Assembly (NCBI GenBank): GCA_040390065.1
Contig: JAZJZE010000005.1
Coordinates: 32,001 to 96,000 of the forward strand
Reading direction: 5' to 3'
Source: a bacterium
GTDB lineage: Archaea > Thermoplasmatota > E2 > JACPAO01 > JAHFTW01
Length of the DNA: 64,000 nt
In this document: positions 1 through 64,000 of the stretch, in pieces
Layout: every line of letters begins with the position of its first letter
Numbering within the stretch: the first letter of the stretch is position 1
Notes under the pieces: generated by a model
Seen by the model: the letters and a program-made list of their open reading frames with translations, nothing else
The model's database searches: none
What the model was told of the DNA's origin: nothing
Program-made: the position numbers and the translations under genes

Positions 1-2
1 AC

Positions 3-437
3 TTCGGCGGCGTCGCCGCGGTGCATGACCCCGTGACCTGGTTCGCCGGCATGGGTGCCTTGCTGCTGCTCGCGGGGGCGGCGCTGTGGATGGTCCTGAA
101 CCAGGTCCGCATGGCGCGGCTGCCCGGACGCCTTCAGCTTCGCCTGTCGACGGGCCTGCCCGCGCCTCACGGGCGAATCCTGTGGCTCCTCGTGCTGGCG
201 CTCGCTGCGCCGTTCGGCACGGTCTGGGTGGTCCTGTTCGCGATTGCCCTGGCGGCCGGGATCGGCCTTCTCGCTGAGGATGCTCCCGGTTTTGGTGCCA
301 CTGTGGCTCTCGTGGTCCTCCTGTTCGGCGTGTTGGCGCTGGTGCGTGCCTGGCCGATGCTGCACTCGATGGGCGACGTGGGCGAGGCGGCATCGGGCCT
401 GGTGCCGTGGGGAAGCCTGACGCCGTGCATCGGATAA
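3..437 (+). CDS. Hypothetical membrane protein, probably 5'-truncated by the window edge
   Basis: Several hydrophobic segments; the frame is open from position 3, so the true start may lie outside the window. Confidence 0.55.
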   Translation, partial: FGGVAAVHDPVTWFAGMGALLLLAGAALWMVLNQVRMARLPGRLQLRLSTGLPAPHGRILWLLVLALAAPFGTVWVVLFAIALAAGIGLLAEDAPGFGATVALVVLLFGVLALVRAWPMLHSMGDVGEAASGLVPWGSLTPCIG

Positions 438-507
438 CCTGGAACGGACGGGCCTTGGCTTGTCCGAGGTGGGCCATGAGGACCCTCAAGCTCAGCCCGG
501 CCATTAG

Positions 508-755
508 GTGCCCGTAACGCCTTCGAGGTCCGCCTGCTTTCGGGCCGCCACGATACCGGCCTTCGCTTCGCGGCGATGCGCCGCCACTTGCTGGCCCTCG
601 GTTTCACCGAGAACATCCACGGCAGCCACCACATCTTCAGCCGGTCAGGCGTTGCGCGGCCGTTCTCCTTGCAACGGGATGGATCCATGTGCAAATCGTA
701 CCAAGTCCGCCAGGTGCGCAAGATTCTTTTGGAGCAAAATCTGAGGGTGTCCTGA
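508..755 (+). pseudogene. hicA: HicA-family toxin with a probable frameshift or missing start at the 5' end (intact ORF from ATG 576 is 59 aa)
   Basis: Frame 516-755 reads NAFEVRLLSGRHDTGLRFAAMRRHLLALGFTENIHGSHHIFSR...LQRDGSMCKSYQVRQVRKIL (HicA GSH motif, KxYQVRQV tail). No in-frame start precedes the conserved N-terminus; GTG 508 is one base out of frame. Stop at 753-755 abuts hicB. Confidence 0.7.
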
Positions 756-756
756 A

Positions 757-969
757 ATGAAGCCGCACTACCCAATGGTCATCGAGTGGAGCGCCGACGA
801 CAACGTCTTCGTCGTCACCGTGCCCGACCTACCCGGCTGCATGGCACATGGCTCGACGCCTGCACGAGCGGCCGCCGAGGCCCAAGTTGCCATCCGGGGG
901 TGGCTCGAAGTGGCCGGCGAGCTCGGGCGCCCAATCCCCCCACCCCGCACCCACATCGAGGTCGCGTAG
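757..969 (+). CDS. hicB: HicB-family antitoxin (short form, no DNA-binding domain)
   Basis: YPMVIEWSADDNVFVVTVPDLPGCMAHGSTPARA...W...GRPIPPP is the typical HicB N-terminal domain. Confidence 0.9.
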   Translation: MKPHYPMVIEWSADDNVFVVTVPDLPGCMAHGSTPARAAAEAQVAIRGWLEVAGELGRPIPPPRTHIEVA

Positions 970-1267
970 GCAGGACTTGCGTGCGCCGCAACGCCGGTCA
1001 CCCTCGCCTTCCAGGCCCCCAGCCCCATCGCCATCCGCCGACATTCCACCCCGCCCGCCACGGCCTCCGCGTCCGCGCCCGGCCGTCGACTCGCCGCCGT
1101 CGATTGGGCGCCTGGCAACCGGCCAAAGCACCCGGCACGCCGGGCAATCGAGGGGCCCGTGTTCACTCCTGGAGAAATCCCGACGACCGTGAACAGGTTC
1201 AGGTTTCCGCAACTGCAACCCTGGTCGTTTGCCGCCCCCCGACCCTTTTATGATTGAGCAGCCTCGC

Positions 1268-1274
1268 TTAAATA
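1268..1274 (+). promoter_or_regulatory. Archaeal TATA box for the S-layer-like gene
   Basis: TTAAATA in a GC-rich background, about 130 nt upstream of ATG 1403, which has a GGAGG SD motif. Confidence 0.55.
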
Positions 1275-1402
1275 GGTCATGTTTCTAACTGGGTCCGAGT
1301 CCAAGGCTGGACCCTTACCGGTCTAGCCGCTGGCACGGGCTGTCGCCATCGGTGATGACCCGGCCCTGCGAGCAACTTGGACCACAAATGGAGGAAACAC
1401 AC

Positions 1403-3718
1403 ATGAACAACTACAGCAAAACGTTCGCTGCGGTTGCCTTGCTGGCCGTCGGTGCCCTATTCGCCCCAGTGGCGAATGCGGATGTCGGCCAGTTCGGTAC
1501 CCAAGTCGATACGTTCAACGTGGACGGCGTTCACCCGCTGTTCGTGGCCTTTACCGGCACTACGGATGGAATCACCCTAACGACGGCCTTCAAGTTCGTC
1601 GATGGCAACGGCAACGGCGCCTTCGACAGCGATGAAACGGCCTACTTGGCACCCCTCGCCGCAGCGGCGACGGTCGCGGCGTTCAACGTCCGCGCCACGG
1701 CCTACGGAACGGCGACCGCAACGGCCGCCTTCTCGCAGGTCCGCGTCACCGACACCGACTTCGGCAACCCGTACACCCAGCTGGGTGTCGCCGGCATCGC
1801 GACTTCGATCCTGAAGTTCTACGACTACAACGGTGACGGCCTCTGGAGCGTCAACGACTGGTTCTACATCGACGCCGACAATGGCGGCCGCGTCACGGCC
1901 GGCGACGTCCGCCTCGCTAGCGACCAGACGGGCGCCCTCATGTCCGGCACCCGCGTCGCCACCGGCGCTTCGGACGAGAACCGCGTCCTTGCGACGCCGG
2001 CCCTCTCGGCCCTGACGTTCTACGACTCGGACCGCAGCGGCGTCTACAACCTGGGCGACGTTCTCTACATCGCCCAGCCGGTCGCAGCCCGCGTGCTGGC
2101 AACCGGCGGCGCGACGAGCTTCGTCCGCTCCGAGGATCTCCGCCTGGGCAACCTGGGCGGCGGCTTCGGCGCCGGCAAGGTCGTCCAGCCGTCCGACGTG
2201 GACGTCGTCCACTTCGGTAGCGCGGACGCCCTGTTCAACGGCGCCGCCAACCCGGCGGGCTTCTGTTTCGTCGATGACAACGGCAACGGTGCCTTTGACG
2301 GCGGCGAGACCATGTACTTCGACCAAGGTGTCGCGGTCACGGTCAGCATCAACGACATCCGGCTGACGCCCCGCACGGCTGGCGGCACCTACGCCGCCGG
2401 CTCGCAGGTCGTCTCGTCCGACACGGACGCCGGTGTCGCCTGCACTGCCCGCGCCTTCGCGAACCTTGCCTTCTACGACAACGACGGCAACAACGCGTGG
2501 TCCGTGGACGACTGCGTCTACATTGACACGGACCTGACCGCCTCGGTCAGCCCGAGCGACGTCCGCATCTCGATGTGCGGCCTGTACGCCGCGGGGACCC
2601 GCGTCAACACGCTGGACACCGACGAGACGAAGCCGCTCATCGCGGTCGCCTTCGCCGGGTACGGAGCTGCAAGCTACGCCTTCTACGACGCCGACAACAA
2701 CGCCGCTTACAACACCGGCGACACCGTGTACCTGCAGCAGACCACCAACGCGGCTGCCCAGGTCATGATGCAGGAGGACCTGCGCTTCAACAAGCTCGGG
2801 ACCCTGTACGGCGAAGGCCAGTTCGTCAAGTTCGACAGCATGGACATCACCTACCTGTCGGCTGGCGCCCCCGCCGTCGCGACGTTCATGTTCTTGGACG
2901 ACAACGGCAACGGTGCCTTTGACACCGGCGAGCGCATGTACCTCGACTACGGCGCAGCTGGTGCCGGCGTCGTGAGCATCGGCGACATCCTCGTCAGCCC
3001 TGGCTCGGGCACCGGCAACCCCGGCGACCAGATCCTGGGCTCGAACGGCCAGATTGGCTCCCCGCTCATCGCGGGTACCATCCCGGCCGGCGCTGCGGCA
3101 ATCAAGTACTACGACAACAACGGCGATGGCGTCTGGAGCAACGCGGACCACTTCTACGTGGACGTTGTCGCCCCCGCGACGAACCAGATCTCCGCTGGCG
3201 ATGTCCGCATCACGGCCCACGACGGCAAGGCTGTCGGCTCCCGCGTCCAGTCTAGTGAAATGGACGAAGGCCGCACGCTCAAGGTCGTGCCCGCGAACGC
3301 GGCTCTGTCGTTCTTCGACGTCGACAAGAGCGGTGTCTACAACGTGTGCGACCAGGTCTACTTCGGCCAGGTCGCCCTCGGTGCCGGCGCGTTCTTCGCC
3401 GTCGAGGACGGCCGCCTCGGCGGCACCGCCTCGGTCTGCGCCATGCAGGCAACCCCCGTGGTGCCCCCGGTTACGCCCCCAGTGACGCCCCCGGTTACGC
3501 CCCCGGTTACGCCCCCAGTGACGCCGCCGGTGACCCCACCGGTTACGCCGCCGGTGACGCCCCCGGTGACGCCCCCGGTGACGCCCCCGGTGACGCCCCC
3601 GGTGACCCCGGGTGCAACGCCGGCCGCGAGCCCCACGCCCCAGACCCCCGGCTTTGAGCTGGTGGCCTTGGTCGCCGCTCTCGGCGCAGCGCTGGTCCTG
3701 GTCCGCCGAAAGGCGTAA
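1403..3718 (+). CDS. Major cell-surface (S-layer-like) glycoprotein with repeated Dx(N/D)xxG Ca-binding-like loops, (PPVT)12 linker and PGF-CTERM anchor
   Basis: Signal peptide; nine ~75-aa repeats (F/Y-D-x-N/D-x-x-G...YxD...GDxR); C-terminal PGFELVALVAALGAALVLVRRKA; strong codon bias and SD. Confidence 0.8.
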   Translation: MNNYSKTFAAVALLAVGALFAPVANADVGQFGTQVDTFNVDGVHPLFVAFTGTTDGITLTTAFKFVDGNGNGAFDSDETAYLAPLAAAATVAAFNVRATAYGTATATAAFSQVRVTDTDFGNPYTQLGVAGIATSILKFYDYNGDGLWSVNDWFYIDADNGGRVTAGDVRLASDQTGALMSGTRVATGASDENRVLATPALSALTFYDSDRSGVYNLGDVLYIAQPVAARVLATGGATSFVRSEDLRLGNLGGGFGAGKVVQPSDVDVVHFGSADALFNGAANPAGFCFVDDNGNGAFDGGETMYFDQGVAVTVSINDIRLTPRTAGGTYAAGSQVVSSDTDAGVACTARAFANLAFYDNDGNNAWSVDDCVYIDTDLTASVSPSDVRISMCGLYAAGTRVNTLDTDETKPLIAVAFAGYGAASYAFYDADNNAAYNTGDTVYLQQTTNAAAQVMMQEDLRFNKLGTLYGEGQFVKFDSMDITYLSAGAPAVATFMFLDDNGNGAFDTGERMYLDYGAAGAGVVSIGDILVSPGSGTGNPGDQILGSNGQIGSPLIAGTIPAGAAAIKYYDNNGDGVWSNADHFYVDVVAPATNQISAGDVRITAHDGKAVGSRVQSSEMDEGRTLKVVPANAALSFFDVDKSGVYNVCDQVYFGQVALGAGAFFAVEDGRLGGTASVCAMQATPVVPPVTPPVTPPVTPPVTPPVTPPVTPPVTPPVTPPVTPPVTPPVTPPVTPGATPAASPTPQTPGFELVALVAALGAALVLVRRKA
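3464..3607 (+). repeat. 12 x 12-bp coding tandem repeat (Pro-Pro-Val-Thr)
   Basis: CCN CCR GTK ACS repeated 12 times in frame. Confidence 0.95.
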
Positions 3719-3734
3719 TCAGGTCGGTAGAATC

Positions 3735-3775
3735 CCTTTCCCCCTCTTTCCCCTCTTTCCTTCCTGTTTTTTTGG
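3735..3775 (+). terminator. Pyrimidine-rich / oligo-T archaeal terminator
   Basis: CTTTCCCCTCTTTCCCCTCTTTCCTTCCTGTTTTTTT shortly after the stop at 3718. Confidence 0.55.
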
Positions 3776-3908
3776 TTCCTGAATTCGGACAGGCTTTGGC
3801 GTGAACGACGCGCTTCTTCAGGCCCCCGCGCTTCGCCGACACATGGCTCGACCCACGAAGCGACCGCCCTCCGAAATCGTTAAGGCCGCCCCCGCTGACA
3901 GTGGAGTG

Positions 3909-4139
3909 ATGGCCGGCACGTCCTTCCAGGTCCGCATCGACCATGACCCGGAGGACGGCCTGTTTTACGTGGAATGCCTGAACCTCCAGGGCTGCCATAC
4001 GTTCGGCGAAACGCGCGCCGAGGCCCTTGAGAAAATCAAGGAAGTCATCGCCGGCCACCTAGCTGTTTCGCTACACGTTGGTGCCGCGTCCGCGAAAGGG
4101 CCGTCCGGCGGCCCGGACGTGGTCGAGCTCGTGGCATGA
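3909..4139 (+). CDS. hicB: HicB-family antitoxin
   Basis: FQVRIDHDPEDGLFYVECLNLQGCHTFGETRAEALEKIKEVI; start chosen from GTTAAG ~29 nt upstream; ATGA overlap with the next gene. Confidence 0.85.
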   Translation: MAGTSFQVRIDHDPEDGLFYVECLNLQGCHTFGETRAEALEKIKEVIAGHLAVSLHVGAASAKGPSGGPDVVELVA

Positions 4140-4366
4140 GTCGGCTCCGCCCGATTCCGGCGCGCAAGGTCGAACGGGTTCTTCGCAGGCTGGGCTTCGT
4201 CCTCGCTCGCACCGTCGGGTCGCATCGAATCTACCTGCACCCCGCAACCGGGCGCCGGACCACCGTCGCATTCCACGGCGGCGGCGAAGAAATCCCCGCG
4301 GGGACCATGAAATCCATCCTTGCCGACATCGCCTTGGAATGGGCGCAATTCGAGAAACTCCTCTAG
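4136..4366 (+). CDS. hicA: HicA-family mRNA interferase toxin
   Basis: VERVLRRLGF...GSHRIYLHP...TTVAFH...EIPAGTMKSIL. Confidence 0.9.
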   Translation: MSRLRPIPARKVERVLRRLGFVLARTVGSHRIYLHPATGRRTTVAFHGGGEEIPAGTMKSILADIALEWAQFEKLL

Positions 4367-4574
4367 CCGTTGAAGGGCCCAGTCGACCCGGATGACGTCG
4401 CCCGGACGCCCACGGGGACCCCGACAGTGATGCCTATGGTCACCCCGACGATCCTTCCTCTTCTGGTCTGCAACTCCTCGCGGCGGTACCCCTGCCTGGA
4501 TGCTGCTCGCAGCGTTCGGTCGCAGCCAGCCGTTCGCCGTACCGTTAAATCGGCGTACGGACTAGGATGCTGCC

Positions 4575-5864
4575 ATGGAGGTTCCCACCCCGCCCGTACC
4601 CGTTGGCGGCCCGCTGCGGCCACGCCATCGCGGCCTCGGCTGGGAAGTCGGCGCCATCGCGCTCGCGGCCCTGACGATCGGGGCGGCCATCCTGGTGCCC
4701 CAAATGATTGGCGGCAGCAACGCCATGAACGCCGCAGCGCAGATGCCCGCCGAAGGCCCCATCATCGTGGGCTTCATGGCGAACACCGGGCCTTCCAACG
4801 CGACCGCGATTCGGGCGGGTTGCCTGAAGGTGGACGGCACGAACGACTTCGACTGCATCGAAGCCGACCTCGAGGCCGTGCTGCGCGCCGAGGGCTCCGA
4901 AGTCGCTTTCAAGGTCCTCGAAGACATGACCAAGCTCGATCGCGCCATCGAGGCGGACGGCCACCCGCTGGCGCACGGCCTTGGAAGGACGGCGCTCACG
5001 GTCTACGGCGGCCCGCGCACGGCGCTGCACTACTGCCCGTACGTCCTGTCCTCGGGTTGCTTCCACGGCGTGCAGCAGGCCTACTTCGACTCGCTGCCCA
5101 AGATGGAGACCTACATCATCCAGGGCCTGTGCGTGAGCGACGATTCCAGTTGGCGCTTCCAATGCCTGCACGGCATGGGCCACGGGCTCGAACTGTACAC
5201 GAACTACGACCTCAACCGGACGCTTGCCTACTGCGACCTCCTGGATGGTTGGCTTGCCATCGAGTCCTGCCAGGGCGGCGCGTTCATGGAGAACCTCGTC
5301 GGCTACATCGACTCGCAGTCGCCCACGCCGGCGGGCGGCCACAACCACGGCGGCCCCGTTCGCCCCACGCCGGTCTTCCTCGTGAAGCCAAGCGACCCGG
5401 CGTTCCCATGCGACGTCATGGCGGAACCGTACCTCAAGACGTGCTACTACCTGCAGTCGTCGGTGACGCTGCGCTTCAACGGCTTCGACTTCGACGGCGT
5501 CGTGCGCATGTGCCAAGGCGCGCCCACGCGCTACACGGACGTCTGCTTCACCAGCATGGGCCGCGACGCGGGTGCCTCGGTGCGCATGGACCCGGGCGCG
5601 ACTTCGGCGCTGTGCGAGAAGGCCACGCAGGTGCAGGCCGAGGCATGCATCCGCGGTTTCATCGGCGGGGTCGTGAACGACCACAGCGACGCGAACGACT
5701 CCATCCCTGCGTGCCACGACGTCCACCAGCAGTTGAAGGAGGCGTGCTACACGCAGGCCGGCGTGTCCGCCAAGGGAATGCTCGACGCGCAGGCCGTCGG
5801 CCTTCTGTGCAGCCGCGCCGAAGACGGATTCGTCGCCGCATGCCTTCGCGGTGCCGCGTTCTAG
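4575..5864 (+). CDS. Membrane-anchored Cys/His-rich helical repeat protein of unknown function
   Basis: N-terminal TM; motifs HPLAHGLG, GCFHG, QCLHGMGHGL, SCQGGAFMEN and many spaced Cys pairs. Confidence 0.75.
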   Translation: MEVPTPPVPVGGPLRPRHRGLGWEVGAIALAALTIGAAILVPQMIGGSNAMNAAAQMPAEGPIIVGFMANTGPSNATAIRAGCLKVDGTNDFDCIEADLEAVLRAEGSEVAFKVLEDMTKLDRAIEADGHPLAHGLGRTALTVYGGPRTALHYCPYVLSSGCFHGVQQAYFDSLPKMETYIIQGLCVSDDSSWRFQCLHGMGHGLELYTNYDLNRTLAYCDLLDGWLAIESCQGGAFMENLVGYIDSQSPTPAGGHNHGGPVRPTPVFLVKPSDPAFPCDVMAEPYLKTCYYLQSSVTLRFNGFDFDGVVRMCQGAPTRYTDVCFTSMGRDAGASVRMDPGATSALCEKATQVQAEACIRGFIGGVVNDHSDANDSIPACHDVHQQLKEACYTQAGVSAKGMLDAQAVGLLCSRAEDGFVAACLRGAAF

Positions 5865-8110
5865 GACGCGCTTGGCGTAGCCTGGGCGCCCCACTGCATG
5901 ACGACGCTCACCTGGGAGCCCGACATCGTGTTCTGCACGAAGCGCCCGATCTCGTGGTAGCAGACGTACTCTTCAGTGGGCTTGTTGACCACGATGAGGA
6001 AATCAGGATGCGACGGCCGATTGCAGGACAGCCCCGGCTCGTAGCCGTCGACGCGCACGTCGAACGTGGGCATGTACGTGAACTGGGCGTACTTGTTCGT
6101 GCCACCGTCGAGGGCGAGCTCCATGCCCGGCTGCAGTTTTCCGTCGAGGAACTGCACGGCGTCGTCCGTGCTGGTGCGCGTGGGCGCCATCAAGATGTAC
6201 GCGGAGAACAACAGCAGCGTCAACGCCAGTGCAGCGACTCGCCCCTTCGTCGCCGGGTCGTGCGGCTCGGCGCGGCCAAGGGCCAGCCACAACAGGGGAA
6301 GGAAGGCGATGACGACGTAGCGGTGGTTGTCGAACCAGAACAGGAGAGTCTTCTCCACGACCCAAAGCTGCGACGCGATGACCCAGGCGATGACGAAGAC
6401 CAGCCCGACGGCGAGCCACAACGCCATCTCACGCTCCTCGCGGATACGCCGCAGGGACGCGCCCAGTTGCGGGAACAAGAACGCGGCGTACCAGAGGAGG
6501 TACAGGGTGAACAGGAGACTCTTGTAGCCGAGGGCCTTGGCGAAGAGGTCGGGCTGCGCCGACGCCGCGGCCCCAGCGGAGGCGATGTCCTGCGCCGTCT
6601 CCCAAGCGGGCCATCCGTGCAGCGTCCCATTGCGCGCCGTCCAGGCCCACGCGAGCGCCCAGACGGCACACGCGGCGACGCCGCCAAGCCAGTACGCACG
6701 CATGCGGCTTGCAGCCGACTGCCTCGGCCGGCCCATCCAGAATAAACCCAACAACAGGAGGCCGCCGCCGGCGACGATGAGCATGTCCTTCGACGACGAC
6801 GAGAGCCACGACACGGCGCCCCCGGGGCCGAAGAGCGAACCGGGGCCGTCCCAGGGCGGGTAGCCCCCGAACAGGCGCACGTTGCGGTCCGCCCACACGG
6901 CGACGCACGCGGCGAAGACGGCGATGGCCCCGACGTACCAGCGATTGGTGAGCACGCGCCAGCCGAGGAAGTGGAAGCGCCAGAGCAAGCCGCCCACACC
7001 GGCCACGACGAAGAACGGGCCGATGCTGGAGCGTGTGAGGTAGGCAAGGCCCGCGGCGGCGCCGGCCGCGAGGATGTACGGCGGCTTCTCCAGGCTCTTC
7101 AGGATGGCCCACAGTGTCACGGCGAAGAGCAGGAGGACGAGGTTCTCGCTGAAGCCGGTCCCCGTGCTCCAGATGAGATGGGGCTCGACGGCGAGGATGG
7201 AGGTCACGAGCAGGGCGCGGCCCCGTCCGAACAGGCTGGCACTCGTGAAGTACACGGTCGTAAGTGCTGCCAGAGCCATCGTGACGGCCGCGATCTTCGT
7301 CTGCAGCACGCCGAAGCCGATGACGGTGTACACGAGGCCGAGGTACAGCGGGTACATGGGCGGGTAATGGTGGCTGTAGCCCGGCGTGGAGCCGATCCAC
7401 GTCGTGACGTCGCCGTACGGCATCAGGAACTCGTGGTGCTCCATCCACGCCTTGCCCATCGCCGAGTACGTCCCACCGTCCGCCCAGATGTCCATCGACC
7501 AGATGGTAGCAACACGCAGTACGACGCCGATGGCGATGACCATGAGTGCTGCCCCCGTGAGCGGCACGCGGTCGATGAGGCGACGAATGCGCTGGCCGTA
7601 CGCCGTCCACGCGCGGCCCTCGCTTGCCGCCCGCCACGCAGCGCCGGAAAAGTACGGGTCGCAGCCGCGCGACAACGCGAGGAGGCCAGCCAGAAGGATG
7701 CACGCAGCGGCCGCGGCGTTGGACAGGTTCGGGTCCGGCGCGTACAGCCCACGATGCCACAGGCCGTACGCGCTCGCAACGAAGGCGCCGCATGCCAGGA
7801 CCCGGGCGCGACGCGAGCCCCACGCGAGGGCAAGGCCGACGACGGGGAGGATGACCGCGAGCACCGCCAGGATGTCCAACGACAGGCGCGGGTGCCGCCA
7901 CATGGCGCCGTAGAGTTCGCCGTCGACGCGTTGGATGTCCAGCCATTGGCCGGCACGGATCTGGCCGATTCCCCACAACGGAATCGCGGCCAGCAGGGCA
8001 GTCCCAGCCGCGGCAATCGTCACCAGAAGCGGGCGCGGCGGCGACGGGCGGCCGGGGGCGAGGGCCGCGGAGGCAACCTCCGGACCGGTCGTCTGGGGCA
8101 TGGCTGCCAT
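5861..8110 (-). CDS. GT-C fold glycosyltransferase (ArnT/PMT_2-like) integral membrane protein
   Basis: DIWADGGTY, HHYPPMYPLYLG, FSENL, LAYLTRSS, RYVV motifs; many TMs; TATA-like sequence ~30 nt upstream of ATG 8110. Confidence 0.8.
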   Translation of the reverse strand: MAAMPQTTGPEVASAALAPGRPSPPRPLLVTIAAAGTALLAAIPLWGIGQIRAGQWLDIQRVDGELYGAMWRHPRLSLDILAVLAVILPVVGLALAWGSRRARVLACGAFVASAYGLWHRGLYAPDPNLSNAAAAACILLAGLLALSRGCDPYFSGAAWRAASEGRAWTAYGQRIRRLIDRVPLTGAALMVIAIGVVLRVATIWSMDIWADGGTYSAMGKAWMEHHEFLMPYGDVTTWIGSTPGYSHHYPPMYPLYLGLVYTVIGFGVLQTKIAAVTMALAALTTVYFTSASLFGRGRALLVTSILAVEPHLIWSTGTGFSENLVLLLFAVTLWAILKSLEKPPYILAAGAAAGLAYLTRSSIGPFFVVAGVGGLLWRFHFLGWRVLTNRWYVGAIAVFAACVAVWADRNVRLFGGYPPWDGPGSLFGPGGAVSWLSSSSKDMLIVAGGGLLLLGLFWMGRPRQSAASRMRAYWLGGVAACAVWALAWAWTARNGTLHGWPAWETAQDIASAGAAASAQPDLFAKALGYKSLLFTLYLLWYAAFLFPQLGASLRRIREEREMALWLAVGLVFVIAWVIASQLWVVEKTLLFWFDNHRYVVIAFLPLLWLALGRAEPHDPATKGRVAALALTLLLFSAYILMAPTRTSTDDAVQFLDGKLQPGMELALDGGTNKYAQFTYMPTFDVRVDGYEPGLSCNRPSHPDFLIVVNKPTEEYVCYHEIGRFVQNTMSGSQVSVVMQWGAQATPSAS

Positions 8111-8226
8111 CGTCGATTCGTGCCGAGTGGCTGGCGCCGTATAAGCGGCCACATTGCGACGCCGAGGCGGCCTTGCGCCAGGGGCCATGCAAGGGCAATC
8201 CAGCAAAGCTTGAATGAGGGTGCCCA

Positions 8227-8763
8227 GTGGCGCAGCCGATGAACCCGACGCCCCTTGCCGTCGTCTTCCTGCTTGCCTGCGCCGTTCTGGCCGGTTGTGC
8301 AGGCGCGCCCGACGTCACGCCCGAGGAGTTGGCCTCCCACACGACGCCGCTTTCCGCCATGTCCGGCATGCAGGCGCTGCCCATCGGCGCATCGGCCACG
8401 GAGTTCAAGGACTACGGGATGACGACCAACCCGGGGACGGCCAACCCCGCGAAATTCCCCAACTTCAACGGCGCAACCCCGAAGGCCGCATACGGCGAGA
8501 TCCTCCAGGAGGGCAACAACTCGCAGCACCGGCTCTACGTCTTCGCGTTGTCGTTCTCGTCGGCCGACGCCGCGGCGGGCTTCGTGCAGGACGGCAAGGC
8601 CTGCGGCAACCCGAACGCCCGGGCGTACACGAAGGATGGCGCCACCTTGACCCAGTTCGTCTACGTCGCCCTCGACGGCCAGACGGACAACACGCTCATC
8701 GCCCACTGGCACAGCGCCATCCAGGACGTCATGGCCCGCACCGGCGCCACGAACGCTTGCTAG
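8227..8763 (+). CDS. Lipoprotein of unknown function
   Basis: Hydrophobic signal with LAGC lipobox. Confidence 0.75.
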   Translation: MAQPMNPTPLAVVFLLACAVLAGCAGAPDVTPEELASHTTPLSAMSGMQALPIGASATEFKDYGMTTNPGTANPAKFPNFNGATPKAAYGEILQEGNNSQHRLYVFALSFSSADAAAGFVQDGKACGNPNARAYTKDGATLTQFVYVALDGQTDNTLIAHWHSAIQDVMARTGATNAC

Positions 8764-8814
8764 AGGCCTCCCTGGTTCGAGTCCTTTATACGAGGGTTGT
8801 CCATCAGGGGACTC

Positions 8815-11700
8815 ATGCTTGGCCGCCCGCGCCTTCCGCTGTGGTTGACCGTCGTCGTCATCGCCCTCATGGCCGTTCCGTCGACGAGCGCGCAGTACTC
8901 CACGTATGGAACCTTTGTCCTGACCGCGGACGCCGACGCAAGCCACATGCCCAACGTGGCCAGCGGCAGTGCGGTCTTTGCCTTCAACGATGCCACGGCC
9001 GACTGCCAAGTCCAGAACACGGAACGCGTCTACATGGACCGCGACGGCACTGGAACCGTCACGCTGGGCGACGTGCGCATCACCGTGGGCAGCCCAGCCG
9101 TCGGGACGGCCATGCAGGTCGTCACGAGCGGCGCGACGGATCTCACGAATGTGCTCAAGGCGGCCATCGGCGGCGTCTCCCCGGCCTGCGCGGGCACCAA
9201 CCTAGGCGACCTCCTCTTCTACAAGGAATTCTACAGTGGGGCCCGCACGGTCACGACGGGCTTCACGGTGAGCGGAAAGGGCGCCTATCTCGACCTCAAC
9301 GCCAACGGGCGCGTGGACACGAACGACGTTCGCCTTGCCGCAGTCAGCGCAACCGCAGGCACCTTCGTGGCGGCCGAAGCGGACGCCGACCCGGGTGCCT
9401 TGACCACGACGGAGTACACGGCAAACGCCGACTGTATCTACCTGTCCGCCGACGCCCTCGTCGGGACGGGCGACACGCGCCTCGGCCGCTGCGGCGAGTA
9501 CCTCGACGCGTCGGTCGTCGCCTGCGCGGCGCCCGTCTTGGACACAGACTGCGGCCAGACCCTCCTCACAATCGCCAATGCGCGCCTCGGCGCCAACGGC
9601 AAGTACTACGACGACATCGATGCTTCGGGCGTCGTCCCGAACACGGGCGACCGCCGGCTGCAGCCCGTGGGCGCTCTCGTCGAGGGGACGGCGCTGGCAT
9701 GCGGCACGCCGGATGCCGACTGCGCCGCGGCCAACCCGTACGGGGCGGCCCTTACGACCGTCCGTTACTCGCGACGCGGCTACGACTTGTCGGCTCCCGC
9801 CATCCTCGCCTTCGACACGAACGACGACGGAACCTTGCCGGAAATCGTCCTCGTGGACCGCGACGCAAACGGCGTTCCCTCCATCGGCGACTTGCGCCTC
9901 AACGGCGGCACCTTCGTCCTGCAGGCCGATGCCGACGTCGTCCACAAGCTGCTGACGCCAGGCACACCACCTATTCTTGCCTACCAAGGCACGCCCTCTG
10001 CGCCCACCGCCGTCGCCCTCATCACGGACGCCACGAATGGCGGCAGCTCGCTCGACCAGGAGGACGTCGTCCTTTTCCTTTCCGGCTGCACCGTCGGCAG
10101 CATCGTCCGCTCCACTGCTGCGTGCAACCCGGCAGGAACTTGGAACTCGGTGGCCGGAACGGCCATCGCGAACATCAAGTACCGCGAATCCGGCGCCGGT
10201 GCAGGCTTCGGCGCGGGGGACACGCTGTACGCCAGCCTTGGCGCCACGTCGACCAACGTGGACACCGACGACCTTCGCCTGACGGCCTACTCGACCGGCA
10301 CACCGGGAACCCTGGTCGGGGCAGGCCTGACCGGTGAATCCGGCAGCGCGCTCCTGGCAATCGCCGGCTCAATCATCCGCGTCCTTGACATGGACGGAAG
10401 TGGGACGATCACGCCGGGCGACGTGCCCATCGTTGATGCCAACAACGACGCCTACCTCTCACAGAGCGACGTGCCCGTGGCCACCGGCATCACGAACGTG
10501 GCCTTCGGCACGATTGCGCCGGCCGGCAATGCGGCCGTGGTGCACCAGCTCGTTGCCATCGGCACCCACAACCAGGGCACCGGGAGCCCATGGGCCGTCA
10601 AGTACCTCGACAACGACGGCAGCGGCGGGCCGAGCCTCAACGACCCCATCTACCTTCACGTCGCAAGCCCAGACCTGAAGTGGCGCCTCAGCGCCAACTC
10701 CAACGGCCTCGCAGCGGGGACGTTTGCGTCCACTGAAAGCCCCGCCCTGTTTACCAGTCTCACGGCCACGGGCGTCTGCACAAATCCCATCGCGTACGCG
10801 GAGGTCGCCGGCGCCGGCTTCAGTTCGGAGGATGACGTCTACGTGGACGTTGCCGGCTGCGGCAGCATCGGCACGGGCGACATCTACCTGAAGAAGTCGG
10901 GGAAGACGCCGGGCCTCAAGGTTGGCGGGTCCGACACGCAGGGCGGCATCCTAACAGCCATCACGACGACAGCGTTGTCGTACTTCGACCTGGATGCCAC
11001 GGCGGCCCTGAGCGGCGGGGACCTTCTGTACCTCGACGCGGACACGCCGGCTGGCCTCGTCTCCCTCTTCGACTTCCGCCTCTCCGGCACCGGCGGCACG
11101 ACGACGCTTGGCTCCGTGGCCCCGCCGCCTCCGCCGCCCCCGCCACCGCCGCCGCCGGTCACGCCGCCCGTGACGCCTCCTGTCACGCCGCCGGCCACGC
11201 CGCCTGCGACGCCGCCGGCAACGCCCCCAGCGACTCCGCCAGCCACGCCGCCAGCCACGCCGTCCAGCGTCGACCTTGCCAGCGTCAACGGCGCGCTTGC
11301 CTCGACCCTGAAGGTCACGCATGTCGGCAACGACAACGTCCTGCAGTGGACTCCGCAGACAGGCGTCCTCGGCTACCAAGTGTGGAGCAGCAGCAGCCCA
11401 TGGGTCAAGGTCACCGACCTGCCGGGCCCCACGACCTCCACCTACACGGACGTGAACTCGCCGGCGACGACGAAGTACACGGTCACGGCATACACCGGCC
11501 TGTCGGCCACGTTCGGCTACTTGACGGACATCAACACACAGGCCGTCCCCGGCTACAGCACGGTCCCGGCGGGAACCTCCGCGGCCGGATCCTCGCTGTC
11601 CTCGACGACCGGCGGGCAGTCGAAGGTCCCCGGCTTCGAGACCGTCGTCCTGGTGGGTGCGGTGGCAATCGCTCTCCTCCTCGTGCGGCGCCGCAAGTAG
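8815..11700 (+). CDS. PGF-CTERM surface glycoprotein, divergent paralog of 1403..3718
   Basis: Signal peptide; repeated YxDxDxxGxVxxGDxRL; poly-Pro/PPVT/PPAT linker; FN3-like segment; VPGFETVVLVGAVAIALLLVRRRK; TTTATA ~27 nt upstream of ATG 8815. Confidence 0.85.
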   Translation: MLGRPRLPLWLTVVVIALMAVPSTSAQYSTYGTFVLTADADASHMPNVASGSAVFAFNDATADCQVQNTERVYMDRDGTGTVTLGDVRITVGSPAVGTAMQVVTSGATDLTNVLKAAIGGVSPACAGTNLGDLLFYKEFYSGARTVTTGFTVSGKGAYLDLNANGRVDTNDVRLAAVSATAGTFVAAEADADPGALTTTEYTANADCIYLSADALVGTGDTRLGRCGEYLDASVVACAAPVLDTDCGQTLLTIANARLGANGKYYDDIDASGVVPNTGDRRLQPVGALVEGTALACGTPDADCAAANPYGAALTTVRYSRRGYDLSAPAILAFDTNDDGTLPEIVLVDRDANGVPSIGDLRLNGGTFVLQADADVVHKLLTPGTPPILAYQGTPSAPTAVALITDATNGGSSLDQEDVVLFLSGCTVGSIVRSTAACNPAGTWNSVAGTAIANIKYRESGAGAGFGAGDTLYASLGATSTNVDTDDLRLTAYSTGTPGTLVGAGLTGESGSALLAIAGSIIRVLDMDGSGTITPGDVPIVDANNDAYLSQSDVPVATGITNVAFGTIAPAGNAAVVHQLVAIGTHNQGTGSPWAVKYLDNDGSGGPSLNDPIYLHVASPDLKWRLSANSNGLAAGTFASTESPALFTSLTATGVCTNPIAYAEVAGAGFSSEDDVYVDVAGCGSIGTGDIYLKKSGKTPGLKVGGSDTQGGILTAITTTALSYFDLDATAALSGGDLLYLDADTPAGLVSLFDFRLSGTGGTTTLGSVAPPPPPPPPPPPPVTPPVTPPVTPPATPPATPPATPPATPPATPPATPSSVDLASVNGALASTLKVTHVGNDNVLQWTPQTGVLGYQVWSSSSPWVKVTDLPGPTTSTYTDVNSPATTKYTVTAYTGLSATFGYLTDINTQAVPGYSTVPAGTSAAGSSLSSTTGGQSKVPGFETVVLVGAVAIALLLVRRRK

Positions 11701-11794
11701 GCCGTCACAGCCGGTTGCACCGCCCGGTCTGGCGGGGCGTCCCCCGACGAATCCCCTCCGGTTTTTCTACCACGACGGAGTGGGTTCTCTAGCC

Positions 11795-14700
11795 GTGGCG
11801 CCCCTGCTCTCCGTGGTCATCCCCACGTACAACGAGGCGGCCAACATCGGGCCGCTGTTGGGGGAGCTTCGGCGCGTCATGGCGGGCCTGGAGGTCGAGT
11901 TCATCGTCGTCGACGACGACTCGCGCGACGGCACGTCAGAGAAAGCGCGCCTGGCCGAGCCAAGGGCCCGCATCATCGTCAGGAAAGGCGAACGCGGTCT
12001 AGCCACGGCCGTCGTGCGCGGTATCCGGGAAGCGCATGGCACCTTCGTCGCCGTCATGGACGCTGACTTCCAGCATCCGCCGGCCGCGGTGCGGGCCATG
12101 CTCGACCGGGCCGTGCGGACGCAGGCGGACCTCGTGGTCGGCTCGCGCTATGCGCCGGGCGGTTCCCAGGGCAACTTCGGGGCCGTCCGCAGCACCATCT
12201 CCAAGGGCGCCCGCCTCATCGCCAAGACGGCGCTCCCACCAATCCGGAACTTCAAGCTCACGGACCCGATGAGCGGCCTTTTCCTGGTGCGCCGCGACCG
12301 GGTCGACGCGGGCGCCCTCCGGCCGACCGGATACAAGATCCTCCTCGAGATCCTCGGCAAGGCGGACCTGCGCCGCGTCGAGGAGGTCGGCTACCGCTTC
12401 CAGGACCGGCGGGGCGGGGCGTCGAAGCTGGGGGGCGGAGTCATGCTGCAGTTCCTGGTGCACGTCCTCGGCCTTGGCCTCACGCACCCCGAGAACCAGA
12501 GGATCCTGCGCTTCATGCTGGTGGGTGCCAGCGGCATCGTCGTCAACCTCGGCGTCCTGTTCGTCCTGCACGGCTTGTTCGGCATCGAGGTGACACCGGC
12601 CTTCGCGAGCGCTGCGGGGCTCAGCATCCTCACGAATTTCCTATTGAACGACGCCTTCACCTTCCGCGACCGCGCGAAGGCGCCATGGATCGCCCGGCTT
12701 GGCATGTTCTTCCTCGTGAGCCTCGGCGGCATGCTCACGACGTTTGCGGCGCTCTTCGTGTTGTACTACCTCATCGGCATGAACTACCTCGTTGCCGACG
12801 GCTTGGCGATCGTGGCGGGATTCGCCGTGAACTATGCCGGAAATCTCGGCTTCACGTACGGCACGAAGCGCCCGGCCGCGCGTGACTGGGTTCCCATCGT
12901 CGTGCTGATCGTCGCCTCGGGAGGGCTGTACTTCTCCGCCCTCGACTCCGTGGAGGGCATCTACTTCGACGAATCGTACTACCTCGTCGTCGCCCACCAG
13001 ATGGACAGCGGCATGTGGGAGGACCCGTGCCTGCACGACGCCAAGGGCCTCGACCCCGCGCCGCTCAACTACGAGCATCCACCGCTTGCCAAACTCATCA
13101 TGTACGCCTCGGTGCACGCCTACGACTCATACCATGGCGTCTTCCTCGGCTGCCGCATGCCGGACAACGACAACCCGGCCGTTCGCCCCGCCATCTGCTT
13201 CACCGATCCGGAAGGACACACGAGCGCCACGTACGACGACGCCAACGAACGCATCAGCAAGGGGGACAAGTTCGACAACGGCCCGACCTGCTACCACGCC
13301 TGGTCGCACGAGATGCGCTACCGCGGCAACGCCTTCGCGTGGCGTGGACCAAGCGCCGTGATGGGCGTCGTGACGGTGACGTTCATCGCCCTCGCAGCGC
13401 GCCGGCTCTTCCAGAGCAACCTGGCCGGAATGCTCGCCGGCTCCTTCGTCCTCTTGGACAACCTCGTCCTGACGTCCAGCCGCATCGCACTCTTGGACAT
13501 CTTCGCCGCGGGATTCACGGCCATGGCCGTCTACTTCGCGACGTCGCCGACGAAGAAGGGCATCGTCGCCACCACCATCTTCCTCGGCCTGGGATTCTCC
13601 TGCAAGTTCTACGTGCTCTTCGCCGGCCCGCCCATCCTCCTCCTGTCGCTCTGGATCCACCACCGCGCCGGCCTGCTGCGCATGGGACGCTTCACGCTGC
13701 ACATGCTTGCGTACCCACTCATCCCACTGGGCGTCTTCGTCGCGACGTACCTGCCCTGGCTCATCCGCTGGTCGCAGTCGCACAACATCGGCTGGGCGGT
13801 CGGCCACTTCTTCGCCGTCAACGCAGCCGCAATCTCCTGGGATACAACGGGCCTGCAGACGCACACGTACCTCAGCCCGCCGTCGGAATGGCTCAGCATG
13901 ACGACGCCGATGAACTACATCCACGCGGCCACGAACTACGACGTCTCCGACGGCACCCACTACACGTTGTATCGCGACATCTACGCCATGGGAAATCCCG
14001 CGCTGTGGTGGGGCGCGACGGCCGCCGTCGTCGCAATCTTGTGCCTCGTTGCCTACCGCTTGGCCCGTGCGGCCATGCCGCGGCCCATCCAAGCGCCGGT
14101 CCCGACTTCCCCTGCGCGCCTCGGAGCGGTCTCATTGCCCTCGCCCCCGCGACCGATGGACGCGCAACGACCGGTCGTCATTCCTGGGGCCCCGCCCCTT
14201 GCACGCGCGATGGCGCCCGCGCCGCGCGCCCTTCAGCCGCTGGACGCGCGCGCCCAGATCGCCGGCGGCCTCGGGCTGCTCGCCTCGTTCTTGCTGGTCC
14301 TCGTCGGTCTGGCCACTCTTCGCATCCTGCCCGCGGCCTTGACGTTCTCGGCCGGGGGACTGGCGTTCGGCATCTTGGCGTTCGTCCTCGCCGTGGCGCA
14401 GACGGCAAGCAGCATCGCCCTTTTCGGCCGGGGCCACGCCGCGACCCCCATGCAGATCGTCGTGGCGATGGCAACGTTCCTCGTCACAATCGCGTTCATG
14501 GTCCCGAGTGGCCAAGGCATTGACCTCATCCTCGGCCTTCTCCTCGCCCTGGACGTCGCCGTCCTGGCCCTGCTTGCCTTGCGCGACTTCGTGCGCCTGC
14601 CGCCGGCAACGCAGGCCCTGCTCCTTGGCGCCCTCGTGCCCATGATGACCTTTCTCGGCTTCTTCGCGCTCCTGAAGGGTGGCCGCTCCATGTTCATCTT

Positions 14701-15007
14701 CTACATGACCGAGGTCGCGCCCCTCATGGCGCTGGTGCTGGGCGGGGCCGTCGCGCATCTATGGCGTCGCGTTCGCTGGGGCAAGCCCGCAGCCCTCGCC
14801 ACGATTGCCCTCGTGGCCTTCGCCTTCGTGTGGTTCCTGCCCGTGACGATCTACCTCGAGCTTCCCCGCGAGGGATTCCGCTGGATGGACCTGCCAATCC
14901 CCGGAACCGGCATCTCGATTCCATACCCCGGCATCGGGTTCCACGACATCATGGGACTCGTTCCGTGGATGCACGAATGCGGCGCGGGCGGCGCATGCGT
15001 GCCGTGA
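11795..15007 (+). CDS. Three-module fusion: GT2 dolichol/polyprenol-phosphate mannose synthase-like + GtrA-like membrane domain + protein O-mannosyltransferase (PMT, GT39)
   Basis: SVVIPTYNE, VDDDSRDGT, VMDADFQHPP, DPMSG (DPM1-like); RFMLVGASGIVVNLG...NFLLNDAFTF (GtrA); YFDESYY, EHPPLAKLI, SRIALLDIF, HTYLSPPSEW, MGNPALWW, RSMFIFY (PMT). Confidence 0.85.
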   Translation: MAPLLSVVIPTYNEAANIGPLLGELRRVMAGLEVEFIVVDDDSRDGTSEKARLAEPRARIIVRKGERGLATAVVRGIREAHGTFVAVMDADFQHPPAAVRAMLDRAVRTQADLVVGSRYAPGGSQGNFGAVRSTISKGARLIAKTALPPIRNFKLTDPMSGLFLVRRDRVDAGALRPTGYKILLEILGKADLRRVEEVGYRFQDRRGGASKLGGGVMLQFLVHVLGLGLTHPENQRILRFMLVGASGIVVNLGVLFVLHGLFGIEVTPAFASAAGLSILTNFLLNDAFTFRDRAKAPWIARLGMFFLVSLGGMLTTFAALFVLYYLIGMNYLVADGLAIVAGFAVNYAGNLGFTYGTKRPAARDWVPIVVLIVASGGLYFSALDSVEGIYFDESYYLVVAHQMDSGMWEDPCLHDAKGLDPAPLNYEHPPLAKLIMYASVHAYDSYHGVFLGCRMPDNDNPAVRPAICFTDPEGHTSATYDDANERISKGDKFDNGPTCYHAWSHEMRYRGNAFAWRGPSAVMGVVTVTFIALAARRLFQSNLAGMLAGSFVLLDNLVLTSSRIALLDIFAAGFTAMAVYFATSPTKKGIVATTIFLGLGFSCKFYVLFAGPPILLLSLWIHHRAGLLRMGRFTLHMLAYPLIPLGVFVATYLPWLIRWSQSHNIGWAVGHFFAVNAAAISWDTTGLQTHTYLSPPSEWLSMTTPMNYIHAATNYDVSDGTHYTLYRDIYAMGNPALWWGATAAVVAILCLVAYRLARAAMPRPIQAPVPTSPARLGAVSLPSPPRPMDAQRPVVIPGAPPLARAMAPAPRALQPLDARAQIAGGLGLLASFLLVLVGLATLRILPAALTFSAGGLAFGILAFVLAVAQTASSIALFGRGHAATPMQIVVAMATFLVTIAFMVPSGQGIDLILGLLLALDVAVLALLALRDFVRLPPATQALLLGALVPMMTFLGFFALLKGGRSMFIFYMTEVAPLMALVLGGAVAHLWRRVRWGKPAALATIALVAFAFVWFLPVTIYLELPREGFRWMDLPIPGTGISIPYPGIGFHDIMGLVPWMHECGAGGACVP

Positions 15008-15170
15008 GGGCATTCCGCAGAATCCCTCCGGTCGGTCATCCACCTGGAAACCCGCAGATTGGCCCAGCCGGCTTGGTCAATCGGCGGAATCTGCTCCCAG
15101 TCAGCGCCATTGCAGGACGTGCAAGAGCTCACCAGGACGATGCCTGAACTCTCAGCGGAATCTGTGGACA
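15008..15170. repeat. Nested inverted-repeat element (CGCAGA(A)T / GCGGAATCTG family) between convergent genes
   Basis: Outer ATTCCGCAGAAT...GCGGAATCTGTG and inner CCGCAGATTGGCC...GGTCAATCGGCGGAATCTG. Confidence 0.55.
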
Positions 15171-15184
15171 AGCGGCGCCAGGCG

Positions 15185-16270
15185 CTAGCGCTTCAAGTGC
15201 GCCTTCAACGCCTTGATCTCGCGGATCTCGGCCGGGTCTTCGCCCTTCAGGGCCGCGACGTAGACGGACGTGTAGTCGAGGAACTGCAGCATGCGCGCCT
15301 GCTCGACGACGTGCTCGCCGAAGGTCTCGATGGGTCGCGCAACCTTGTTGGTCCACGGCACGCCCCAGCCACGGTAGCGCTCCTCCATGTAGGCAAGGCG
15401 CTTGCGCAGTTGCGGGTTCTGGCCTTCGTGGCTAAGGCAGAGGACCGTGAAGTGGCGGCGGTTCTCGACGTCGCCGCCCCAACCGGTCAAGTCGTTGTGG
15501 TTGGATTCCGGGACGAGGTCGACGTCGGCGATCTTCTTGGCATTCTCGTTCAGCATGCCGCGGAAATGCAGGCCGACGCCGTAGAACGCCGGTGTCGCGT
15601 AGATCTGGGGAATCGGCCGCCACAGTTCACGCGCCAGCTTCTTGGCCGGGTTCTTGGCTTCCGGCACGTCGGGACCGCAGGCGGCATCGACCTCCTGGAC
15701 GGCCTTGACCGCTTGGCGAATGGGGACGGCGCCATGCAGGAGGCCGGAACCCTCGAGGAAACCGAGGACCGAGAACCACGTGTACCCGAAGGCGGCACGC
15801 GGCTGGTAACCGGCCGGCTGCGGCACGATGCGGTCGACGAGGCTCGCCAAGGTCCCGCCCGTGCAGAACGCCGTCACGGGCACACCGCGCTCCAGGCTCG
15901 TGCGCACGACCTGCAAGGTCTCCTCCGTCTCGCCCGAGTACGAGATGGCCAGCGTGTGCCAGCCCTTCTTCACGTGGTGGGGGAACTGGTAGTGCTTGAC
16001 GACGGAGAACGGGATGTCGAGGGCCCGGGTGGCTGCGTCCTTCACCAGGTTGGCGCACATGCCCGAGAAGCCCATGCCGGCAAACAGCAGTCCCTTTGCC
16101 TTGAGCAGGTCGGGAGCGGCCTTCGACCCGGAGTCGAAGCCCTCCCGGAGGAGACGGGCCTTGGCCTGGATGGACGGCATGAAGCCCGACGGGTCGCGCA
16201 GCGCCGGCTCGCCGTTGCGGCCGGGCCCGCGCCCTGCAAGGGCAGCAGTGGGTGCCGGTTTGCGGGCCAC
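15185..16270 (-). CDS. Bifunctional phosphoglucose/phosphomannose isomerase (SIS + PGI/PMI C-terminal domain)
   Basis: AGMGFSG, ISYSGETEET, CTGG, QPRAA, LNENAK, PESNHN motifs. Confidence 0.9.
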   Translation of the reverse strand: MARKPAPTAALAGRGPGRNGEPALRDPSGFMPSIQAKARLLREGFDSGSKAAPDLLKAKGLLFAGMGFSGMCANLVKDAATRALDIPFSVVKHYQFPHHVKKGWHTLAISYSGETEETLQVVRTSLERGVPVTAFCTGGTLASLVDRIVPQPAGYQPRAAFGYTWFSVLGFLEGSGLLHGAVPIRQAVKAVQEVDAACGPDVPEAKNPAKKLARELWRPIPQIYATPAFYGVGLHFRGMLNENAKKIADVDLVPESNHNDLTGWGGDVENRRHFTVLCLSHEGQNPQLRKRLAYMEERYRGWGVPWTNKVARPIETFGEHVVEQARMLQFLDYTSVYVAALKGEDPAEIREIKALKAHLKR

Positions 16271-16382
16271 GCTCGCGCCCAGCGGTGTCCACCTCTAGAA
16301 GCCTTTCATGACGCCAGGAGCGGGACGGGATGCGGAAGGCAACGTTTCTAATGAGGACCAAGGTTGGTTGGCCCGGAACTGC

Positions 16383-17420
16383 ATGGCACGGGACCCGCAA
16401 CTCCTCAAGCGCAACCTGCTGGTGCTGCCGGGCGGCCTGCTTGCCTTCTTCGCGACCCTGGGCCTCGTCTACTTCCTGGCCGTGCGCCCCCGAGGAGGCC
16501 TGCCGTGCGCCAAGTACACGCAGGTCCTGTACCACGGATCGTGCTACACGACGACCGGCTTCCTCGTGGGCATGCTCCTGGTCGGCCTCATCCTCGTCGC
16601 CGTCGGCCTCGTGGTGTTCCGCAGCAAGCCAAAGGTCCTGGTCGACCACCTCTACCACGGGACGCCCTCGCATTTCGGGCTGGCTCTCTTGGCCGCCTTC
16701 GCCGCAATCCCCTTCCTGGCATACGTCATCGTGCTCTACCTCGAAAGGGCGCTCGAGACGACGTACGTCATGAACGTCCCGGGTACAAGCGGCGACGGCG
16801 CCCCGACGATCACCTTGCACGTCGTGCTCGGCTGCATCCTTCTCGCGGCCCTGGTCGCCCTCGTTCCATACTGCCTCCTCATGGTCGCGCAAGGCCAGTT
16901 GCGGCGCCGCTTCCTGCGCGAGGCAGAGACATACGAGGAGCCGGAAGCAGCCTTCCCCGGCGAACCCGCCGAGGCTCCCGCCGACCTCGGCTGGCAGGAA
17001 CAGCCCCCCGCCGCGGCCCCCCCTCCAGAAGAGTTCGTCGACGAAGCCATGTGGCCCGGCTCGCGAGACAGTCCCGAAGTCGAAGCGGCACCTGTCGAAG
17101 GCATGCAGACCGGCGAGACTGCGACCACGGAGGATGCGGCCTGGACGCCGCCGCCCGTCGTGCCCGGTCCGCCGCCCGTCGTGATGCCGGTCGCAGTCCG
17201 CAAGCCGACGGGACCGACGGTCCGCCCTGCCCCCATCGTGCCGCAAGCCCCCGGCTGCCGTGCGATGCGCGCCAACGGCATGGAGTGCGGCGAGCCCGTG
17301 GGCCCAGGTGGCCGCTACTGTCTGCGGCACGCCTGCCAGGGCCGCACCGCCAGCGGCTCGCCGTGCCGGAACCCGGCGCTCGAAGGCGGCACGCGCTGCC
17401 GCGCCCACTCGTCGAGCTGA
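16383..17420 (+). CDS. Membrane protein (4 TM) with acidic/Pro-rich linker and two C-terminal C3H zinc-knuckle-like motifs
   Basis: CRAMRANGMEC...YCLRH and CQGRTASGSPC...RCRAH. Confidence 0.75.
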   Translation: MARDPQLLKRNLLVLPGGLLAFFATLGLVYFLAVRPRGGLPCAKYTQVLYHGSCYTTTGFLVGMLLVGLILVAVGLVVFRSKPKVLVDHLYHGTPSHFGLALLAAFAAIPFLAYVIVLYLERALETTYVMNVPGTSGDGAPTITLHVVLGCILLAALVALVPYCLLMVAQGQLRRRFLREAETYEEPEAAFPGEPAEAPADLGWQEQPPAAAPPPEEFVDEAMWPGSRDSPEVEAAPVEGMQTGETATTEDAAWTPPPVVPGPPPVVMPVAVRKPTGPTVRPAPIVPQAPGCRAMRANGMECGEPVGPGGRYCLRHACQGRTASGSPCRNPALEGGTRCRAHSSS

Positions 17421-17468
17421 CGGTCGCCGCCGCGCAAGTTCTTTAGCAACCTCCTCCTGGCGCAGCCC

Positions 17469-17762
17469 ATGGGAATCCTCGGCCTCGGGACGGATGAACT
17501 CATCATCGTCCTGGTCGTCATCGTGCTCCTGTTCGGGGCGGCCAACATCCCGAAACTGGCGCGCAGCCTCGGCAGGGCGAAGGGCGAGTTCAACAAGGCC
17601 CGGGCGGAATTTGCCACGGAGGCCCAGAAGGCCGAGGCTGAGGCTGCAGCGCCCGCCGTCGGGGAGGAGCAAGTCCGCAAGACGGCCCGGGGCCTGGGCA
17701 TCGACGATGCAGGCAAGTCCACCGACGAAGTCAAGCGCCTCATCCAGCAGAAGCTCGCTTGA
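17469..17762 (+). CDS. tatA: Twin-arginine translocase TatA/E
   Basis: GLGTDELIIVLVVIVLLFGAANIPKLARSLGRAKGEF. Confidence 0.95.
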   Translation: MGILGLGTDELIIVLVVIVLLFGAANIPKLARSLGRAKGEFNKARAEFATEAQKAEAEAAAPAVGEEQVRKTARGLGIDDAGKSTDEVKRLIQQKLA

Positions 17763-17763
17763 T

Positions 17764-18654
17764 TCAGGCCTGGGCGCGGTCGTAGGCGCGACGCGCGGGC
17801 ACGCTCAACGCGATGCCCAGCATGTACAAGCCGAAGAGCGGCCCGGACACCAGGAGTTGGCTGACGGGCGTCGGGTCCGGCGTCGCAAGGCCCGCAAGAA
17901 GCAGGATGGCGACGAGAGTGTGGCGCCACTTTCGGACGTAGCCGCGTGGCGTGGCAAAGCCGAGGCGCGCCAGGGCCACCATGACGAGCGGCGTCTGGAA
18001 GGCAAGACCCGTGAGGCCCAGGAACATGAGCGTGAAGCCCACGAACTCGTTGACGTCGAGGTAGTTGGCGGCGCCGAGGACGGCGGAGAACGAATACAAG
18101 GCGCGGTACCCGGCGGGCAAGACCGTCGAGTAGGCGAAGAGCACGCCAATCAAGAACAGAAGCGACGTCGGCGCGATGAAGCGCCACATGAGGTGCCGTT
18201 CGCGCGCCCGCATGGCTGGCAGGATGAAGCCGCCCAGTTGCGCCAGAACATACGGGAGGGCAAGCAGGATGCCGAGGCCGACGGCGATGTCGAACAGGGC
18301 GACGAAGCCGTCCATGGGCCGCAGCACGATGAGCTGGACGCCGGCCGGGACGAGGTCGTGCGCCATGCGCCGGAAGACCTGCGCCGCCAAGTTGTCGACG
18401 GCGTCGAAGCCGACGTATGGCGGGAAGGCCTCGATGCGCACGAGCATGACCAAGATGATGGCGCCGACGATGGCGATGAGGATGCGCCGGATGCGCCGCC
18501 CCAAGTCCTTGGCGTGCCCCATGAACGTGTCCTGGTCGGGGCCGGTCCGGCGTTTGGCAAGGGCAGCCGAGACGCCGGCCAGCATGGCAAGGAGAAGCAG
18601 CGCCGCGACGCTCGCCCACGTGGCCCACGCCGGCAGGTCGACGGGAGGCGCCAC
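17764..18654 (-). CDS. tatC: Twin-arginine translocase TatC (start uncertain)
   Basis: HAKDLGRRI, FILPAMRARER, GLAFQTP, WRH...ATPDPTPVSQ. Confidence 0.9.
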   Translation of the reverse strand: MAPPVDLPAWATWASVAALLLLAMLAGVSAALAKRRTGPDQDTFMGHAKDLGRRIRRILIAIVGAIILVMLVRIEAFPPYVGFDAVDNLAAQVFRRMAHDLVPAGVQLIVLRPMDGFVALFDIAVGLGILLALPYVLAQLGGFILPAMRARERHLMWRFIAPTSLLFLIGVLFAYSTVLPAGYRALYSFSAVLGAANYLDVNEFVGFTLMFLGLTGLAFQTPLVMVALARLGFATPRGYVRKWRHTLVAILLLAGLATPDPTPVSQLLVSGPLFGLYMLGIALSVPARRAYDRAQA

Positions 18655-18767
18655 GCGGCGGCGACGGAGGGCCGCCCCTTGATGGTTTGCCCGGCCCTGC
18701 GCGGGCGGCCCGGCGCCCATGGACCCCCTCCTTGGCCTTTAAGGGCGGACCCGGCCTACAACCCCTG

Positions 18768-19796
18768 TTGCGCGACCTTCTGGCATTGCGGGCCATCTGC
18801 TCCGCCCCGGGCAAGGTCATCCTCTTCGGCGAGCACGCGGTGGTGTACGGCCATCCCGCCCTGGCGGCGGCCACGGACCAACGCACGGTCGTCGAGGTCG
18901 ACTGCTGCGGCGACCGCTTCACGGTCAACGGCTACCGCATCCATGACCGCTACCACTCGTACCTCGTCACGGCGGTCGAGCGCGTGTGGAAGCGCGCCGA
19001 GCCGATCCGCATCCAGACCGAAGGGGGGGTGCCGTCGGCGTCGGGCACCGGATCGTCTGCGGCGTTGACCGTGGCGACCGTCGGCGCATTGCACCAGCTG
19101 CAGGACCGCCGTGAACTCGCCGCGCTTGCCCAGGACGCCTTCGAGGTCGAACGGGCGACCCAGGGCGGGGGTTCGCCCACGGACACGAGCATCGTCACGG
19201 CGGGCGGCGGCATCGCGATCGCCGGCATGGCGGACCCGCCCAAGGTCGGCGAGCATCTGTGGGACGTGCATTGGCGCGAGCCGGGCCAGGAACGCAGTTG
19301 GACTGTGGAGCGCATCGATATCCCAGAACTGACCGTCGTGATCGGCAACTCAGGCGTGAAGGGCCGCACCGATGAACAGGTGGCGAAAGTCGCCATGGCG
19401 GCGAAGAAGAGCGCCGTCGTGCGCGACTCGCTGGCAGAGATCGGGCGCCTGACGCGTGAAGCCGTGCCGGCGCTGCGGCGGCGTGACTGGGTGGCCATCG
19501 GCGGCCTTCTCGACAAGGCCCACTCGGCCATGCACACGCTCGGCGTCAACCATCCGGCCGTCGAGGGCCTGGTGCAGGCCGCCCGCGCAACGCCGGGCAC
19601 GTTCGGGGCCAAACTCACGGGCGCAGGCGGTGGCGGCAGCATGTTCGCCCTCACGGAACGGCCGGAGGCGGTCGCCAAGGCCATCGCGGCAAAAGGTGGG
19701 ACGCCCTTCATCGTCCGCCTTGGTGGCCCGGGTGTGCAGTGGGAGGAGCCCGCCAAGGCCCTGGAGCCTCCTGGCGCCCCTGAAGGGGCCGTTTAA
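18768..19796 (+). CDS. mvk: Mevalonate kinase (GHMP family); start TTG 18768 or 18786
   Basis: SAPGKVILFGEHAVVYG, PSASGTGSSAA, SPTDT, GAKLTGAGGGG; close to ipk/fni/idsA. Confidence 0.85.
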   Translation: MRDLLALRAICSAPGKVILFGEHAVVYGHPALAAATDQRTVVEVDCCGDRFTVNGYRIHDRYHSYLVTAVERVWKRAEPIRIQTEGGVPSASGTGSSAALTVATVGALHQLQDRRELAALAQDAFEVERATQGGGSPTDTSIVTAGGGIAIAGMADPPKVGEHLWDVHWREPGQERSWTVERIDIPELTVVIGNSGVKGRTDEQVAKVAMAAKKSAVVRDSLAEIGRLTREAVPALRRRDWVAIGGLLDKAHSAMHTLGVNHPAVEGLVQAARATPGTFGAKLTGAGGGGSMFALTERPEAVAKAIAAKGGTPFIVRLGGPGVQWEEPAKALEPPGAPEGAV

Positions 19797-19841
19797 CCTT
19801 TGCCCGTCGGCCAGATAAGCCCCACCGGGGGAGCATGGCGC

Positions 19842-20339
19842 ATGGGTCGACTTCCTCTCCTGTTCAGCGTGATGGGCGTGGCGGTGGCCCTTTCCGGCTG
19901 CTCCGGCGGCTCCTCGACGACCGGCGCCCCCGGCTTCGGCTCCTCGTCGCCCGCCAACGGCAATGGCACGATTCTCCAAACCCTGACACAGACGGGCGCC
20001 GACGGCGTCGTCTCCATCGTCACGCAGACCGTGACATCCGCCGTGCCGCCCAGCAGCCAACCCGCATCGAACCCTGTCGGCGCTTCCTCGGCGCCCACGC
20101 ACTCGGCCAGCAACACGCAAGCGAATCCCCCCACGACGTCACCGTCCGCCTCGCAGGCCACATCCACCTCGACCGCGGCCTCGTCGTCCACGGCAAGCGC
20201 GACCAGCAGTTCCACCACGTCGACGTCGGGCACGACGAGCAGTTCGACCACCTCCACATCGACGACGAGCGGCCTTCCCACGGTACCGGTCACGCCGCCG
20301 ACGGTGCCGATTACGCCGCCGATCACGCCACCCATCTGA
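19842..20339 (+). CDS. Ser/Thr-rich low-complexity lipoprotein
   Basis: LSGC lipobox followed almost entirely by S/T/P-rich sequence ending in PVTPP/PITPP. Confidence 0.7.
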   Translation: MGRLPLLFSVMGVAVALSGCSGGSSTTGAPGFGSSSPANGNGTILQTLTQTGADGVVSIVTQTVTSAVPPSSQPASNPVGASSAPTHSASNTQANPPTTSPSASQATSTSTAASSSTASATSSSTTSTSGTTSSSTTSTSTTSGLPTVPVTPPTVPITPPITPPI

Positions 20340-20380
20340 GCGCCGAAAGCCACAAAGCGAGCCAAGGCCTCCCCACCGTG

Positions 20381-21160
20381 ATGGCCCGCCCCGTGCTCCT
20401 CAAGCTCGGCGGCTCGATCCTGACCGACAAGCAGGCCGAACGCTCCTTCCGACGCGGCGTCGCAAGCCGCCTATGCCAGGAAATCGCCAAGGCCAAGGTG
20501 CCCACGGTCGTGCTGCACGGCGCTGGCTCGTTCGGCCACCCGATCGTTGCCCGCAGCGGCATCGGCACGGGCAGCCTGGATGCGGGGAAAGCCGCCTGCG
20601 TGGGGGAAACCTTCGCCGGCCTGGCCGAGCTGGAAGGCCGCCTGCTCACCGCCGCCTCCGCCGCCGGCCTGCGCCCGGTCCCGCTGCCGCTGCATCTCGG
20701 CGTGCGCTATGACGCACAAGGTAACCTGTCCGAATTGCCCGCTGGCGAGATCACGGATCTCCTGGCCGACGGATGGACCCCAATCCTGCACGGGACATTG
20801 GTGCGGCACCCGCGCGTCGGCTGGCAAGTCCTTGGGGCAGACCGGCTGATGGCGGAACTTGCTCCGATGCTGCAGCCCCGCCTTGCCCTCTTTGCCAGCG
20901 ACGTCGACGGCGTCTACTCGGCGGACCCCAAGAGCAACCCTGCAGCCACGCTCCTGCCTCAGGTGTCCCGCCACCTGGCCGGCGCGGGCTCCTCGGAGGG
21001 CACCGGATGGGACGTGACGGGGCGCATGGAAGGCAAGCTGGCGCACGCCCTTGCCGTGGCAGAGCACTGCCCGACTCTCATCGTCAACGGCCTGGTGCGT
21101 GGCCGTGTGCTCGACGCCCTGCGGGGAAAACCTGTCACCGGCACCCGCATCACGCGCTAG
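20381..21160 (+). CDS. ipk: Isopentenyl phosphate kinase (amino acid kinase family)
   Basis: LKLGGSILTDK, LHGAGSFGH, SDVDGVY, DVTGRMEGKL. Confidence 0.9.
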   Translation: MARPVLLKLGGSILTDKQAERSFRRGVASRLCQEIAKAKVPTVVLHGAGSFGHPIVARSGIGTGSLDAGKAACVGETFAGLAELEGRLLTAASAAGLRPVPLPLHLGVRYDAQGNLSELPAGEITDLLADGWTPILHGTLVRHPRVGWQVLGADRLMAELAPMLQPRLALFASDVDGVYSADPKSNPAATLLPQVSRHLAGAGSSEGTGWDVTGRMEGKLAHALAVAEHCPTLIVNGLVRGRVLDALRGKPVTGTRITR

Positions 21161-21239
21161 GCCCTTCCCTGTTGCGCGCCCCCGTCGGCCAGACCAACGG
21201 TTTCAAAGACCCCCACCCTGCGGGGGCCGAGGACATCGC

Positions 21240-21524
21240 ATGCCTACACTCCCCAACGTCACGCCGCACCACCAGAAGATCTACAACTTCCTCTTCGAGG
21301 GCGGCTACACGAACGAGAACAAATTGCAGGACGCGGACAAGATCGCGCTCGGCGTCAAGCTTTCCAAGGGCGTCGTGGCCAACCTCCTCCTGGACCTGGA
21401 GAAGAAGGGCTTCGTGAAGCGCGTTGCCCGTGGCAAGGCGGCCGGCTACTTCATCACGAGCATCCCCGAGGAGCAGCCCAAAACGAAGGGCGAAGGCGAG
21501 TTCTCCGCCGAGGACATCTTCTAG
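21240..21524 (+). CDS. Small winged-helix DNA-binding protein
   Basis: ADKIALGVKLSKGVVANLLLDLEKKGFVKRV wHTH pattern; strong host codon bias. Confidence 0.75.
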   Translation: MPTLPNVTPHHQKIYNFLFEGGYTNENKLQDADKIALGVKLSKGVVANLLLDLEKKGFVKRVARGKAAGYFITSIPEEQPKTKGEGEFSAEDIF

Positions 21525-21562
21525 CCCGAACCTACTTCAGCCTCGGCGGCGGTGCGTCCGGC

Positions 21563-23014
21563 GTGGTGAGGCAAAGGGTGGCGCGCGCAGCAGCCGCGGC
21601 TGGCCTCCTCGTCCTCGTCACCGTCCTTGCCGGCTGCAGCGGTGGGCCTGGGCCTGCTGATGCCGGCGGCCTGCCCGAGGGCGGCCTCGGCGGCGGGCCC
21701 ATGGATGCCGCCGTCCTCGACAGCCGCGAACAGCGCGGACCTCTCACACGCATCTGGGTGGGCCGCGACCTCGGATGCCAGGTCGAGCGGACGGGCGACT
21801 CGTTCTACCAGTTCTTCCCGCCGCGCGCCGCGCCGGCGGATTGTGGCACCTTCCTTCTCGTGGCGGGGACGCTCTACGCCCCCGATTTCGAGGGCCATTC
21901 CGGAACGGCCACGAGTCGCTTGCGGGACCACACCCCCTTCACGCCCATCAACCAGACGGCCGTGACGGGTGACGGGCTCGTCGCCTCGCCCTTCCAGGTC
22001 GTCACCACCGTCGCCGTCGGGGACACTGGAGTACGCATCGTCGAGACCGACAGCTACGTCCCGGGCGATGACTTCTATTCCACGTCCGTCGAGGTGCGAA
22101 ACGAAGGGTCCGCGGGGTACGGCAGCGTCAGCATGTTCCGCGCCGGCGACTGCTATCTCGGCGACTCCGACGTCGGCTATGGCTTCACGGAAGTCGCCGT
22201 GCCAGACTCCATCGGTTGCAGCAAGAACCCGAACAACGAGCCGTCCGGACGCATCGAGGAATGGCTGCCCGACACGCCGCCAAGCAGCCATTACGAGGCC
22301 GCCTACCACGATGTGTGGGCGGCCATCGGTCGCAACGGCACGCTGCCTGGCACGTGCGACTGCACGCGGGCGCACGACAACGGCGCAGCCCTCGTGTGGG
22401 ACTTCCCGCTACCGTCCGGGGCGGTCGTGACGCAGGGCCATCGCCTACGCTTCAGCCCCTTTGCCGTCACCGGACCGAGCCGTCGGCCGCCCGACGTCGA
22501 TCCAGTGCAGCCACCCTGCCAGGCCCTCGACTTCGAGGCACCCGGAAAGGCCGTCCTGCCGCGTTCGCATGCGTACGATCTTCCAGGCGTCGGCCACAAC
22601 TGGACCGTGCGGGACGGTGCCGTGGACCTCTACCTGCCGGGAGACGTGGATTTCCCGGCGGACTTCCGCAATGCCACGACCCTCGCCTTCGTCGACCTCG
22701 CAGCGACCCTCGAGACGGCCGGGACGCTCACGACCAACATCACCTTCCCAGCGGGCACGTCATCGTTGTCGTTCACCATGGCCGGCAACCACCGGCGCGA
22801 GGGCCGTGACTCAGTCGAAGTGGTGTTCGGAGGCCTCGTGTGGCAAGTGGATCTCGATTGGGATGCGCCGTGGGGCGTCCAGGAGTTCCCGTTCAACAAC
22901 ACGCTCGCGGGGCCGGAACGCCGCGACATCTCGTTCCACTGGCTGGGTTCGGGCCGCGAAGGGCCGGTCCTTTCCAGCATCCTGGTCTGCACGCAGCCGC
23001 TGCCAAACCGCTAG
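21563..23014 (+). CDS. Secreted lipoprotein with two beta-rich domains (C-terminal DUF642-like jelly-roll)
   Basis: LAGC lipobox; WTVRDGAVDL...LSFTMAGN...GPVL in the C-terminal domain. Confidence 0.7.
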   Translation: MVRQRVARAAAAAGLLVLVTVLAGCSGGPGPADAGGLPEGGLGGGPMDAAVLDSREQRGPLTRIWVGRDLGCQVERTGDSFYQFFPPRAAPADCGTFLLVAGTLYAPDFEGHSGTATSRLRDHTPFTPINQTAVTGDGLVASPFQVVTTVAVGDTGVRIVETDSYVPGDDFYSTSVEVRNEGSAGYGSVSMFRAGDCYLGDSDVGYGFTEVAVPDSIGCSKNPNNEPSGRIEEWLPDTPPSSHYEAAYHDVWAAIGRNGTLPGTCDCTRAHDNGAALVWDFPLPSGAVVTQGHRLRFSPFAVTGPSRRPPDVDPVQPPCQALDFEAPGKAVLPRSHAYDLPGVGHNWTVRDGAVDLYLPGDVDFPADFRNATTLAFVDLAATLETAGTLTTNITFPAGTSSLSFTMAGNHRREGRDSVEVVFGGLVWQVDLDWDAPWGVQEFPFNNTLAGPERRDISFHWLGSGREGPVLSSILVCTQPLPNR

Positions 23015-23153
23015 CGGCGCCAGGCAATCCATCAGCCGGGCCACGATGCGCCGCCATGGTGCTGCGGATTTGCAGGGATTTGACATTCGGCAGATAGGGA
23101 CTGTCGGACAATCCTCAACTACCCGGGAAAACGCTCCCAATGCGGTCCGTCGC

Positions 23154-24995
23154 ATGCAAGGCCCTCCTCCTCCAGTGTCATCGCTGACCCGCCGTGCCGC
23201 GTGCTGGGCGGCCGCCGGGTTGACCGTCCTTACCGCGTTGGCCCCGCTCGCCGACGGCGCAGGCGCAACCATTTCCGACGGCACGATCGGTCTCGGCGTC
23301 GTCGACAAGGGCGACCTGAAGTACAACGGCGCAGTCTCCTCGAACTGCCACAATTTCTACTACACGATGCGCCTCCTCAGCACGAACCAGGAAGCGCTCG
23401 ACTGCGACGTCGAGGGTGAAGGTTGGGGCCTCGGGTACGACATGGGCGCCGCCCCGAGTCCAGCAAGCGGAGGCACGCGCTGCTGGGCATCGACGGGCTC
23501 CGCCTCCGGCGCCGATTCGTCGCCACCTCCCGCCGTCGTCTCGTTCACGTCCACGCCCACCACCGCCACGTCAATCATCACTTGCGGCTCGGTCCGCATG
23601 ACACAGAAGTACGAACCCGTTGCCAGCCATCCGGAGTTGTACAAGGACAACATCACGGTGCAGAACATCGGGTCGGCGACGCTGACGCAGTTCCACTACC
23701 GGCGCGCCATGTCATGGGGCAGCCTCGACTTTTACGATGACTGGACCTACAACAACATCGGCGTCTTGCCGTTTGGCAGCCTGCCCCCGTCGGTCCTCTA
23801 CCGCACGGGATTGGCGCTCAGCTCGGCCAAACTCGACCCCACGCAGCCACCGGAATACCTCGTGCTGGGACCGCCAGGTAATCCCGAAGTCTACCACGTT
23901 GGCGAGGACCTGGGGATGGTCTGGGAATTCAACTTCGGTGACTTCCTGCCGGGCGCCAAGCAGCCATTCACGCTGTACTACGGCATCGCGGCGGACACGG
24001 CGTCCGCGATGCAGGCCCTCTCGGACGTCAACGCCCAGGTCTACAACCTCGCATACGTGCACTCTGCCCAGACGGAGCCCGACTACCATGGCCCAGTGGA
24101 GATCATGGCGTTTGGCGACCTGCCGGGAATTCCGCCACCGCCTCCTGTTCCGCCGCAAGCGAGCTTCAAGTGGACTCCGGAGTCGGGCGGCTGCGGGCCT
24201 CACCCGGTGCACTTCAAGGACGCCTCGGTCGCGGGCGACGCCCCTATCATCGCTTACCAATGGTCCTTCGGCGATGGTTCGACCAGCGGCGAGAAGGACC
24301 CGACGCACACCTACGCCGAGCCTGGAACATACGACGCCTCCGAAACGGTCACCGACGAGAACGGCAAGACGTCGACGTACACGCAGGCCGTCACGGCCAC
24401 GGCCGGCGAGCCTTGCCCCGCACCCACGGACCCGCAGGGCAACCCACAGGCGCCTCGCCCGCCGCACGATGGCGTAAGCGACGACGAGGCCGGCGCGGAC
24501 TCGGACGGCGACCACGTGGTGGACCGCATCGACGACTGCCCCACGGTCGCGAACGCCAACCAGAAGGACACCGACCTGGACGGCCACGGCGACGTCTGTG
24601 ACACGGACCTCGACGGCGACTCGTTCCTGAACGCGGCCGACAACTGCCCGCTCATCAACAACCGCGACCAGGATGACCTCGACGGCGACGGCGACGGCGA
24701 CGCGTGTGACACGGACGTGGACGGCGACACCGTCCCAGACGTCCTGGACAACTGCCCGCGATACCCCAACGCGGAACAGACCGACGCGAACCTCGATGGA
24801 CTCGGGGACGCTTGCGAAGTCGACGTCCAACCGGCGATGGCCCTGCACGAGGCACCGCGGTCGGCACCCGCAGGGGCAAGCGGAGTCTCAGCACCTGCCG
24901 CCTCCAAGTCCGGCGCCTGGCTCCCGTACGTCCTGCTGGGCGCGGCGGGCCTGGTCGCGGCCTTGGTGGTCGCCTTCCGCCGCCGCGCGGAATAA
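23154..24995 (+). CDS. Surface protein with PKD domain, thrombospondin type 3 repeats and C-terminal TM anchor
   Basis: YQWSFGDG...PTHTYAEPGTY (PKD); DxDGD...DNCP...NxDQxDxDxDGxGDAC repeats; TM followed by RRR. Confidence 0.85.
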   Translation: MQGPPPPVSSLTRRAACWAAAGLTVLTALAPLADGAGATISDGTIGLGVVDKGDLKYNGAVSSNCHNFYYTMRLLSTNQEALDCDVEGEGWGLGYDMGAAPSPASGGTRCWASTGSASGADSSPPPAVVSFTSTPTTATSIITCGSVRMTQKYEPVASHPELYKDNITVQNIGSATLTQFHYRRAMSWGSLDFYDDWTYNNIGVLPFGSLPPSVLYRTGLALSSAKLDPTQPPEYLVLGPPGNPEVYHVGEDLGMVWEFNFGDFLPGAKQPFTLYYGIAADTASAMQALSDVNAQVYNLAYVHSAQTEPDYHGPVEIMAFGDLPGIPPPPPVPPQASFKWTPESGGCGPHPVHFKDASVAGDAPIIAYQWSFGDGSTSGEKDPTHTYAEPGTYDASETVTDENGKTSTYTQAVTATAGEPCPAPTDPQGNPQAPRPPHDGVSDDEAGADSDGDHVVDRIDDCPTVANANQKDTDLDGHGDVCDTDLDGDSFLNAADNCPLINNRDQDDLDGDGDGDACDTDVDGDTVPDVLDNCPRYPNAEQTDANLDGLGDACEVDVQPAMALHEAPRSAPAGASGVSAPAASKSGAWLPYVLLGAAGLVAALVVAFRRRAE

Positions 24996-25014
24996 GCTCT
25001 AAGCCAGCCACGAC

Positions 25015-26097
25015 GTGCCACGCGGCGTGGCCAAGGCCCAGAAGCGGACGGCAAAGGACAAGGCCGCAGCGCTGGAGACCGAACGGCGCAAGGAAGAGCA
25101 CCTGCGCATCCCCTTGGAGCGCGACGTGCAGTCCATGGCCAACCCGTGGGATGCCATCCGCCTGCCGCACAACGCGGTGCCCGAAATGGACAAGGCCGAC
25201 GTGCGCCTGGGGACGACGTTCCTCGGGCATCGGCTCGCGGCACCGATCCTGGTCACCGGCATGACGGGCGGCGCCCGCAAGGCCAAGGAATTCAACGACC
25301 GCCTGGCTGCAGCCGCCGCTGCGCACGGCCTTGCCATGGGTGTCGGCTCGCAGCGTGCCGCCATCGAGAATCCGGCCCTGGCGGATACGTATTCGGTGAT
25401 CCTCGACCACAAGGTCCCGATGCGCCTTGCCAACCTCGGCCTGCCTCAGCTCATCCTTTGGGGGGAAGACGCAGTCGGCAACGCGGAGAAGGCGGTCGCC
25501 ATGGTCGAGGCGCACGCCCTGTGCATCCACCTCAACTTCTTGCAGGAAGCCGTGCAACCGGAAGGCGACACGGGCGCCCGCGGCGGGCTTGCCGCCATCG
25601 CCCGGCTCTCGAAGGGCCTCAAGGTCCCTGTCATCGTGAAGGAAACGGGGGCGGGCATGACTGGAGCTACGGCGGCGCGCCTTGCCAAAGCCGGCGCGTC
25701 CGCGATTGACGTCGGCGGGCTCGGGGGCACGAGTTTCAGCGCCGTGGAGCATTGGCGTGCCGTCGACCAAGGCGACGCCGTCAAGGCCCGCCTCGGCAAG
25801 ACGTTCTGGGATTGGGGCGTGCCCACGCCGGAGGCAATCCGCCAGGCGCGAGCGGCCCTCCCCAAGATGCCCCTCATCGCCACCGGGGGCCTGCGAAACG
25901 GCCTCGACGCCTTGCGCGCACTGTGGCTCGGCGCGGACCTCGCGGGGTACGCGGGGCACCTCTTCCGGGCCGCTGCAACGGGGCCGGATGGAGCGACGCG
26001 CGAGGTCGCCCTTTTATTGGAAGAGTTGAAAACAGGCATGTTCCTGCTCGGTTTGCAAGACCCGGCCGCGGTGCGCGTGGCCGGAGGACCGTCATGA
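25015..26097 (+). CDS. fni: Type 2 isopentenyl-diphosphate isomerase (FMN-dependent)
   Basis: RKEEHL, GMTGG, GVGSQRAA, HLNFLQEAVQPEGD, VKETG, GGTSF, WGVPT. Confidence 0.95.
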   Translation: MPRGVAKAQKRTAKDKAAALETERRKEEHLRIPLERDVQSMANPWDAIRLPHNAVPEMDKADVRLGTTFLGHRLAAPILVTGMTGGARKAKEFNDRLAAAAAAHGLAMGVGSQRAAIENPALADTYSVILDHKVPMRLANLGLPQLILWGEDAVGNAEKAVAMVEAHALCIHLNFLQEAVQPEGDTGARGGLAAIARLSKGLKVPVIVKETGAGMTGATAARLAKAGASAIDVGGLGGTSFSAVEHWRAVDQGDAVKARLGKTFWDWGVPTPEAIRQARAALPKMPLIATGGLRNGLDALRALWLGADLAGYAGHLFRAAATGPDGATREVALLLEELKTGMFLLGLQDPAAVRVAGGPS

Positions 26098-27086
26098 ACC
26101 TCGAAGCCGCGCTCCGTCCCTATCTCGACCAGTTCAACGATGAGCTGGGCAAATACCTCGTCAAGCGTGACCTCAAGCCCGAGGAACTCTACAACGCCAT
26201 CCGCCACTTGCCCATCACGGGCGGCGGCAAGCGTTTGCGGCCCATCGTCGCCATCCTGTCCGCCCAGGCGGTCGGCGGCGACTCGAAGAAGGTCATGCCG
26301 TACGGCGTCGCCCTCGAGATCCTGCACTCCTTCACCCTCATCCACGACGACATCATGGACGAATGCGACACGCGGCGCGGCATCCCGGCGGTGCACGCAA
26401 AGTGGGGAGTCCCGATGGGCATCCTCTCCGGCGACACGATGTTCGCCATGATCTTCGAGATCCTCAACCAGGTCGAGATGGACGACAAGATGTACCGCTC
26501 CATCACGCAGGACGTGGCGAAGCTTGCCCGGGAAGTCTGCGAGGGGCAGTACTGGGACATGTTCTTCGAGGAGCAGAAGAAGGTCGAGGAACTGCAGTAC
26601 TACCACATGATCGAGCGCAAGACGGCGACGTTCTTCGAGATCGCCATGAAGAACGGCGCCGAGCTCGGCGGCGGCGAGCCGCAGCAGGTCAAGAAGCTGG
26701 CCGAATGCGGTCGCCTCATGGGGCTTGCATTCCAGGTGTGGGACGACTACCTCGGCGTCACGGGCAAGGCGGAAGAGACCGGCAAGCCGGCGCGCAGCGA
26801 CATCCTGCAGGGCAAGAAGACGCTCGTCTATGTCTCCACGCACGCCAAACTCGACCCATTCGACCGCCGCCAATTCGTCGACCTGTACAAGATCGAGAAG
26901 AAGTCCGAGGCGGACGTCGAGGCCATCCTGAAGTTCATGGAGAAATCGGGCGGCCTCGAATACACGCGGAACCGCGCCCGCGAATTCTCGTCGTTCGCCA
27001 AGGCGACGTTGGCGGAACTGCCGGAAACGGCGGCGAAGCGTCTTCTGCTGATTCTCAGCGACTTCGCGAGCAACCGGTCCAAGTGA
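26094..27086 (+). CDS. idsA: Polyprenyl (geranylgeranyl) diphosphate synthase
   Basis: GGKRLRP, LIHDDIMD...RRG, GQYWD, KTA, FQVWDD, GKKT; ATGA overlap with fni. Confidence 0.92.
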   Translation: MNLEAALRPYLDQFNDELGKYLVKRDLKPEELYNAIRHLPITGGGKRLRPIVAILSAQAVGGDSKKVMPYGVALEILHSFTLIHDDIMDECDTRRGIPAVHAKWGVPMGILSGDTMFAMIFEILNQVEMDDKMYRSITQDVAKLAREVCEGQYWDMFFEEQKKVEELQYYHMIERKTATFFEIAMKNGAELGGGEPQQVKKLAECGRLMGLAFQVWDDYLGVTGKAEETGKPARSDILQGKKTLVYVSTHAKLDPFDRRQFVDLYKIEKKSEADVEAILKFMEKSGGLEYTRNRAREFSSFAKATLAELPETAAKRLLLILSDFASNRSK

Positions 27087-27166
27087 CGGCGGCCGGTGCG
27101 TGGCCCGGAGCCTGCGTCGCCGTCAAGCGTGCACGGATGCGAGACCCTTCGTGCGTCTCGCCTGCG

Positions 27167-27571
27167 TCATTGCAATTCGTCGCCAATCACGTCCAACAGG
27201 TCCACGAAGGCCTGCGGCGTGAAGGGCGTGACCAGGACAGGGATGCCAGCCGGCGCCGCTTTCCGTCCGGCCGGCGCGTCGTGCGGTGCGGCCACGAGGA
27301 CGCACCGGATGTCCGGCCGGCGCTGGCGGGCCCAGCGCAGGAACTGCGCGCCTTGCACCTCGGGGATGTCGTGCTGGGCGACGACGACCTGCGCGGGCCA
27401 CGCGTCCAGGATGCGCATGGCCTCCTTGGTCTCGGTGGCGGTGGCGACGTCGAGCCCCTTGAACGCCATGGAGATGAAGGCCTCGAGGGCGGTCAGCAAG
27501 TCGAGGTCCGCGGCGACGACCAGGACGCGACGTGCATCCGTGTCGCCCGTTCCCGTTGTGCCGGCGGCCAT
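27167..27571 (-). CDS. Stand-alone degenerate receiver (CheY-like) domain
   Basis: RVLVV...VATA...EAMRIL...VVVAQHDIPEVQGAQFL...TPF matches the REC pattern but lacks catalytic residues. Confidence 0.7.
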   Translation of the reverse strand: MAAGTTGTGDTDARRVLVVAADLDLLTALEAFISMAFKGLDVATATETKEAMRILDAWPAQVVVAQHDIPEVQGAQFLRWARQRRPDIRCVLVAAPHDAPAGRKAAPAGIPVLVTPFTPQAFVDLLDVIGDELQ

Positions 27572-27717
27572 GGCGGCGCCCAAGCCCGACTGCGCACAAA
27601 AGGCGTCCACCCGTTGGTCGTGCGCCTTGTGTCTTGTGCAACGACTTGTGGCAAGATGCCGACACAACCGGTGCCCGCAAGCGCAAAGTCCTTTCATGGG
27701 GCACCGTTGGAGAACCC

Positions 27718-28068
27718 GTGGCAAAGGCCCCCCAAACGAGGTCCCAACCCGAGGGACGTGTCCGATCCGGGCGCGGTTTGCAGGTCCGCCGCGTGCAGGT
27801 GACGTTCACCGAGGCGCAGTGGGCCCTGATTGCCAGCCTACGCGGCGTCATGGGCGACAGCGACGCGACGGTCGTGCGCAACATGGTCATGGCCTGGCTC
27901 GCCGAGAAATCCCTCCTGACCACCGTGGCAAAGGAGCGCTTGGCCCGCTGGCCGCTCGAGCGCGTGCCGGAATCCTTCCAGGACTTGCCGATGGACAGCC
28001 CGCGGGAACGCGAATCCAAGGGTAAGGGCAGCCGGAGCTCGTCGGATCCGGAGCGCGCGACGCGTTAA
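27718..28068 (+). CDS. CopG/ribbon-helix-helix-like regulator
   Basis: RRVQVTFTEAQWALIASLRGVMGDSDATVVRNMVMAWLAEKS; start uncertain. Confidence 0.65.
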   Translation: MAKAPQTRSQPEGRVRSGRGLQVRRVQVTFTEAQWALIASLRGVMGDSDATVVRNMVMAWLAEKSLLTTVAKERLARWPLERVPESFQDLPMDSPRERESKGKGSRSSSDPERATR

Positions 28069-28203
28069 GCCCGCCGGCTCATCCAGCAGTGTGTGTCAGG
28101 CTGGAGGGTGAATCGCATGCACGGTTGGGTCGGTCTTGCCGGCGGGCAAATCCCCTGAAGCATCGGGTGGGGATGAGATGCGTCGGACAGGCCAACGTCT
28201 GTG

Positions 28204-28998
28204 CTATGCGAGGGGCCGCCAACGCCTTGACGCGAGTTTCGCGATCCACTCGTCGCCTTCCGGCCAACGCGGGTACTTCTTCTCGGCGCGGCGGAACTCG
28301 GGCGTGTGCACGCGGCGCTTCGTGCCGGAGCCCATACGAACGGGGTGGATGATGTGCAGGAGCTCGTGGTACAGGACGTAGTCGAGGACGAACTCGGGGA
28401 CGCGCGGGTCGTCGAGGACTTGGCTGATGACGACGGCCTGGTGGTCGGCGTCCCAGTGGCCGAAGCGGTTGCGGCTCACGGTCTGGCTCCAACTCAACTT
28501 GGGGATGGATGGGAGCACGAGACCCATGTCGAGGCTGACGCGCAGGTAGGATTCGAGGAGGCTGCGGTGGCGCCCGACGGGGTCGATGTGCTTGCGTCCG
28601 CGCCGGCGCGGTGCGTCATGCGGCCCGGCGGTGCCTTGCGACTCGAGGGCGTACTGCTTGTAGGCGCGCACCGCATCGCGGTTCACCCGGTCGGGCGGAA
28701 GCCGGAAGAGCTTGCCCAGGAGGACGCCGAAGACACCCTCCAGGACCGCGACGGGGGCACCATGCAGGCGGTCGGACAGCTTGAAGTGGACGTATGCGCC
28801 GCGGTCACGCACCGTCGACTTGCCGTCGGCGTAAGGGTAGAACGCTACGCGCACGGGGCGCACGCGTAGGCCCATCGTTGCCATGACACCCTCCGCGGCG
28901 ACGGCCGGGTCTGGGGCGGACGGCGCCGGCGGCCCTTCCTCGGCCTCGAGGCCGGCCAGAGGCCAGCTGCCCCGCAGTGCATCCACGGGCTCTGGCAC
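28204..28998 (-). CDS. YgjP/SprT-like zinc metallopeptidase domain protein
   Basis: VPEFVLDYVLYHELLH...HTPEF (HExxH plus distal His); start uncertain. Confidence 0.8.
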   Translation of the reverse strand: MPEPVDALRGSWPLAGLEAEEGPPAPSAPDPAVAAEGVMATMGLRVRPVRVAFYPYADGKSTVRDRGAYVHFKLSDRLHGAPVAVLEGVFGVLLGKLFRLPPDRVNRDAVRAYKQYALESQGTAGPHDAPRRRGRKHIDPVGRHRSLLESYLRVSLDMGLVLPSIPKLSWSQTVSRNRFGHWDADHQAVVISQVLDDPRVPEFVLDYVLYHELLHIIHPVRMGSGTKRRVHTPEFRRAEKKYPRWPEGDEWIAKLASRRWRPLA

Positions 28999-29081
28999 GT
29001 CATGGGCCTTTTCAAGAGGCTCGGAATGTGCGCCGCGTGGCCCGCGCTGCCAACGCCTCCCCGGCAAAGCCTCCGGCGCGC

Positions 29082-29894
29082 TTGCTGGACCGCCCCCGAG
29101 TCACGACCATCGACGTGGTGCGCAAGGAGACGGCCCGCCACTCCACGATTGCCTTCCGTGACGACGCCTTGGCCGCCGCGCCGGCCGGCACGTTCTGCAT
29201 GGTCTGGGTCCCGGGCGTCGACGAGGTCCCCATGGGCCTCGGCTACAACGACGGCGAAGGCCGTGTCACGCTCACCGTCGAAGGCAAGGGCGACTGCACC
29301 AAGGCGTTGCTGGACCTCAAGGTCGGTGCACGAATCGGCGTCCGCGGCCCATATGGGCGCGGCTTTGCCCTGCCGAAGAAGGGGCACGTCTGCTTCGTCG
29401 GCGGCGGTACCGGCATCGCCCCGATGGCCCGAGGGGCGCAGCAGGCGCTCGAATCAGGCCTCGAGGTCACCGTCGTCGCTGGGGCCCGCAGCCGCGACCT
29501 GCTCCTCCTCCACCCCCACCTCGGGACCCTGGCCGACGACGAACTCATCCACTACGAGCCCTGCACGGACGACGGCTCCTTCGCGTACAAGGGCCAGACG
29601 ACGGCGCGGCTGTCGCAGCTACTCGACGAGGAGGATTTCGCCTACGTTGCCGCATGCGGCCCCGAACGCATGATGCAGAAGGTCACGCAGATGTGCGAAG
29701 CCGCCGGCGTCCCGTCCGAGGCGTCCTTGGAACGATACATGAAGTGCGCCACCGGAATCTGCGACGCTTGCACCGTCGGCGACGGCTTGCGCCTGTGCGT
29801 CGAAGGACCGGTGTTGGCCGCGAAGGAATTGGCGACGGTGCCGGAGTTTGGGGTGTGCCATCGGGACGCAGCGGGGGTCATGCATCCGTGGTAG
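29082..29894 (+). CDS. pyrK: Dihydroorotate dehydrogenase electron transfer subunit
   Basis: MVWVPGVDEVPM, GVRGPYGRGF, GGGTGIAP, CGPERMM, ERYMKCATGICDAC...CVEGPV (2Fe-2S). Confidence 0.9.
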   Translation: MLDRPRVTTIDVVRKETARHSTIAFRDDALAAAPAGTFCMVWVPGVDEVPMGLGYNDGEGRVTLTVEGKGDCTKALLDLKVGARIGVRGPYGRGFALPKKGHVCFVGGGTGIAPMARGAQQALESGLEVTVVAGARSRDLLLLHPHLGTLADDELIHYEPCTDDGSFAYKGQTTARLSQLLDEEDFAYVAACGPERMMQKVTQMCEAAGVPSEASLERYMKCATGICDACTVGDGLRLCVEGPVLAAKELATVPEFGVCHRDAAGVMHPW

Positions 29895-30083
29895 CCCAAA
29901 ATGGGCTTGTACGGCGGGCTCGCTCGGCCGCTCGCCCACCGACGGAACCCATTTTGGGCGCTGCGCAGCGAGGACACTAGGGGGCGCTGCGCGCCCCCTA
30001 AGACCCCCATGCGGACTGGACGGCGCTCGCTGCGCTCGGCCGTCCAGGCCACCGCACCCTGCCCTCCCGGGCCACCTCCCTCG
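29892..30083 (+). repeat. ~190-nt multi-hairpin dispersed element, copy 1 (begins at the pyrK TAG)
   Basis: Similar to the reverse complement of 38631..38823, near-identical over ~135 nt. Confidence 0.85.
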
Positions 30084-30474
30084 GGTTTCGCTTGATGCGA
30101 TTCCGCGTCATCGGGCGTTCCCCGCGCCGCCGGCGGCCCTCGCACGCCGCCACCGCTGCGCTTGGCGGCTGCTTGCCAAGCCCTCGCGCCGCCGCGCCGC
30201 CGCGCCTGGGGCGCGTCGGCTGTCGTGCTCGCCCCGGCCGGCGGCGTCCACTCCCAATCCATCTTGAGGTCATGGTGGTGGATGTCGCCGCCGTCGCAAA
30301 GGAGGACCTGGCGTCGCCCGTTGACCAGCAGGTATACGCCAATCCCCGAAATCCCCCAAATCCCTGGAATCCCAGGCCGCCCACACTGGCCCACCGGGTC
30401 TTCTCTCCTGGGACATTTCACCGGCGGCAGCGAACCCCTTTTAGCCAACCGGCATGTAGGCGTTCAGGCTGACC

Positions 30475-30708
30475 ATGGCTGTCGGATTCGTCCTCATCAG
30501 TGCCGCCCCCGGAAAGGAGCACGAGGTCTACAACACCCTGCTCAAGGTGTCCGAGATCGTGGAGCTTCACCCCCTCTTCGGCGAGTACGACCTCATCGCC
30601 AAGCTCGAGGCCGCCGACTTCGACACGCTCGGCCACGTCATCGTCAACAAGATCCGCTCCATCGAGGGCGTCGTCGACACGAAGACGCTCACTGGAACGA
30701 AGTTCTAG
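30475..30708 (+). CDS. Stand-alone Lrp/AsnC ligand-binding (RAM) domain protein
   Basis: GFVLI...LFGEYDLIAKLEA...KIRSIEGVVDTKTL. Confidence 0.9.
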   Translation: MAVGFVLISAAPGKEHEVYNTLLKVSEIVELHPLFGEYDLIAKLEAADFDTLGHVIVNKIRSIEGVVDTKTLTGTKF

Positions 30709-30779
30709 CACGGCGCAGCAGGCTTCCTCGCTTCCCTCGGCCTACACCCCTTTTTCAATCCGTTTGCGTTGGCCGCAGT

Positions 30780-31082
30780 GTGAACGTCTGGAGCACCGTC
30801 GCCGCCAACGTGTTCCTCAGCTTCGCCATCATGCTGCTCGTGGCCGGCATCGTCGGCGCATACTACGGCAAGGGGCGCAGCCGCAGCATCGGGTTCTCCG
30901 CCATGCTCCTGGCGATGCTGCTTCTCGGGACGTTTGCCGCCCTGACGTGGCCTCTCATCAGCGGCATCGATCCCATCTTCGTCCCGCACGACGTCCTGAC
31001 GTCGATGGCCGCCGTCGGCGCCGCGCTCCTGGGTGGCTTGCTGGCCGCCGCGATGTACGTCTTCATCGTCATGAAATCGTGA
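30780..31082 (+). CDS. Small 3-TM membrane protein
   Basis: Three hydrophobic helices with a YYGKGRSRSIG loop; host-like codon usage. Confidence 0.7.
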   Translation: MNVWSTVAANVFLSFAIMLLVAGIVGAYYGKGRSRSIGFSAMLLAMLLLGTFAALTWPLISGIDPIFVPHDVLTSMAAVGAALLGGLLAAAMYVFIVMKS

Positions 31083-31086
31083 GCCG

Positions 31087-32268
31087 CTAGCGGTCGAGCG
31101 CGGCGATGCCCGGAAGCACCTTGCCTTCGAGGAACTCCAGGCTCGCCCCTCCACCGGTCGAGACGTGCGTGACCTTGCCCGTGACGCCATACTTTGCCGC
31201 CGCAGCCGCGGAGTCGCCGCCGCCCACGATGGTCGTGCCCGTGCACGCTGCCATGGCGTCGGCCACCGCCTTCGTGCCCTCGCCAAACGGCTCCCACTCG
31301 AAGACGCCCATGGGCCCGTTCCAGAGCACCGTCTTGCCGTTCGTGACTGCCGCGTAGAAGGCCTGGCGCGTCTCGGGGCCGACGTCGAGCCCCATCCAGG
31401 CTGGCCGCATCGCCGACAGCTTGCAAGAACGATAGGCGGCGTCCTCCGCGAACGCGTCGGCCGCCACGACATCCGTCGGCAGGAGGACCTTGACCTTGCG
31501 CGCCGCCGCCCGTTCGAGAAGCGACTTGGCCAGCGGGATGCGGTCCGTCTCGACCAGCGACTTGCCGACTTCGTGGCCCTGCGCCTTGAGGAACGTGAAG
31601 GCCATGCCGCCGCCGATGACGAGCGCATCCACACGGTCCAACAGGCGCTCCACGACGAGGATCTTGTCGGACACTTTCGCGCCCCCGAGCACGGCGACGA
31701 AGGGCCGGGCGGGCTTGTCCAGGGCCGTACCGAGGGCGGCCACCTCCTTCTCGATGAGGAAGCCGGCGAACGACGGCAACAGGTGAGCGACTCCCGTCGT
31801 GCTTGCGTGGGCACGGTGCGCAGTGCCGAATGCGTCGTTGACGTAGGCGTCGGCGAGGGCGGCAAGTTCCTTGCAGAACGCCGCATCGTTTTCCTCCTCG
31901 CCCTTGTGGAAACGCACGTTCTCCAACAGGAGCACATCGCCCTTGCCGAGCTTCGCGACCGCCTCCTTGGCGACGTGGCCGACGCAGTCGGGGGAAAAGG
32001 CGACGGCCGTGCCGAGGAGCTTGGCGAGATGGGAGGCCACGGGGGCCAGCGTGAATGCGGCGTTGTCCTTGCCGGGCTTCGGGCGCCCGAGGTGGCTCGC
32101 GAGGATTACCTTCGCCCCGGCCTTGCGCAGGTGCTGGATGGTCGGCAGGGCCGCCACGACGCGCGCGTCGTCGCCCACCCGCCCCGCGTCGAGGGGGACG
32201 TTGAAATCCACGCGCACGAGGACACGCTGGCCAGCAAACGCGCCGTCACGCAGGGTCTTGACCGCCAT
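31087..32268 (-). CDS. pgk: Phosphoglycerate kinase
   Basis: [60 protein letters not shown]. Confidence 0.97.
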
Positions 32269-32525
32269 CGCTGCGGGCGACCCTGGGCGGGCGCAAAAGA
32301 CGTGCGGTCCTGCCCAGCTTCGACCCGGCCGTCTCAATGGCCATTTTCGGCACTGCCTGAAGCGAACTCAGAATATGAACATTTGTTTGCCTCATAAAGG
32401 ACAGGCATCAGGAAACCTGCGAAATCTGTCACCTTCATTGTCCAAATTCGTAGAATGGGCAAGGCACCCACCAAAAACGTTTAAGGGCCTACGCTGGTGG
32501 GAGGGATGGTCGGAGCAGAAACGAC

Positions 32526-33512
32526 ATGGCTGAAAGCTTCCAGGTACCGATTGAACAACTGGCCCGCTTCAAGCGCACCCATGACCACTTCAAGAAGTTG
32601 GTCGGACAGGAGATCGTCGGCTACGACGACGTCGTCACCGACCTCCTGATCGGTCTTCTTGGCAAGGGCCACGTGCTCTTGGAAGGCGTCCCGGGTGTCG
32701 CAAAGACCGCCACCTCCAAGTCGTTCTCCAACACGCTCGGCCTGTCCTTCAAGCGCCTGCAGTTCACGCAGGACCTGATGCCGCAGGACATCACGGGCTA
32801 CAACATGCTCAACCCGGCGACAAAGAAATTCGAGTTGCGCCAGGGCCCCGTGTTCACCAACTTCCTCCTCGCTGACGAGATCAACCGTGCGCCGCCCAAG
32901 ACGCAGTCGGCCATGCTGGAGACCATGGAAGAGCGCCAAGTGTCGATCGAAGGCACGACGTACCCGATGGCCGTTCCCTTCATCGTCGTCGCCACCATGA
33001 ACCCCATCGACTCGGAGGGCGTCTACCGCCTGCCCGAGGCCCAGAAGGACCGCTTCATGATGCGCACCATCATGCACTACGTCGCGGCCGAACTCGAGGA
33101 GCGCATGATCAAGATCAAGATCGCCGGGGGCAAGCTCGGCGGCGACGGCAAGGATGGGCGCCTCTCCATCGACGCCATCCGCGAAGGTCTGAAGATGCGC
33201 GAGAAGATCTACATGGGCGACGAGACGGTGCGCTACCTGCAGCGCGTCGCCGCCGCCACGCGCAACCACCCCGACGTCCGCGTCGGCGCCTCGCCCCGGT
33301 CCATGACGCAGATGCTCACGGCCAGCCAGGCCTACGCCCTCATCAGTGGCCGCCCGTACGTGCTGCCGGCAGATGTCAAGTACATCTCGCCCCGCGTGCT
33401 TGGCCACCGCATCATCATGAAGGTCGAGGCCGAAGCCAAGGGCAAGGTCGCGCACGAGGTCGTCAGGGAAGTCCTTGCCGCCATTCCCGAACCCAAGGTC
33501 CTGGTGAAGTAG
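32526..33512 (+). CDS. moxR: MoxR-family AAA+ ATPase
   Basis: HVLLEGVPGVAKT, LLADEINRAPPKTQSAMLE, ATMNP, LPEAQKDRF, GASPR. Confidence 0.95.
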   Translation: MAESFQVPIEQLARFKRTHDHFKKLVGQEIVGYDDVVTDLLIGLLGKGHVLLEGVPGVAKTATSKSFSNTLGLSFKRLQFTQDLMPQDITGYNMLNPATKKFELRQGPVFTNFLLADEINRAPPKTQSAMLETMEERQVSIEGTTYPMAVPFIVVATMNPIDSEGVYRLPEAQKDRFMMRTIMHYVAAELEERMIKIKIAGGKLGGDGKDGRLSIDAIREGLKMREKIYMGDETVRYLQRVAAATRNHPDVRVGASPRSMTQMLTASQAYALISGRPYVLPADVKYISPRVLGHRIIMKVEAEAKGKVAHEVVREVLAAIPEPKVLVK

Positions 33513-33519
33513 GTCGCCG

Positions 33520-35232
33520 ATGGCCGACAGCCCCCCTGTTGAGCCCGACCCGCAGGACGCCCAGCCGACAGGGCCCAAGCGCGTCATGGGCGGCCGACCG
33601 ACCTTGCCGCGCGTCGTGGGACGTCCCGCGCCGCCGGTCATCGATGACTCGGAATGGGAAGCCGTGCCAGAGACGCAGTTCGTGCACGGCATCTCCGTCG
33701 ATCCAAGCAAGGTGCCCTCCGGCATCCAGTTCCACCACGACTGCTGCGAAGCGGTGCGCCCGAACCCGGAGGACCCGGATGCCGGCGGCGCCGTGCAGGA
33801 GATGCGCCAGGAACCATACGTCACCTGGCAGGGTCCACTCAAGCCTACGGCGACGTTTGGCGCCTGGGCCGCCGGCCTCGGCCTGGCGTTCCTTGCCACC
33901 TTCTTCCTGGGCATCGGGCACATCTTCGTCGGCATGTGGATCGGCCTCGGCGTCTCCGCGGCGGGCTTCGTCTACGTCGTCGTGAGCGTCATCGTCACGT
34001 CCAGCTCGATGAAGGGCATCCGCCTCATGGCGGCGCGCCACATCACGGAACCCAAGCTGGAGCGCGGAAAGGTCTTCCACGCAACGCTTGAGACCAACGG
34101 TACGGTCGTTCCCGGCTGGCTGCGCATCCGCATCACGGACCAGCAGGCCCCGGGCCTGCGCCCGGTCCAGCAGCCCCTCCTGGAAGGTCCCGGCCAGGTC
34201 ACGTACAAGGTGCGGCCCCAGGGCCGCGGCCTGCTGACGTTCTCCGGCCTCGACGTCGTCGCCCGCAGCTTCGACGGCATGTGGATCGCCGAGCAGGAAT
34301 GGCGCTTGCGCACGACGGTCGAGGTGGGCCCCAGCCTGTCCGCCATCACGTGGAAGGCGCTGGTCACCGGATACGCTCCGTTCGACCAGTCGACCCCCAG
34401 CTCGATCGTGAAACTCTTCCGCGACATCGAGACCGAGGTCATCCGCGACATGGCCGCCGGCGACAAGATGCGCGACGTGAACTGGAAGTATTTCGCACGC
34501 ATGGGCAAGATGATCGTCCGGCAACGCACGAGCGAAGGCGAGACGACGATCCTTCTCGTCTTCGACTGCACGCCGACCATGCTCATGGACCAGGCGGGCT
34601 ACCGCAACCTCGACCTCGCCGTCGAGATCGCGCAGGAGTTCGCGGAAGCGGGCCTGAAGCGCAACCACGAGGCCGGCATGATTGCGTTCAACGAGAACCG
34701 CGTGCTCGACCACGTGCGCCCGACACGCGCGAAGATCCAGTTCAAGAAGCTCATCAAGCACTTCGAGAACCTGGCGAACCACCACTTGGCGGACGAGGGC
34801 GAAGACCCAGTCGAGATCCTCATCACGGGCGACCCGGAGAACCTGCGCCTCGCCTTCGGGCAGGGCCTGAAGCAGCGCAACACGGCGGGGCTGACCATCA
34901 TCTTCTTCTCCGACCTGCAAGGGACGCCGGACGAGATCATCCAGGTGATCTCCAAGGCGGCCGGCTCCGGCCAGAAGGTGGCGGTCATGCTCATGCCCGA
35001 GCCCAAGCTCAAGCCGATCATCCCCGGCCAGCCGCAGGAGCTCACGATGCGTGGCATCGCGCACACGAACAAGATGCGTGAACTGCTCATCGCCAATGGC
35101 TGCGAGTTCGTCGAAGTGAACCCGCACGCGGAAGACTTCAGCCTGCGCACCGACGACGAGGGGTCCGCCAACGGCGACGCCCCGGCCAAGCCGGAGTCGT
35201 CCAAGGGCCCATACTGGGCCAACCAGCGGTAG
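33520..35232 (+). CDS. DUF58 family (MoxR-associated, VWA-like) membrane protein
   Basis: IRDMAAGDKMRDVNWK..AR, LVFDCTPTM, FFSDL; directly downstream of moxR. Confidence 0.85.
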   Translation: MADSPPVEPDPQDAQPTGPKRVMGGRPTLPRVVGRPAPPVIDDSEWEAVPETQFVHGISVDPSKVPSGIQFHHDCCEAVRPNPEDPDAGGAVQEMRQEPYVTWQGPLKPTATFGAWAAGLGLAFLATFFLGIGHIFVGMWIGLGVSAAGFVYVVVSVIVTSSSMKGIRLMAARHITEPKLERGKVFHATLETNGTVVPGWLRIRITDQQAPGLRPVQQPLLEGPGQVTYKVRPQGRGLLTFSGLDVVARSFDGMWIAEQEWRLRTTVEVGPSLSAITWKALVTGYAPFDQSTPSSIVKLFRDIETEVIRDMAAGDKMRDVNWKYFARMGKMIVRQRTSEGETTILLVFDCTPTMLMDQAGYRNLDLAVEIAQEFAEAGLKRNHEAGMIAFNENRVLDHVRPTRAKIQFKKLIKHFENLANHHLADEGEDPVEILITGDPENLRLAFGQGLKQRNTAGLTIIFFSDLQGTPDEIIQVISKAAGSGQKVAVMLMPEPKLKPIIPGQPQELTMRGIAHTNKMRELLIANGCEFVEVNPHAEDFSLRTDDEGSANGDAPAKPESSKGPYWANQR

Positions 35233-35243
35233 GCCGCCCCGAC

Positions 35244-35699
35244 ATGCCGCTGCCCTGCCCGTTCTGCGGCACCGTCGTCGAGCCCGGCCGTGACGCCACG
35301 GGACGGCTTCTCTGCCCAGCTTGCCGCAACACGGGCAGGATGGCCCCGCCGCAGTTCTCCTCGCCCGAGGAGGCCTACGCGGCAGGCTACTACGCCGCCG
35401 CGGCGGCAAGGGACGACGCGCAGCGCGACAAACGTGTCCGCCATGCCAAGCAGGAGGGCGTCTGCGCGGTCGTGTTTGCCGGCGTCGGCCTGCTGCTTGC
35501 GTTCTTCGCCGTTGCCGCCCTCGCGTGCGGCGTGGCAGCCATCCTCCATGGCCGGCGCCTGGAGCGCGGCGGGCAGGACGGGACCGTCCTCCCGGCCGAC
35601 GCCACGACGGGCCGCAACGCCTTCATTATGGGGGTCATCGGCGTGTGCGTCGCACCCGTCACCCTGACCCTGAACATCCTGTTGATCCTCCGGAACTAG
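35244..35699 (+). CDS. Zinc-ribbon + 2-3 TM (DUF4190-like) protein
   Basis: CPFC...CPAC; TM helices ending in TGRNAFIMGVIG. Confidence 0.65.
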   Translation: MPLPCPFCGTVVEPGRDATGRLLCPACRNTGRMAPPQFSSPEEAYAAGYYAAAAARDDAQRDKRVRHAKQEGVCAVVFAGVGLLLAFFAVAALACGVAAILHGRRLERGGQDGTVLPADATTGRNAFIMGVIGVCVAPVTLTLNILLILRN

Positions 35700-35848
35700 A
35701 GCCCCCGTCCACGGACCGTGAGGCAGGCGTCATGCATGCCCCCGCCGCGGCGCCACTGGCCGCAACGCCTGGGTTAGTGCCCCGAGACGGTTGGGGAACG
35801 GCCGAATCTATGGCAAACCTTGAAGGCCTCCCGCCCGATGGACAGACG

Positions 35849-36853
35849 GTGGTCTTCGTGCGCCGAAACGCCCTCCTGCTTGCGTCCCTTGCTTCCCTCC
35901 TGGTGCTCGTCCCCGCGACGAGCGCCTGCTTTGCCATCACGCCGCAGTTGCCGCCCCCGCCTGCGGTGGACCCGTGCCTCCTGCCGCCGCTCGAAGTCAC
36001 CCCCGTGGCCCTACCCGAGGATGCGCCTCTTGTCCGTCCGTTCGAAGGCTCCGACATGGCCTTTGCCGCCCCCGTGGAACCCGCAGATATGCGGGACCAG
36101 CCGCGGGAGACGTCAGTGGCACTCGACCCCCAGGAGATCGTCGCCATCGACGACAGCGCACACTCACTCATCTCCGTCCTTTGCCTGCCAAGCGACGCGC
36201 CAGCAGAGGCGACGAGGCCCGTCGAGCTCCCGATGGACACCGTGCCCTTTGCCGCCCCTGCCGAACCTAACCACCCGGCCCTCGTGGCGCTCCCGGACGC
36301 GGTCCAACTCACCTACGTCGTGGACCAGCCCACCATCGTCGACATCCAAGGCACCGTCACCCCCATCGTGGGCGACCTCCCGCTGGCTGTCCCGGCGCTG
36401 CCCGACGCCTCCGTGTACCTCCAAGTGGAGACCGCAACGGGGACCGTGCAAGGCCTGAACCACGTCGAGATTCAGATTCCAGTGGCCCCCGATGCCCTGC
36501 CGGCCCCCGGCGAGACCCTGACCCTCGCCTACTACAACGGCGTCCAATGGGTCGACCTTAGCGACGCCGTCGACGGCCGCATCGCAGGCGCGACCCCTGC
36601 CCAGGACCTCACGGTGGAAGGCGTCGGCTACGACGACGCCACGCAGACCGTCTGGGCCCACGTCAGCCACACCAGCACCTACGCCGTCCACGCCGTGAAG
36701 GCCCCCGCTCCAGCCGCTCCGACGCAAGTTGCCGCCGCCGGCATGTCGCCCATGGCCATCGCGCCCATCGCCATGGCGGCCACCATCGCCCTCGGCGCCA
36801 TCGCCATCCTCGCCATCAATGCCCGCGAAGTCCGCCGCATGACGAAGAAGTAG
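35849..36853 (+). CDS. Secreted, C-terminally anchored surface protein
   Basis: Signal peptide; LAYYNGVQWVDL...VWAHVSHTSTYAV domain; TM plus basic tail. Confidence 0.7.
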   Translation: MVFVRRNALLLASLASLLVLVPATSACFAITPQLPPPPAVDPCLLPPLEVTPVALPEDAPLVRPFEGSDMAFAAPVEPADMRDQPRETSVALDPQEIVAIDDSAHSLISVLCLPSDAPAEATRPVELPMDTVPFAAPAEPNHPALVALPDAVQLTYVVDQPTIVDIQGTVTPIVGDLPLAVPALPDASVYLQVETATGTVQGLNHVEIQIPVAPDALPAPGETLTLAYYNGVQWVDLSDAVDGRIAGATPAQDLTVEGVGYDDATQTVWAHVSHTSTYAVHAVKAPAPAAPTQVAAAGMSPMAIAPIAMAATIALGAIAILAINAREVRRMTKK

Positions 36854-37023
36854 CTGGGCGCACTTCTGGCGATTTCCCGAAAATCCCCATCGGCAACGCG
36901 GCAACGCCGGGAAGGGTTCATCTATGCGTCCAGCAAGGTGGGCCCGCCGTCCCCTCCTGGACCTTTGCAACAGGCCAACCAGTGGCCGACGCGGGCTAAG
37001 TACGTCGGGGGGATGGCGCCCTG

Positions 37024-37539
37024 GTGTCCATCGTGCAGCGCCTCCTCGCCATCGCCGCCATCCTGGTTCTCATGCCGAGCGCCCTTCCGTCGAGGGCTGA
37101 CATCTTGGACCCCGTCGACCCACTCTTCGGCAACATCGTGCCGCCCTTGCATGCAAGTATGCCAACGATCCGCAGCCTCGTGGAGAATGCCACCTGCCCC
37201 GCCGGCCCAACGCCATGCGCGGATTCCTTGCTGCCAGCCGCCATCCGGTGCATCGAGGACGTCCTGTTGCACTGGTCCGAGCACCCGGGCGAAGTCAACC
37301 CGGGCGACCTCCGCCCGTGCCTGCTGAGCGGTCTGGCGTGCATCCAGTTCAAGGAGAGCGCGACGTTGGACATTTCCCACGTCATGGATCGTAAGGTCAC
37401 CACGATGAGCTTCTTGACGGCCCAAGAGTTCGTTTGGAACATCCCTGACGATCCTCCGCCTCGCCCGACGGGGCCAGCGGTCTTCGGCGGCTACGTGCTA
37501 TCCATGAGTGCGGCGCCCGGCGTAAATGGGGGCTGCTGA
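37024..37539 (+). CDS. Secreted Cys-containing hypothetical protein
   Basis: Signal peptide (PSRA cleavage-like); stop overlaps the next start; atypical codon usage. Confidence 0.6.
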   Translation: MSIVQRLLAIAAILVLMPSALPSRADILDPVDPLFGNIVPPLHASMPTIRSLVENATCPAGPTPCADSLLPAAIRCIEDVLLHWSEHPGEVNPGDLRPCLLSGLACIQFKESATLDISHVMDRKVTTMSFLTAQEFVWNIPDDPPPRPTGPAVFGGYVLSMSAAPGVNGGC

Positions 37540-38408
37540 TGATTCCCTCGAAAAGCGTAATTGCCCTGGCTCTTGTGCTCTTGGCCGGCTGCATGAGTCA
37601 TGTCGGGACCCCTGGTGGCGCCACGATGAAGTCTGACTCCAACAACACGCCGACCGAGGGCCCCTCAGTGGACCCCTGGCTGGCCAATGCGACATCGCCT
37701 TACTTCACTAGCTGGAACGAGTGCATTGGGATGGGGGCCGCCTTCACCTGGCCGGGAAACACCGCCCCCCTTCCGCCACCCGGAAATTGGTCGGCCAACG
37801 AAGGGCCGGGAAGCGATACCATTGTCGACTTCAACGCCTGCCAGCGCATCGGGTGGGGGCCGTTTGAGCGCCCGGTGAAGATCCTCTTGGAGTTGTACAC
37901 AAATTCGTCGTTCCCCGAAGCCTGCCGACACGGATCCTTTGGCTACGCGAGAATCGTGCACGCGGTCTACCTCGATGAACCCGTCATGGCCGCGTATTTG
38001 CGACGCGAATTGGGACTTCCGGCGTATGCAGCCACCATGAACTATTCACTCGAGAAAGGCTCGGCCTGGACCATGAGGTGGACATGGACCCCAGACGGGG
38101 GCCAGACATCGGACGTTCAGGTCTCGCATCTGGCGAGCCAGGACAGTGGCAGCCCCGAGACCTATCGCCTCGTCTGGTTCACGCATGGCCACGTGACCAT
38201 GATGGATCTCTTGACCAGATATCACAACCCGGGGCAGACCCTCGGAGCCGCCCCCGGCCACATGCGGCCACCGATGATTGACGCAAAAATGGGCGACCCC
38301 TATCTCGGGACAGGCGAAATGTGGGATGCCACGTCCTACACCGGCACGGTCTATCGCTTCAACGACGAATTCTGCAAGGAACCCATCGACCCGTACCCAG
38401 ACCACTGA
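37539..38408 (+). CDS. Lipoprotein, paralog of 48722..49696
   Basis: LAGC lipobox; A/T-ending codons more frequent than in core genes. Confidence 0.75.
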   Translation: MIPSKSVIALALVLLAGCMSHVGTPGGATMKSDSNNTPTEGPSVDPWLANATSPYFTSWNECIGMGAAFTWPGNTAPLPPPGNWSANEGPGSDTIVDFNACQRIGWGPFERPVKILLELYTNSSFPEACRHGSFGYARIVHAVYLDEPVMAAYLRRELGLPAYAATMNYSLEKGSAWTMRWTWTPDGGQTSDVQVSHLASQDSGSPETYRLVWFTHGHVTMMDLLTRYHNPGQTLGAAPGHMRPPMIDAKMGDPYLGTGEMWDATSYTGTVYRFNDEFCKEPIDPYPDH

Positions 38409-38494
38409 AAGACCGATGATGCCGGCCTAGGCGCCAGCCGTCCGGTTTGCCGCAAGGGCCGTTGCAAATCCCGCGATGGTTGCGAGCGCGGCAG

Positions 38495-38632
38495 CGCGAG
38501 CCTGCGGGGGTCACGGGGGCCGGCAGGCCCCCCGGCGGGGGGACGGCGCGGGGGGCGGCAGCCCCCCGCCGTTCTGTGGGGCCGAGCCCCCGGGAGGCCC
38601 CACGCACAAATGATCGACCTGTTTGCAGGTCG
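38495..38632 (+). repeat. GC-rich hairpin cluster ending in a two-hairpin motif also present at 46800..46862
   Basis: GGGGGCCGGCAGGCCCCC, GGGGGGCGGCAGCCCCCC, then GTGGGGCCG...GGAGGCCCCAC-N7-TGATCGACCTGTTTGCAGGTCG. Confidence 0.75.
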
Positions 38633-38823
38633 GGGGAGGCGGCCCGGGAGGGCCCGGTGCGGTGGCCTGGACGGCCGAGCGCAGCGAGCGCCGTCCAGTC
38701 CGCATGGGGGTCTTAGGGGGCCCGCAGGGCCCCCTAGTGTCCTGGCTGAGCAGCGCCCAAGATGGGTTCGAGCGAGCGCGCCTGGCCGAAGGCCGCGCGA
38801 GCGATGAAGCCCGTCTTGGGCTA
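38631..38823 (-). repeat. ~190-nt multi-hairpin dispersed element, copy 2 (begins at the TAG of gene 38821..39363)
   Basis: Reverse complement matches 29892..30083. Confidence 0.85.
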
Positions 38824-39363
38824 TTCGAACGCCATCTTCTGCTGCGATTCCTTCTCGACGATGCGGACGTCCTTGAGTTCGCCGCGTGCCTTGATGCGGC
38901 GACCGTAGTGCGTCAGGATGGTGCCGACGACGAGGAGGATGAGGGAGATTGTGGCGAGGGCGATGGTGGTGCGCACGGCGCTGCCGCCGCGGTACCATTC
39001 GGCCGGATAGATGCTTGCGAAGTAGACGAGCAGGCTGGCGCCGAGGACGGAGCCGAGGACCGTGATGATGAAGCCCGCCGTGCCAGCGCGGCTTGTCGTG
39101 TTGGTGAGTCCGATGTCGAGTTTCTGCTGGACGTCCATCTCGCCGCGCTGCTGCTGCGAGCTCTCGATGTCGAGGACGAGGACGTCATCCGCCGGCAAGC
39201 CGTCGGGGTCGGTCTCCTCGTAGATGACGAGGTAGTCGCGGTCCGGGTCGGCGACCGGGGGCGGTGTCGCGGCTTGGCGCGGGTGGGGCGCGTCACGGGT
39301 GATCGTGCCGCCGCCGCTGCGGGCCTTGCCCTTGGGCTTCTTGGGGGCTGCGCGGGCCATCAC
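38821..39363 (-). CDS. 2-TM membrane protein of unknown function
   Basis: Two TM helices followed by YGRRIKARGEL; overlaps the upstream gene; host codon bias. Confidence 0.75.
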   Translation of the reverse strand: MMARAAPKKPKGKARSGGGTITRDAPHPRQAATPPPVADPDRDYLVIYEETDPDGLPADDVLVLDIESSQQQRGEMDVQQKLDIGLTNTTSRAGTAGFIITVLGSVLGASLLVYFASIYPAEWYRGGSAVRTTIALATISLILLVVGTILTHYGRRIKARGELKDVRIVEKESQQKMAFE

Positions 39364-39749
39364 TGCACCTCGACGTCGGAATCGGTGAACTGGTCGAGGC
39401 TCCCCTGGCCGAGGACGGTGCGGCCGTAGAAGAAGGCGGATGCGCCGAAGAACAGCAGGACGATGCCGGAGCCCATGAGGAGCACGATGGACTCGATGAA
39501 GTTGTGCGAGTCCGCCACCGTGACGCCGTTGGCGGCGTGGTACTTGTCGGGGTAGCCGGAGACGAAGTAGACGGCGCCGGCGACGATGCCGAGGATGCCG
39601 ACGGCGATTGCGACCATGCCGAAGACGGCGAGGCCGGTCAGGTGCGAGTCGACGGCGACCTGGATCTCGGCGTGCAGGTCCATCTTGTCCTCGAGGCGGA
39701 CAGGGGTCATCTCAGGCTCGAGCCTGACGCGGATGCGGTTCTCGTTCAC
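39360..39749 (-). CDS. 2-TM membrane protein of unknown function
   Basis: Two TM helices followed by YGRTVLGQGSL; operonic. Confidence 0.75.
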   Translation of the reverse strand: MNENRIRVRLEPEMTPVRLEDKMDLHAEIQVAVDSHLTGLAVFGMVAIAVGILGIVAGAVYFVSGYPDKYHAANGVTVADSHNFIESIVLLMGSGIVLLFFGASAFFYGRTVLGQGSLDQFTDSDVEVQ

Positions 39750-39753
39750 CGCG

Positions 39754-40965
39754 TCACCTCAGCTTCTTCTCGATGTCGATGGGCATGGAAGCGATGACAT
39801 TGCGGCCCTCGGCCTGGAGTTTGGCGATGGCCTCTTCCCTCGTGGCGGCCCGCACGCGCAGGATGCGCACGCGCTTCTTCGCGCCACCGCTGCGGGGGTC
39901 GGCGCTGGGATGGGCGGCCTCGACCTCGGGCGAGTAGCTCGGGCCGGGGCTGCCGGAGCGGCGCAGGAACGGGCGGCCCGTGTCGACGTTCTCGGCGACC
40001 TCGTAACCGTCCGGCAGCGGCGCAGGGTCGCTCCCCTCGGGCGTGCCTTTGGAGAAGAAGTAGACGCGCTGCGGCTGGTCGCCCTTCAGTTCGTCGCGCT
40101 TGTAGAGCATCCAGTCGCCGTATTGGAATGCCGTTTCCTTGGCTTCCCAGGTCTGGTCGGCGGCCGCGCCGGCCTGCGCGGGAGAAGTCGACTCGGTGCC
40201 CTCGGCCAGTGCTTCGGGTTCGCTGCCAGCTTCCCAGGTCTCGTCGACCTGCTCCGGCGGGAACTCGCCCGACGTCGGGTCGCCAACGGTCCAGCCCTCG
40301 GCACGCAGCTTCTCGGCCTCGGCGGCCGGGTCGACCGTCTCGATGACGGCCTCGTTGAGGCCTGCAGGCTTGAACTCGACGAGCCCTTCCCCAATCTGGT
40401 ACTGGGTCTCGTCCTTCTTGCCCTTGAAGTCGGATCCGCCCTCGCCGGGCTTGGCCGGCTCGGCGCCGCCCACGTCGCCCGTTGCGGCGCCTTCCATGAG
40501 TTCCTCGGTCGTGGGGGCGGCCGAGATTTCCTCGGCGCCGGCCGCGTCCTCGCGCGGGCCGCCTTCGCCCCAGTCGTCGAAGTCGGACAGGGTGCCCTCG
40601 GCCACTAGGCGGTCGACTTCCTCCATGGAGGGGCCGCCTTCGAAGACCTCGGTGCCGGCTTCGAGGCCGGTTCCGAGACCGAGCGGGTCGCTGGCGAGTT
40701 CGCTCTCGTCGACGCCGACGACCATGAGGAACTCCTTCGTTCCGGCGCCAGTGTATTCGACCTCGATGATGCGGTCCTCGGAATCGGCGGGTGCGCCGCC
40801 GGCGCTCTCATGGCGGGGAGCCCCATGCAGGGCAGCGCGGATTTCGTGTTCGGAGTACCCGAGGCGACGCAACATCGACTCCAGGTACGGTCGGTCGGTG
40901 GCCGCGGAAGGGTCGAGCGCAAGGGTATCGAGCGTTCGCCGGACGGGGTCGACGGCAGTCGCCAT
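39754..40965 (-). CDS. Acidic, largely disordered protein with small terminal domains
   Basis: N-terminal LRRLGYSEHEIRAAL; E/D-rich core; YFFSK...LPDGYEV..N..TGRPFLRR domain; C-terminal VRAATREEAIAKLQAEG. Confidence 0.8.
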   Translation of the reverse strand: MATAVDPVRRTLDTLALDPSAATDRPYLESMLRRLGYSEHEIRAALHGAPRHESAGGAPADSEDRIIEVEYTGAGTKEFLMVVGVDESELASDPLGLGTGLEAGTEVFEGGPSMEEVDRLVAEGTLSDFDDWGEGGPREDAAGAEEISAAPTTEELMEGAATGDVGGAEPAKPGEGGSDFKGKKDETQYQIGEGLVEFKPAGLNEAVIETVDPAAEAEKLRAEGWTVGDPTSGEFPPEQVDETWEAGSEPEALAEGTESTSPAQAGAAADQTWEAKETAFQYGDWMLYKRDELKGDQPQRVYFFSKGTPEGSDPAPLPDGYEVAENVDTGRPFLRRSGSPGPSYSPEVEAAHPSADPRSGGAKKRVRILRVRAATREEAIAKLQAEGRNVIASMPIDIEKKLR

Positions 40966-41183
40966 GGCATTTCTTCAAGATGGGACGCCTTCAAGAGGCT
41001 TGTCTTTGACGCTAGGAGAGAAACGGGTGGGGGAGGCGGCCTGGCGGCGGACCGGTTTTTTATAAGCCGCGAACCACGTGGAAAGGCAGGTTTTCCAGGA
41101 GAAGAGGTGGTCCTTTTCCCGTCGCCTGCACGCGGCTGGCAACTTTTAAAGGGGCGCCGTGTAGCCGCCTCCCCGGGCACGTC

Positions 41184-42554
41184 ATGATCACCTTCGGTCC
41201 CGCCGGAATCCCGCTGTCGTGCAAGGGGCGCACGGTGCGGGACGGCATCATCTACACGCGCAACCTGGAACTGGATGCGATGGAAGTCCAGTTCGTGCGC
41301 GGCATCCGCATGACGGAGGAGGAGGCCAAGAAGGTCCGCGAGACGGCCCAGCAAGCGGGCGTCGAGCTCCACGTCAAGGCTCCGTATTACATCAACCTGG
41401 CCGGCGACGAGGCCAACGTCGAGATGTCCTTCCAGAAGATCCTGGCGACCGGGAAACTGGGCCATGAGATGGGCGCCCAGACGGTCGTCTTCCACCCCGG
41501 CTTCTACGGCGAATTGTCCAAGGAGGAGACGATGGCGCGCATCGTCAAGAACGTGCGCGAACTGCGCAACGTCTTCGTGCGCGAGGCCTGGACGCCGCGG
41601 CTTGGCATCGAGGTCATGGGCAAGCGCAACGTCTTCGGCAGCCTCGAGGAAGTGATCGAGGTCTGCCAGAAGGTGAAGGGCGTCGTCCCCGTCGTCGACT
41701 TTGCGCACATCCACGCGCGCGGCAACGGCATCCTGCAGAATCCCGAGGACTTCGTGGCCGTCTTCGAGAAACTGGCCCCCCTCAAGCTCGACCACTACCT
41801 CCTGCACTTCACGGGCATCCACTACGAGAACGGCAACGCCCGCTACCGCCTGCCCATCAAGAAGGGCGACCTCAAGTTCGAGCCGCTGGTCGACGTGCTC
41901 CTCGACGCCAACATGTCGGCCACCATCATCTCGACCTCGCCCATCCTCGAGCACGACGCGATGTACATGAACATCGTCTTCGACCGCGTCAAGGAACGCC
42001 GCGACGCGCGCGTCGCCAAGGAACTCCAGGACGCGATCAAGCAGGAAGAGCAGGCCAAGGTCGCGGACGAGCGCCGCAAGAAGGCCGACGAGGAGCGCGC
42101 CCGCAAGGCCGACGAGGAGCAGAAGCGCCGCGCCGAGAAGGAAGCCGAGAAGCTGCGCCGCGAAGAGGAGAAGCGCCTCGCCTTGGAGGAAGAGGCTGCC
42201 CGCAAGGCCGCCATCCCCGATTGCGCTGCCGTCACCAAATCCGGCACCCCGTGCAAGAAGAAGGCGGACGGCCGCGGCCGCTTCTGCATCCAGCACAAGG
42301 GCTGGCGCGGCATGACGATCGATGAGCTTCCGGAGAACCAGAAGCCGCGCGTCAAGCAGTCCACGGCGAAGGTCCGCCAGCAGGTGCAGGTGGACGAGTT
42401 CAAGCTCTGGAAGAAGGACGAGCGCTTCGTCTTCATGAAGGAGAAGAAGGAAGGCTACGCCGCCATCTTCAAGGTCCCCGACGGCAAGGAGGTGCGCTAC
42501 AACAAGCAGCGCATCCCCATCCTGCGCGCCGCCGGCGAAGCCGACGAGGAGTGA
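41184..42554 (+). CDS. Endonuclease IV-like (AP endonuclease family 2 TIM barrel) with long C-terminal extension
   Basis: FGPAGIP, MEVQFVRG, APYYINL, VFHPGFY, EVMGK..FGSLEE, DFAHIHAR, HFTGI; then an EK/R coiled coil and CAAVTKSGTPC...FCIQH. Confidence 0.85.
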   Translation: MITFGPAGIPLSCKGRTVRDGIIYTRNLELDAMEVQFVRGIRMTEEEAKKVRETAQQAGVELHVKAPYYINLAGDEANVEMSFQKILATGKLGHEMGAQTVVFHPGFYGELSKEETMARIVKNVRELRNVFVREAWTPRLGIEVMGKRNVFGSLEEVIEVCQKVKGVVPVVDFAHIHARGNGILQNPEDFVAVFEKLAPLKLDHYLLHFTGIHYENGNARYRLPIKKGDLKFEPLVDVLLDANMSATIISTSPILEHDAMYMNIVFDRVKERRDARVAKELQDAIKQEEQAKVADERRKKADEERARKADEEQKRRAEKEAEKLRREEEKRLALEEEAARKAAIPDCAAVTKSGTPCKKKADGRGRFCIQHKGWRGMTIDELPENQKPRVKQSTAKVRQQVQVDEFKLWKKDERFVFMKEKKEGYAAIFKVPDGKEVRYNKQRIPILRAAGEADEE

Positions 42555-42588
42555 GTCGCACGCACGCGGGCACCGAGGGCTGGACGGC

Positions 42589-43134
42589 ATGAAGTTCACG
42601 GAGCCCCTCGACTACATCGAGGCCGCCGCCCGCAAGACGCTCGAGCTCAACAAGGAGGATCTCGAGGCCTTCGTGAAGGTCCTGCAGCCGGCCCGCCGCG
42701 TCTTCCTCTACGGTCGCGGCCGTTCGGGCTTCGTGGCGCGGGCGTTTGCCGTCCGCCTCATGCACCTCGGCTACCAGACGTACGTCATCGGCGAGACCAT
42801 CACGGCGCCGGTCAAGCGCGACGACGTCGTCATCCTCGTGTCCGGCTCCGGCACGACGTACCCAGTCGTCATGACGGCCGAGCTCGGCCGCCGCCAGGGC
42901 GCGACGGTCGTGGCCATCACGGCGCAGCCCGAATCCGACATCGCGCGCTTGGCCCACGTGGTCGTCCCCATCATCCCGCCCGAAGGCAACGGCGACCGCG
43001 CCCGGCTTGCCCCCCTCGGCACGCTGTTCGAGACGAGCGCATGGCTGTTCTTCGACGCCGTGGTCGCCTTGCTGATGGAGACGCTTGGGGAGACGGAGGC
43101 GTCGATGATGCGACGCCATGCTACGCTCGAGTAG
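42589..43134 (+). CDS. hxlB: 6-phospho-3-hexuloisomerase (SIS)
   Basis: GRGRSG..ARAFAVRLMHLG, VIGETIT, SGSGTT, APLGTLFE, RHATLE. Confidence 0.9.
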   Translation: MKFTEPLDYIEAAARKTLELNKEDLEAFVKVLQPARRVFLYGRGRSGFVARAFAVRLMHLGYQTYVIGETITAPVKRDDVVILVSGSGTTYPVVMTAELGRRQGATVVAITAQPESDIARLAHVVVPIIPPEGNGDRARLAPLGTLFETSAWLFFDAVVALLMETLGETEASMMRRHATLE

Positions 43135-43340
43135 GCCGAAGGCCACGAGAGCGTGTTTGGCGTCGCAGCGATGCGAAGCGAGCGGACCGGCCGGCCCGCA
43201 AGGGCCGGGCGGGGAGAAGGCATGCGACGCTCGAGTGAGCAGGGCGAACGAGCGCGCTTGCTTTCGCAGCGATGCGTAGCGAGCGGACCCGGCCGGCCCG
43301 CAAGGGCCGGGCGGGGCGACGCCGTGCTCCGGTGGAATGA
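43111..43340 (+). repeat. Tandem array: hxlB last 8 codons x3, separated by two ~52-nt hairpin repeats
   Basis: TCGCAGCGATGCG(A/T)AGCGAGCGGACC(C)GGCCGGCCCGCAAGGGCCGGGCGGGG at 43163-43214 and 43264-43316. Confidence 0.85.
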
Positions 43341-43343
43341 TTC

Positions 43344-46300
43344 TCAGCGCTTGCGCCCGGCGGCCACGATGGCAGCCACGAGGATGGCGGCCAGGACGAT
43401 GGCGCCAGCCCCGATGGCCCACATTGCAACTCCGGATGTACCGGGGGAGGACACGTCACGGGCGCGCGCAGCGGAAGCGACCGTCGTCGGGCCTTGGAAC
43501 ACCTGTGTCGCGCCCGAGCCTTCGTGGGCCTTCATGCTGATAGTGTAGCCGCCGGGCGTCGCATAGCGGTGGGTCGCGGCGCCCTGCGACGTCTCCGCTG
43601 GCGTGCCATCGCCGAAGTCCCAATCGTAGGAGGTCGCGGAGACGGTCGGCGTGACGCTGACGAGACCGTCGTCGCCCTGCACGACCGTGAAGCCCTCGAA
43701 TGTCCCTGACGGACCCGATCCGGGCGAGATTGGCGTGGACGTCGGCGAGGCGGCGTCCGTGACCTGGATCTCGACTTGGTCCATTGCGCTCACGAGGCCG
43801 TCGTCGACGACGAGACTGAAGCGGTACGTCCCTGGAGCCACGGCGGCAAACGACGCGGTCTGCTGCTGTGCATCCGACAGCACGGCGGATGGTCCGGCGA
43901 CCTGCATCCACTGATACGTGAGGAGGTCGCCGTCGGGGTCGGACGATGCGGTGCCATCCAGCATCACCGTCGCTCCGACGCTGGCCGGCTCGGGGACGAG
44001 GATGGTCGCCGTGGGCGCCGCGTTCGTCGGGCGCACCGTCACCATCACGCCGTCGAGGGCCCGCGCCGAGCCGTCGCTTGCCGCGACCTCGAAATACAGC
44101 GTCGCGACCGGGCCGTCGAAGGAGGGCGCCTTGAAACTCAACGTCGGCGTGTCGGCTCCGGACAGGGCTGCGGCTGGCCCGGCGGTCTGCGTCCACGACC
44201 AGAGGACAGCGCCGCTTGCGCCGGTCGCGGTGGCTTGCAGTGACACATCCGATCCCGTGGCCGTCGTCCGGTCAGCGCCGGCGCTCACCGCCAGCAGTTG
44301 GCCGCTTCCTCCCAGATCCCCGCCGGAGCCGGCGGATCCACCGCTCGCGCCGCCCGAGCCCTGCGAGCCGCCGGATGTGGGCGGGTTCTGCGGCGGCGGC
44401 GCGCCTCCCGTTGGGGCGACGACTGAGATGGCCTTGCACGTCGGGCTGCCCTCGGCGCCGTATGAGTCGATGGCGGACAGGCAGACGGTCGCCTGCCCGA
44501 CCGTCCCGAAGATGTGGTCTGGCGCGTGCGACGTGGACTTGTAGCCGTCCCCGAAGTTCCAGTTCCATGCCACGACGGAGTCGCCCGGGTCCGAGTCCGT
44601 GGAGCTGTCGACGAATGTGACGCTGTTGCCGACCACGACGGTCGTGGGGGAGGCGGAGAATCGGGCAACGGGCGGCACGTCGGGGGCGACGTTGATGGTC
44701 ACCGTGGCGCACGGACTGTCCAGGGGGTCGGGGTCTGTCACCTTGTAGGTGAACGTCACGGGTCCCGTGAACGAGGCCGGCGCGGCGTAGATGAAGTGGC
44801 CATCGGCTGCGATGGGCGGCGTGCCGACGAGGCTGCCCGTCGTCGGGAACACGCAGACGCTTGGGACCACGGTGTCGCCGTCGGTGTCGCCGTCGTTTGC
44901 GAGCACGGGCGAAAGACCTCGGGCCAGCGTGCTCATGGAGTAGCCCGACGCCGCGTTGTACGTGTCGTCCCCGGCGTAGGGTTTGATGATCGTGCAGGCG
45001 ACGGTGAGCGTCACTTGCACCGGCGCACTGTATGTCGGCGGGGTCAGGCCGGTCGGGCTGTTGTCGTCGAGGAGTTCGTACTTGAACGAGTCCGTGCCAC
45101 AGAAGTGCACGTTCGGGATGTACCTGAACGAGCCATCCGACGAGATGACGGGGCTTGTGCCGGTGCCGTCGCCCTTGAGGAGCTGACCGGACGACGGACC
45201 CGTGAACACGACGGCGTTGTCCTGGCTGATGTGCGATGGCACGGGCACGGGGCTCGCGAGGTCGTCGCGGTCCTTCTCGCCAGAGCTGCACTTGAGGCCG
45301 AACGGGGGCGACCCAGTGCACGTGGCGGGCACGCCGAAGTAGGATGGCGTCACGGCTGCGCAACTCGTCTGGGGCAGCGGGCTGCAGTCCTCGTCGACGT
45401 TGTAGGCATCGGCGGTCGCGATGGGAACGTCCGCGATGCACGTGACCTGGATCGTGGCCTTGGCCGCCGTGGCGCTGAACGTCGACCCGTCCTTCACCTT
45501 GAACGTGAATGCATCGTCGTTGCCGACGGAGAAGGCCGGACCGTTGCAGTAGTCGTCGTTCGGCTGGTACTTGACGTCGTACGTCGGCGACGCGGCCGCA
45601 GTCACCGTGTTGCAACTCGGCGGGTTGCCCTTGAGAACGCCGCGGGTCGGGTTGGATGCGATGCAGAAGTACATGGGGTCGCCGGGATCCGCGTCGGTTC
45701 CAGCTAGCGTGATGGTCGCGTACGGAGAAGCGCAGCCGGATGCCGGCGTCGTGCTGCAGTCCTCGTCGACGGTGTACGTCGCCGGGGTCGCGACGGGAGC
45801 CTGGTTGGCCGGGGGTGCGGCGCCGCGGTAGTACCGCACGGCCACGCTGTTGAGGGTCCAATCCGACGACGCGCTCGAGTCCAGCCAGGTGAGGCCGCTG
45901 TTGCCCGTATTGTCCTGCAGGCCACCGATGGCGTGGTGGTTGTCGTCCACGGGCGCGACGGATTGGTAGTGCACCTCGATGGAGTCGTCCACCTCGAACA
46001 GCTTGATCTCCCAAGAACCGGGACTCGACGAGGATGGACTGTAGTACGGCACGTTGTTCATTTCGTAGATGAAGACGCGGTTGGGCGACGTGCCGACCAC
46101 TTGGTAGTAGGTGCAAACGCAGCTCCCAGAATTCAAGTCCGTCCAGTACGCGGACACGAAGTTGTAGGGGCCGCAGCACGAGGACGGGATGGTCTGCGGC
46201 GTGTAGCTCGTGCAAGTGCCCGCGTCAAAGCACAGGTAGCCGTTCGAGGCCAGTTCGACCTTCTGGACTGCGTTGCCACAGAAATCGAATTCCCATGCCC

Positions 46301-46547
46301 CGGGAAGCGGGGGCGGCAGCGCCGACAGGCTCACCGACGTCGAGACGTCATCGCCCGCGGGGCCCGCTGTGCCCGTCGTCGAGATGTCGACGAAATCGTA
46401 GGCGGGGCCGCCGCCTGAGTTGCTGTCGATGAAATAGTACCCGCAGCCATCGGGACCCCCCGTGTTGGCCGATGCGGGGTGGACCAGCAACAGGAGAGTC
46501 GTGGCCGCCGCGGCCGCTAGCAAGAACCCAAGAATGCGCCCAACCAT
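43344..46547 (-). CDS. Large surface adhesin-like protein with Ig-like (Big_9/tandem-95) and PKD domains and C-terminal TM
   Basis: Signal peptide; NQAPVA..YTVDED, GTDSFKY, WNFGDG, SSDPDGDLLTYQWMQVAGP motifs. Confidence 0.85.
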   Translation of the reverse strand: MVGRILGFLLAAAAATTLLLLVHPASANTGGPDGCGYYFIDSNSGGGPAYDFVDISTTGTAGPAGDDVSTSVSLSALPPPLPGAWEFDFCGNAVQKVELASNGYLCFDAGTCTSYTPQTIPSSCCGPYNFVSAYWTDLNSGSCVCTYYQVVGTSPNRVFIYEMNNVPYYSPSSSSPGSWEIKLFEVDDSIEVHYQSVAPVDDNHHAIGGLQDNTGNSGLTWLDSSASSDWTLNSVAVRYYRGAAPPANQAPVATPATYTVDEDCSTTPASGCASPYATITLAGTDADPGDPMYFCIASNPTRGVLKGNPPSCNTVTAAASPTYDVKYQPNDDYCNGPAFSVGNDDAFTFKVKDGSTFSATAAKATIQVTCIADVPIATADAYNVDEDCSPLPQTSCAAVTPSYFGVPATCTGSPPFGLKCSSGEKDRDDLASPVPVPSHISQDNAVVFTGPSSGQLLKGDGTGTSPVISSDGSFRYIPNVHFCGTDSFKYELLDDNSPTGLTPPTYSAPVQVTLTVACTIIKPYAGDDTYNAASGYSMSTLARGLSPVLANDGDTDGDTVVPSVCVFPTTGSLVGTPPIAADGHFIYAAPASFTGPVTFTYKVTDPDPLDSPCATVTINVAPDVPPVARFSASPTTVVVGNSVTFVDSSTDSDPGDSVVAWNWNFGDGYKSTSHAPDHIFGTVGQATVCLSAIDSYGAEGSPTCKAISVVAPTGGAPPPQNPPTSGGSQGSGGASGGSAGSGGDLGGSGQLLAVSAGADRTTATGSDVSLQATATGASGAVLWSWTQTAGPAAALSGADTPTLSFKAPSFDGPVATLYFEVAASDGSARALDGVMVTVRPTNAAPTATILVPEPASVGATVMLDGTASSDPDGDLLTYQWMQVAGPSAVLSDAQQQTASFAAVAPGTYRFSLVVDDGLVSAMDQVEIQVTDAASPTSTPISPGSGPSGTFEGFTVVQGDDGLVSVTPTVSATSYDWDFGDGTPAETSQGAATHRYATPGGYTISMKAHEGSGATQVFQGPTTVASAARARDVSSPGTSGVAMWAIGAGAIVLAAILVAAIVAAGRKR

Positions 46548-46733
46548 CCAATCGACCACCGCCGGGAGGCGGACAGAAGGGCGACCGGCTTCTGCGCCTT
46601 AACGGCGTCGCCGCGGTCCCCAATCATCTACAGCCTATCACGGCAATTCGCCCAGGAAGGGCGCCGGAAAGCCCAGCGAACCGCACGTTCTTGCGCGTCC
46701 TGCTGCGAAAACACGCGTGGACGCTGGGCGAGG

Positions 46734-46799
46734 TCAGAACGGCCGCTTCGGCAAACCCTTCGCCGCATCGAAGTTGACCCAGACCTTCACGCCGCACCA
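46734..46799 (-). repeat. Duplicate of the last 22 codons (including stop) of the thyX-like gene
   Basis: 63/64 identity between 46736-46799 and 46882-46945; the one difference is synonymous (Val GTC/GTG) and the stop is TGA vs TAG. Confidence 0.95.
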
Positions 46800-46879
46800 C
46801 GACCTGCAGTCAGGTCGATCAACACGGGTGGGACCTCCGGCTTTCCAAGCCTGCGGCCCCACGCCACTGCTTGAGGTCT

Positions 46880-48649
46880 CTAGAACGGCCGCTTCGGCAA
46901 ACCCTTCGCCGCATCGAAGTTCACCCAGACCTTCACGCCGCACCATTTGTCCCCTTCCGGGCAGCAGGCCACAGGGTCGTCCTGCTTGTCGCGCGGTTGG
47001 CGGGGCGCCACGAAGCTGCACGGCGGGCCCAGCCAACGCGTGAGTTCGGGGTGAGCCGCCTGCGCCTGGCGAAGCTCGGCGATGGACGCGTCGAAGATCT
47101 CCTTCTGCGCGTTGAAGCACGTTCGCAGCCGCCACTTGTGGATGAACGCCAACAGATCGCCGGATTGGGTGAACGTGATGTTCGTCGCATTCGGGAGCAA
47201 GTAGGTGCAGTCGTCCGCCGGGATGCCCCGTTCACGCAGCTTGGCGATGGCAGCCCAAAGCGCTGCGATGGCGTCGTCGTAGACGCGGCGGCCGTCGGCG
47301 TCCGCAGCGACAATCTCGGGCACGTGCACGTCGGGCTTGGCCGAGAGACAGCGCGTCAAGACGGGGCGCGTACCTGGGGTCATGCGGTGGCGCTGGTCCT
47401 GCGCGTAGGCCGTCAGGCTGAGGCGCTTGCGGAACGTGTAGTGCACGTGGTGCAGGGCGCGAAGGACCGGGCTGTGGTCCCACGTGTTGAGGGTGTCCGC
47501 CCACGCGGCGTTTCGCGCGGGGTCCATGACTTCGCGCAGGAGTTCGGCGTCCGGGAGGGCGGAACCCGTCGTCTCGCGGACCGCCTGCAGGACCACGGCC
47601 GCGGCGTTGGGCGTCGCGGCCAAGAGAACAGCGGGGGTTCCGGCGGGGATGCCGTCGGCTGGCTGCGACGAGACCGTGGCGCCCGACAACATCGTCTCGA
47701 CGTGCTCTGCGCGTGGCCGCGTCTGCTCCTCGATCTGGCCGACGAACTGCGGGTCGACGCGGCGGATCTCCTCGACCATCTGGTCCACGATGGTGCGCGC
47801 CTCGCGGGCGGCGTCGCCGGCCTCGCACATGCGGATGTAGCGCAGCAGCACGATGCCGGACACCGTGTGGTAAAGTTGCGTCGCGGCCGCGATGGGGATG
47901 ACGTAGCGCGCCATCTCCTGCGACTTCTTCTCCGCCTCCTTGTGGATGGTCTTGTCCGACTGGCCCTTGATGCGGCCAATCGCCGTCATCGTGCGGATGT
48001 TGGCATCCACGAGGCTGTCGCGCAGAGTGTGGTAGGCGTCCCAGGCCGTGCGGACGGCGCCCTCGTAGGCGGCGCGGGCTTGCGGATCTGCGCGCACCGT
48101 CGCAGGGATGTGCACCTCGGCGCGCTTCATCTCGACGTAGCGCTGGCTCTGCTGCTCCGAGTTGTAGAACGTGTGGTTATGGAGGAAGGACTCGACGACG
48201 TTGCGGCTGACGCCCTCCAACGCGAAGACGAAGGTCGGGTGCTGGAACGGCGTGTGGTGGCCGGCCTCGTAGATGCCGTGCGCGATGCGGGCGTCGCCGG
48301 CCGAGCGTTGGCGCGCCAAGTCGGCAAATGCGGCGAGCGCCGTGCGCACATCCAGACTGGACACCTTGAGCGACACGCGTTCAACAATCTGCACGCGCTT
48401 GTCGTGCGGCGTGTCGAGGCGACCAATCTCGTCGAGTTCCGCCTTGAACGACGGCAGCGCGTCCAAGAGCGACTTGCGCTCGCGTTCGCCCTTCGAGTCG
48501 AGGCGGCCGACGAAGACGAAGTCCTGCGCGTAGCAGGTGCGCGCCGACGCCACGGACAATTCGTAGGGACGCGCCGTGTGGGCGACCAGGCGGACGCGGG
48601 GCTCCGCGACGAGGATGTCGCGCGCCCCCGTCGATTCCAGCTGGGCCAC
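46880..48649 (-). CDS. thyX: FAD-dependent thymidylate synthase with two tandem ThyX domains
   Basis: Domain 1 GHHTPFQH..F.LEGVSR...QQSQRYV...MARYVIP; domain 2 AQDQRHR...YLLPNA...LRTCFNAQKEI. Confidence 0.85.
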   Translation of the reverse strand: MAQLESTGARDILVAEPRVRLVAHTARPYELSVASARTCYAQDFVFVGRLDSKGERERKSLLDALPSFKAELDEIGRLDTPHDKRVQIVERVSLKVSSLDVRTALAAFADLARQRSAGDARIAHGIYEAGHHTPFQHPTFVFALEGVSRNVVESFLHNHTFYNSEQQSQRYVEMKRAEVHIPATVRADPQARAAYEGAVRTAWDAYHTLRDSLVDANIRTMTAIGRIKGQSDKTIHKEAEKKSQEMARYVIPIAAATQLYHTVSGIVLLRYIRMCEAGDAAREARTIVDQMVEEIRRVDPQFVGQIEEQTRPRAEHVETMLSGATVSSQPADGIPAGTPAVLLAATPNAAAVVLQAVRETTGSALPDAELLREVMDPARNAAWADTLNTWDHSPVLRALHHVHYTFRKRLSLTAYAQDQRHRMTPGTRPVLTRCLSAKPDVHVPEIVAADADGRRVYDDAIAALWAAIAKLRERGIPADDCTYLLPNATNITFTQSGDLLAFIHKWRLRTCFNAQKEIFDASIAELRQAQAAHPELTRWLGPPCSFVAPRQPRDKQDDPVACCPEGDKWCGVKVWVNFDAAKGLPKRPF

Positions 48650-48721
48650 GGATTCACCACCCGCTGCGGGGGTTTGAACCCTTCTTGACCGGAGGCGGCC
48701 CCTAGGGGAGTCCGACCTTCG

Positions 48722-49696
48722 TCACGGCACGTACTTGACGGAGTCTTCCAAATCGAGGACGAAAAAGTAGGACCCGACGTCCGTCGTGAATGCCGCCATC
48801 CCCGTGAAATTCCCTGGGGCGACGAGGCCGAAAGTCTCCAAGCCCGTACGTGTAGTCACCATCTGCGCGATCCCCGAACCGTCCGTGTACGCCACCCGCA
48901 CGAACGGCGTAAGGTCCTTGGCATTCCGGGGCGTAAACAGGCCAACCGTCGTGACACCTGCAGGGGGGCCCTCCGGTTGTGGCGTGCCCGTCAGCCTGAC
49001 GAGCGGTACCGCACCTGCGTCGACTCGTAGGCCGGGGAGCGGGGCATTCACGATATCAATCGTCGCGTTCACGACGTTCACCCCGTGCCGGACCAGATGC
49101 CCTGCAATGGGGGAGCTGTCCGTGACGACCATGAGTGGAAAGATTGGCTGGGCAATGCCCGCGACCTTGACCCCGGTGGGAAGGACAATCGGGGCCCCGA
49201 CCAGTCCCAGACCGGCGGGGCCGATGGTTTCGTTCCGGTACGTCCGCGGGCGGTCGGTGCCATTGGCGCTGTAGGATTCCAGCGTCAAGGTGCTAAGGAC
49301 GACGTCCCGACACTGATAGAAGTCGAACATGACCGGGACAAGGTTCTGCGGCGTACTAGAGGGGATTTCGTACTCGGGGGGAACCGCTTGACGCAACTTT
49401 CCCCGGTCGACGTCAAACGACCCGCGAACGATTCCGCAGGCGCTGGCGTAGACGAAGGTTACGTTCGATATCGCAACCTTGGTGGCATGGGGCTCTTGCA
49501 GGCCCCCGGATGCGGAAACACTAGTTGCCCCAGGCTGTACGCCGGCTTGAGTCGGCCCCGTCCCGTTCGTGCATCCGGCGATCACCAAGACGACGACGAG
49601 CCAAGCGTGTGCCCGAAACACGGGAGCACGTCTCACGCTAGCGGAAGCCATCAAAGCCTTCCTTGCAGGGGCAGATGCGTCGGTCTCGTGGCCCAT
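48722..49696 (-). CDS. Lipoprotein, paralog of 37539..38408 (start uncertain)
   Basis: IAGC lipobox; atypical codon usage. Confidence 0.7.
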   Translation of the reverse strand: MGHETDASAPARKALMASASVRRAPVFRAHAWLVVVLVIAGCTNGTGPTQAGVQPGATSVSASGGLQEPHATKVAISNVTFVYASACGIVRGSFDVDRGKLRQAVPPEYEIPSSTPQNLVPVMFDFYQCRDVVLSTLTLESYSANGTDRPRTYRNETIGPAGLGLVGAPIVLPTGVKVAGIAQPIFPLMVVTDSSPIAGHLVRHGVNVVNATIDIVNAPLPGLRVDAGAVPLVRLTGTPQPEGPPAGVTTVGLFTPRNAKDLTPFVRVAYTDGSGIAQMVTTRTGLETFGLVAPGNFTGMAAFTTDVGSYFFVLDLEDSVKYVP

Positions 49697-49711
49697 CGCC
49701 CGAACCCAACA

Positions 49712-50524
49712 TCAGGCATGATAGCAGGCGCGCGCCGACGCGGAAGCAATTGCAGGCGCCGGCAGCTGCAGTTCGGGGCCTGGGGACGGTAGCAGCGGGT
49801 GATCGCTTCCAGTGGCGGTCGCTCCAGTGTCGCAAATGGGGACGACCGGCGCGTCGCGGAACTTGTTGACCAAGACGTCCTGAATGTCGCCCCCGCAGCT
49901 TGCCGTCGGCGAGCCGTGCGTGCAGTCCACGGGAGAACTTGCCGTTCCGGAGGACTTCGTGCCAGCGACCAAGTAGTAGTAGTTGTGGCCGCCCGTATTG
50001 AAGCCGACTCCGAAGTCCGAGGCGTAGCTGGAACCAAGGCACAGTTCATACCCGCTCGTCGCAAAATGGTCGGCGCAGGTCATGCTTGACGAAGCAACAG
50101 CAACATTGCATACCAATCGTAGTTGTGCCGGATCGTTGGCCAGAGAACAGGAAACGGTGTTGTGGTTCTCCGTAGCCCCACCCCCGCTGTGAATGACCTG
50201 TCGGTTGAGGTTCATCGCGGGCAGCGCGCCGCCGAGCGTGATTGGCCCATACTCCTGGTGGCGGGCCGGCACGCTGACCGGCGCGGAGAGGATGGTGACG
50301 CCGCCGTCATCGACGCACTCGCGGCTGAGGGTTCCTGCAGGAAAATCTACGTTGAACAGCGTTGCGCCCGTGCTGTCCGGCGCCAGGCTGAAGGCCGGCG
50401 TATCGAATGATTCGAAGCCGGAGACAGTGCAAACGTCGCCGCTTGCGTTGGCGGGAGGTGCCAACCATGGAGCGGCAAGAAAAAGCAAGCAAACCAGACT
50501 GGTCGTGCGAAGTCGCAAATTCAT
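49712..50524 (-). CDS. Secreted Cys-rich hypothetical protein
   Basis: Signal peptide (PANA cleavage-like), about 10 Cys; lower GC. Confidence 0.65.
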   Translation of the reverse strand: MNLRLRTTSLVCLLFLAAPWLAPPANASGDVCTVSGFESFDTPAFSLAPDSTGATLFNVDFPAGTLSRECVDDGGVTILSAPVSVPARHQEYGPITLGGALPAMNLNRQVIHSGGGATENHNTVSCSLANDPAQLRLVCNVAVASSSMTCADHFATSGYELCLGSSYASDFGVGFNTGGHNYYYLVAGTKSSGTASSPVDCTHGSPTASCGGDIQDVLVNKFRDAPVVPICDTGATATGSDHPLLPSPGPELQLPAPAIASASARACYHA

Positions 50525-50678
50525 GGTATCGTTTTCCTGGAGCCATGCGGGCGCGCGTTGCGCTCACCCGGACCGGCACGGCCCAAATGACCCGACGACC
50601 TTGGACCTTCTCACAATAGTTCTCTCAGGACCCGGCCGTCGCAGGCCCAATACGAAGGCATGCCCCCCGCCTCCACGC

Positions 50679-50685
50679 TTAAATA
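50679..50685 (+). promoter_or_regulatory. TATA box of the aIF-1A/RIO1/KH operon
   Basis: TTAAATA ~25 nt upstream of GTG 50709 (leaderless spacing). Confidence 0.6.
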
Positions 50686-50708
50686 AACCAAGCGTGTGAG
50701 AAGAGTCC

Positions 50709-51119
50709 GTGGTCAAAGAAGAGGGCGAGGACGACGAGGAAATCCTGGCGGAGGACCTCGCAGAAGAGCTCGCCGCAAAGGAGCCTGTCGCGGTCCCCGT
50801 CGAGGGCATGGAGTCCGACGAGGCCGTCAACCGCTACCGCATGCCGGACAACCGCAACCGCGAGATGTTCGCCATCGCGGACGAACTCATGGGCGCCTCG
50901 AAACTGCGCGTCATGTGCGAGGACGGCAAGTCCCGCATGGCCCGCATCCCGGGCAAGATGAAGCGCCGCATGTGGATCAAGCCCGGCGACCTCGTCATCG
51001 TGAAGCCGTGGGACTTCCAGGACGAGAAGGCCGACGTCAAGTACCGCTACGTGCGCACGCAGGCCGTCAACCTGAGCCGGCGCAAGAAGATTCCTGAGCT
51101 TCTCGATGTCGGGTTCTGA
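50709..51119 (+). CDS. eif1a: Translation initiation factor aIF-1A
   Basis: MGASKLRVMCEDGKSRMARIPGKMKRRMWIKPGDLVIVKPWDFQDEKADV.YRY. Confidence 0.95.
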   Translation: MVKEEGEDDEEILAEDLAEELAAKEPVAVPVEGMESDEAVNRYRMPDNRNREMFAIADELMGASKLRVMCEDGKSRMARIPGKMKRRMWIKPGDLVIVKPWDFQDEKADVKYRYVRTQAVNLSRRKKIPELLDVGF

Positions 51120-52053
51120 GGCCATCGTCATGGGCGACGACGTCGAGGAAGCAACCCCTCTTCTGTCGCTCGAGGACGACGAGATGCGGCAGGAGGCCTC
51201 CAACGACGAGTGGGCCTACCGGCAAGCCGAACGGCTCGTCGGCGGGATGCCCGGACGCACGGGCGGCGCCGACCGGAGGACGGAGGGCGAGGTGTTCGAC
51301 CACCCGACCCTCATGGTTCTGCACCGCCTCCTCACGCATGGCACCCTGAAGTCGCTCGACTTTCCCATCTCGACCGGCAAGGAAGCCAACGTCTTCCGCG
51401 GGACGACGCCGCGTGGCGCATTCGTCGCGGTCAAGATCTACCGCATCAACACGGCGACGTTCAAGCACGTGCAGCAATACATCGAGGGCGACGAGCGCTT
51501 CGAGGGACGCACGGGCGACCGCCGCGGCCTCGTGCACGCCTGGTGCCAGAAGGAGCACCGCAATCTCCTTCGCCTACGCGACGCGGGGGTCGCCGTCCCC
51601 GAATCCCAGAAGGCCATCGGCAACGTCCTCGTCATGGAATACCTCGGCACCAAGGAAGGGCCTTGGCCGCGCCTCAAGGAAATGACGCCTATCGGCGACG
51701 CCGAGCGCATCTACAAGGACCTCGTCGAGGACTACATCCGCGCCTACAACGTGGCCGACTTGATCCACGCCGACCTGTCCGAGTACAACATCATGCTCGA
51801 GGGCACGGACGACCCCGCGACGTCGTGGCGGCCACGCATGATCGACGTCGGCCAGGCTGTCCTCAAGAACCACCCGATGGCCAAGCAATTCCTGGAACGC
51901 GACGTCAAGAACCTCACCGCCTTCTTCCGTCGCCAGGGCGTCGACGCGAAACCAGAGGACGTAATCGCCCGCCTCGACCACCAGCGCCGCCAGGAACGCG
52001 AACGCCCCGTCAAGATCCGACCGGCCTTGGGCGACGACGAGGAGGAACTTTGA
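51106..52053 (+). CDS. rio1: RIO1 serine/threonine kinase
   Basis: ISTGKEANVF, AVKIYR, LVMEYLG, IHADLSEYNIM, IDVGQAV. Confidence 0.95.
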   Translation: MSGSEAIVMGDDVEEATPLLSLEDDEMRQEASNDEWAYRQAERLVGGMPGRTGGADRRTEGEVFDHPTLMVLHRLLTHGTLKSLDFPISTGKEANVFRGTTPRGAFVAVKIYRINTATFKHVQQYIEGDERFEGRTGDRRGLVHAWCQKEHRNLLRLRDAGVAVPESQKAIGNVLVMEYLGTKEGPWPRLKEMTPIGDAERIYKDLVEDYIRAYNVADLIHADLSEYNIMLEGTDDPATSWRPRMIDVGQAVLKNHPMAKQFLERDVKNLTAFFRRQGVDAKPEDVIARLDHQRRQERERPVKIRPALGDDEEEL

Positions 52054-52099
52054 CGTCCCCTCGCTCGCGTCGCTCGCCCTTCCCCCAGGGGAGGGTCTT

Positions 52100-52645
52100 G
52101 TGATCTACCTCCGCGTGCCAAACGACCGCATCGGTGCCATCATCGGCCCCGGCGGCGAGACGCGCCGCGCCCTCATGGAGCGCAGCGGCATCCAGATCGA
52201 GGTCGACACGAACGAGAACGAGGTCGCCCTGCACGACGAGACGCCGGGGGCGGACCCCGTCATGCTCCTCAAGATGCGCGACATCGTGAAGGCCATCGCG
52301 CGCGGCTTCAGCCCCGAGCACGCAAGCCGCCTGTTCTCCGACGACTGCTACTTCGAACTCCTGGACTTCCACGACTACGTCGGCAAGCACAAGGGCCACG
52401 TGCGCCGCGTCACGGCGCGCCTCATCGGCTCGGAGGGCAAGACGCGCCGCATCATCGAGGAGCAGACGCAGTGCGACCTCGCCATCTACGGCCACACCGT
52501 CGGCATCATCGGCGACCTCGAGGACCTTGCCAACGCCAAGCAGGCCGTCGACATGATTCTGCGCGGCGCCGAGCACGCGTCGGTGTACCGCTTCCTGGAA
52601 AACACGCGGCGCCGGGCCAGGCGCGCGAACGCGGAGACCTGGTAG
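52100..52645 (+). CDS. KH-domain RNA-processing protein (Dim2/PNO1-like)
   Basis: RIGAIIGPGG, AIARGFSPE, RLIGSEGKTR, GAEHASVY; conserved archaeal gene order. Confidence 0.92.
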   Translation: MIYLRVPNDRIGAIIGPGGETRRALMERSGIQIEVDTNENEVALHDETPGADPVMLLKMRDIVKAIARGFSPEHASRLFSDDCYFELLDFHDYVGKHKGHVRRVTARLIGSEGKTRRIIEEQTQCDLAIYGHTVGIIGDLEDLANAKQAVDMILRGAEHASVYRFLENTRRRARRANAETW

Positions 52646-52668
52646 CCCCAGATCGGTGCGGCGGTCGC

Positions 52669-52892
52669 CCCGGGACACAGATTCCACGGAATCTCTCTGC
52701 GTCATGCCCGGGCTGGCTTCGGCCACACCCAAATGGCCGCCCTCAGAATTTCCCAGATGCACTTCCGGCGGCTTCGGGAGCCTGCGCGGGCCGGCTGAAG
52801 GGCATCTGCGGAATTCTGGCGCGGCCCTGGGCAACAGGCCGAAGGCCACTGGAGCGCGCAACCCAATGCATCTGCGGAATCTGTGTCCCGGG
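52669..52892. mobile_element. ~224-bp MITE-like nested palindrome
   Basis: Perfect 17-bp terminal IR CCCGGGACACAGATTCC (52669-52685 / 52876-52892); inner IR CAGAATTTCCCAGATGC / GCATCTGCGGAATTCTG; mobility is inferred. Confidence 0.65.
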
Positions 52893-52965
52893 CGGCGGGG
52901 CGCTGATGGCGTGCGCGAGGCTGCCCCCCCGTGCCCTTTAAGGGCCCGCCCCCAGTCGCGTCGAC

Positions 52966-54330
52966 GTGGAGCCCGTCCCCGCCGCGCCCGCCGAACCGCC
53001 GAAGGACAACCCGCACGACCCGCCAACGGCGAAGGGGCCCCCCGAACCGGTGACGCCCGGCGAGATGCGCGCCACCGGCGTCCTGTTTGCCATCTTCGCG
53101 GTGACCATCGCGCTCTCCGTCTTGTTCGCGGCGCCCTTCCACCGCGCCGGACTGCAGGCCTTCGCCAACCCGGAGGACACGTCGAACGCCTTCGTGTACC
53201 TCGCCATGATCCTGGCATTCACCTTCGTCATCCTGTGGATCGCCAAGCGCGGCAAGAAGAACATCATCCGCGCCATCATCCTCTTCGCTGTGGGCTCCAC
53301 CATCGCGTATGTGGTCTACCCGCTCGTCGCCCTCGCCCTGCCGGCTGGGCCCATCGAGCCGTACATGGGTTTCCTGGTCATTCCGCTCGTGGCGGCCCTT
53401 GCCGTGTCCATCGGGTCGGTGCTCCTTCTGTACTTCCACCCGGAGTGGTACGTCATCGACACCGTCGGCCTCCTGGTCGCAGCCGGCTCGGCCGCCATCT
53501 TCGGCATCAGCTTCGGCATTCTGCCCGTCATCGTCCTGCTGTCCATGCTGGCCATCTACGACGCGATCGCCGTGTACCGCACGCGCCACATGCTGGCCCT
53601 GGCTGACACCGTCATCGACCTGCGCCTTCCCGTCCTGCTTGTCATCCCCAAGCACGCCGGCTACAAATTCAAGGACGAGGCGAACAAGTTCAAGCAGGCC
53701 TCCGCCGAGAACAAGGGCGAACGCGAAGCCATGTTCATGGGACTCGGCGACCTCGTGATGCCGACGATGCTCGTCGTGTCGGCGCTCACGTTCCTCGGCG
53801 CCCTCACGGCCGTGCCCCTGGCCGCGACGGTCGAACCTTGGGACGATGCCCACGGGCTGCCCGTGGACATGACAGCCGCCGCCACCCCCGGCCACCCGAT
53901 CAACGTCCAGTACACGATCTCCAGTCCGTCCCCTGCCGCCTCGTCCTGGAATTGGACGCTCACCTGGGCCGACGGCACCCACGACGCCTACGGCCACGGC
54001 CTGCCCGCGTTCGTCACACGCGAGTTCCAGGAGCCCGGCGGAGTCGTCGCCAACATCACCGTCCAAGACGCCTCGGGTGCCAAGGGCTCGGTCGAACTCG
54101 TGGCCGCCGTGGACTACGCCCACGCCACGTTCTTCACCCCATTGTCGACCCTGTTCGCCAACCCGCCCGCCCTCGGCGCCGCCATCGGCACCCTTGCCGG
54201 CTTCGGGGCCCTCATGGTCTTCGTCCTGCGCGGTAATCCGCAGGCCGGCCTGCCGCTCCTGAACGGGGGCGCCCTCGCCGGCTTCCTGCTCGGCCTGTAC
54301 CAGGCCACGGGGTCGTTCAAGTTCTGGTGA
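52966..54330 (+). CDS. Presenilin/signal peptide peptidase-like intramembrane aspartyl protease (A22) with an inserted soluble domain
   Basis: YDAIAVY, MGLGDL, PQAGLPLLN motifs. Confidence 0.92.
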   Translation: MEPVPAAPAEPPKDNPHDPPTAKGPPEPVTPGEMRATGVLFAIFAVTIALSVLFAAPFHRAGLQAFANPEDTSNAFVYLAMILAFTFVILWIAKRGKKNIIRAIILFAVGSTIAYVVYPLVALALPAGPIEPYMGFLVIPLVAALAVSIGSVLLLYFHPEWYVIDTVGLLVAAGSAAIFGISFGILPVIVLLSMLAIYDAIAVYRTRHMLALADTVIDLRLPVLLVIPKHAGYKFKDEANKFKQASAENKGEREAMFMGLGDLVMPTMLVVSALTFLGALTAVPLAATVEPWDDAHGLPVDMTAAATPGHPINVQYTISSPSPAASSWNWTLTWADGTHDAYGHGLPAFVTREFQEPGGVVANITVQDASGAKGSVELVAAVDYAHATFFTPLSTLFANPPALGAAIGTLAGFGALMVFVLRGNPQAGLPLLNGGALAGFLLGLYQATGSFKFW

Positions 54331-54398
54331 GTTTCCCTCCTGGAATCACAGAAGAAAACCTTTAGCCATGCAGGGGCTCAGGAGATTCAGGGTAGCCC

Positions 54399-54686
54399 AT
54401 GGACGCCGAGGTCACTTCTTTCATCAATCTCCCCGTCTACACGCACGGCGGCCGCTACGTCGGCGTCGTGCAGAACGTCATCCTCGACCTCCCCAGCCGC
54501 CGCATCGGCAGCCTCCTCCTCACCCGCACCTCCAGCAAACTCATCGAGGGCGGCCACAACGTTGCCGTCCCGTACCGCTGGGTCGCCTCCATCGGCGACA
54601 TCGTCATCCTCAGCCACTTCCCGGACAAGGTCGTCGCCCAGCCCAAGACGGCCGAGGAAGCGGAAGAAGAGCCGGTTGCAGCGTAG
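54399..54686 (+). CDS. PRC-barrel domain protein
   Basis: VYTHGGRYVGVVQNVILD...VPYRWVASIGDIVIL. Confidence 0.9.
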   Translation: MDAEVTSFINLPVYTHGGRYVGVVQNVILDLPSRRIGSLLLTRTSSKLIEGGHNVAVPYRWVASIGDIVILSHFPDKVVAQPKTAEEAEEEPVAA

Positions 54687-54689
54687 GCG

Positions 54690-55001
54690 ATGGCCAGCTC
54701 GAAGGCGGGCGCCGCCTTCTCCCGCAAGGTCCACGCCTTCGTCCGAAAAGTCCCCAAAGGTCGCGTCACCACCTACGGCGATGTCGCCTACTCCATCGGC
54801 CAACCGGGAGCCGCCCGCGCCGTCGGCCACGTCATGCGCAACACGCCCGACGACTCCCCGACGCCGTGCCATCGCGTCGTTCGCGCCGGCGGGCACGTCG
54901 TGCCCGTGCGGGGGAATGCGCTCGTTGCAAGGCTGCGGGCAGAGGGCGTCACGGTGAAGTCGGGGCAGGTTGTCGGCTTTGCCAGGCTGCGTTGGCCGTA
55001 G
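54690..55001 (+). CDS. MGMT-family (O6-alkylguanine alkyltransferase) single-domain protein
   Basis: VPKGRVTTYGDVA, ARAVG, PCHRVV. Confidence 0.9.
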   Translation: MASSKAGAAFSRKVHAFVRKVPKGRVTTYGDVAYSIGQPGAARAVGHVMRNTPDDSPTPCHRVVRAGGHVVPVRGNALVARLRAEGVTVKSGQVVGFARLRWP

Positions 55002-55026
55002 CGTCGCTTCGCGCCGCTGCCGACTG

Positions 55027-55233
55027 AACACAGATTCCACCGATACCCTAGACTGCACATTTCAGTGACCCTCGGCCTGTTTCCCAGTGGCTGCCCCAGA
55101 ATTCCCCAGATGCACTTCAGCCGAGGCCCCGGCCTCCACGGAAAGTTCATCTGCGAAATTCTGGGGGGTGCAGTTCGAGTCAGGGCGAAGGCTCCTCTGG
55201 TACGCCCCAGCAAAACTCTGTGAAATCTGTGTT
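55027..55233. mobile_element. ~207-bp MITE-like nested palindrome, same family as 52669..52892
   Basis: Terminal AACACAGATTCCAC / GTGAAATCTGTGTT; inner CCCCAGAATTCCCCAGATGCACTT / AAGTTCATCTGCGAAATTCTGGGG. Confidence 0.65.
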
Positions 55234-55249
55234 TGGCCGAGAGCGGTCT

Positions 55250-55315
55250 CTAGTTCTTCAACGGCATCTTCTCGCAAGCGGCTTCCAGGATATCCATGCC
55301 CGCATCGATCTTCGC
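55250..55315 (-). repeat. Recoded duplicate of the last 22 codons (including stop) of the aminotransferase gene
   Basis: Encodes AKIDAGMDILEAACEKMPLKN* vs gene ...PLRN*; 8 differences, 7 synonymous and 1 R/K. Confidence 0.95.
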
Positions 55316-55485
55316 AGAGTCCCTTGCGACCCAATCTGGTACGCAACCGTGGTCTGTGCAAATCGGGCCAGATTCCAGCCTAATTCATCTGGGGAATTCT
55401 GGGGTTAGCCGTTTTCTGGACGGGATTTCACGCCCGCTTGGACCGTTAGGCCGCTGCGAAATCTGTGTCTGCCCGAGAGCCGCCA

Positions 55486-56652
55486 CTAGTTCCTCAAAGG
55501 CATTTTTTCGCATGCGGCTTCGAGAATGTCCATGCCCGCATCGATCTTCGCAACACTGCAGGCATAGCTGAATCGCAAGTGCCCTTCGCCAAGGCGACCG
55601 AAGGCCGAACCCGGGCTGCAGATGAGACCCTTCGCAGCCAAGTTGAGCGCCAACTCCTCGCTCGGGATGTCGAAGTCATACTTGGGGAAGGCGTAGAACG
55701 CTCCGCCAGGCTTCTGCATCTTGAGGCCACGCATCTTCTGCAGACGCTTCGTGATGCGGTCTCGGCGCTTGCGGAACTCGGCCAGCATGTTGTCCGCCTG
55801 CGTCTGCGGGCCTTCGAGGGCGGCCACACACGCCCACTGGATGGGTGTGGGCGTGCAGGCGACGGTGTAGTAGTGCATCGTCTCGATGGCCTTCACGTAC
55901 TCGCGCTTCGTCGCGATGGCCCCGAGCCGCCAGCCCGTCAGGGCGTAGGTCTTGGAGAACGAATTGACCCAGATGACGTTGTCCATGTGGCTGAGGAAAC
56001 TATGGTGCGGCGCGTCGTAGGAGAGGAAGTCGTACACCTCGTCGGCGACGACCATGATGTCCTTGTCCTCGGCGACTTCGCAGACGGCGCGCACGGCGGC
56101 CTTGTCCATGCACGCGCCCGTCGGGTTCGACGGCGTGTTTATGATGAGGAGCTTCGTCCTCGGCGTGATCTTGGCCTGGATCTCGTCGACGTCCGGCTGG
56201 TACTTGTTCTCCGCCGTCAGGCTGTACGGGATAGGGAAGCCTCCGCACAGGCGCGCCTGGCTTGGATAGAGGACGAAGCCTGGGTCGGGGACGAGGACCT
56301 CGTCGCCATGGTCGACGAACGTGTGGTTCACGGTCATGAGGGCCTGGGTGGCCCCGGCTGTGATGATGATGTTCTGCGCCGAGACGTTCTCGCCGCGGTA
56401 GTTCTTGATGCGCGTGGCGACGGCTTCGCGAAGCTGCGGCAGCCCAAGGCTCGGGCCGTAGTGGTTCTTGCCTGCCGCCACGGCGTCCGTGAGGGCCTTG
56501 GCGATGTGGGGGGCCGGCTCGAAGTCCGGTTCGCCAAGCCCCATGTTGATGGAGTCCTTGCCGGCCAGCTCGAACATCTTGCGAATGCCGCTCATCTCGA
56601 TGCCTAGGAGGCGCCGGGCCACGAGGCTCTGGCCCGAGCGGGAGACGGCCAC
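55486..56652 (-). CDS. Class I/II PLP-dependent (aspartate-type) aminotransferase
   Basis: GLGEPDF, INTPSNPTG, ADEVY, SFSKTYALTGWRLG, GAFY, LRFSYA; start chosen from TATA spacing. Confidence 0.92.
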   Translation of the reverse strand: MAVSRSGQSLVARRLLGIEMSGIRKMFELAGKDSINMGLGEPDFEPAPHIAKALTDAVAAGKNHYGPSLGLPQLREAVATRIKNYRGENVSAQNIIITAGATQALMTVNHTFVDHGDEVLVPDPGFVLYPSQARLCGGFPIPYSLTAENKYQPDVDEIQAKITPRTKLLIINTPSNPTGACMDKAAVRAVCEVAEDKDIMVVADEVYDFLSYDAPHHSFLSHMDNVIWVNSFSKTYALTGWRLGAIATKREYVKAIETMHYYTVACTPTPIQWACVAALEGPQTQADNMLAEFRKRRDRITKRLQKMRGLKMQKPGGAFYAFPKYDFDIPSEELALNLAAKGLICSPGSAFGRLGEGHLRFSYACSVAKIDAGMDILEAACEKMPLRN

Positions 56653-56790
56653 GAGCCCGGCCAGAAGGAGGACATAGAAAAGGACTCCAGGCGGAGTAAA
56701 CCCCGGCCCGAGGCGCATGATCCCCGGGCCGGGGCCTCCGCACGAGGGCGGAGAGGTGGGGGTTGAGGGGAAGAGGGGGCCTTCCGACGC

Positions 56791-57177
56791 CTACAGGCCC
56801 GTCGTGTAGTCGACGTGCGTGTCGGAGTCGACGACGCTGTTGTGGACGCCGACGTCGACGGAGCCCGAGGACTGGTCAGCCTCGTAGCAGGCGTTGCCGT
56901 TGCCGGCAAGGTCGACACAGGTCGGCGTCGCATCGGTCGAGACGGTCGAGGACGACGGACCGCTGCCGTCGTCGCAGGACGCTGGCGCCGTCACGCAGAC
57001 GGTGATGGAGCAGCTGCCCGTCGTGCAGTCACCGTCCTGCGTCACGCAGGCTTGGCCCTCGCCCGCGAGGTCTTGACACGTGGTGTCAGCATGGTGGCTT
57101 GGTGCGAACGCCGGGATGGTTGCGGCGCCGCCGGTGGCTGCAATCAGCAGTCCTGCGATGGCGAAGATGGTGTTCAT
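56791..57177 (-). CDS. Small secreted Cys-rich protein with an internal repeat
   Basis: AGGAG SD; signal peptide; TCQDLAGEGQAC / TCVDLAGNGNAC. Confidence 0.7.
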   Translation of the reverse strand: MNTIFAIAGLLIAATGGAATIPAFAPSHHADTTCQDLAGEGQACVTQDGDCTTGSCSITVCVTAPASCDDGSGPSSSTVSTDATPTCVDLAGNGNACYEADQSSGSVDVGVHNSVVDSDTHVDYTTGL

Positions 57178-57399
57178 GGTGGTGTCTCCTTTGCGCCCTC
57201 TGGGCTCCGGGGGCCCGTTGGACGGACGGCATGATACGGGGTGGGATGATGAACCCCCGCGGCGCGTTCCCGTTCTTGCGATTCCCATCTAGCGAGATGA
57301 ACGGGTTCGTGTCGCTGCGGAGCGGTCAGGCCTGCCGCGGCACGCGTTGTCGCCTATCGTACAGGCTGCACACTTGTGGGCTTCGCCGGGCGCGCCCGA

Positions 57400-60300
57400 C
57401 TACGCGGTGCGCTGGACGATGACGTTCACGTCGTCGCCGCCGAAGGCCACGTCGAACTCCTTGTGGCCGAGGTACGTGACATCGACGTCATTGGCATCCT
57501 TGTGCGGGTAGTTGACGTCGAGGACGACGTGGCCCTCCCCGGCCGAGAAGGTGACAACGCCGGTCGCATTCGTCGTGTAATCCAGTGCCTTGGCGTCCCC
57601 GGTCCTGTTGACCGACATGGGGACGTTGGCAAGGGGCGTGCCATCGAGGTTCAGGAACGTGGCGTGCACGGTCGACTGCTTCGCCGTGAGGGCGACGTCG
57701 ACGACGACGGTTCCGTTGGAGATGACGTTGGCCGAGCCAGTGCCGGGGTTGTAGCCGGTCGCCGTGACGCTGACCGTGTACGCGCCGGCCTGCAGCGGGC
57801 CGACCGTGTAGTTGCCGCCAGCCGTGGACGTGGCCTGCATCGCGGCACCTGCGGGGACGGGGACGCTGATCTGGGCCCCTTCCACGACGTGGTCCTTGCC
57901 TGGCGTGAAGGTGGAGTCGCCGCTCGTCTCGGCGTAGACGTGGCCGGCGATGGTGCCGCGCGGCACGTGCAGCACGACATCGCTGACAACGCGCCCGTTC
58001 TGGGCGTCTGCCATGCTGTACTGGTAGTCGGGCCCATTGTTCTGGTACAGGAGCGTGCTCGTCTCGCCTTCGATGGAGACGATGGCGACGCGCAGGTCGC
58101 CGTTCTCGCTGAAGGGCGCCGTGGAGTGGAACTCGCCGGCGGCGTTGCTGACGCTCTCGCCATGCTGGGCGCCGTATGCGTCGACGAAGGCGACGGTGAC
58201 TCCCGCCATGGGTGCGCCGCCGTCGTCGAGGACGCGGCCCGAGACGTTGACACCGTGGTAGTACTGCAGGAGCGCCGTCTGGCGGGCGCGCGTCGTCTTG
58301 CCGGCGAGCTGGAAGCCACCCGAGGTGACCTCCTTGATGACCCGCCAGTGGTTCAGGCCAGCGCCGGCCGGGGCGAGGTCCGCCGCCGTGCCGCCAAAGG
58401 CGCGCGCGAACATCGTCTTGCCGTACAGGTCCGTCGGCTCGTAGAAGTAGAACGCGCCCTGCGTGTCGACGCCCTGGGCGCCCGGCTGCTGGAGCGGCGT
58501 GCCGCCCAGCGGGTACAGTTTGCCCTGGAACAGTTCGTACTGCTGGTTGTTGGCGTCGAAGTAGCGCTCGTTGCCGTCGCCGATCTGCTGGTAGCCGCCG
58601 CGCGGGTCCGGGATGTACGTCTGGACCCTGAACTCCTGTCCCGTGCCGACGTGCAGCTTCGTCTGGTAGTAGTCGTCCGGGTTCTTGTTGGACAGGAACA
58701 CAGGCGCGTAGAAGATGCTGTTGTCGCGGGCGGCCGTCTTCGACGTGGGGAAGGGGCCCATCTTGTCGTCGACACCGATGTAGCCGACGAAGTGGCCCGT
58801 CGCCTTGGCGACGTCCTCGTACAACTCGAAGGCCTTCTCCTCGGTGAGGTTGAGGTCCTTGACCATCTTGATCTTGGGCTCGTACCAGTAGCCGCCCTGC
58901 ATCGAGACGAGGGAGGGATACTTGCTGGCGAGAAGCTGGTCAAGGGCGGGTGAGTAGTGCGTGCCCTTCCAGTCGCCCGTGATGAGCAGGATGGTGAGGT
59001 AGTCGATGGCTTCAGCCTCGGAGTCCGACGCGAGGAAGCGGCCGGACATCTCATAGTGCGACTGGAACGGGTCCGCGACCGTCGGGTGCTTGCCGATGCC
59101 GGTGGCCCAGTGGCCGTAGTCCCACCACGCCATGAAGGCGGGACGATCGATCTCGGACTTGTTGGTATCGAGGGTCGCGAAATAATTCATGAGCGGAAGC
59201 CAGCCGTTCGACTTCAACTCGTATTGCATGCCGAAGCCGCCCCAGTGGACGCCGCAGTCGCCAGGCGAGATGCGTTCGCAGTTCTCGGACGTGTCGAGAA
59301 GGCCGTGGTCGCGCTTGAACTCGAAGCCCATGCCGGCGTCCGCGCCGATCCACAGGTTCGGGATGATGAACAGGAGCGTCGTGAGGAGCACCAGGATGAC
59401 CGGGCGCCACGACAGCGAGCGCAGGCTGCGGCTGGCGATGTTCTGGCCGTGCTGCGAGCGGAACTTCTTGCGAATCTCGCTGGTCTTGGCCAGGTCCATG
59501 AGCTTCACGAGGACGAAGCCCAACAGGACGCAGAAGACGGGGGCGGCGTTCTGGATGAAACGGCTGGCCGAGAACATCAGGAAGATGGAGACCGCCGACC
59601 AGCCCGCGACGAGGACGAATCCGGGTTGGCCCTTGTAGGCGCGGCGGAAGATGTGGGCCAAGCCCCAGAAGGCTGCAAGGAACGAGAAGAAGCCGAGGTT
59701 GGCGGCGACTTCCCCGATGGACGGGCGCTTGGCTTCTGCAATCGTCGAGTACAGCTTGGACTGGTTGAAGTAGCCGAGGCCGGAGAACACCGTGTGCGCA
59801 ACGCTCGGAGCAAACTGCACGAAGGCGTAGTAGCCGATGACGCCGGCGATTGCCAGCGCGGGGAACACCAGCACCGAAGGCAGGTTGCGCGTCGGGACGA
59901 GCACCAAGCCGACGGCGAAGACGCCGCCCAGCACGAACAGGCTCGGCTGCACCGTCGTCGCGAAGTGGTAGCCCGCTGCGTGGTAGTACAGCAGCCAGGG
60001 CAGGATGGCCGCGATGGCCGTCGTGATGAGGTAGGCAAGCCAGGTGACCGTCGAGTCGCGGTTGCGCAGGTGGTCGAGGACGAGCTGCAGGACGCAGGCG
60101 ACGGCGATGATTGCCAAGGCGTACGGGTAGCCTTTCCAGGTGACGGCGCAGGCGGTGAGCGCGATGCCGGCCAGTGCTGCGTACACGAAGGTGTTGCGGT
60201 TGGCCTGGAAGGCGTTCCGGAGGCCACTCGAGACGGCGGCGCTGTTGCCCCACTTGGAGACGTAGATGTCGTTGCCGGCCTGCCGGAAGCCGCGTACCAG

Positions 60301-60846
60301 GAAGGCGATGGCAAGCAGGATGAAGAACATCGAAATGGCGTCGTGGTCGGCGTATCCCCAGAACGATTTCTGGATGACCGGCGCCGAGATGGCCATGAAG
60401 AAGCCGGCCCACAGGCCCGCGCGGCGGCCCCACAGGTCCTTGGCGATCATGTAGACCGGGATGACGCAGAGAGCGCCCCAGACTGCCACCATGATGTTGA
60501 TGGCCGTGCCGACGGGGTCGACGACGTGCAGGGCGTTGAGTCCCTGCGCCAATGGGGCACTCGTCCAAGTCCACAACGGCGGGTTGGGATTGAAGTTGCC
60601 TTCGGGATAGTTGATCATCGGGTCGAAGTTCAGGTTCTGCCCGTTCTCGACGACGTAGGTGACCGTGCGGTGGTGGTAGTACGGGTCGTTGCCCGTGAAG
60701 AGGTGGCGCTGCGACTCGGGGTCGAAGCCCTCGTTGATGTTGAAGACGCTGCGCAGGGTGAATGCGGCCGCCACGAAGATGGCGAGCCACAGCAAGGTGC
60801 GCATGTACGAAGGCTGGGAGCGGGATTGGTCGATGCCGTCGGCCAT
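57400..60846 (-). CDS. aglB: Oligosaccharyltransferase AglB (STT3) with C-terminal carboxypeptidase-regulatory-like beta domains
   Basis: GNDPYYH, FDPMINYP, GYADHD, TIAEA, WWDYGHW. Confidence 0.95.
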   Translation of the reverse strand: MADGIDQSRSQPSYMRTLLWLAIFVAAAFTLRSVFNINEGFDPESQRHLFTGNDPYYHHRTVTYVVENGQNLNFDPMINYPEGNFNPNPPLWTWTSAPLAQGLNALHVVDPVGTAINIMVAVWGALCVIPVYMIAKDLWGRRAGLWAGFFMAISAPVIQKSFWGYADHDAISMFFILLAIAFLVRGFRQAGNDIYVSKWGNSAAVSSGLRNAFQANRNTFVYAALAGIALTACAVTWKGYPYALAIIAVACVLQLVLDHLRNRDSTVTWLAYLITTAIAAILPWLLYYHAAGYHFATTVQPSLFVLGGVFAVGLVLVPTRNLPSVLVFPALAIAGVIGYYAFVQFAPSVAHTVFSGLGYFNQSKLYSTIAEAKRPSIGEVAANLGFFSFLAAFWGLAHIFRRAYKGQPGFVLVAGWSAVSIFLMFSASRFIQNAAPVFCVLLGFVLVKLMDLAKTSEIRKKFRSQHGQNIASRSLRSLSWRPVILVLLTTLLFIIPNLWIGADAGMGFEFKRDHGLLDTSENCERISPGDCGVHWGGFGMQYELKSNGWLPLMNYFATLDTNKSEIDRPAFMAWWDYGHWATGIGKHPTVADPFQSHYEMSGRFLASDSEAEAIDYLTILLITGDWKGTHYSPALDQLLASKYPSLVSMQGGYWYEPKIKMVKDLNLTEEKAFELYEDVAKATGHFVGYIGVDDKMGPFPTSKTAARDNSIFYAPVFLSNKNPDDYYQTKLHVGTGQEFRVQTYIPDPRGGYQQIGDGNERYFDANNQQYELFQGKLYPLGGTPLQQPGAQGVDTQGAFYFYEPTDLYGKTMFARAFGGTAADLAPAGAGLNHWRVIKEVTSGGFQLAGKTTRARQTALLQYYHGVNVSGRVLDDGGAPMAGVTVAFVDAYGAQHGESVSNAAGEFHSTAPFSENGDLRVAIVSIEGETSTLLYQNNGPDYQYSMADAQNGRVVSDVVLHVPRGTIAGHVYAETSGDSTFTPGKDHVVEGAQISVPVPAGAAMQATSTAGGNYTVGPLQAGAYTVSVTATGYNPGTGSANVISNGTVVVDVALTAKQSTVHATFLNLDGTPLANVPMSVNRTGDAKALDYTTNATGVVTFSAGEGHVVLDVNYPHKDANDVDVTYLGHKEFDVAFGGDDVNVIVQRTA

Positions 60847-60971
60847 GGGGACAACCACCCTGTAAGGGGAAGCAAGCCGGCCAAGAAGGGGTGGCTATTA
60901 ACCCTTCCAAGGGGAATTCCAGGAATGGCTGGCTACGTCGGGCCGGGGCGCCTTTCTTCCTGGCAGGAGCA

Positions 60972-61925
60972 TCAAAACGGGCCACGCTTCGGCTTCGCGG
61001 CGCCCGGCTTGGACGTCCCTGGCTGCACGATGGCCTTGCCGAGGGCGCTGCAGATGAGGCCGACGGCGAAGTCGCCCGTCTGGTTGCCGGTGTCGAGGAG
61101 GGGGTTCACTTCGACGAACTCGAGGCTGGAAAGCAGGCCCGAGTCGGACAGCATCTCCATGGCGAGATGCGATTCCCGGTACGTGAGGCCGCCCTGGACC
61201 GTCGTTCCGGTGCCCGGCGCCCAGCGTGGGTCGACGACGTCGAGGTCGAAGGACAGGTGCACTTGGTCGACGCCCTTGGAGACGCGCTGCAGGGCCTCCT
61301 CCATGACGTTGGCCATGCCCATCTGGTCGACGTCACGCATCGTGTAGTACGTCACGCGCGAGTCGGTGAGAATCTCGGCTTCCTGCTTGTCGACGCTGCG
61401 GAGTCCGACGTACACGACGTTTTTCGGGTCCAGTTTCGGCCCGGGCTGGTCGAAGTTGGCAAGGCGTTCGTGGCCGAGGCCAAGAATCGCGGAGACGGGC
61501 ATGCCGTGGATATTGCCCGAGGGCGAGGTCTCGACCGTGTTGAAGTCGGCGTGCGCGTCGAACCAGAGAAGGCCGCGGCGCTTGGAGTTGCGAGCGAGGC
61601 CCGCCTGCGTTCCGATGGCAATCGAGTGGTCGCCGCCGAGGACGAGCGGTGAGGCCCCTTCCTTAACGGCCTTGTCGACGCGGTCGGCCAAATCCTTGCA
61701 GGCGGCAAGCACTTCGTCGACGTACTTCAGTTTGGCATCCTTCGGCTTGCGCTCCTCCGGCTCTGCGGCAAAGACGTTGCCGACGTCCTGGACCTTGTAC
61801 CCGAGTTCCGTGATGCGCTTGTGCAAGTTCGCGGCGCGGATGGCGGACGGACCCATGTCGACGCCGCGGCGACCCGCCCCGAGGTCCATGGGGACGCCGA
61901 TGACGCGCAGAGTGTTCTGAAGCAT
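60972..61925 (-). CDS. rocF: Arginase
   Basis: GVDMGP, GGDHS, DAHADFN, SGNIHGMP, SFDLDVVDP, EVNP. Confidence 0.95.
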   Translation of the reverse strand: MLQNTLRVIGVPMDLGAGRRGVDMGPSAIRAANLHKRITELGYKVQDVGNVFAAEPEERKPKDAKLKYVDEVLAACKDLADRVDKAVKEGASPLVLGGDHSIAIGTQAGLARNSKRRGLLWFDAHADFNTVETSPSGNIHGMPVSAILGLGHERLANFDQPGPKLDPKNVVYVGLRSVDKQEAEILTDSRVTYYTMRDVDQMGMANVMEEALQRVSKGVDQVHLSFDLDVVDPRWAPGTGTTVQGGLTYRESHLAMEMLSDSGLLSSLEFVEVNPLLDTGNQTGDFAVGLICSALGKAIVQPGTSKPGAAKPKRGPF

Positions 61926-61974
61926 GTGAGAGGCCCGACGCCAAGGGGGTAGATGACCCAAACGGGGGCGGGCT

Positions 61975-62985
61975 TCAGGGGGAACAGGCGGGGTTGGACG
62001 GCTCGTCGCGGTCCGGACACCATGAAAGCGTGTACGCCGCGTTGATGCCAGCGTCGAGATGGATGGTGGCCTTGTAAGGTCCGGCGAGGACGGGCTTCAC
62101 GACGTCTTGCGTCGAAAGACTCTGCCCAGGCGTGCTCGGTGCTAGGAGACTCAGGCCGGTCTGCGACGACTGGCCATCAGGTCGCGTCACAGTCATCGTC
62201 ATCTTGACAGGACCTCCAGACGTCGTTGCATTCAGGAGGATTGGCATTTCGCTATGTGTGCGGTTGAGGGTGAACGAAATGACCGCATCCTGACCTGGCA
62301 GCGGGAGGATTCCGGATGTTGAACCGCTGTCGTGGAGAATGTCCGGCAAAGTCAGGCAGGGCCAGTCACCTGTGAGGAGAAGGCCTGAATTGGCATCCAC
62401 GACAAGATTGAACGGCGCTCCCCGGGGGGACACGTCCATCCGCCAGACCATCGTACCGTTCGAGTTGCACAGGGCTTCCTCGACTTGGCTTGCATCGCCG
62501 TCGCCAACCCTTGCTCGAAAGTCGGCAGCACCATGAACCACACGAAGGGCTTCGTCGGAATCCGTACTCCACGGGGTCACGGCCGGAATCAGCTTGAGGA
62601 GAGGACCCCATACAGGGGCAAGACTCCCCTGGCGGCTCGTGCCATTTTGGGCGTACGTGACCCAGGATCCATCGTTTCCAGACAAGAAGGTGTAGGCCCA
62701 TACGGGCGCCCGGCCGTCGCCCACAACGGGGTCGGCGTGGCTCCACATGTCGCGGTAGTACTCGGGGAAAAGGTCCGGGATCTCATTCGAAACGTTCTGG
62801 GCCGGGCGCGAAAGCTCCAACCCGAAGATGCCGATGAGTTGGGCATCCGCGCGCCATTCCTTCGCCCACGCCTTCGCCTCCTCCAAGTGCGTCTTCGCGG
62901 TCGGCAAGTCGCTTCCCGGAGCCGGCGTCCCGCATCCCGCGAGCAGTGGCACAATCATGACCAAGGCAATTAGCTCGGCGCGCAC
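61975..62985 (-). CDS. Lipoprotein of unknown function (PepSY-like segments plus C-terminal beta domain)
   Basis: LAGC lipobox; AKAWAKEWRADAQL, DSDEAL, VVDANSG; lower GC. Confidence 0.7.
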   Translation of the reverse strand: MRAELIALVMIVPLLAGCGTPAPGSDLPTAKTHLEEAKAWAKEWRADAQLIGIFGLELSRPAQNVSNEIPDLFPEYYRDMWSHADPVVGDGRAPVWAYTFLSGNDGSWVTYAQNGTSRQGSLAPVWGPLLKLIPAVTPWSTDSDEALRVVHGAADFRARVGDGDASQVEEALCNSNGTMVWRMDVSPRGAPFNLVVDANSGLLLTGDWPCLTLPDILHDSGSTSGILPLPGQDAVISFTLNRTHSEMPILLNATTSGGPVKMTMTVTRPDGQSSQTGLSLLAPSTPGQSLSTQDVVKPVLAGPYKATIHLDAGINAAYTLSWCPDRDEPSNPACSP

Positions 62986-63075
62986 ACGACGAACCAGCCG
63001 GCAGCTGTCTTGGACGTTGCGGGCGACCCTCCGGCTTCGACACCCTTTTGCAAGCCGCCCGTCTCTCTCCTCGTC

Positions 63076-63471
63076 GTGGACGTGCTCCGGCAGGCGCTCA
63101 AGGCCATCGGCCTGTTCGAGTCGGACGTCATCGTGGAGCGCCCGTGGGGGCTGTGGGTCGACTGGTACCGAACGCCGGAGGCCACGCTCAAGTGCATGGT
63201 CATCCGCCCCGGTGCGCGGATGAGTCTGCAACGCCACCACGACCGCCGCGAGATCTGGCGCGTCGTTTCCGGCCAGGGCGAGGACCAGGGTGCCACGCCG
63301 CCGGCGCCCCTGTCGCCGGGCAAGACGCACGTCGTCGAAGCCGGCTCCATGCACCGCATCGCCAACAACGGCAGCGAACCACTTGTCATCGTGGAGTTGC
63401 AGATGGGCCACTGCGACGAGGACGACATTGAGAGATTGGCTGACGATTACGATCGCGGCAAGCCGAAGTAG
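63076..63471 (+). CDS. Cupin, mannose-6-phosphate isomerase type II C-terminal domain
   Basis: ERPWG, MSLQRH..RREIW.VVSG, HRIAN, ELQMG..DEDDIERLADDY. Confidence 0.88.
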   Translation: MDVLRQALKAIGLFESDVIVERPWGLWVDWYRTPEATLKCMVIRPGARMSLQRHHDRREIWRVVSGQGEDQGATPPAPLSPGKTHVVEAGSMHRIANNGSEPLVIVELQMGHCDEDDIERLADDYDRGKPK

Positions 63472-63493
63472 CCTTGCTTCGTCGCGCCCACTT

Positions 63494-63559
63494 GTCAACA
63501 GATAGAACAGATGAAACCGACAAGGCGCGTCATCTGTCGTATCTGTTTCATCTGTTGAC
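63494..63559. repeat. Inverted pair of 3 x 9-bp tandem repeats (ACAGAT core) between convergent genes
   Basis: GTCAACAGATAGAACAGATGAAACCGAC ... GTCATCTGTCGTATCTGTTTCATCTGTTGAC. Confidence 0.8.
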
Positions 63560-63576
63560 CGGGAGGCAGCGGAGCC

Positions 63577-63996
63577 CTACAACCCGGGAATCGTCTTGCG
63601 CCCCGAAAAACCGCCACTCAGCGAATGCCAATTCCGAATCTCCTTCTCGCCGTCGCGCCAGCACAGGTACACGACCTCGTTTCCAAGTTGACCCCGGAAA
63701 TCGACGAGGCCGGAATCCAAGTCCTTCGCCTCGCAGCCCATCTCCTCGAACTTCTCGATGACGTTGGCGACGGCGTCGAGGGCGGCGGCGCGTCGTTGCT
63801 GCTGTTCGCGGTGCTCGGCCCATTCCGGGCAAGTCGGCTTGTCCAACTCTTCGCCCCAGACGATGCGCAGGTCCTCAATTTGCGTCTCGGCTTCGCGCAT
63901 GTTCGAGAGCGCCTTGCGGCCGTCGACGAGGAGACGGCGTACGTCCGGGAGTGCGGCGTTGGCTTCGGCGAGAGTCCAAACGCGCATGCGGTTCAC
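63577..63996 (-). CDS. DUF2203 family protein
   Basis: WTLAEANAALP, KDLDSGLVDF, YLCWRDGE..I..WH....GFSGRK. Confidence 0.88.
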   Translation of the reverse strand: MNRMRVWTLAEANAALPDVRRLLVDGRKALSNMREAETQIEDLRIVWGEELDKPTCPEWAEHREQQQRRAAALDAVANVIEKFEEMGCEAKDLDSGLVDFRGQLGNEVVYLCWRDGEKEIRNWHSLSGGFSGRKTIPGL

Positions 63997-64000
63997 ATGC

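Follow-up and report, generated by a model that had tools for sequence, protein, structure and literature searches.

Small hairpin elements with one fixed end lie between working and displaced gene ends in a Thermoplasmatota-like archaeon

Three genes with duplicated tails

G000 is a 2.68-Mb metagenome-assembled genome (MAG), 89% complete, of a Thermoplasmatota-like archaeon, and the window analysed here is a stretch of 64,000 nucleotides (nt) from it. In this window, hxlB, thyX and an aminotransferase gene are each followed by one or two orphan copies of their own tail, at the positions and with the sequences that an earlier note on this DNA had given; the gene identities proposed there were upheld by profile matches. 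The features are as follows.

38483..38632, plus strand: complete member, about 150 nt long, of the main element family described below, without a flanking direct repeat (nhmmer hit C5:70483-70632; fold z -3.36)
42589..43134, plus strand: hxlB (6-phospho-3-hexuloisomerase), intact in the list of open reading frames (ORFs); TIGR03127, 179.6 bits (cut-off 160)
43111-43134, plus strand: hxlB working tail T1, RRHATLE with stop TAG (sequence check)
43135..43214, plus strand: hxlB insert 1, 80 nt, structured (fold z -2.85), ending in ...GGACCGGCCGGCCCGCAAGGGCCGGGCGGGG
43215..43238, plus strand: hxlB orphan tail T2, RRHATLE with stop TGA (sequence comparison)
43239..43316, plus strand: hxlB insert 2, 78 nt, of the same element family as insert 1 (96% over 53 nt; fold z -4.15)
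43317..43340, plus strand: hxlB orphan tail T3, RRRAPVE and a stop, the most decayed copy (sequence)
46880..48649, minus strand: thyX ORF, 589 amino acids, Thy1 domain and C-terminal extension; TIGR02170, 109.7 bits (cut-off 87.9)
46945..46880, minus strand: thyX working tail T1, stop TAG (sequence check)
46800..46879, minus strand: thyX insert, 80 nt, main element family (fold z -3.36)
46799..46734, minus strand: thyX orphan tail T2, 22 codons, stop TGA (sequence comparison)
55486..56718, minus strand: class I/II aminotransferase (Aminotran_1_2)
55551..55486, minus strand: aminotransferase working tail T1, ending EKMPLRN and a stop (sequence check)
55316..55485, minus strand: aminotransferase insert, 170 nt, outside the main family (sequence, fold)
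55315..55250, minus strand: aminotransferase orphan tail T2, ending EKMPLKN and a stop (sequence comparison)
55040..55249, minus strand: resident repeat element downstream of aminotransferase T2, with internal inverted repeats ('cacagatttc', 'ccccagaatt'; read by eye)

At hxlB, T1 and T2 differ at six nucleotides, of which four lie in sense codons and are all synonymous (including CGA/AGA and CGC/AGG), and the other two turn TAG into TGA. Insert 1 finishes in a terminal hairpin with a GCAA loop and directly abuts T2; its end module recurs at a gene tail on contig C43 and elsewhere. The third copy, T3, sits 3 nt before the stop codon of a convergent PKD-domain gene (43344-46559, minus strand). 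The two thyX tails show three differences, namely a silent GTG/GTC exchange and the change of TAG to TGA. The thyX insert belongs to a sub-type ending ...GTGGGGCC-loop-GGTCCCAC CCGTGTTGATCGACCTGACTGCAGGTCG, the final base of which abuts T2; it has relatives that are 94-97% identical in the related genome G005 and 90-91% identical at C5:296777-296971, and an exact match of contigs from another sample starts at 46800. The aminotransferase tails differ at eight positions, seven of them silent third positions and the eighth an AGG/AAG exchange (R/K), for which T2 retains the K present in eight of eight relatives examined. Leaving aside the third hxlB copy, this comparison confirms the earlier statement that all differences but one are silent.

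The description of the inserts as palindromic is only partly right: folded as single strands, those of hxlB and thyX are more stable than shuffled sequences, and the first 150 nt of the aminotransferase insert are not (z +1.51). Within this insert, the first ~30 nt and a 'ccccagaatt' block are similar to what comes after T2. Copies related to the resident repeat at 55040..55249 are present elsewhere in the genome, and by eye motifs akin to it also follow the gene's orthologues in G004, G002 and G008.

The duplications did not arise in the assembly of the MAG. Over 42500-46765 and 46892-56000, Logan contigs of run X1 agree with it at every base, traversing the hxlB and aminotransferase structures (k = 31) at an even depth of ~13 and breaking only within the 66-nt, near-identical thyX repeat. 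Because X1 may be the source sample, these contigs represent a second assembler and not a second sample.

A dispersed family with one fixed end

Most inserts are not one-off cassettes but members of small, structured, dispersed repeat families with one fixed end. The main family comprises ~29 copies in G000, up to ~153 nt long, with a fixed 3' end (...GATCGACCTGTTTGCAGGTCG), a variable 5' extent and an invariant 3'-terminal hairpin, CGACCTG-TTTG-CAGGTCG. Among the nhmmer hits, 20 of 24 end at the last model position (153), and their starts are scattered over positions 2-4 (13 hits), 10-20 (6 hits), 71-72 (2 hits), 93, 102 and 116. Neither end of the element is an inverted copy of the other. 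From elements aligned with MAFFT, RNAalifold recovered the terminal hairpin alone, in which a single pair covaries (32 sequences have G-C and 7 have U-A); the upstream hairpin was judged from single folds and not from a structural alignment.

G000 has 19 occurrences of an exact 23-mer of the element, against 0-3 per genome among 30 relatives. Across 185,579 species represented by one genome each, it turned up only in archaeal MAGs, in 12 stretches of which ten bear the label Thermoplasmatota and two Halobacteriales. The element is better conserved than the genes around it, as its copies are 94-97% identical between G000 and G005 at a thyX identity of 72%. Rfam 15 covariance models gave no match at E <= 1 to 42500-56000 of the window, no known ribozyme or intron family included, and the 21-nt element end had 0 matches among IMG/VR viral contigs; no viral or plasmid parent was found.

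Direct repeats at gene tails, gene starts and tRNA genes

An orphan tail is the outer copy of a direct repeat of 18-115 nt that flanks a small non-coding insert, so that the order reads gene body, working end, short spacer, element, displaced end and original flank. A direct repeat (score >= 17) begins 0-1 nt past the last base of the element at 15 of the 29 family copies in G000, in two of which the repeat consists of the element itself; the remaining 14 score 5-10. One further copy has its repeat 643 nt upstream, and no kilobase-scale repeats were found that would make the repeat-less copies the ends of large islands.

The recurrence suspected from the three loci extends through the genome and into related species. 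A nucleotide-level scan of the 2.68-Mb MAG returned 15 clean gene-tail pairs. A peptide scan (GC3 >= 0.78) found a copy of the last 24 amino acids, with at least 9 of 10 residues matching, within 800 nt downstream of 26 ORFs, which include some paralogues and repeat proteins; the reverse complement of the same DNA and gene heads searched against downstream DNA each gave 0 matches. Three candidates from the peptide scan were rejected as paralogues: C1:19028-19429, where two adjacent genes (ribosomal stalk-like, by our reading) have an acidic tail in common, the tandem cupredoxin-like genes at C9:438477, and C1:3127. The C6 GGVHGT repeats, C2:102330 and C1:33033 were excluded by eye as repeat proteins or low-complexity ORFs. 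Direct repeats spaced 25-800 nt apart are 6.5 times commoner than at a control distance (372 versus 57). A GCG[AC]AGCG-like motif stands right after the stop codon in 13 of 1948 genes against roughly 6 expected, which is too weak a signal to be used.

Contrary to the earlier proposal, the architecture is not confined to the 3' ends of housekeeping genes. Similar duplications occur at gene starts, in intergenic DNA and at three tRNA genes, with tRNA-Asp, tRNA-Met and tRNA-Ser as targets of the main family. Start codons are recoded as well, with TTG CGC on the native side against ATG AGA on the element side, both reading M R. The elements lie in both orientations at unrelated loci and, by eye, no sequence motif is common to their junctions; a possible microhomology is present at the truncated left junction of C13:25570. 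At least seven flanking repeats are 100% identical. At least two tandem tail duplications lack a main-family member, namely those of the gene at C5:300022 (tail, spacer and partial tail) and hxlB in G010, which is a simple 52-nt tandem unit. Within arrays, the copies further from the gene are the more decayed (hxlB T3, the third copy on C43, the C1:400638 fragment). The distance between two copies is in most cases not divisible by 3, and several orphans (C5:135814, L083 of G007, C1:380402 and C9:573263) are disrupted by stops or frameshifts or no longer have their stop codon.

At least six related genomes have the same architecture. In G005, the tail pairs QAWSIGKEWPERLYG-stop and QGIKFDV-stop show four and two silent differences, respectively, and another site forms an end-element-end-element-end array with 18-nt ends. 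A gene start in G006 is repeated with 46 of 46 positions identical and start codons ATG and GTG; G016, from another genus, has the end-element-end arrangement; and in G002 and G012 it lies at tRNA genes. The tRNA-Met repeat begins in the anticodon stem in both G000 and G012, and the G012 orphan has a different but internally paired T-arm and the C37 variant in common with the G000 orphan. Exact element matches in public MAGs carry a flanking repeat in 8 of 11 evaluable cases. HxlB itself was found at 32 metagenomic loci, the best 83-86% identical, which provided no strain-level empty or filled alleles, and an orphan tail followed hxlB at 0 of the 22 loci scanned.

Differences between the copies are mostly silent

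The orphan tails bear the mark of coding selection that the earlier note had read from three genes. Over the 15 clean pairs, differences number 11, 9 and 50 at 248, 250 and 252 sites of codon positions 1, 2 and 3, a divergence of 19.8% at third positions against about 4% at positions 1-2. This bias has a binomial p of 2e-4 against our rough expectation of 50% for one neutral copy; under a looser null that puts 65% of changes at third positions, significance is lost (p 0.16). The signal comes from about nine of the 15 pairs, the others resembling neutral decay. One stop codon is swapped for another in four or five pairs, and the substitutions are of all kinds, mostly G/C swaps at third positions. 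As the third-position divergence far exceeds that at positions 1-2, an orphan would have been neutral for a far shorter time than the copies have been separate.

In all five genes tested, relatives agree better with the orphan than with the working tail: 35 versus 16 (aminotransferase), 31 versus 23, 24 versus 19, 20 versus 10 (hxlB, working tails of nine relatives) and 18 versus 11, although the relatives are non-independent and the tails short. The working tail of hxlB in a metagenomic relative (L114) is nearly identical to T2. At C1:400638, the orphans of G000 and G001 differ only silently over 45 nt, by eye, from each other and from both working tails, with 5-9 differences per pair. Differences show no crossover gradient along the repeat (mean relative position 0.505, null 0.516, p 0.61). 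Since the differences are biased by codon position and the orphans are no worse a match than the working tails to the orthologous tails of relatives, we conclude that the orphans were functional gene ends until recently. Judged from these patterns, the displaced copy is a former functional gene end and not a decayed local duplicate.

Candidate enzymes

The trans-acting system that had been postulated found no counterpart in profile searches of G000, in which RVT_1 (PF00078), Y1_Tnp (PF01797), the TnpB domain and Cas1 had no match in the 89% complete MAG. The same searches, which took in the recombinase, HUH nuclease and reverse transcriptase suggested earlier, detected six Phage_integrase-family tyrosine recombinase genes and two DDE transposases, none next to an element. 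None of the six tyrosine recombinase genes is in the window, in agreement with the earlier remark that no recombinase lies nearby.

Comparison with known elements

Islands, archaeal proviruses and plasmids integrated by tyrosine recombinases also produce direct repeats of a gene end (attL/attR), keep the gene whole by an adjacent copy and displace the original end; their allele-like copy differences and tRNA targets recur at the element sites, and the direct repeats are present at the 15 G000 copies and in relatives. Unlike such islands, the inserts described here are geneless and only 40-165 nt long, and they lie at many unrelated targets including 5' ends. They also differ in having repeats of 18-115 nt, only one fixed end and no linked integrase, and in place of a single target sequence with a fixed crossover they occupy thyX, other genes, gene starts and three tRNA genes. 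Because the targets are many and different and the repeat length varies, a classical site-specific integrase fits poorly.

[quoted passage not shown] They differ in having no terminal inverted repeats, whether matching an insertion sequence or not, and no short fixed target duplication; their flanking repeats are long, variable and often coding. The RAYT (Y1 HUH) transposase that accompanies REP/REPIN sequences had no match in the 89% complete G000. The exact 3' end, variable 5' truncation, variable target duplications and structured, RNA-like body are those of SINEs and other non-LTR retroposons, from which the elements differ in their archaeal host, the lack of an A-rich tail, the often allelic flanking repeats and the absence of a reverse transcriptase match that could act in trans, the last subject to the doubt that an incomplete genome leaves. 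Diversity-generating retroelements likewise have the final part of a gene duplicated just downstream of it; here the differences are silent and show no preference for adenines, G000 gave no reverse transcriptase match, and many unrelated genes are involved.

Campbell-type single crossover and homology-facilitated illegitimate recombination likewise leave a foreign segment between two copies of homology that differ as donor and recipient alleles, and the gene is kept intact where the fragment includes its end. Most knowledge of such insertion-duplication comes from laboratory constructs and transformation experiments. In the text retrieved by a full-text literature search, no description was found of tiny elements with a fixed junction that form a natural, recurrent class, and the passages of PMC6009581 and PMC2884548 that matched the search terms do not describe the end-element-end architecture.

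Discussion

We put at about even chances an explanation in which insertion-duplication events bring in the element, often together with the gene end of a donor lineage. DNA carrying a gene end and the element, often from a related lineage, would pair with the resident gene through that end; the fixed end of the element would then be joined upstream of the resident end, which would be shoved downstream. The gene stays intact because its whole end, including the stop or start codon, precedes the element. Repeated events would build up end-element-end-element-end arrays, in which age and decay of the copies increase away from the gene. The architecture, copy number, fixed end, species spread and silent-site bias are observed, as is the support of second-assembler contigs; a donor origin of the working end, the manner of joining and the action of any enzyme are what we infer. 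The earlier interpretation is partly supported: several flanking repeats are identical, so that a donor-derived tail need not apply to every event, and at least two cases (hxlB in G010, C5:300022) are tandem tail duplications. More than one process may be at work, because some tail duplications (aminotransferase, hxlB in G010, C5:300022) have no main-family member. The lack of an enzyme match, the negative gradient test and the half or so of family copies without a flanking repeat count against insertion-duplication.

Plain duplication of the target explains the 100% identical flanking repeats at least as well as the import of an end would. In a reading that we regard as possible but rather unlikely, 3'-anchored copying (target-primed reverse transcription, SINE-like, or template switching stalled at the terminal hairpin) would have duplicated an 18-115 nt target in place, and homologous recombination with other lineages would later have brought the silent differences by overwriting one copy and its flank. 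The fixed 3' end with its variable 5' start, the variable repeat length without a junction motif (by eye), the insertion in both orientations at unrelated loci and the possible microhomology at C13:25570 all agree with such copying, as do the identical repeats. It is harder to reconcile with the missing A-tail, the absence of a reverse transcriptase match in the 89% complete MAG and the excess of third-position divergence (19.8% versus about 4%). Moreover, differences extend as far as the final codon, the start or stop codon and even the element-side spacer, which is hard to achieve by later recombination ending within a short repeat.

We consider it improbable that a site-specific tyrosine recombinase acting in trans moves the inserts as miniature integrative elements, in the manner of islands with a replacement 3' end. 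Repeats of gene or tRNA ends do flank the inserts, that of tRNA-Met starting from the anticodon stem in two genomes, six candidate recombinase genes exist in G000 and the terminal hairpin resembles part of a recombinase core site; dozens of unrelated targets without a common junction sequence, repeats ranging from 18 to 115 nt, insertions at gene 5' ends and the lack of an integrase adjoining any copy argue the other way. Plain tandem duplication by slippage at hairpins spanning gene ends, tolerated as the first copy keeps the gene whole and involving no mobility, would account for the G010 hxlB and C5:300022 units, the partial similarity of the aminotransferase units past the stop codon and the 6.5-fold excess of closely spaced direct repeats. 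We nevertheless doubt it strongly, as it leaves unexplained the near-identical element copies dispersed within and between species, the end-element-end-flank layouts with no second element after the last copy, as well as the silent-site excess and the gene-like state of the orphans.

It is very improbable that the orphan is still in use, for example if part of the population removed the insert and one copy from its RNA or DNA, so that both copies stayed under protein-coding selection; the silent-only differences at C1:400638 (by eye) would suit this, whereas offsets that are mostly not multiples of 3, the disrupted orphans at four loci and the absence of a match to known ribozyme or intron families in Rfam 15 (42500-56000) do not. 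Chimeric assembly of strain haplotypes deserves almost no credence: the sample holds related populations, with contigs 85-95% alike in runs X1-X3, but second-assembler contigs cross hxlB and the aminotransferase without mismatch, the hxlB copies have no common word long enough for an assembly-graph cycle, and MAGs from other studies have the same architecture.

Returning to insertion-duplication, the element and the displaced-end layout point to an undescribed way of inserting DNA beside genes without breaking them. More tentatively, and with considerable doubt, the hairpin elements may form a new class of archaeal mobile element that is copied or joined from one fixed end, moves from species to species along with part of a conserved host gene end, uses that part as its address, lands by the same gene in a new host and replaces its end while leaving the gene unbroken. 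Such elements would be homology-addressed and gene-sparing, would encode no enzyme of their own and might reach new sites by SINE-like or template-switch copying. None of the element classes considered above combines one fixed end with long variable duplications and the lack of a linked enzyme. Annotators should take the orphan tails, orphan starts and partial tRNA genes beside such repeats neither for genes nor for assembly errors. If the reading is correct, an uncultured archaeal lineage harbours tiny elements that insert harmlessly beside essential and tRNA genes and leave dated 'fossil' gene ends. The elements would then mark recombination breakpoints in MAGs, and the stacked fossil ends would form a natural archive of how lineages exchanged DNA and of which allele served at what time.

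Duplicated gene ends in the window and genome-wide

The metagenome-assembled genome (MAG) under study, G000, comprises 2.68 Mb in 50 contigs (C1, C5 and so on below), is 89% complete with 0.3% contamination and 67% G+C, and has an SSU gene that gives a full-length match to the archaeal model. The window corresponds to C5:32001-96000. An earlier note had described, at hxlB, thyX and an aminotransferase gene, a displaced copy of each gene's own last codons downstream of an insert. Sequences and coordinates match this description exactly, and the three gene names were upheld on checking. We refer to the gene's own end as the working tail (T1) and to the displaced copies as orphan tails (T2, T3).

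Duplicated gene tails in the window
43111-43134: hxlB working tail T1, RRHATLE, stop TAG
Between T1 and T2: hxlB insert 1, 80 nt
43215-43238: hxlB orphan T2, RRHATLE, stop TGA
Between T2 and T3: hxlB insert 2, 78 nt
43317-43340: hxlB orphan T3, decayed, RRRAPVE then stop
43344-46559, minus strand: PKD-domain gene convergent to hxlB, 1071 aa, with PKD, Big_9 and cadherin-like domains
thyX tail pair, minus strand: 22 codons repeated past an 80-nt insert; one silent change, stop TAG to TGA
Aminotransferase tail pair: 22 codons repeated past 170 nt; seven silent changes and one R/K change

Because only 3 nt separate T3, the oldest hxlB orphan, from the stop of the PKD-domain gene, the two genes nearly abutted before the insertions. 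The thyX ORF (46880-48649, minus strand; 589 aa) has a Thy1 domain limited to residues 20-301, and its remaining ~290 residues, with a Cys-/Trp-rich end (WCGVKVWVNF..), matched no family. Downstream of the aminotransferase orphan lies a repeat whose 'cacagatttc' and 'ccccagaatt' motifs are arranged as inverted pairs; copies 70-77% identical occur at 52675-52902 of the window, C5:98883-99102 and C1:325702-325928, and akin motifs stand 3' of the orthologous gene in the related genomes G004, G002 and G008.

It is very improbable that the three duplications are an assembly artefact. Logan contigs (k = 31) of sequencing run X1 match 42500-46765 and 46892-56000 with 0 differences and an even depth of ~13; X1 is probably the source sample, so that it offers a second assembler and not an independent sample. 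These contigs are interrupted only within the 66-nt near-identical thyX repeat, which is longer than k. The hxlB copies are too divergent for a graph cycle, and the same tail-element-tail architecture is found in MAGs of other projects. Populations 85-95% alike do co-occur in the same samples.

Further cases exist across the genome, as the earlier note had anticipated. A peptide scan of 12,162 ORFs of at least 90 aa (query, the last 24 residues; copy, at least 9 of 10 residues no more than 800 nt downstream) returned 26 ORFs with GC3 of at least 0.78 that have a downstream tail copy; among the controls, the opposite strand gave 0, and so did heads compared with downstream sequence, and comparison with upstream sequence gave 8 for tails and 15 for heads. 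Three of the 26 were paralogous neighbours, and several more were repeat proteins or low-complexity ORFs, excluded by eye. One of the three is an adjacent gene pair at C1:19028-19429, in which a shared acidic end (..EEKPEEKGV.E.EAAAGLG.LFG-stop), apparently akin to the shared C-terminus of archaeal ribosomal stalk proteins, mimics an orphan tail. A frame-blind nucleotide scan (score of at least 20) found 372 direct repeats spaced 25-800 nt apart, and 57 at control spacings of 5025-5800 nt; by crude gene calls (ORFs of at least 90 aa with GC3 of at least 0.78; 1948 genes, 78% of the genome), 241 of the 372 fall within one ORF, 24 across a gene 3' end, 7 across a 5' end and 100 elsewhere. After removal of the three paralogues and of repeats with fewer than 15 coding nt, 15 clean tail pairs were left, the hxlB pair itself being under the scan threshold.

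Most inserts are dispersed repeats with one fixed end

The inserts are not unique sequences, and most belong to dispersed repeat families. That of thyX shares with inserts at five other tails an end module consisting of a hairpin such as GTGGGGCC-loop-GGCCCCAC, a short linker and then GATCGACCTGTTTGCAGGTCG or a close variant. In this main family, the final 18 nt form a 7-bp hairpin with one covarying pair, and 29 of the 37 matches to a pattern for this end in G000 are family members. Full-length copies are ~150 nt and carry extra G5/C5-rich hairpins and a left hairpin, GCGAGCGC-N4-GCGCGAGC. The upstream hairpin is kept even though its stem differs between copies (GUGGGGCC, GCGGGGCC, GUGGUGUC, GUGGCGCC, GCGAUGCC, UUGGGGCC and others). 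A profile built from 13 copies gave 24 matches, 20 of which reach the last model position while their starts spread from position 2 to 116; the right end is thus fixed and the left end is not. The hxlB inserts form a second family, ending in ...GGACCGGCCGGCCCGCAAGGGCCGGGCGGGG, which also parts three tail copies of one gene on C43. Rfam had no match in the region.

The description of the inserts as palindromic holds for hxlB and thyX: both hxlB inserts, the thyX insert and the full-length copy at 38483-38632 fold better than shuffled sequences (z -2.9 to -4.2), whereas the aminotransferase insert does not.

A distinct ~80-nt repeat family (cgcgagggccgccgg..cctgaaagacc..ggaaagcga..tttccagtc) occurs at C9:83194-83283, C9:188933-189022, C17:93666-93755 and at least 10 other loci in G000, frequently adjoining the main element at its fixed end, which suggests composite arrays of small repeats. 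At C5:299971-300022, outside the window, a gene's last codons (GGTCCCCGCAGGGGACCGTAG) themselves form a hairpin, and its 'insert' closes with a divergent version of this hairpin together with the stop codon, so some inserts may be built from older tail copies.

At 15 of the 29 main-family copies, a repeat of the left-side sequence begins 0-1 nt past the element's last base (scores 17-109; two of these are repeats of the element itself). The remaining 14 score at background (5-10), and one additional copy has its repeat 643 nt away. The earlier restriction to gene 3' ends does not stand: besides protein gene tails and the 3' parts of tRNA-Asp and tRNA-Met, the repeated targets include a gene start (C5:296739-297002), the 5' part and upstream region of tRNA-Ser, and intergenic DNA. 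By eye, the junctions share no common motif.

Orphan tails carry a coding signature

Across the 15 clean pairs, differences number 11/9/50 at codon positions 1/2/3 (4.4%, 3.6% and 19.8% of sites), and 16 of 128 sites differ in the non-coding parts of the same repeats. If copies were identical at birth, only the working one was constrained and G/C sites mutated faster, a rough null of ~45-50% third-position differences would apply; the observed 71% gives p = 2e-4 against 50% and p = 0.16 against a looser 65%, the null being approximate and the tails short. Some nine pairs (0/0/8, 0/1/7, 1/0/8 and 1/1/8 among them) account for most of the signal, and others (2/1/1, 3/2/0, 2/3/4) look neutral. 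G/C swaps are frequent among the third-position changes; in this GC-rich genome we take them to reflect long-standing synonymous divergence and not fresh mutation. One stop is replaced by another at hxlB, thyX, C9:471546, C9:305287 and C1:130412, Arg is recoded between CGN and AGR at hxlB and in G004, and one start is recoded from TTG CGC to ATG AGA.

Related genomes, which are not independent of one another, agree with the orphan more often than with the working copy at differing sites: 35/16 for the aminotransferase (8 relatives), 20/10 for hxlB (9 relatives), and 31/23, 24/19 and 18/11 for three other genes. The aminotransferase orphan has K, as do 8/8 relatives, the R of the working copy being the derived state. 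The working tail of a metagenomic HxlB, 86% identical, is 2 nt from orphan T2. The tRNA-Met orphan of the relative G012 has a different yet internally paired T-arm; like that of G000 it has C at position 37, which is not expected in a working tRNA. In arrays, the most decayed copy is the one furthest from the gene. The silent-site bias, the stop, start and Arg recoding and the relatives siding with the orphans rule out orphans as decayed duplicates, and support the earlier proposal that they were once under coding selection.

Distribution among relatives

All genomes compared are MAGs. G000 contains 19 occurrences of a 23-mer of the element end, and 30 relatives have between 0 and 3 each. In a search of one genome per species across 185,579 species, it was found in 12 stretches, all from archaeal MAGs, ten labelled Thermoplasmatota and two (L097 and L099) 'uncultured Halobacteriales archaeon', a label that may be a misclassification for L099; viral contigs gave 0 matches. 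In G005, thyX sub-type copies show 94-97% identity and the thyX gene 72%, which means that the element is either under strong constraint or passed between species.

Flanking repeats were present at 4/9 copies, 4/8 copies and 8/11 evaluable copies in three sets of relatives and public MAGs, some genomes being shared between sets. In G005, the tail pairs QAWSIGKEWPERLYG-stop and QGIKFDV-stop differ by 4 and 2 silent changes, and an array reads 18-nt end-element-end-element-end with identical ends. In G006, a gene-start repeat (46/46) has ATG and a Shine-Dalgarno-like spacer in the gene-side copy and GTG in the displaced one.

An hxlB orphan was found in 1/9 relatives (G010, as a simple 52-nt tandem unit with 3 silent changes), and G002 shows a decayed trace by eye. 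The C1:400638 gene has orphans in 2/5 relatives, and a further one is truncated at a contig end; these begin near the same codon of the gene. For the C5:300022 gene, 1/5 relatives has an orphan, which begins at an identical codon and shows decay in the form of a frameshift and a stop. None was found for the aminotransferase in 8 relatives or for the C5:192395 gene in 5. Since 4/32 gene-genome tests were positive versus well under 1% of genes per genome, the orphan loci are either inherited or hot.

Proposed origin

These comparisons point to the orphan as the working gene end until recently, and to the working copy, with its stop or start and the spacer beside the element, as often having a separate history. 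The simplest account of the end-element-end layouts is an insertion-duplication event in which DNA carrying gene end, spacer and element would use that gene end for pairing with the resident gene, and the element's fixed end would then be joined upstream of the resident end. Donor and recipient from the same population would yield identical repeats; a donor from a related lineage would yield repeats that differ like alleles.

Joining could proceed through a small circle and a single crossover, one-sided homologous plus illegitimate recombination, or template switching at the hairpin between diverged chromosome copies; a test for a crossover gradient of differences along the repeat was negative. 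The element must also reach unrelated loci, for which some primary mechanism of insertion is still required. Its constant 3' end, together with the variable extent on the 5' side and the variable duplications, is reminiscent of target-primed or template-switch copying.

The search for a recombinase, HUH nuclease or reverse transcriptase accompanying the inserts, as the earlier note suggested, yielded none: reverse transcriptase, Y1 transposase, TnpB and Cas1 gave no match within the 89% of the genome recovered, and the only enzymes of this kind that turned up, six tyrosine recombinases and two DDE transposases, do not adjoin any element copy. Six tyrosine-recombinase genes are seemingly many for 2.7 Mb; two lie side by side on opposite strands at C5:216451-219186, outside the window.

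Because the aminotransferase, hxlB in G010 and the C5:300022 gene lack the main family, tail duplication also happens without it, and more than one process may be at work. The phenomenon is real, unusual and broader than the three sites originally described, and is best filed among small non-autonomous mobile elements, here with att-like long repeats and proposed gene-end replacement.

Follow-up and report, generated by a model that had tools for sequence, protein, structure and literature searches.

A hairpin-bearing array behind an archaeal hxlB gene suggests stacked, protein-less mini-elements that replace gene ends

In E. coli, prophage e14, like phage 21, integrates within the 3' end of icd and provides a new end for the gene; the displaced end (icdC) persists as a pseudogene on the far side, and multiple synonymous changes separate the two (PMC13626634). 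The array found behind hxlB, a sugar-metabolism gene of an uncultured archaeon, resembles this case in that the 3' end of a conserved gene appears to be replaced, and one of the other targets in the same genome is an isocitrate/isopropylmalate dehydrogenase gene. However, e14 measures about 15 kb, carries its own integrase and excises, whereas the units described here are about 100 nt long and gene-less. Unlike e14, they include an inverted copy of the tail as well as a hairpin module common to the units, and some 30 gene ends of one genome have them.

The CIMEs known from ICE/IME accretion in streptococci are flanked by att sites, lack a recombinase and occupy the site of a recombinase-bearing element in tandem with it. 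The units share with them att-like repeats, the lack of a recombinase gene and, at a tRNA-Lys gene, a tandem arrangement with an integrase element. A CIME arises by decay from a specific ICE, is kilobases long and uses one att site; the units, in contrast, are ten to hundred times smaller and uniform in build, use one module for many targets and have, by eye, no arm sequences in common with the co-resident 12.5-kb element. The distal repeats of E. coli tyrT (RtT RNA, RF00391) are likewise tandem units behind a tRNA gene, and each of them closes with a copy of the 3' end of that tRNA. The tyrT operon includes rttR, for which the source gives the mode of action as unknown. Unlike these repeats, the units here, which have no sequence or covariance-model match to them, carry an anti-tail, vary among related genomes, and also target protein genes and the 5' ends of tRNA genes.

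The integron attC sites and the attP hairpin of the CTX phage are mismatch-bearing hairpins recognised by structure and not by sequence, and the folded CTX stem mimics the double-stranded chromosomal target. The stem formed here by tail and anti-tail could mimic its target in the same way, and the polar growth proposed here for the array would be a further likeness. The attC and CTX systems rely on IntI or XerCD and on one fixed target (attI or dif); the units here, unlike them, duplicate 14 to >100 nt of the gene end. Finally, the units are small, gene-less, hairpin-forming and dispersed, like MITEs, REP/REPIN sequences and Rickettsia palindromic elements, some of which lie inside or beside genes without disrupting them. 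Those elements, with terminal inverted repeats or transposase-associated REP hairpins, duplicate a fixed length of the target or nothing at all, whereas the block duplicated here ranges from about 3 to >110 nt, runs to the gene end and is re-coded, and no Y1/HUH transposase was found in the genome.

The window (the whole stretch of 64,000 nucleotides that was analysed) carries on its forward strand an open reading frame at 42589..43134, which was identified as hxlB (6-phospho-3-hexuloisomerase) by the TIGR03127 profile, with 179.6 bits for a cut-off of 160. Behind it lie, on the same strand, two units of about 102 nt each and then a third, decayed copy of the tail. Each unit is made of a tail corresponding to the last 24-25 nt of the gene, an apex, an anti-tail, i.e. 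an inverted copy of the tail, and a 52-nt module. The tail in use, T1 (43111..43134), reads RRHATLE* with the stop codon TAG. In unit 1, the apex, a small GCC-GAAG-GGC hairpin, and the anti-tail T1' (about 43146-43166) occupy 43135..43166, as delimited by fold, duplex and alignment. They lead into module M1 (43163..43214; nhmmer E = 5.5e-12, BLAST and folds), which comprises a linear motif containing GCGAAGC, GAGCGGACC, a 9-bp hairpin and a GGGG end. The orphan tail T2 (43215..43238) reads RRHATLE* with the stop codon TGA and is followed by the apex of unit 2 and the anti-tail T2' (about 43249-43267), which repeats T2 in inverted orientation, both within 43239..43267 according to the fold and the duplex scores, and by module M2 (43264..43316; nhmmer E = 2.3e-11, BLAST), with one additional C compared to M1. 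The distal orphan T3 (43317..43340) has decayed to RRRAPVE*, RHATLE* being kept in relatives; T1 and T3 were placed from the sequence and the repeat listing. Three nucleotides separate T3 from the stop codon of a large convergent gene (43344..46559, reverse strand, from the ORF listing), assigned by reading its translation to a membrane-anchored surface protein of PKD-repeat-like type. This gene bounds the array, and the 210-nt spacer therefore consists entirely of the two units and T3.

A preliminary description of this locus had given the three tails with the sequences reported here, had counted six nucleotide changes in the middle one, all silent, TAG to TGA included, and had placed the same 52-nt repeat directly ahead of each orphan, all of which was reproduced. 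Its GNRA-loop hairpin is present in M1, where the loop is GCAA, but the loop is not conserved, module copies elsewhere having other loops. Its view that the hairpin repeat marks the junction holds in so far as the module adjoins the orphan; the phase of the unit, however, is tail, anti-tail and module, not a hairpin with the tail that follows it. The anti-tail, which forms the left half of each unit, was absent from that description. The tail family was returned by a repeat search as three copies with spacings of 104 and 102 nt; the 102-nt period was absent from the Tandem Repeats Finder output, and the left halves of the two units differ. M1 and M2 share 96% identity over their aligned part, and the units at hxlB are without any ORF.

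The anti-tail T1' is an imperfect inverted copy of T1, and the fold pairs 43110-43134 with 43146-43166. The anti-tail of unit 1 forms a duplex of −32.4 kcal/mol with T1 compared to −21.1 with T2, and that of unit 2 a duplex of −27.2 with T2 compared to −17.6 with T1 and −17.7 with T3. The hxlB anti-tails pair, in other words, with the tail directly upstream and not with the downstream one. Compared with dinucleotide shuffles, the folds of units 1 and 2 have z values of −6.98 and −4.22, respectively.

Orphan gene ends are not restricted to hxlB. Among 2012 protein-gene ends, 11 have downstream of them a copy of their last 15 nt with at most 2 mismatches and a stop codon behind it, compared to 0 in each of 10 shuffled-tail controls. 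A downstream copy of the last 14 nt was found for 17 of the 52 tRNA genes, among which is one tRNA-Tyr gene pair, while five controls gave 0-1, and 5' ends of tRNA genes are targeted as well. Among protein genes, it is conserved housekeeping genes that are targeted (SecY, ThyX, GAPDH-like, isocitrate/isopropylmalate dehydrogenase, aIF5B-like, RFC-like, COX2 and an aminotransferase), and altogether roughly 30 gene ends are affected. At most sites the unit measures about 60-130 nt. The duplicated blocks are about 3 to >110 nt long and always reach the gene end; at hxlB, the GAPDH-like gene, SecY and 16 tRNA sites they are direct repeats from the crossover to the end of an intact gene, and the tRNA duplications begin in the T-loop or T-stem. 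At secY the anti-tail spans about 61 of the 68 nt of the duplicated tail, at the GAPDH-like gene 29 of 34 nt, and at tRNA genes 18-25 of 19-26 nt: across a wide length range, tail and anti-tail cover the same block.

The 17 pairs of live and orphan tails, a count that leaves out the pairs of relatives L053 and L059, present 67 nucleotide differences, corresponding to 48 synonymous and 9 non-synonymous codon differences. The synonymous share is 0.84, compared to a mean of 0.25 and a maximum of 0.48 in 3000 simulations of the null, and the stop codon is swapped for another stop codon in 6 pairs (null mean 0.89, maximum 5). At the GAPDH-like site live and orphan tails are identical over 33 nt. 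The predominance of synonymous differences together with the stop-for-stop swaps implies that each tail was once the working end of a gene in a diverged lineage. Tails once functional in diverged lineages rule out a simple tandem duplication, and the silent differences between live and orphan tails rule out copies made in place.

The module is a conserved 52-nt, two-hairpin sequence with GAGCGGACC, a hairpin with a G.G mismatch and GGGG at its end. Its structure is kept via compensatory changes, the G.G mismatch being constant and the apical stems variable. A mini-hairpin motif of the GCGAAGC type, which is exceptionally stable, is repeated after the tail and after the anti-tail. Module copies accompany duplicated tails at hxlB (twice), at the GAPDH-like gene on contig C43 (two units, three tails) and at a tRNA-Glu gene on C11, and on C5 a further copy adjoins the start of a gene, where 11 nt are duplicated; on these unrelated targets the copies are about 90% identical. 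The genome-wide search for the 52-nt repeat proposed in the preliminary description thus located it elsewhere, there too ahead of orphan gene tails. Of 31 further genomes of the family, 8 have the module at E <= 1e-3, and none of 29 genomes from outside the family does. The family genomes that have it present the same unit anatomy, including one tail duplication of >110 nt with 15 synonymous differences. A search of genome contigs with the module pattern gave 41 loci, 8 of them (9 matches) in Thermoplasmatota MAGs, with a fully paired apex and the upstream motif present, and 33 in bacteria, mainly high-GC actinomycetes; the bacterial loci, where the paired apex is mostly absent, were treated as chance matches.

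These data support, with a probability that we put at about 60%, the reading of the hxlB array as two stacked protein-less integrative mini-elements, which replace gene ends and accrete from the gene-proximal side. The mobile entity would be a module of about 100 nt, without protein-coding capacity, specialised in the ends of conserved genes. A unit would insert at the 5' edge of the resident tail, its own tail being fused in frame to the gene body as the new working end, while the resident tail would stay intact as an orphan right behind the module. A second insertion at the same place would shift the first unit and its orphan farther downstream; as later insertions push earlier units away, the array would lengthen at its gene-proximal end, and the tail farthest from the gene would be the oldest, with the most decay. 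The units would come from diverged lineages, and live and orphan tails would consequently differ mainly at silent sites. At hxlB, T1 probably came in with unit 1, T2 may have been the working tail prior to its arrival, and T3 would be the oldest copy and original resident tail. The two successive insertions at one position and the polar growth put forward in the preliminary description are both supported, as far as the sequence tells, by a distal tail that is decayed, a middle tail that still reads RRHATLE* and anti-tails that match the upstream tail; the array thus appears to grow from the gene side.

Catalysis would most likely be by a site-specific recombinase acting in trans. The genome has six tyrosine recombinase genes (PF00589); on the contig of the hxlB array, the closest ones are >140 kb away from it. 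A recombinase gene is neither encoded by nor adjacent to the hxlB units, which counts against the mini-element reading. So do two tRNA genes of relatives, where module copies come with a tail duplication of only about 3 nt, and the sequence downstream of GGGG, which has no consensus across targets, so that one recombinase would need to accept many cores. Classical tyrosine recombinases need an identical crossover core; T1 and T2 differ at 3 of their first 7 positions, the phase test placing the junction at the 5' edge of the tail, and therefore such a core is not visible at hxlB. A double-stranded circle of about 100 bp is, because of DNA bending, an unlikely integrase substrate. In favour of such a recombinase, integrase elements of ordinary size use the same tRNA junctions as the mini-elements. 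At the tRNA-Lys gene the order is tRNA gene, 12.5-kb element, 17-nt orphan, mini-element and second orphan, and the 12.5-kb element encodes a tyrosine integrase (PF00589, 1.4e-23).

Several other enzymes were searched for in the genome, which is 89% complete, and no match was obtained for reverse transcriptase (PF00078), Cas1 (PF01867), or Y1/HUH transposase and TnpB (PF01797, PF07282). A CRISPR array or casposon was rejected on the missing PF01867 match and on "spacers" that are homologous to each other, and a diversity-generating retroelement on the missing PF00078 match and on third-codon-position changes that are of all kinds and not adenine-specific. IS200/IS605-TnpB and REP-RAYT elements were rejected as PF01797 and PF07282 had no match and long duplications are present, and a MITE or DNA transposon on duplications of about 3 to >110 nt that end at the gene end and on the silent differences between live and orphan tails. 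A BHB-type intron was discarded as well, the junctions having, by eye, no complementary helix.

The variable junction sequence leaves room, within the mini-element reading, for a homology- or guide-directed mechanism using the anti-tail. The anti-tail might be a targeting guide and the tail a rescue, which would make the unit a natural programmable "insert-and-rescue" element, a proposal that we regard as quite unlikely. As single-stranded DNA or RNA, anti-tail and module would resemble a guide joined to a two-hairpin scaffold. A putative enzyme would bind the module (GAGCGGACC, the G.G-mismatch hairpin and GGGG), the anti-tail would locate the complementary gene end, the unit would be inserted exactly at the pairing edge, and its re-coded tail would keep the essential gene alive. 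Such a mechanism would explain how one module serves unrelated targets, why tail and anti-tail have equal spans and why the junction has no conserved core.

Orphan fragments of tRNA genes and other gene ends in archaeal MAGs are usually put down to large proviruses or dismissed as annotation noise; in this genome, most orphan gene-end fragments are 100-nt units. If the units truly move, they would be the smallest integrative elements described, gene-less and about 100 nt long, with one in three tRNA genes of a single archaeon and many of its housekeeping genes as targets, none of them broken. The silent-site differences would directly document that diverged lineages have exchanged DNA, and one module for many targets points towards recombination with a relaxed or guided choice of target, an activity of potential use as a tool. 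A full-text literature search returned no description of such units. For tRNA gene fragments, insertions of 9-23 kb are the only ones given in the available part of one paper, whose supplementary tables might list small cases (PMC9897764).

A spread of the units by host recombination alone, with no dedicated enzyme, is possible, if unlikely. A unit would be born once, by fold-back and template switching in break repair, and then moved by homologous recombination with the gene body as left arm and the orphan tail as right arm, arrays growing by unequal recombination between alleles. Fold-back predicts inverted and direct tail copies with a templated insertion between them, as well as the common block covered by anti-tail and duplicated tail, and the GCGAAGC-type motif after both tail and anti-tail is in line with it. 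The lack of an identical core at the hxlB junction, where the tail arrives whole with its anti-tail, fits a left crossover farther up the gene, and the failure to find a dedicated enzyme in the 89% complete genome is also as expected. However, the right arm would be merely 14-33 nt at many sites, and the tRNA junctions are concentrated at the T-loop or T-stem instead of being scattered along the gene. That a third of the tRNA genes are affected argues for an efficient dedicated process, and the presence of the same module, at about 90% identity, on unrelated targets would require repeated de novo events.

It is improbable that the units are scars of larger elements, i.e. of viruses or plasmids with replacement tails that integrated and later lost their interior, so that only the arms next to the att sites were left, apex and anti-tail beside one of attL and attR and the module beside the other. 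The 12.5-kb integrase-bearing elements and an insert of about 3.5 kb do share tRNA junctions with the mini-elements and lie in tandem with them, and e14 at icd likewise replaces a gene end with silent differences, according to the part of the source available (PMC13626634). The ends of the 12.5-kb element are, by eye, unlike the adjoining mini-element, though, and the narrow unit size, about 60-130 nt at most sites, argues against scars. A full-length element carrying the module was found neither in the genome nor in viral contigs, where the module pattern had 0 matches, nor in the near flanks of the 9 archaeal module matches within their 8-kb loci.

Hairpins selected by the host as RNA modules at 3' ends, serving transcript termination, processing or stability, are hardly probable as an account of the array. 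The folds are very stable (the z values of −6.98 and −4.22), the module hairpin is conserved by compensatory changes and the architecture is like that of tyrT/rtT, but the arrival of the units, the stop codons of the orphans, the silent differences and the absence from close genomes are all left unexplained. Raw fold energy favours the sense strand in 28 of 33 duplexes, with G.U making up 101 of 757 pairs compared to 53 of 711; once shuffles are used as a control, the sense strand has no more structure than the antisense strand (17 of 32, p = 0.26). No Rfam family, RtT included, was detected at E = 0.1 within 42500-43900, where the best hits were microRNA models with E = 0.5 or worse, far under their gathering scores. 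This reading is compatible with mobility, and hence not a full rival. A local tandem duplication of a 102-nt block by slippage, followed by drift, would account for the 104- and 102-nt periods and for the roughly 2.2 copies in head-to-tail order but is contradicted by the results and has next to no probability, given that the tails differ at 25% of positions, all silently, while the adjacent modules are 96% identical, that the anti-tails co-vary with their own tails, that tails of other genes precede the same module elsewhere, and that the silent share over the 17 pairs exceeds all 3000 simulations.

The distribution of hxlB orphans in relatives and metagenomes is sporadic, which is in favour of the mini-element reading. 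RHATLE* is the C-terminus of HxlB in 18 of 18 relatives examined, and 3 of these (L029, L038 and L039, of three other genera) have hxlB orphan tails, with different modules. The preliminary description had named, as the outcome that would speak against it, a repeat confined to this locus and an old tandem duplication in relatives; instead, the repeat is present elsewhere and the orphans of relatives are independent. The closest relative, L022, and the syntenic L025 have hxlB without orphan tails. The archaeal hxlB and that of its closest relative share 81% DNA identity, with a third-position identity of about 0.55 throughout, and are too diverged for a mosaic signal. Orphans were found at 0 of 8 metagenome hxlB loci with a readable gene end, two of which have <150 nt downstream; the best metagenome relative of hxlB has 86% amino-acid identity, and no close strain was found. 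No RNA data sets were listed with the stretch. The whole stretch was present in one sequencing run only, the probable source, as contigs without differences, and other runs of the same study contained the module alone, on other contigs.

The 6-phospho-3-hexuloisomerase gene hxlB (window 42589-43134, plus strand; TIGR03127, 179.6 bits against a cut-off of 160) lies on contig C5 of a 2.68-Mb assembly of 50 contigs that is 89% complete. Its live tail T1 (43111-43134), encoding RRHATLE*, is followed on the same strand by an orphan copy T2 (43215-43238), with 6 differences from T1 that are all silent, including TAG to TGA, and by a distal orphan T3 (43317-43340), encoding RRRAPVE*. Two copies of a 52-nt repeat, the module, are located directly before T2 (43163-43214) and T3 (43264-43316), with 96% identity over the aligned part. 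Re-reading of coordinates and sequence in the window bore out the preliminary description of the three tails and the repeat preceding each orphan. Only 3 nt separate T3 from the stop codon of a convergent gene for a surface protein (minus strand, 43344-46559), so that the entire 210-nt spacer consists of hxlB units. On the 5' side of hxlB, a plus-strand gene (41184-42554) is endonuclease IV-like, with weak TIGR00587/NF002196 matches (45 bits, below cut-off) and a long Lys/Glu-rich C-terminal extension.

Folding of each hxlB unit gave three hairpins, with −69.1 kcal/mol (z = −6.98) for unit 1 and −58.3 kcal/mol (z = −4.22) for unit 2. In the largest, the tail pairs with the left half of the unit, where T1 is matched by an imperfect inverted copy at 43146-43166 and T2 by one at 43249-43267. 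The second is small, with a GCGAAGC-type motif, while the third, the module hairpin, has 9 bp and a G.G mismatch near its base, with GAGCGGACC before and GGGG after it. The inverted copy, or anti-tail, of unit 1 pairs with T1, T2 and T3 at −32.4, −21.1 and −30.8 kcal/mol, and that of unit 2 at −17.6, −27.2 and −17.7 kcal/mol; each is specific to its own tail, i.e. the one upstream of it. Therefore, the unit is composed of tail, apex, anti-tail and module, T3 being the leftover at the end. The hairpin repeat first assigned to the junction was retained, but the make-up of the unit had to be revised, as the inverted tail copy in its left half had been missed. Among the module copies of this genome and its relatives, the apical stems vary with pairing preserved and the loops are variable, so the GNRA loop previously listed as a feature of the repeat is incidental. 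Unlike the apical stem and loop, the G.G mismatch is retained in nearly all copies, at the third position from the hairpin base (e.g. window 43188-43212), which gives it the look of a mark for structure-specific recognition.

Three further places in the genome carry the module in the same arrangement: behind a GAPDH-like gene (contig C43; two units, with a 33-nt tail present three times), behind a tRNA-Glu gene (C11; 18-nt duplication) and at a gene start (C5; 11-nt duplication). In the genome-wide check proposed with the preliminary description, it thus also precedes tail copies of other genes. The last 14 nt are re-copied 40-400 nt downstream in 17 of the 52 tRNA genes (one tRNA-Tyr gene pair included), against 0-1 for shuffled tails, and a copy of the tail including a stop codon lies downstream of 11 of 2012 protein-gene ends, against none in each of the ten controls. 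The conserved housekeeping protein targets include SecY, ThyX, a class I/II aminotransferase, an RFC-like ATPase, COX2, isocitrate/isopropylmalate dehydrogenase, an aIF5B-like GTPase and a CoA-binding protein. At least two more module families are present, one with GATCGACC-type hairpins and no clear anti-tail; tRNA-type units carry other long hairpins. Where present, the anti-tail covers the duplicated block (secY, about 61 of 68 nt; GAPDH-like gene, 29 of 34; tRNAs, 18-25 of 19-26), and in 10 of the 16 first tRNA units it starts 0-2 nt from the duplication boundary. Copies of the 5' part are likewise present 140-190 nt upstream of several tRNA genes (e.g. C2:30059-30300, C6:18053-18273, C5:101141-101420 and C1:288143-288420), so that both tRNA gene ends are decorated; in relatives, the module adjoins such 5'-end copies in mirrored orientation.

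We compared 17 tail/orphan pairs picked by their coordinates, of which 13 belong to this genome and 4 to relatives. Of the codon differences that result from their 67 nucleotide changes, 48 are synonymous and 9 non-synonymous; the synonymous share of 0.84 compares to a mean of 0.25 and a maximum of 0.48 under random substitution (3000 simulations). In 6 of the 17 pairs the stop codon is swapped for a different stop (null mean 0.89, maximum 5). The synonymous excess and the stop swaps rule out copying of the tail in place followed by drift; live and orphan tails diverged each as the end of a translated gene, i.e. in different lineages. The divergence between T1 and T2 (25% of positions), which exceeds that of the adjoining modules (about 4%), points in the same direction. 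So does the decayed T3, which is not an ancestral variant, since hxlB ends in RHATLE* in all 18 relatives whose gene end could be read, as distant as class level.

The gene hxlB is present in 56 of the 61 genomes searched, this one included. Clear orphan tails with hairpin units occur sporadically, in 3 of the 18 relatives read (loci L029, L038 and L039, from two other genera), and differ silently from the local live tail (3 of 3 differences at L029); L026 may hold a decayed orphan. No hxlB orphan was seen in the closest relative (L022, 92% amino-acid identity), at L025, which retains the convergent anchor-protein gene, or in any of the 8 metagenome loci whose gene end could be read. Within the collections searched, the module is confined to one family: 8 of its 31 other genomes gave a match at E ≤ 1e-3, and none of 29 genomes beyond the family did. 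This distribution is not that of a repeat unique to hxlB with a simple ancient tandem duplication in relatives. Scanning species-representative genomes for the exact pattern yielded 9 matches with perfect apical stems in 8 Thermoplasmatota MAG loci; 33 bacterial loci, with the apex mostly unpaired, were taken for chance. Module anatomy in relatives is like that described here. One 27-nt anti-tail includes the complement of the live stop codon, one 141-nt tail duplication has 15 synonymous differences, the targets include tRNA 5' ends, and at two tRNA sites the duplication is merely about 3 nt. The bases just 3' of GGGG show no consensus across targets.

We infer that units insert at the 5' border of the resident tail, so that the incoming unit's own tail would become the gene end and the resident tail would be displaced; repeated insertions would then pile up units from the gene side. 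Among described systems, the nearest in logic is the e14 prophage, which supplies the end of icd, the displaced end icdC differing by synonymous changes (PMC13626634, in the text available). Next comes tandem accretion with recombinase-less elements; the accessible text of PMC8371274 mentions tandem integration in archaea and makes no mention of miniature or remnant elements. Full-text literature searching, within the portions it returned, turned up no account of units of about 100 nt that lack genes and replace gene ends; archaeal tRNA fragments have been ascribed to 9-23 kb insertions or CRISPR (PMC9897764, in the text available).

In contrast to a classical integrase element, the units have no recombinase gene nearby, and one module serves many unrelated junction sequences. 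Because T1 and T2 differ within the first 7 nt, the hxlB junction, as placed by the phase test, shows no identical core. A double-stranded circle of 100 bp is, moreover, a poor integrase substrate. Owing to these misfits, three alternatives were retained. An origin without an enzyme, through fold-back repair, followed by spread via homologous recombination, is conceivable but unlikely. The boldest, with the anti-tail as the guide for insertion and the tail as rescue of the gene, we regard as improbable. That the units are scars of larger elements is very doubtful. The hairpins may have a role in RNA 3'-end formation, compatible with any of these readings; the strand asymmetry that might have pointed to RNA-level structure vanished after shuffle control.

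For insertion at the tail edge, recombinases are the only enzyme families present among those searched: the genome encodes six PF00589 genes, and searches of this 89% complete genome for reverse transcriptase, Cas1, TnpB-type and Y1 HUH proteins were negative. Ordinary-size integrase-bearing elements occupy the same tRNA junctions as the mini-elements. At tRNA-Lys(ctt) (locus L051, C4:105117-118000), a 12.5-kb integrase element is followed by a 17-nt orphan, a mini-element and a second orphan. Bounded by a 17-nt repeat, it is a classical integrated element, with a tyrosine integrase (957-1886 in locus coordinates), a serine recombinase (1902-2849), a second weak resolvase-like ORF, a SnoaL-like protein and a nucleotidyltransferase; serine recombinases are located in this island. 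At tRNA-Glu, the order is mini-element, orphan, an insert of about 3.5 kb and another orphan.

Two other tail copies were seen in the window. Within 46734-46945 (minus strand), the ThyX gene (PF02511, 3.3e-55) ends at 46880, and its last 66 nt are copied at 46734-46799 (minus), beyond an 80-nt insert (46800-46879), with one synonymous change and TAG to TGA as sole differences. This insert, without clear anti-tail, belongs to a different module family, with one hairpin of the form GTGGGGCC...GGTCCCAC and another, GATCGACCTG...CAGGTCG, that directly adjoins the orphan. Within 55250-55551 (minus strand), a class I/II aminotransferase gene (PF00155, 1.5e-65) ends at 55486; its last 66 nt are copied at 55250-55315, beyond an insert of about 170 nt, with 8 differences, 7 of them synonymous. 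Insert and flank contain repeated ACAGATTTC.CAG / AGAATTCC.CAGA-like words. A separate dispersed repeat with words like GATTCCACAGAA / GATTTCACAGA occurs at C1:325719-326059, C9:251790-252090 and the C1:130412 flank, and downstream of hxlB at L022 in genome G004. It sometimes adjoins a GGCCCCGGTCGGGGCGAGC...GCGATGCGAAGCGAGCGG stretch and may represent the end of an element or a group of binding sites.
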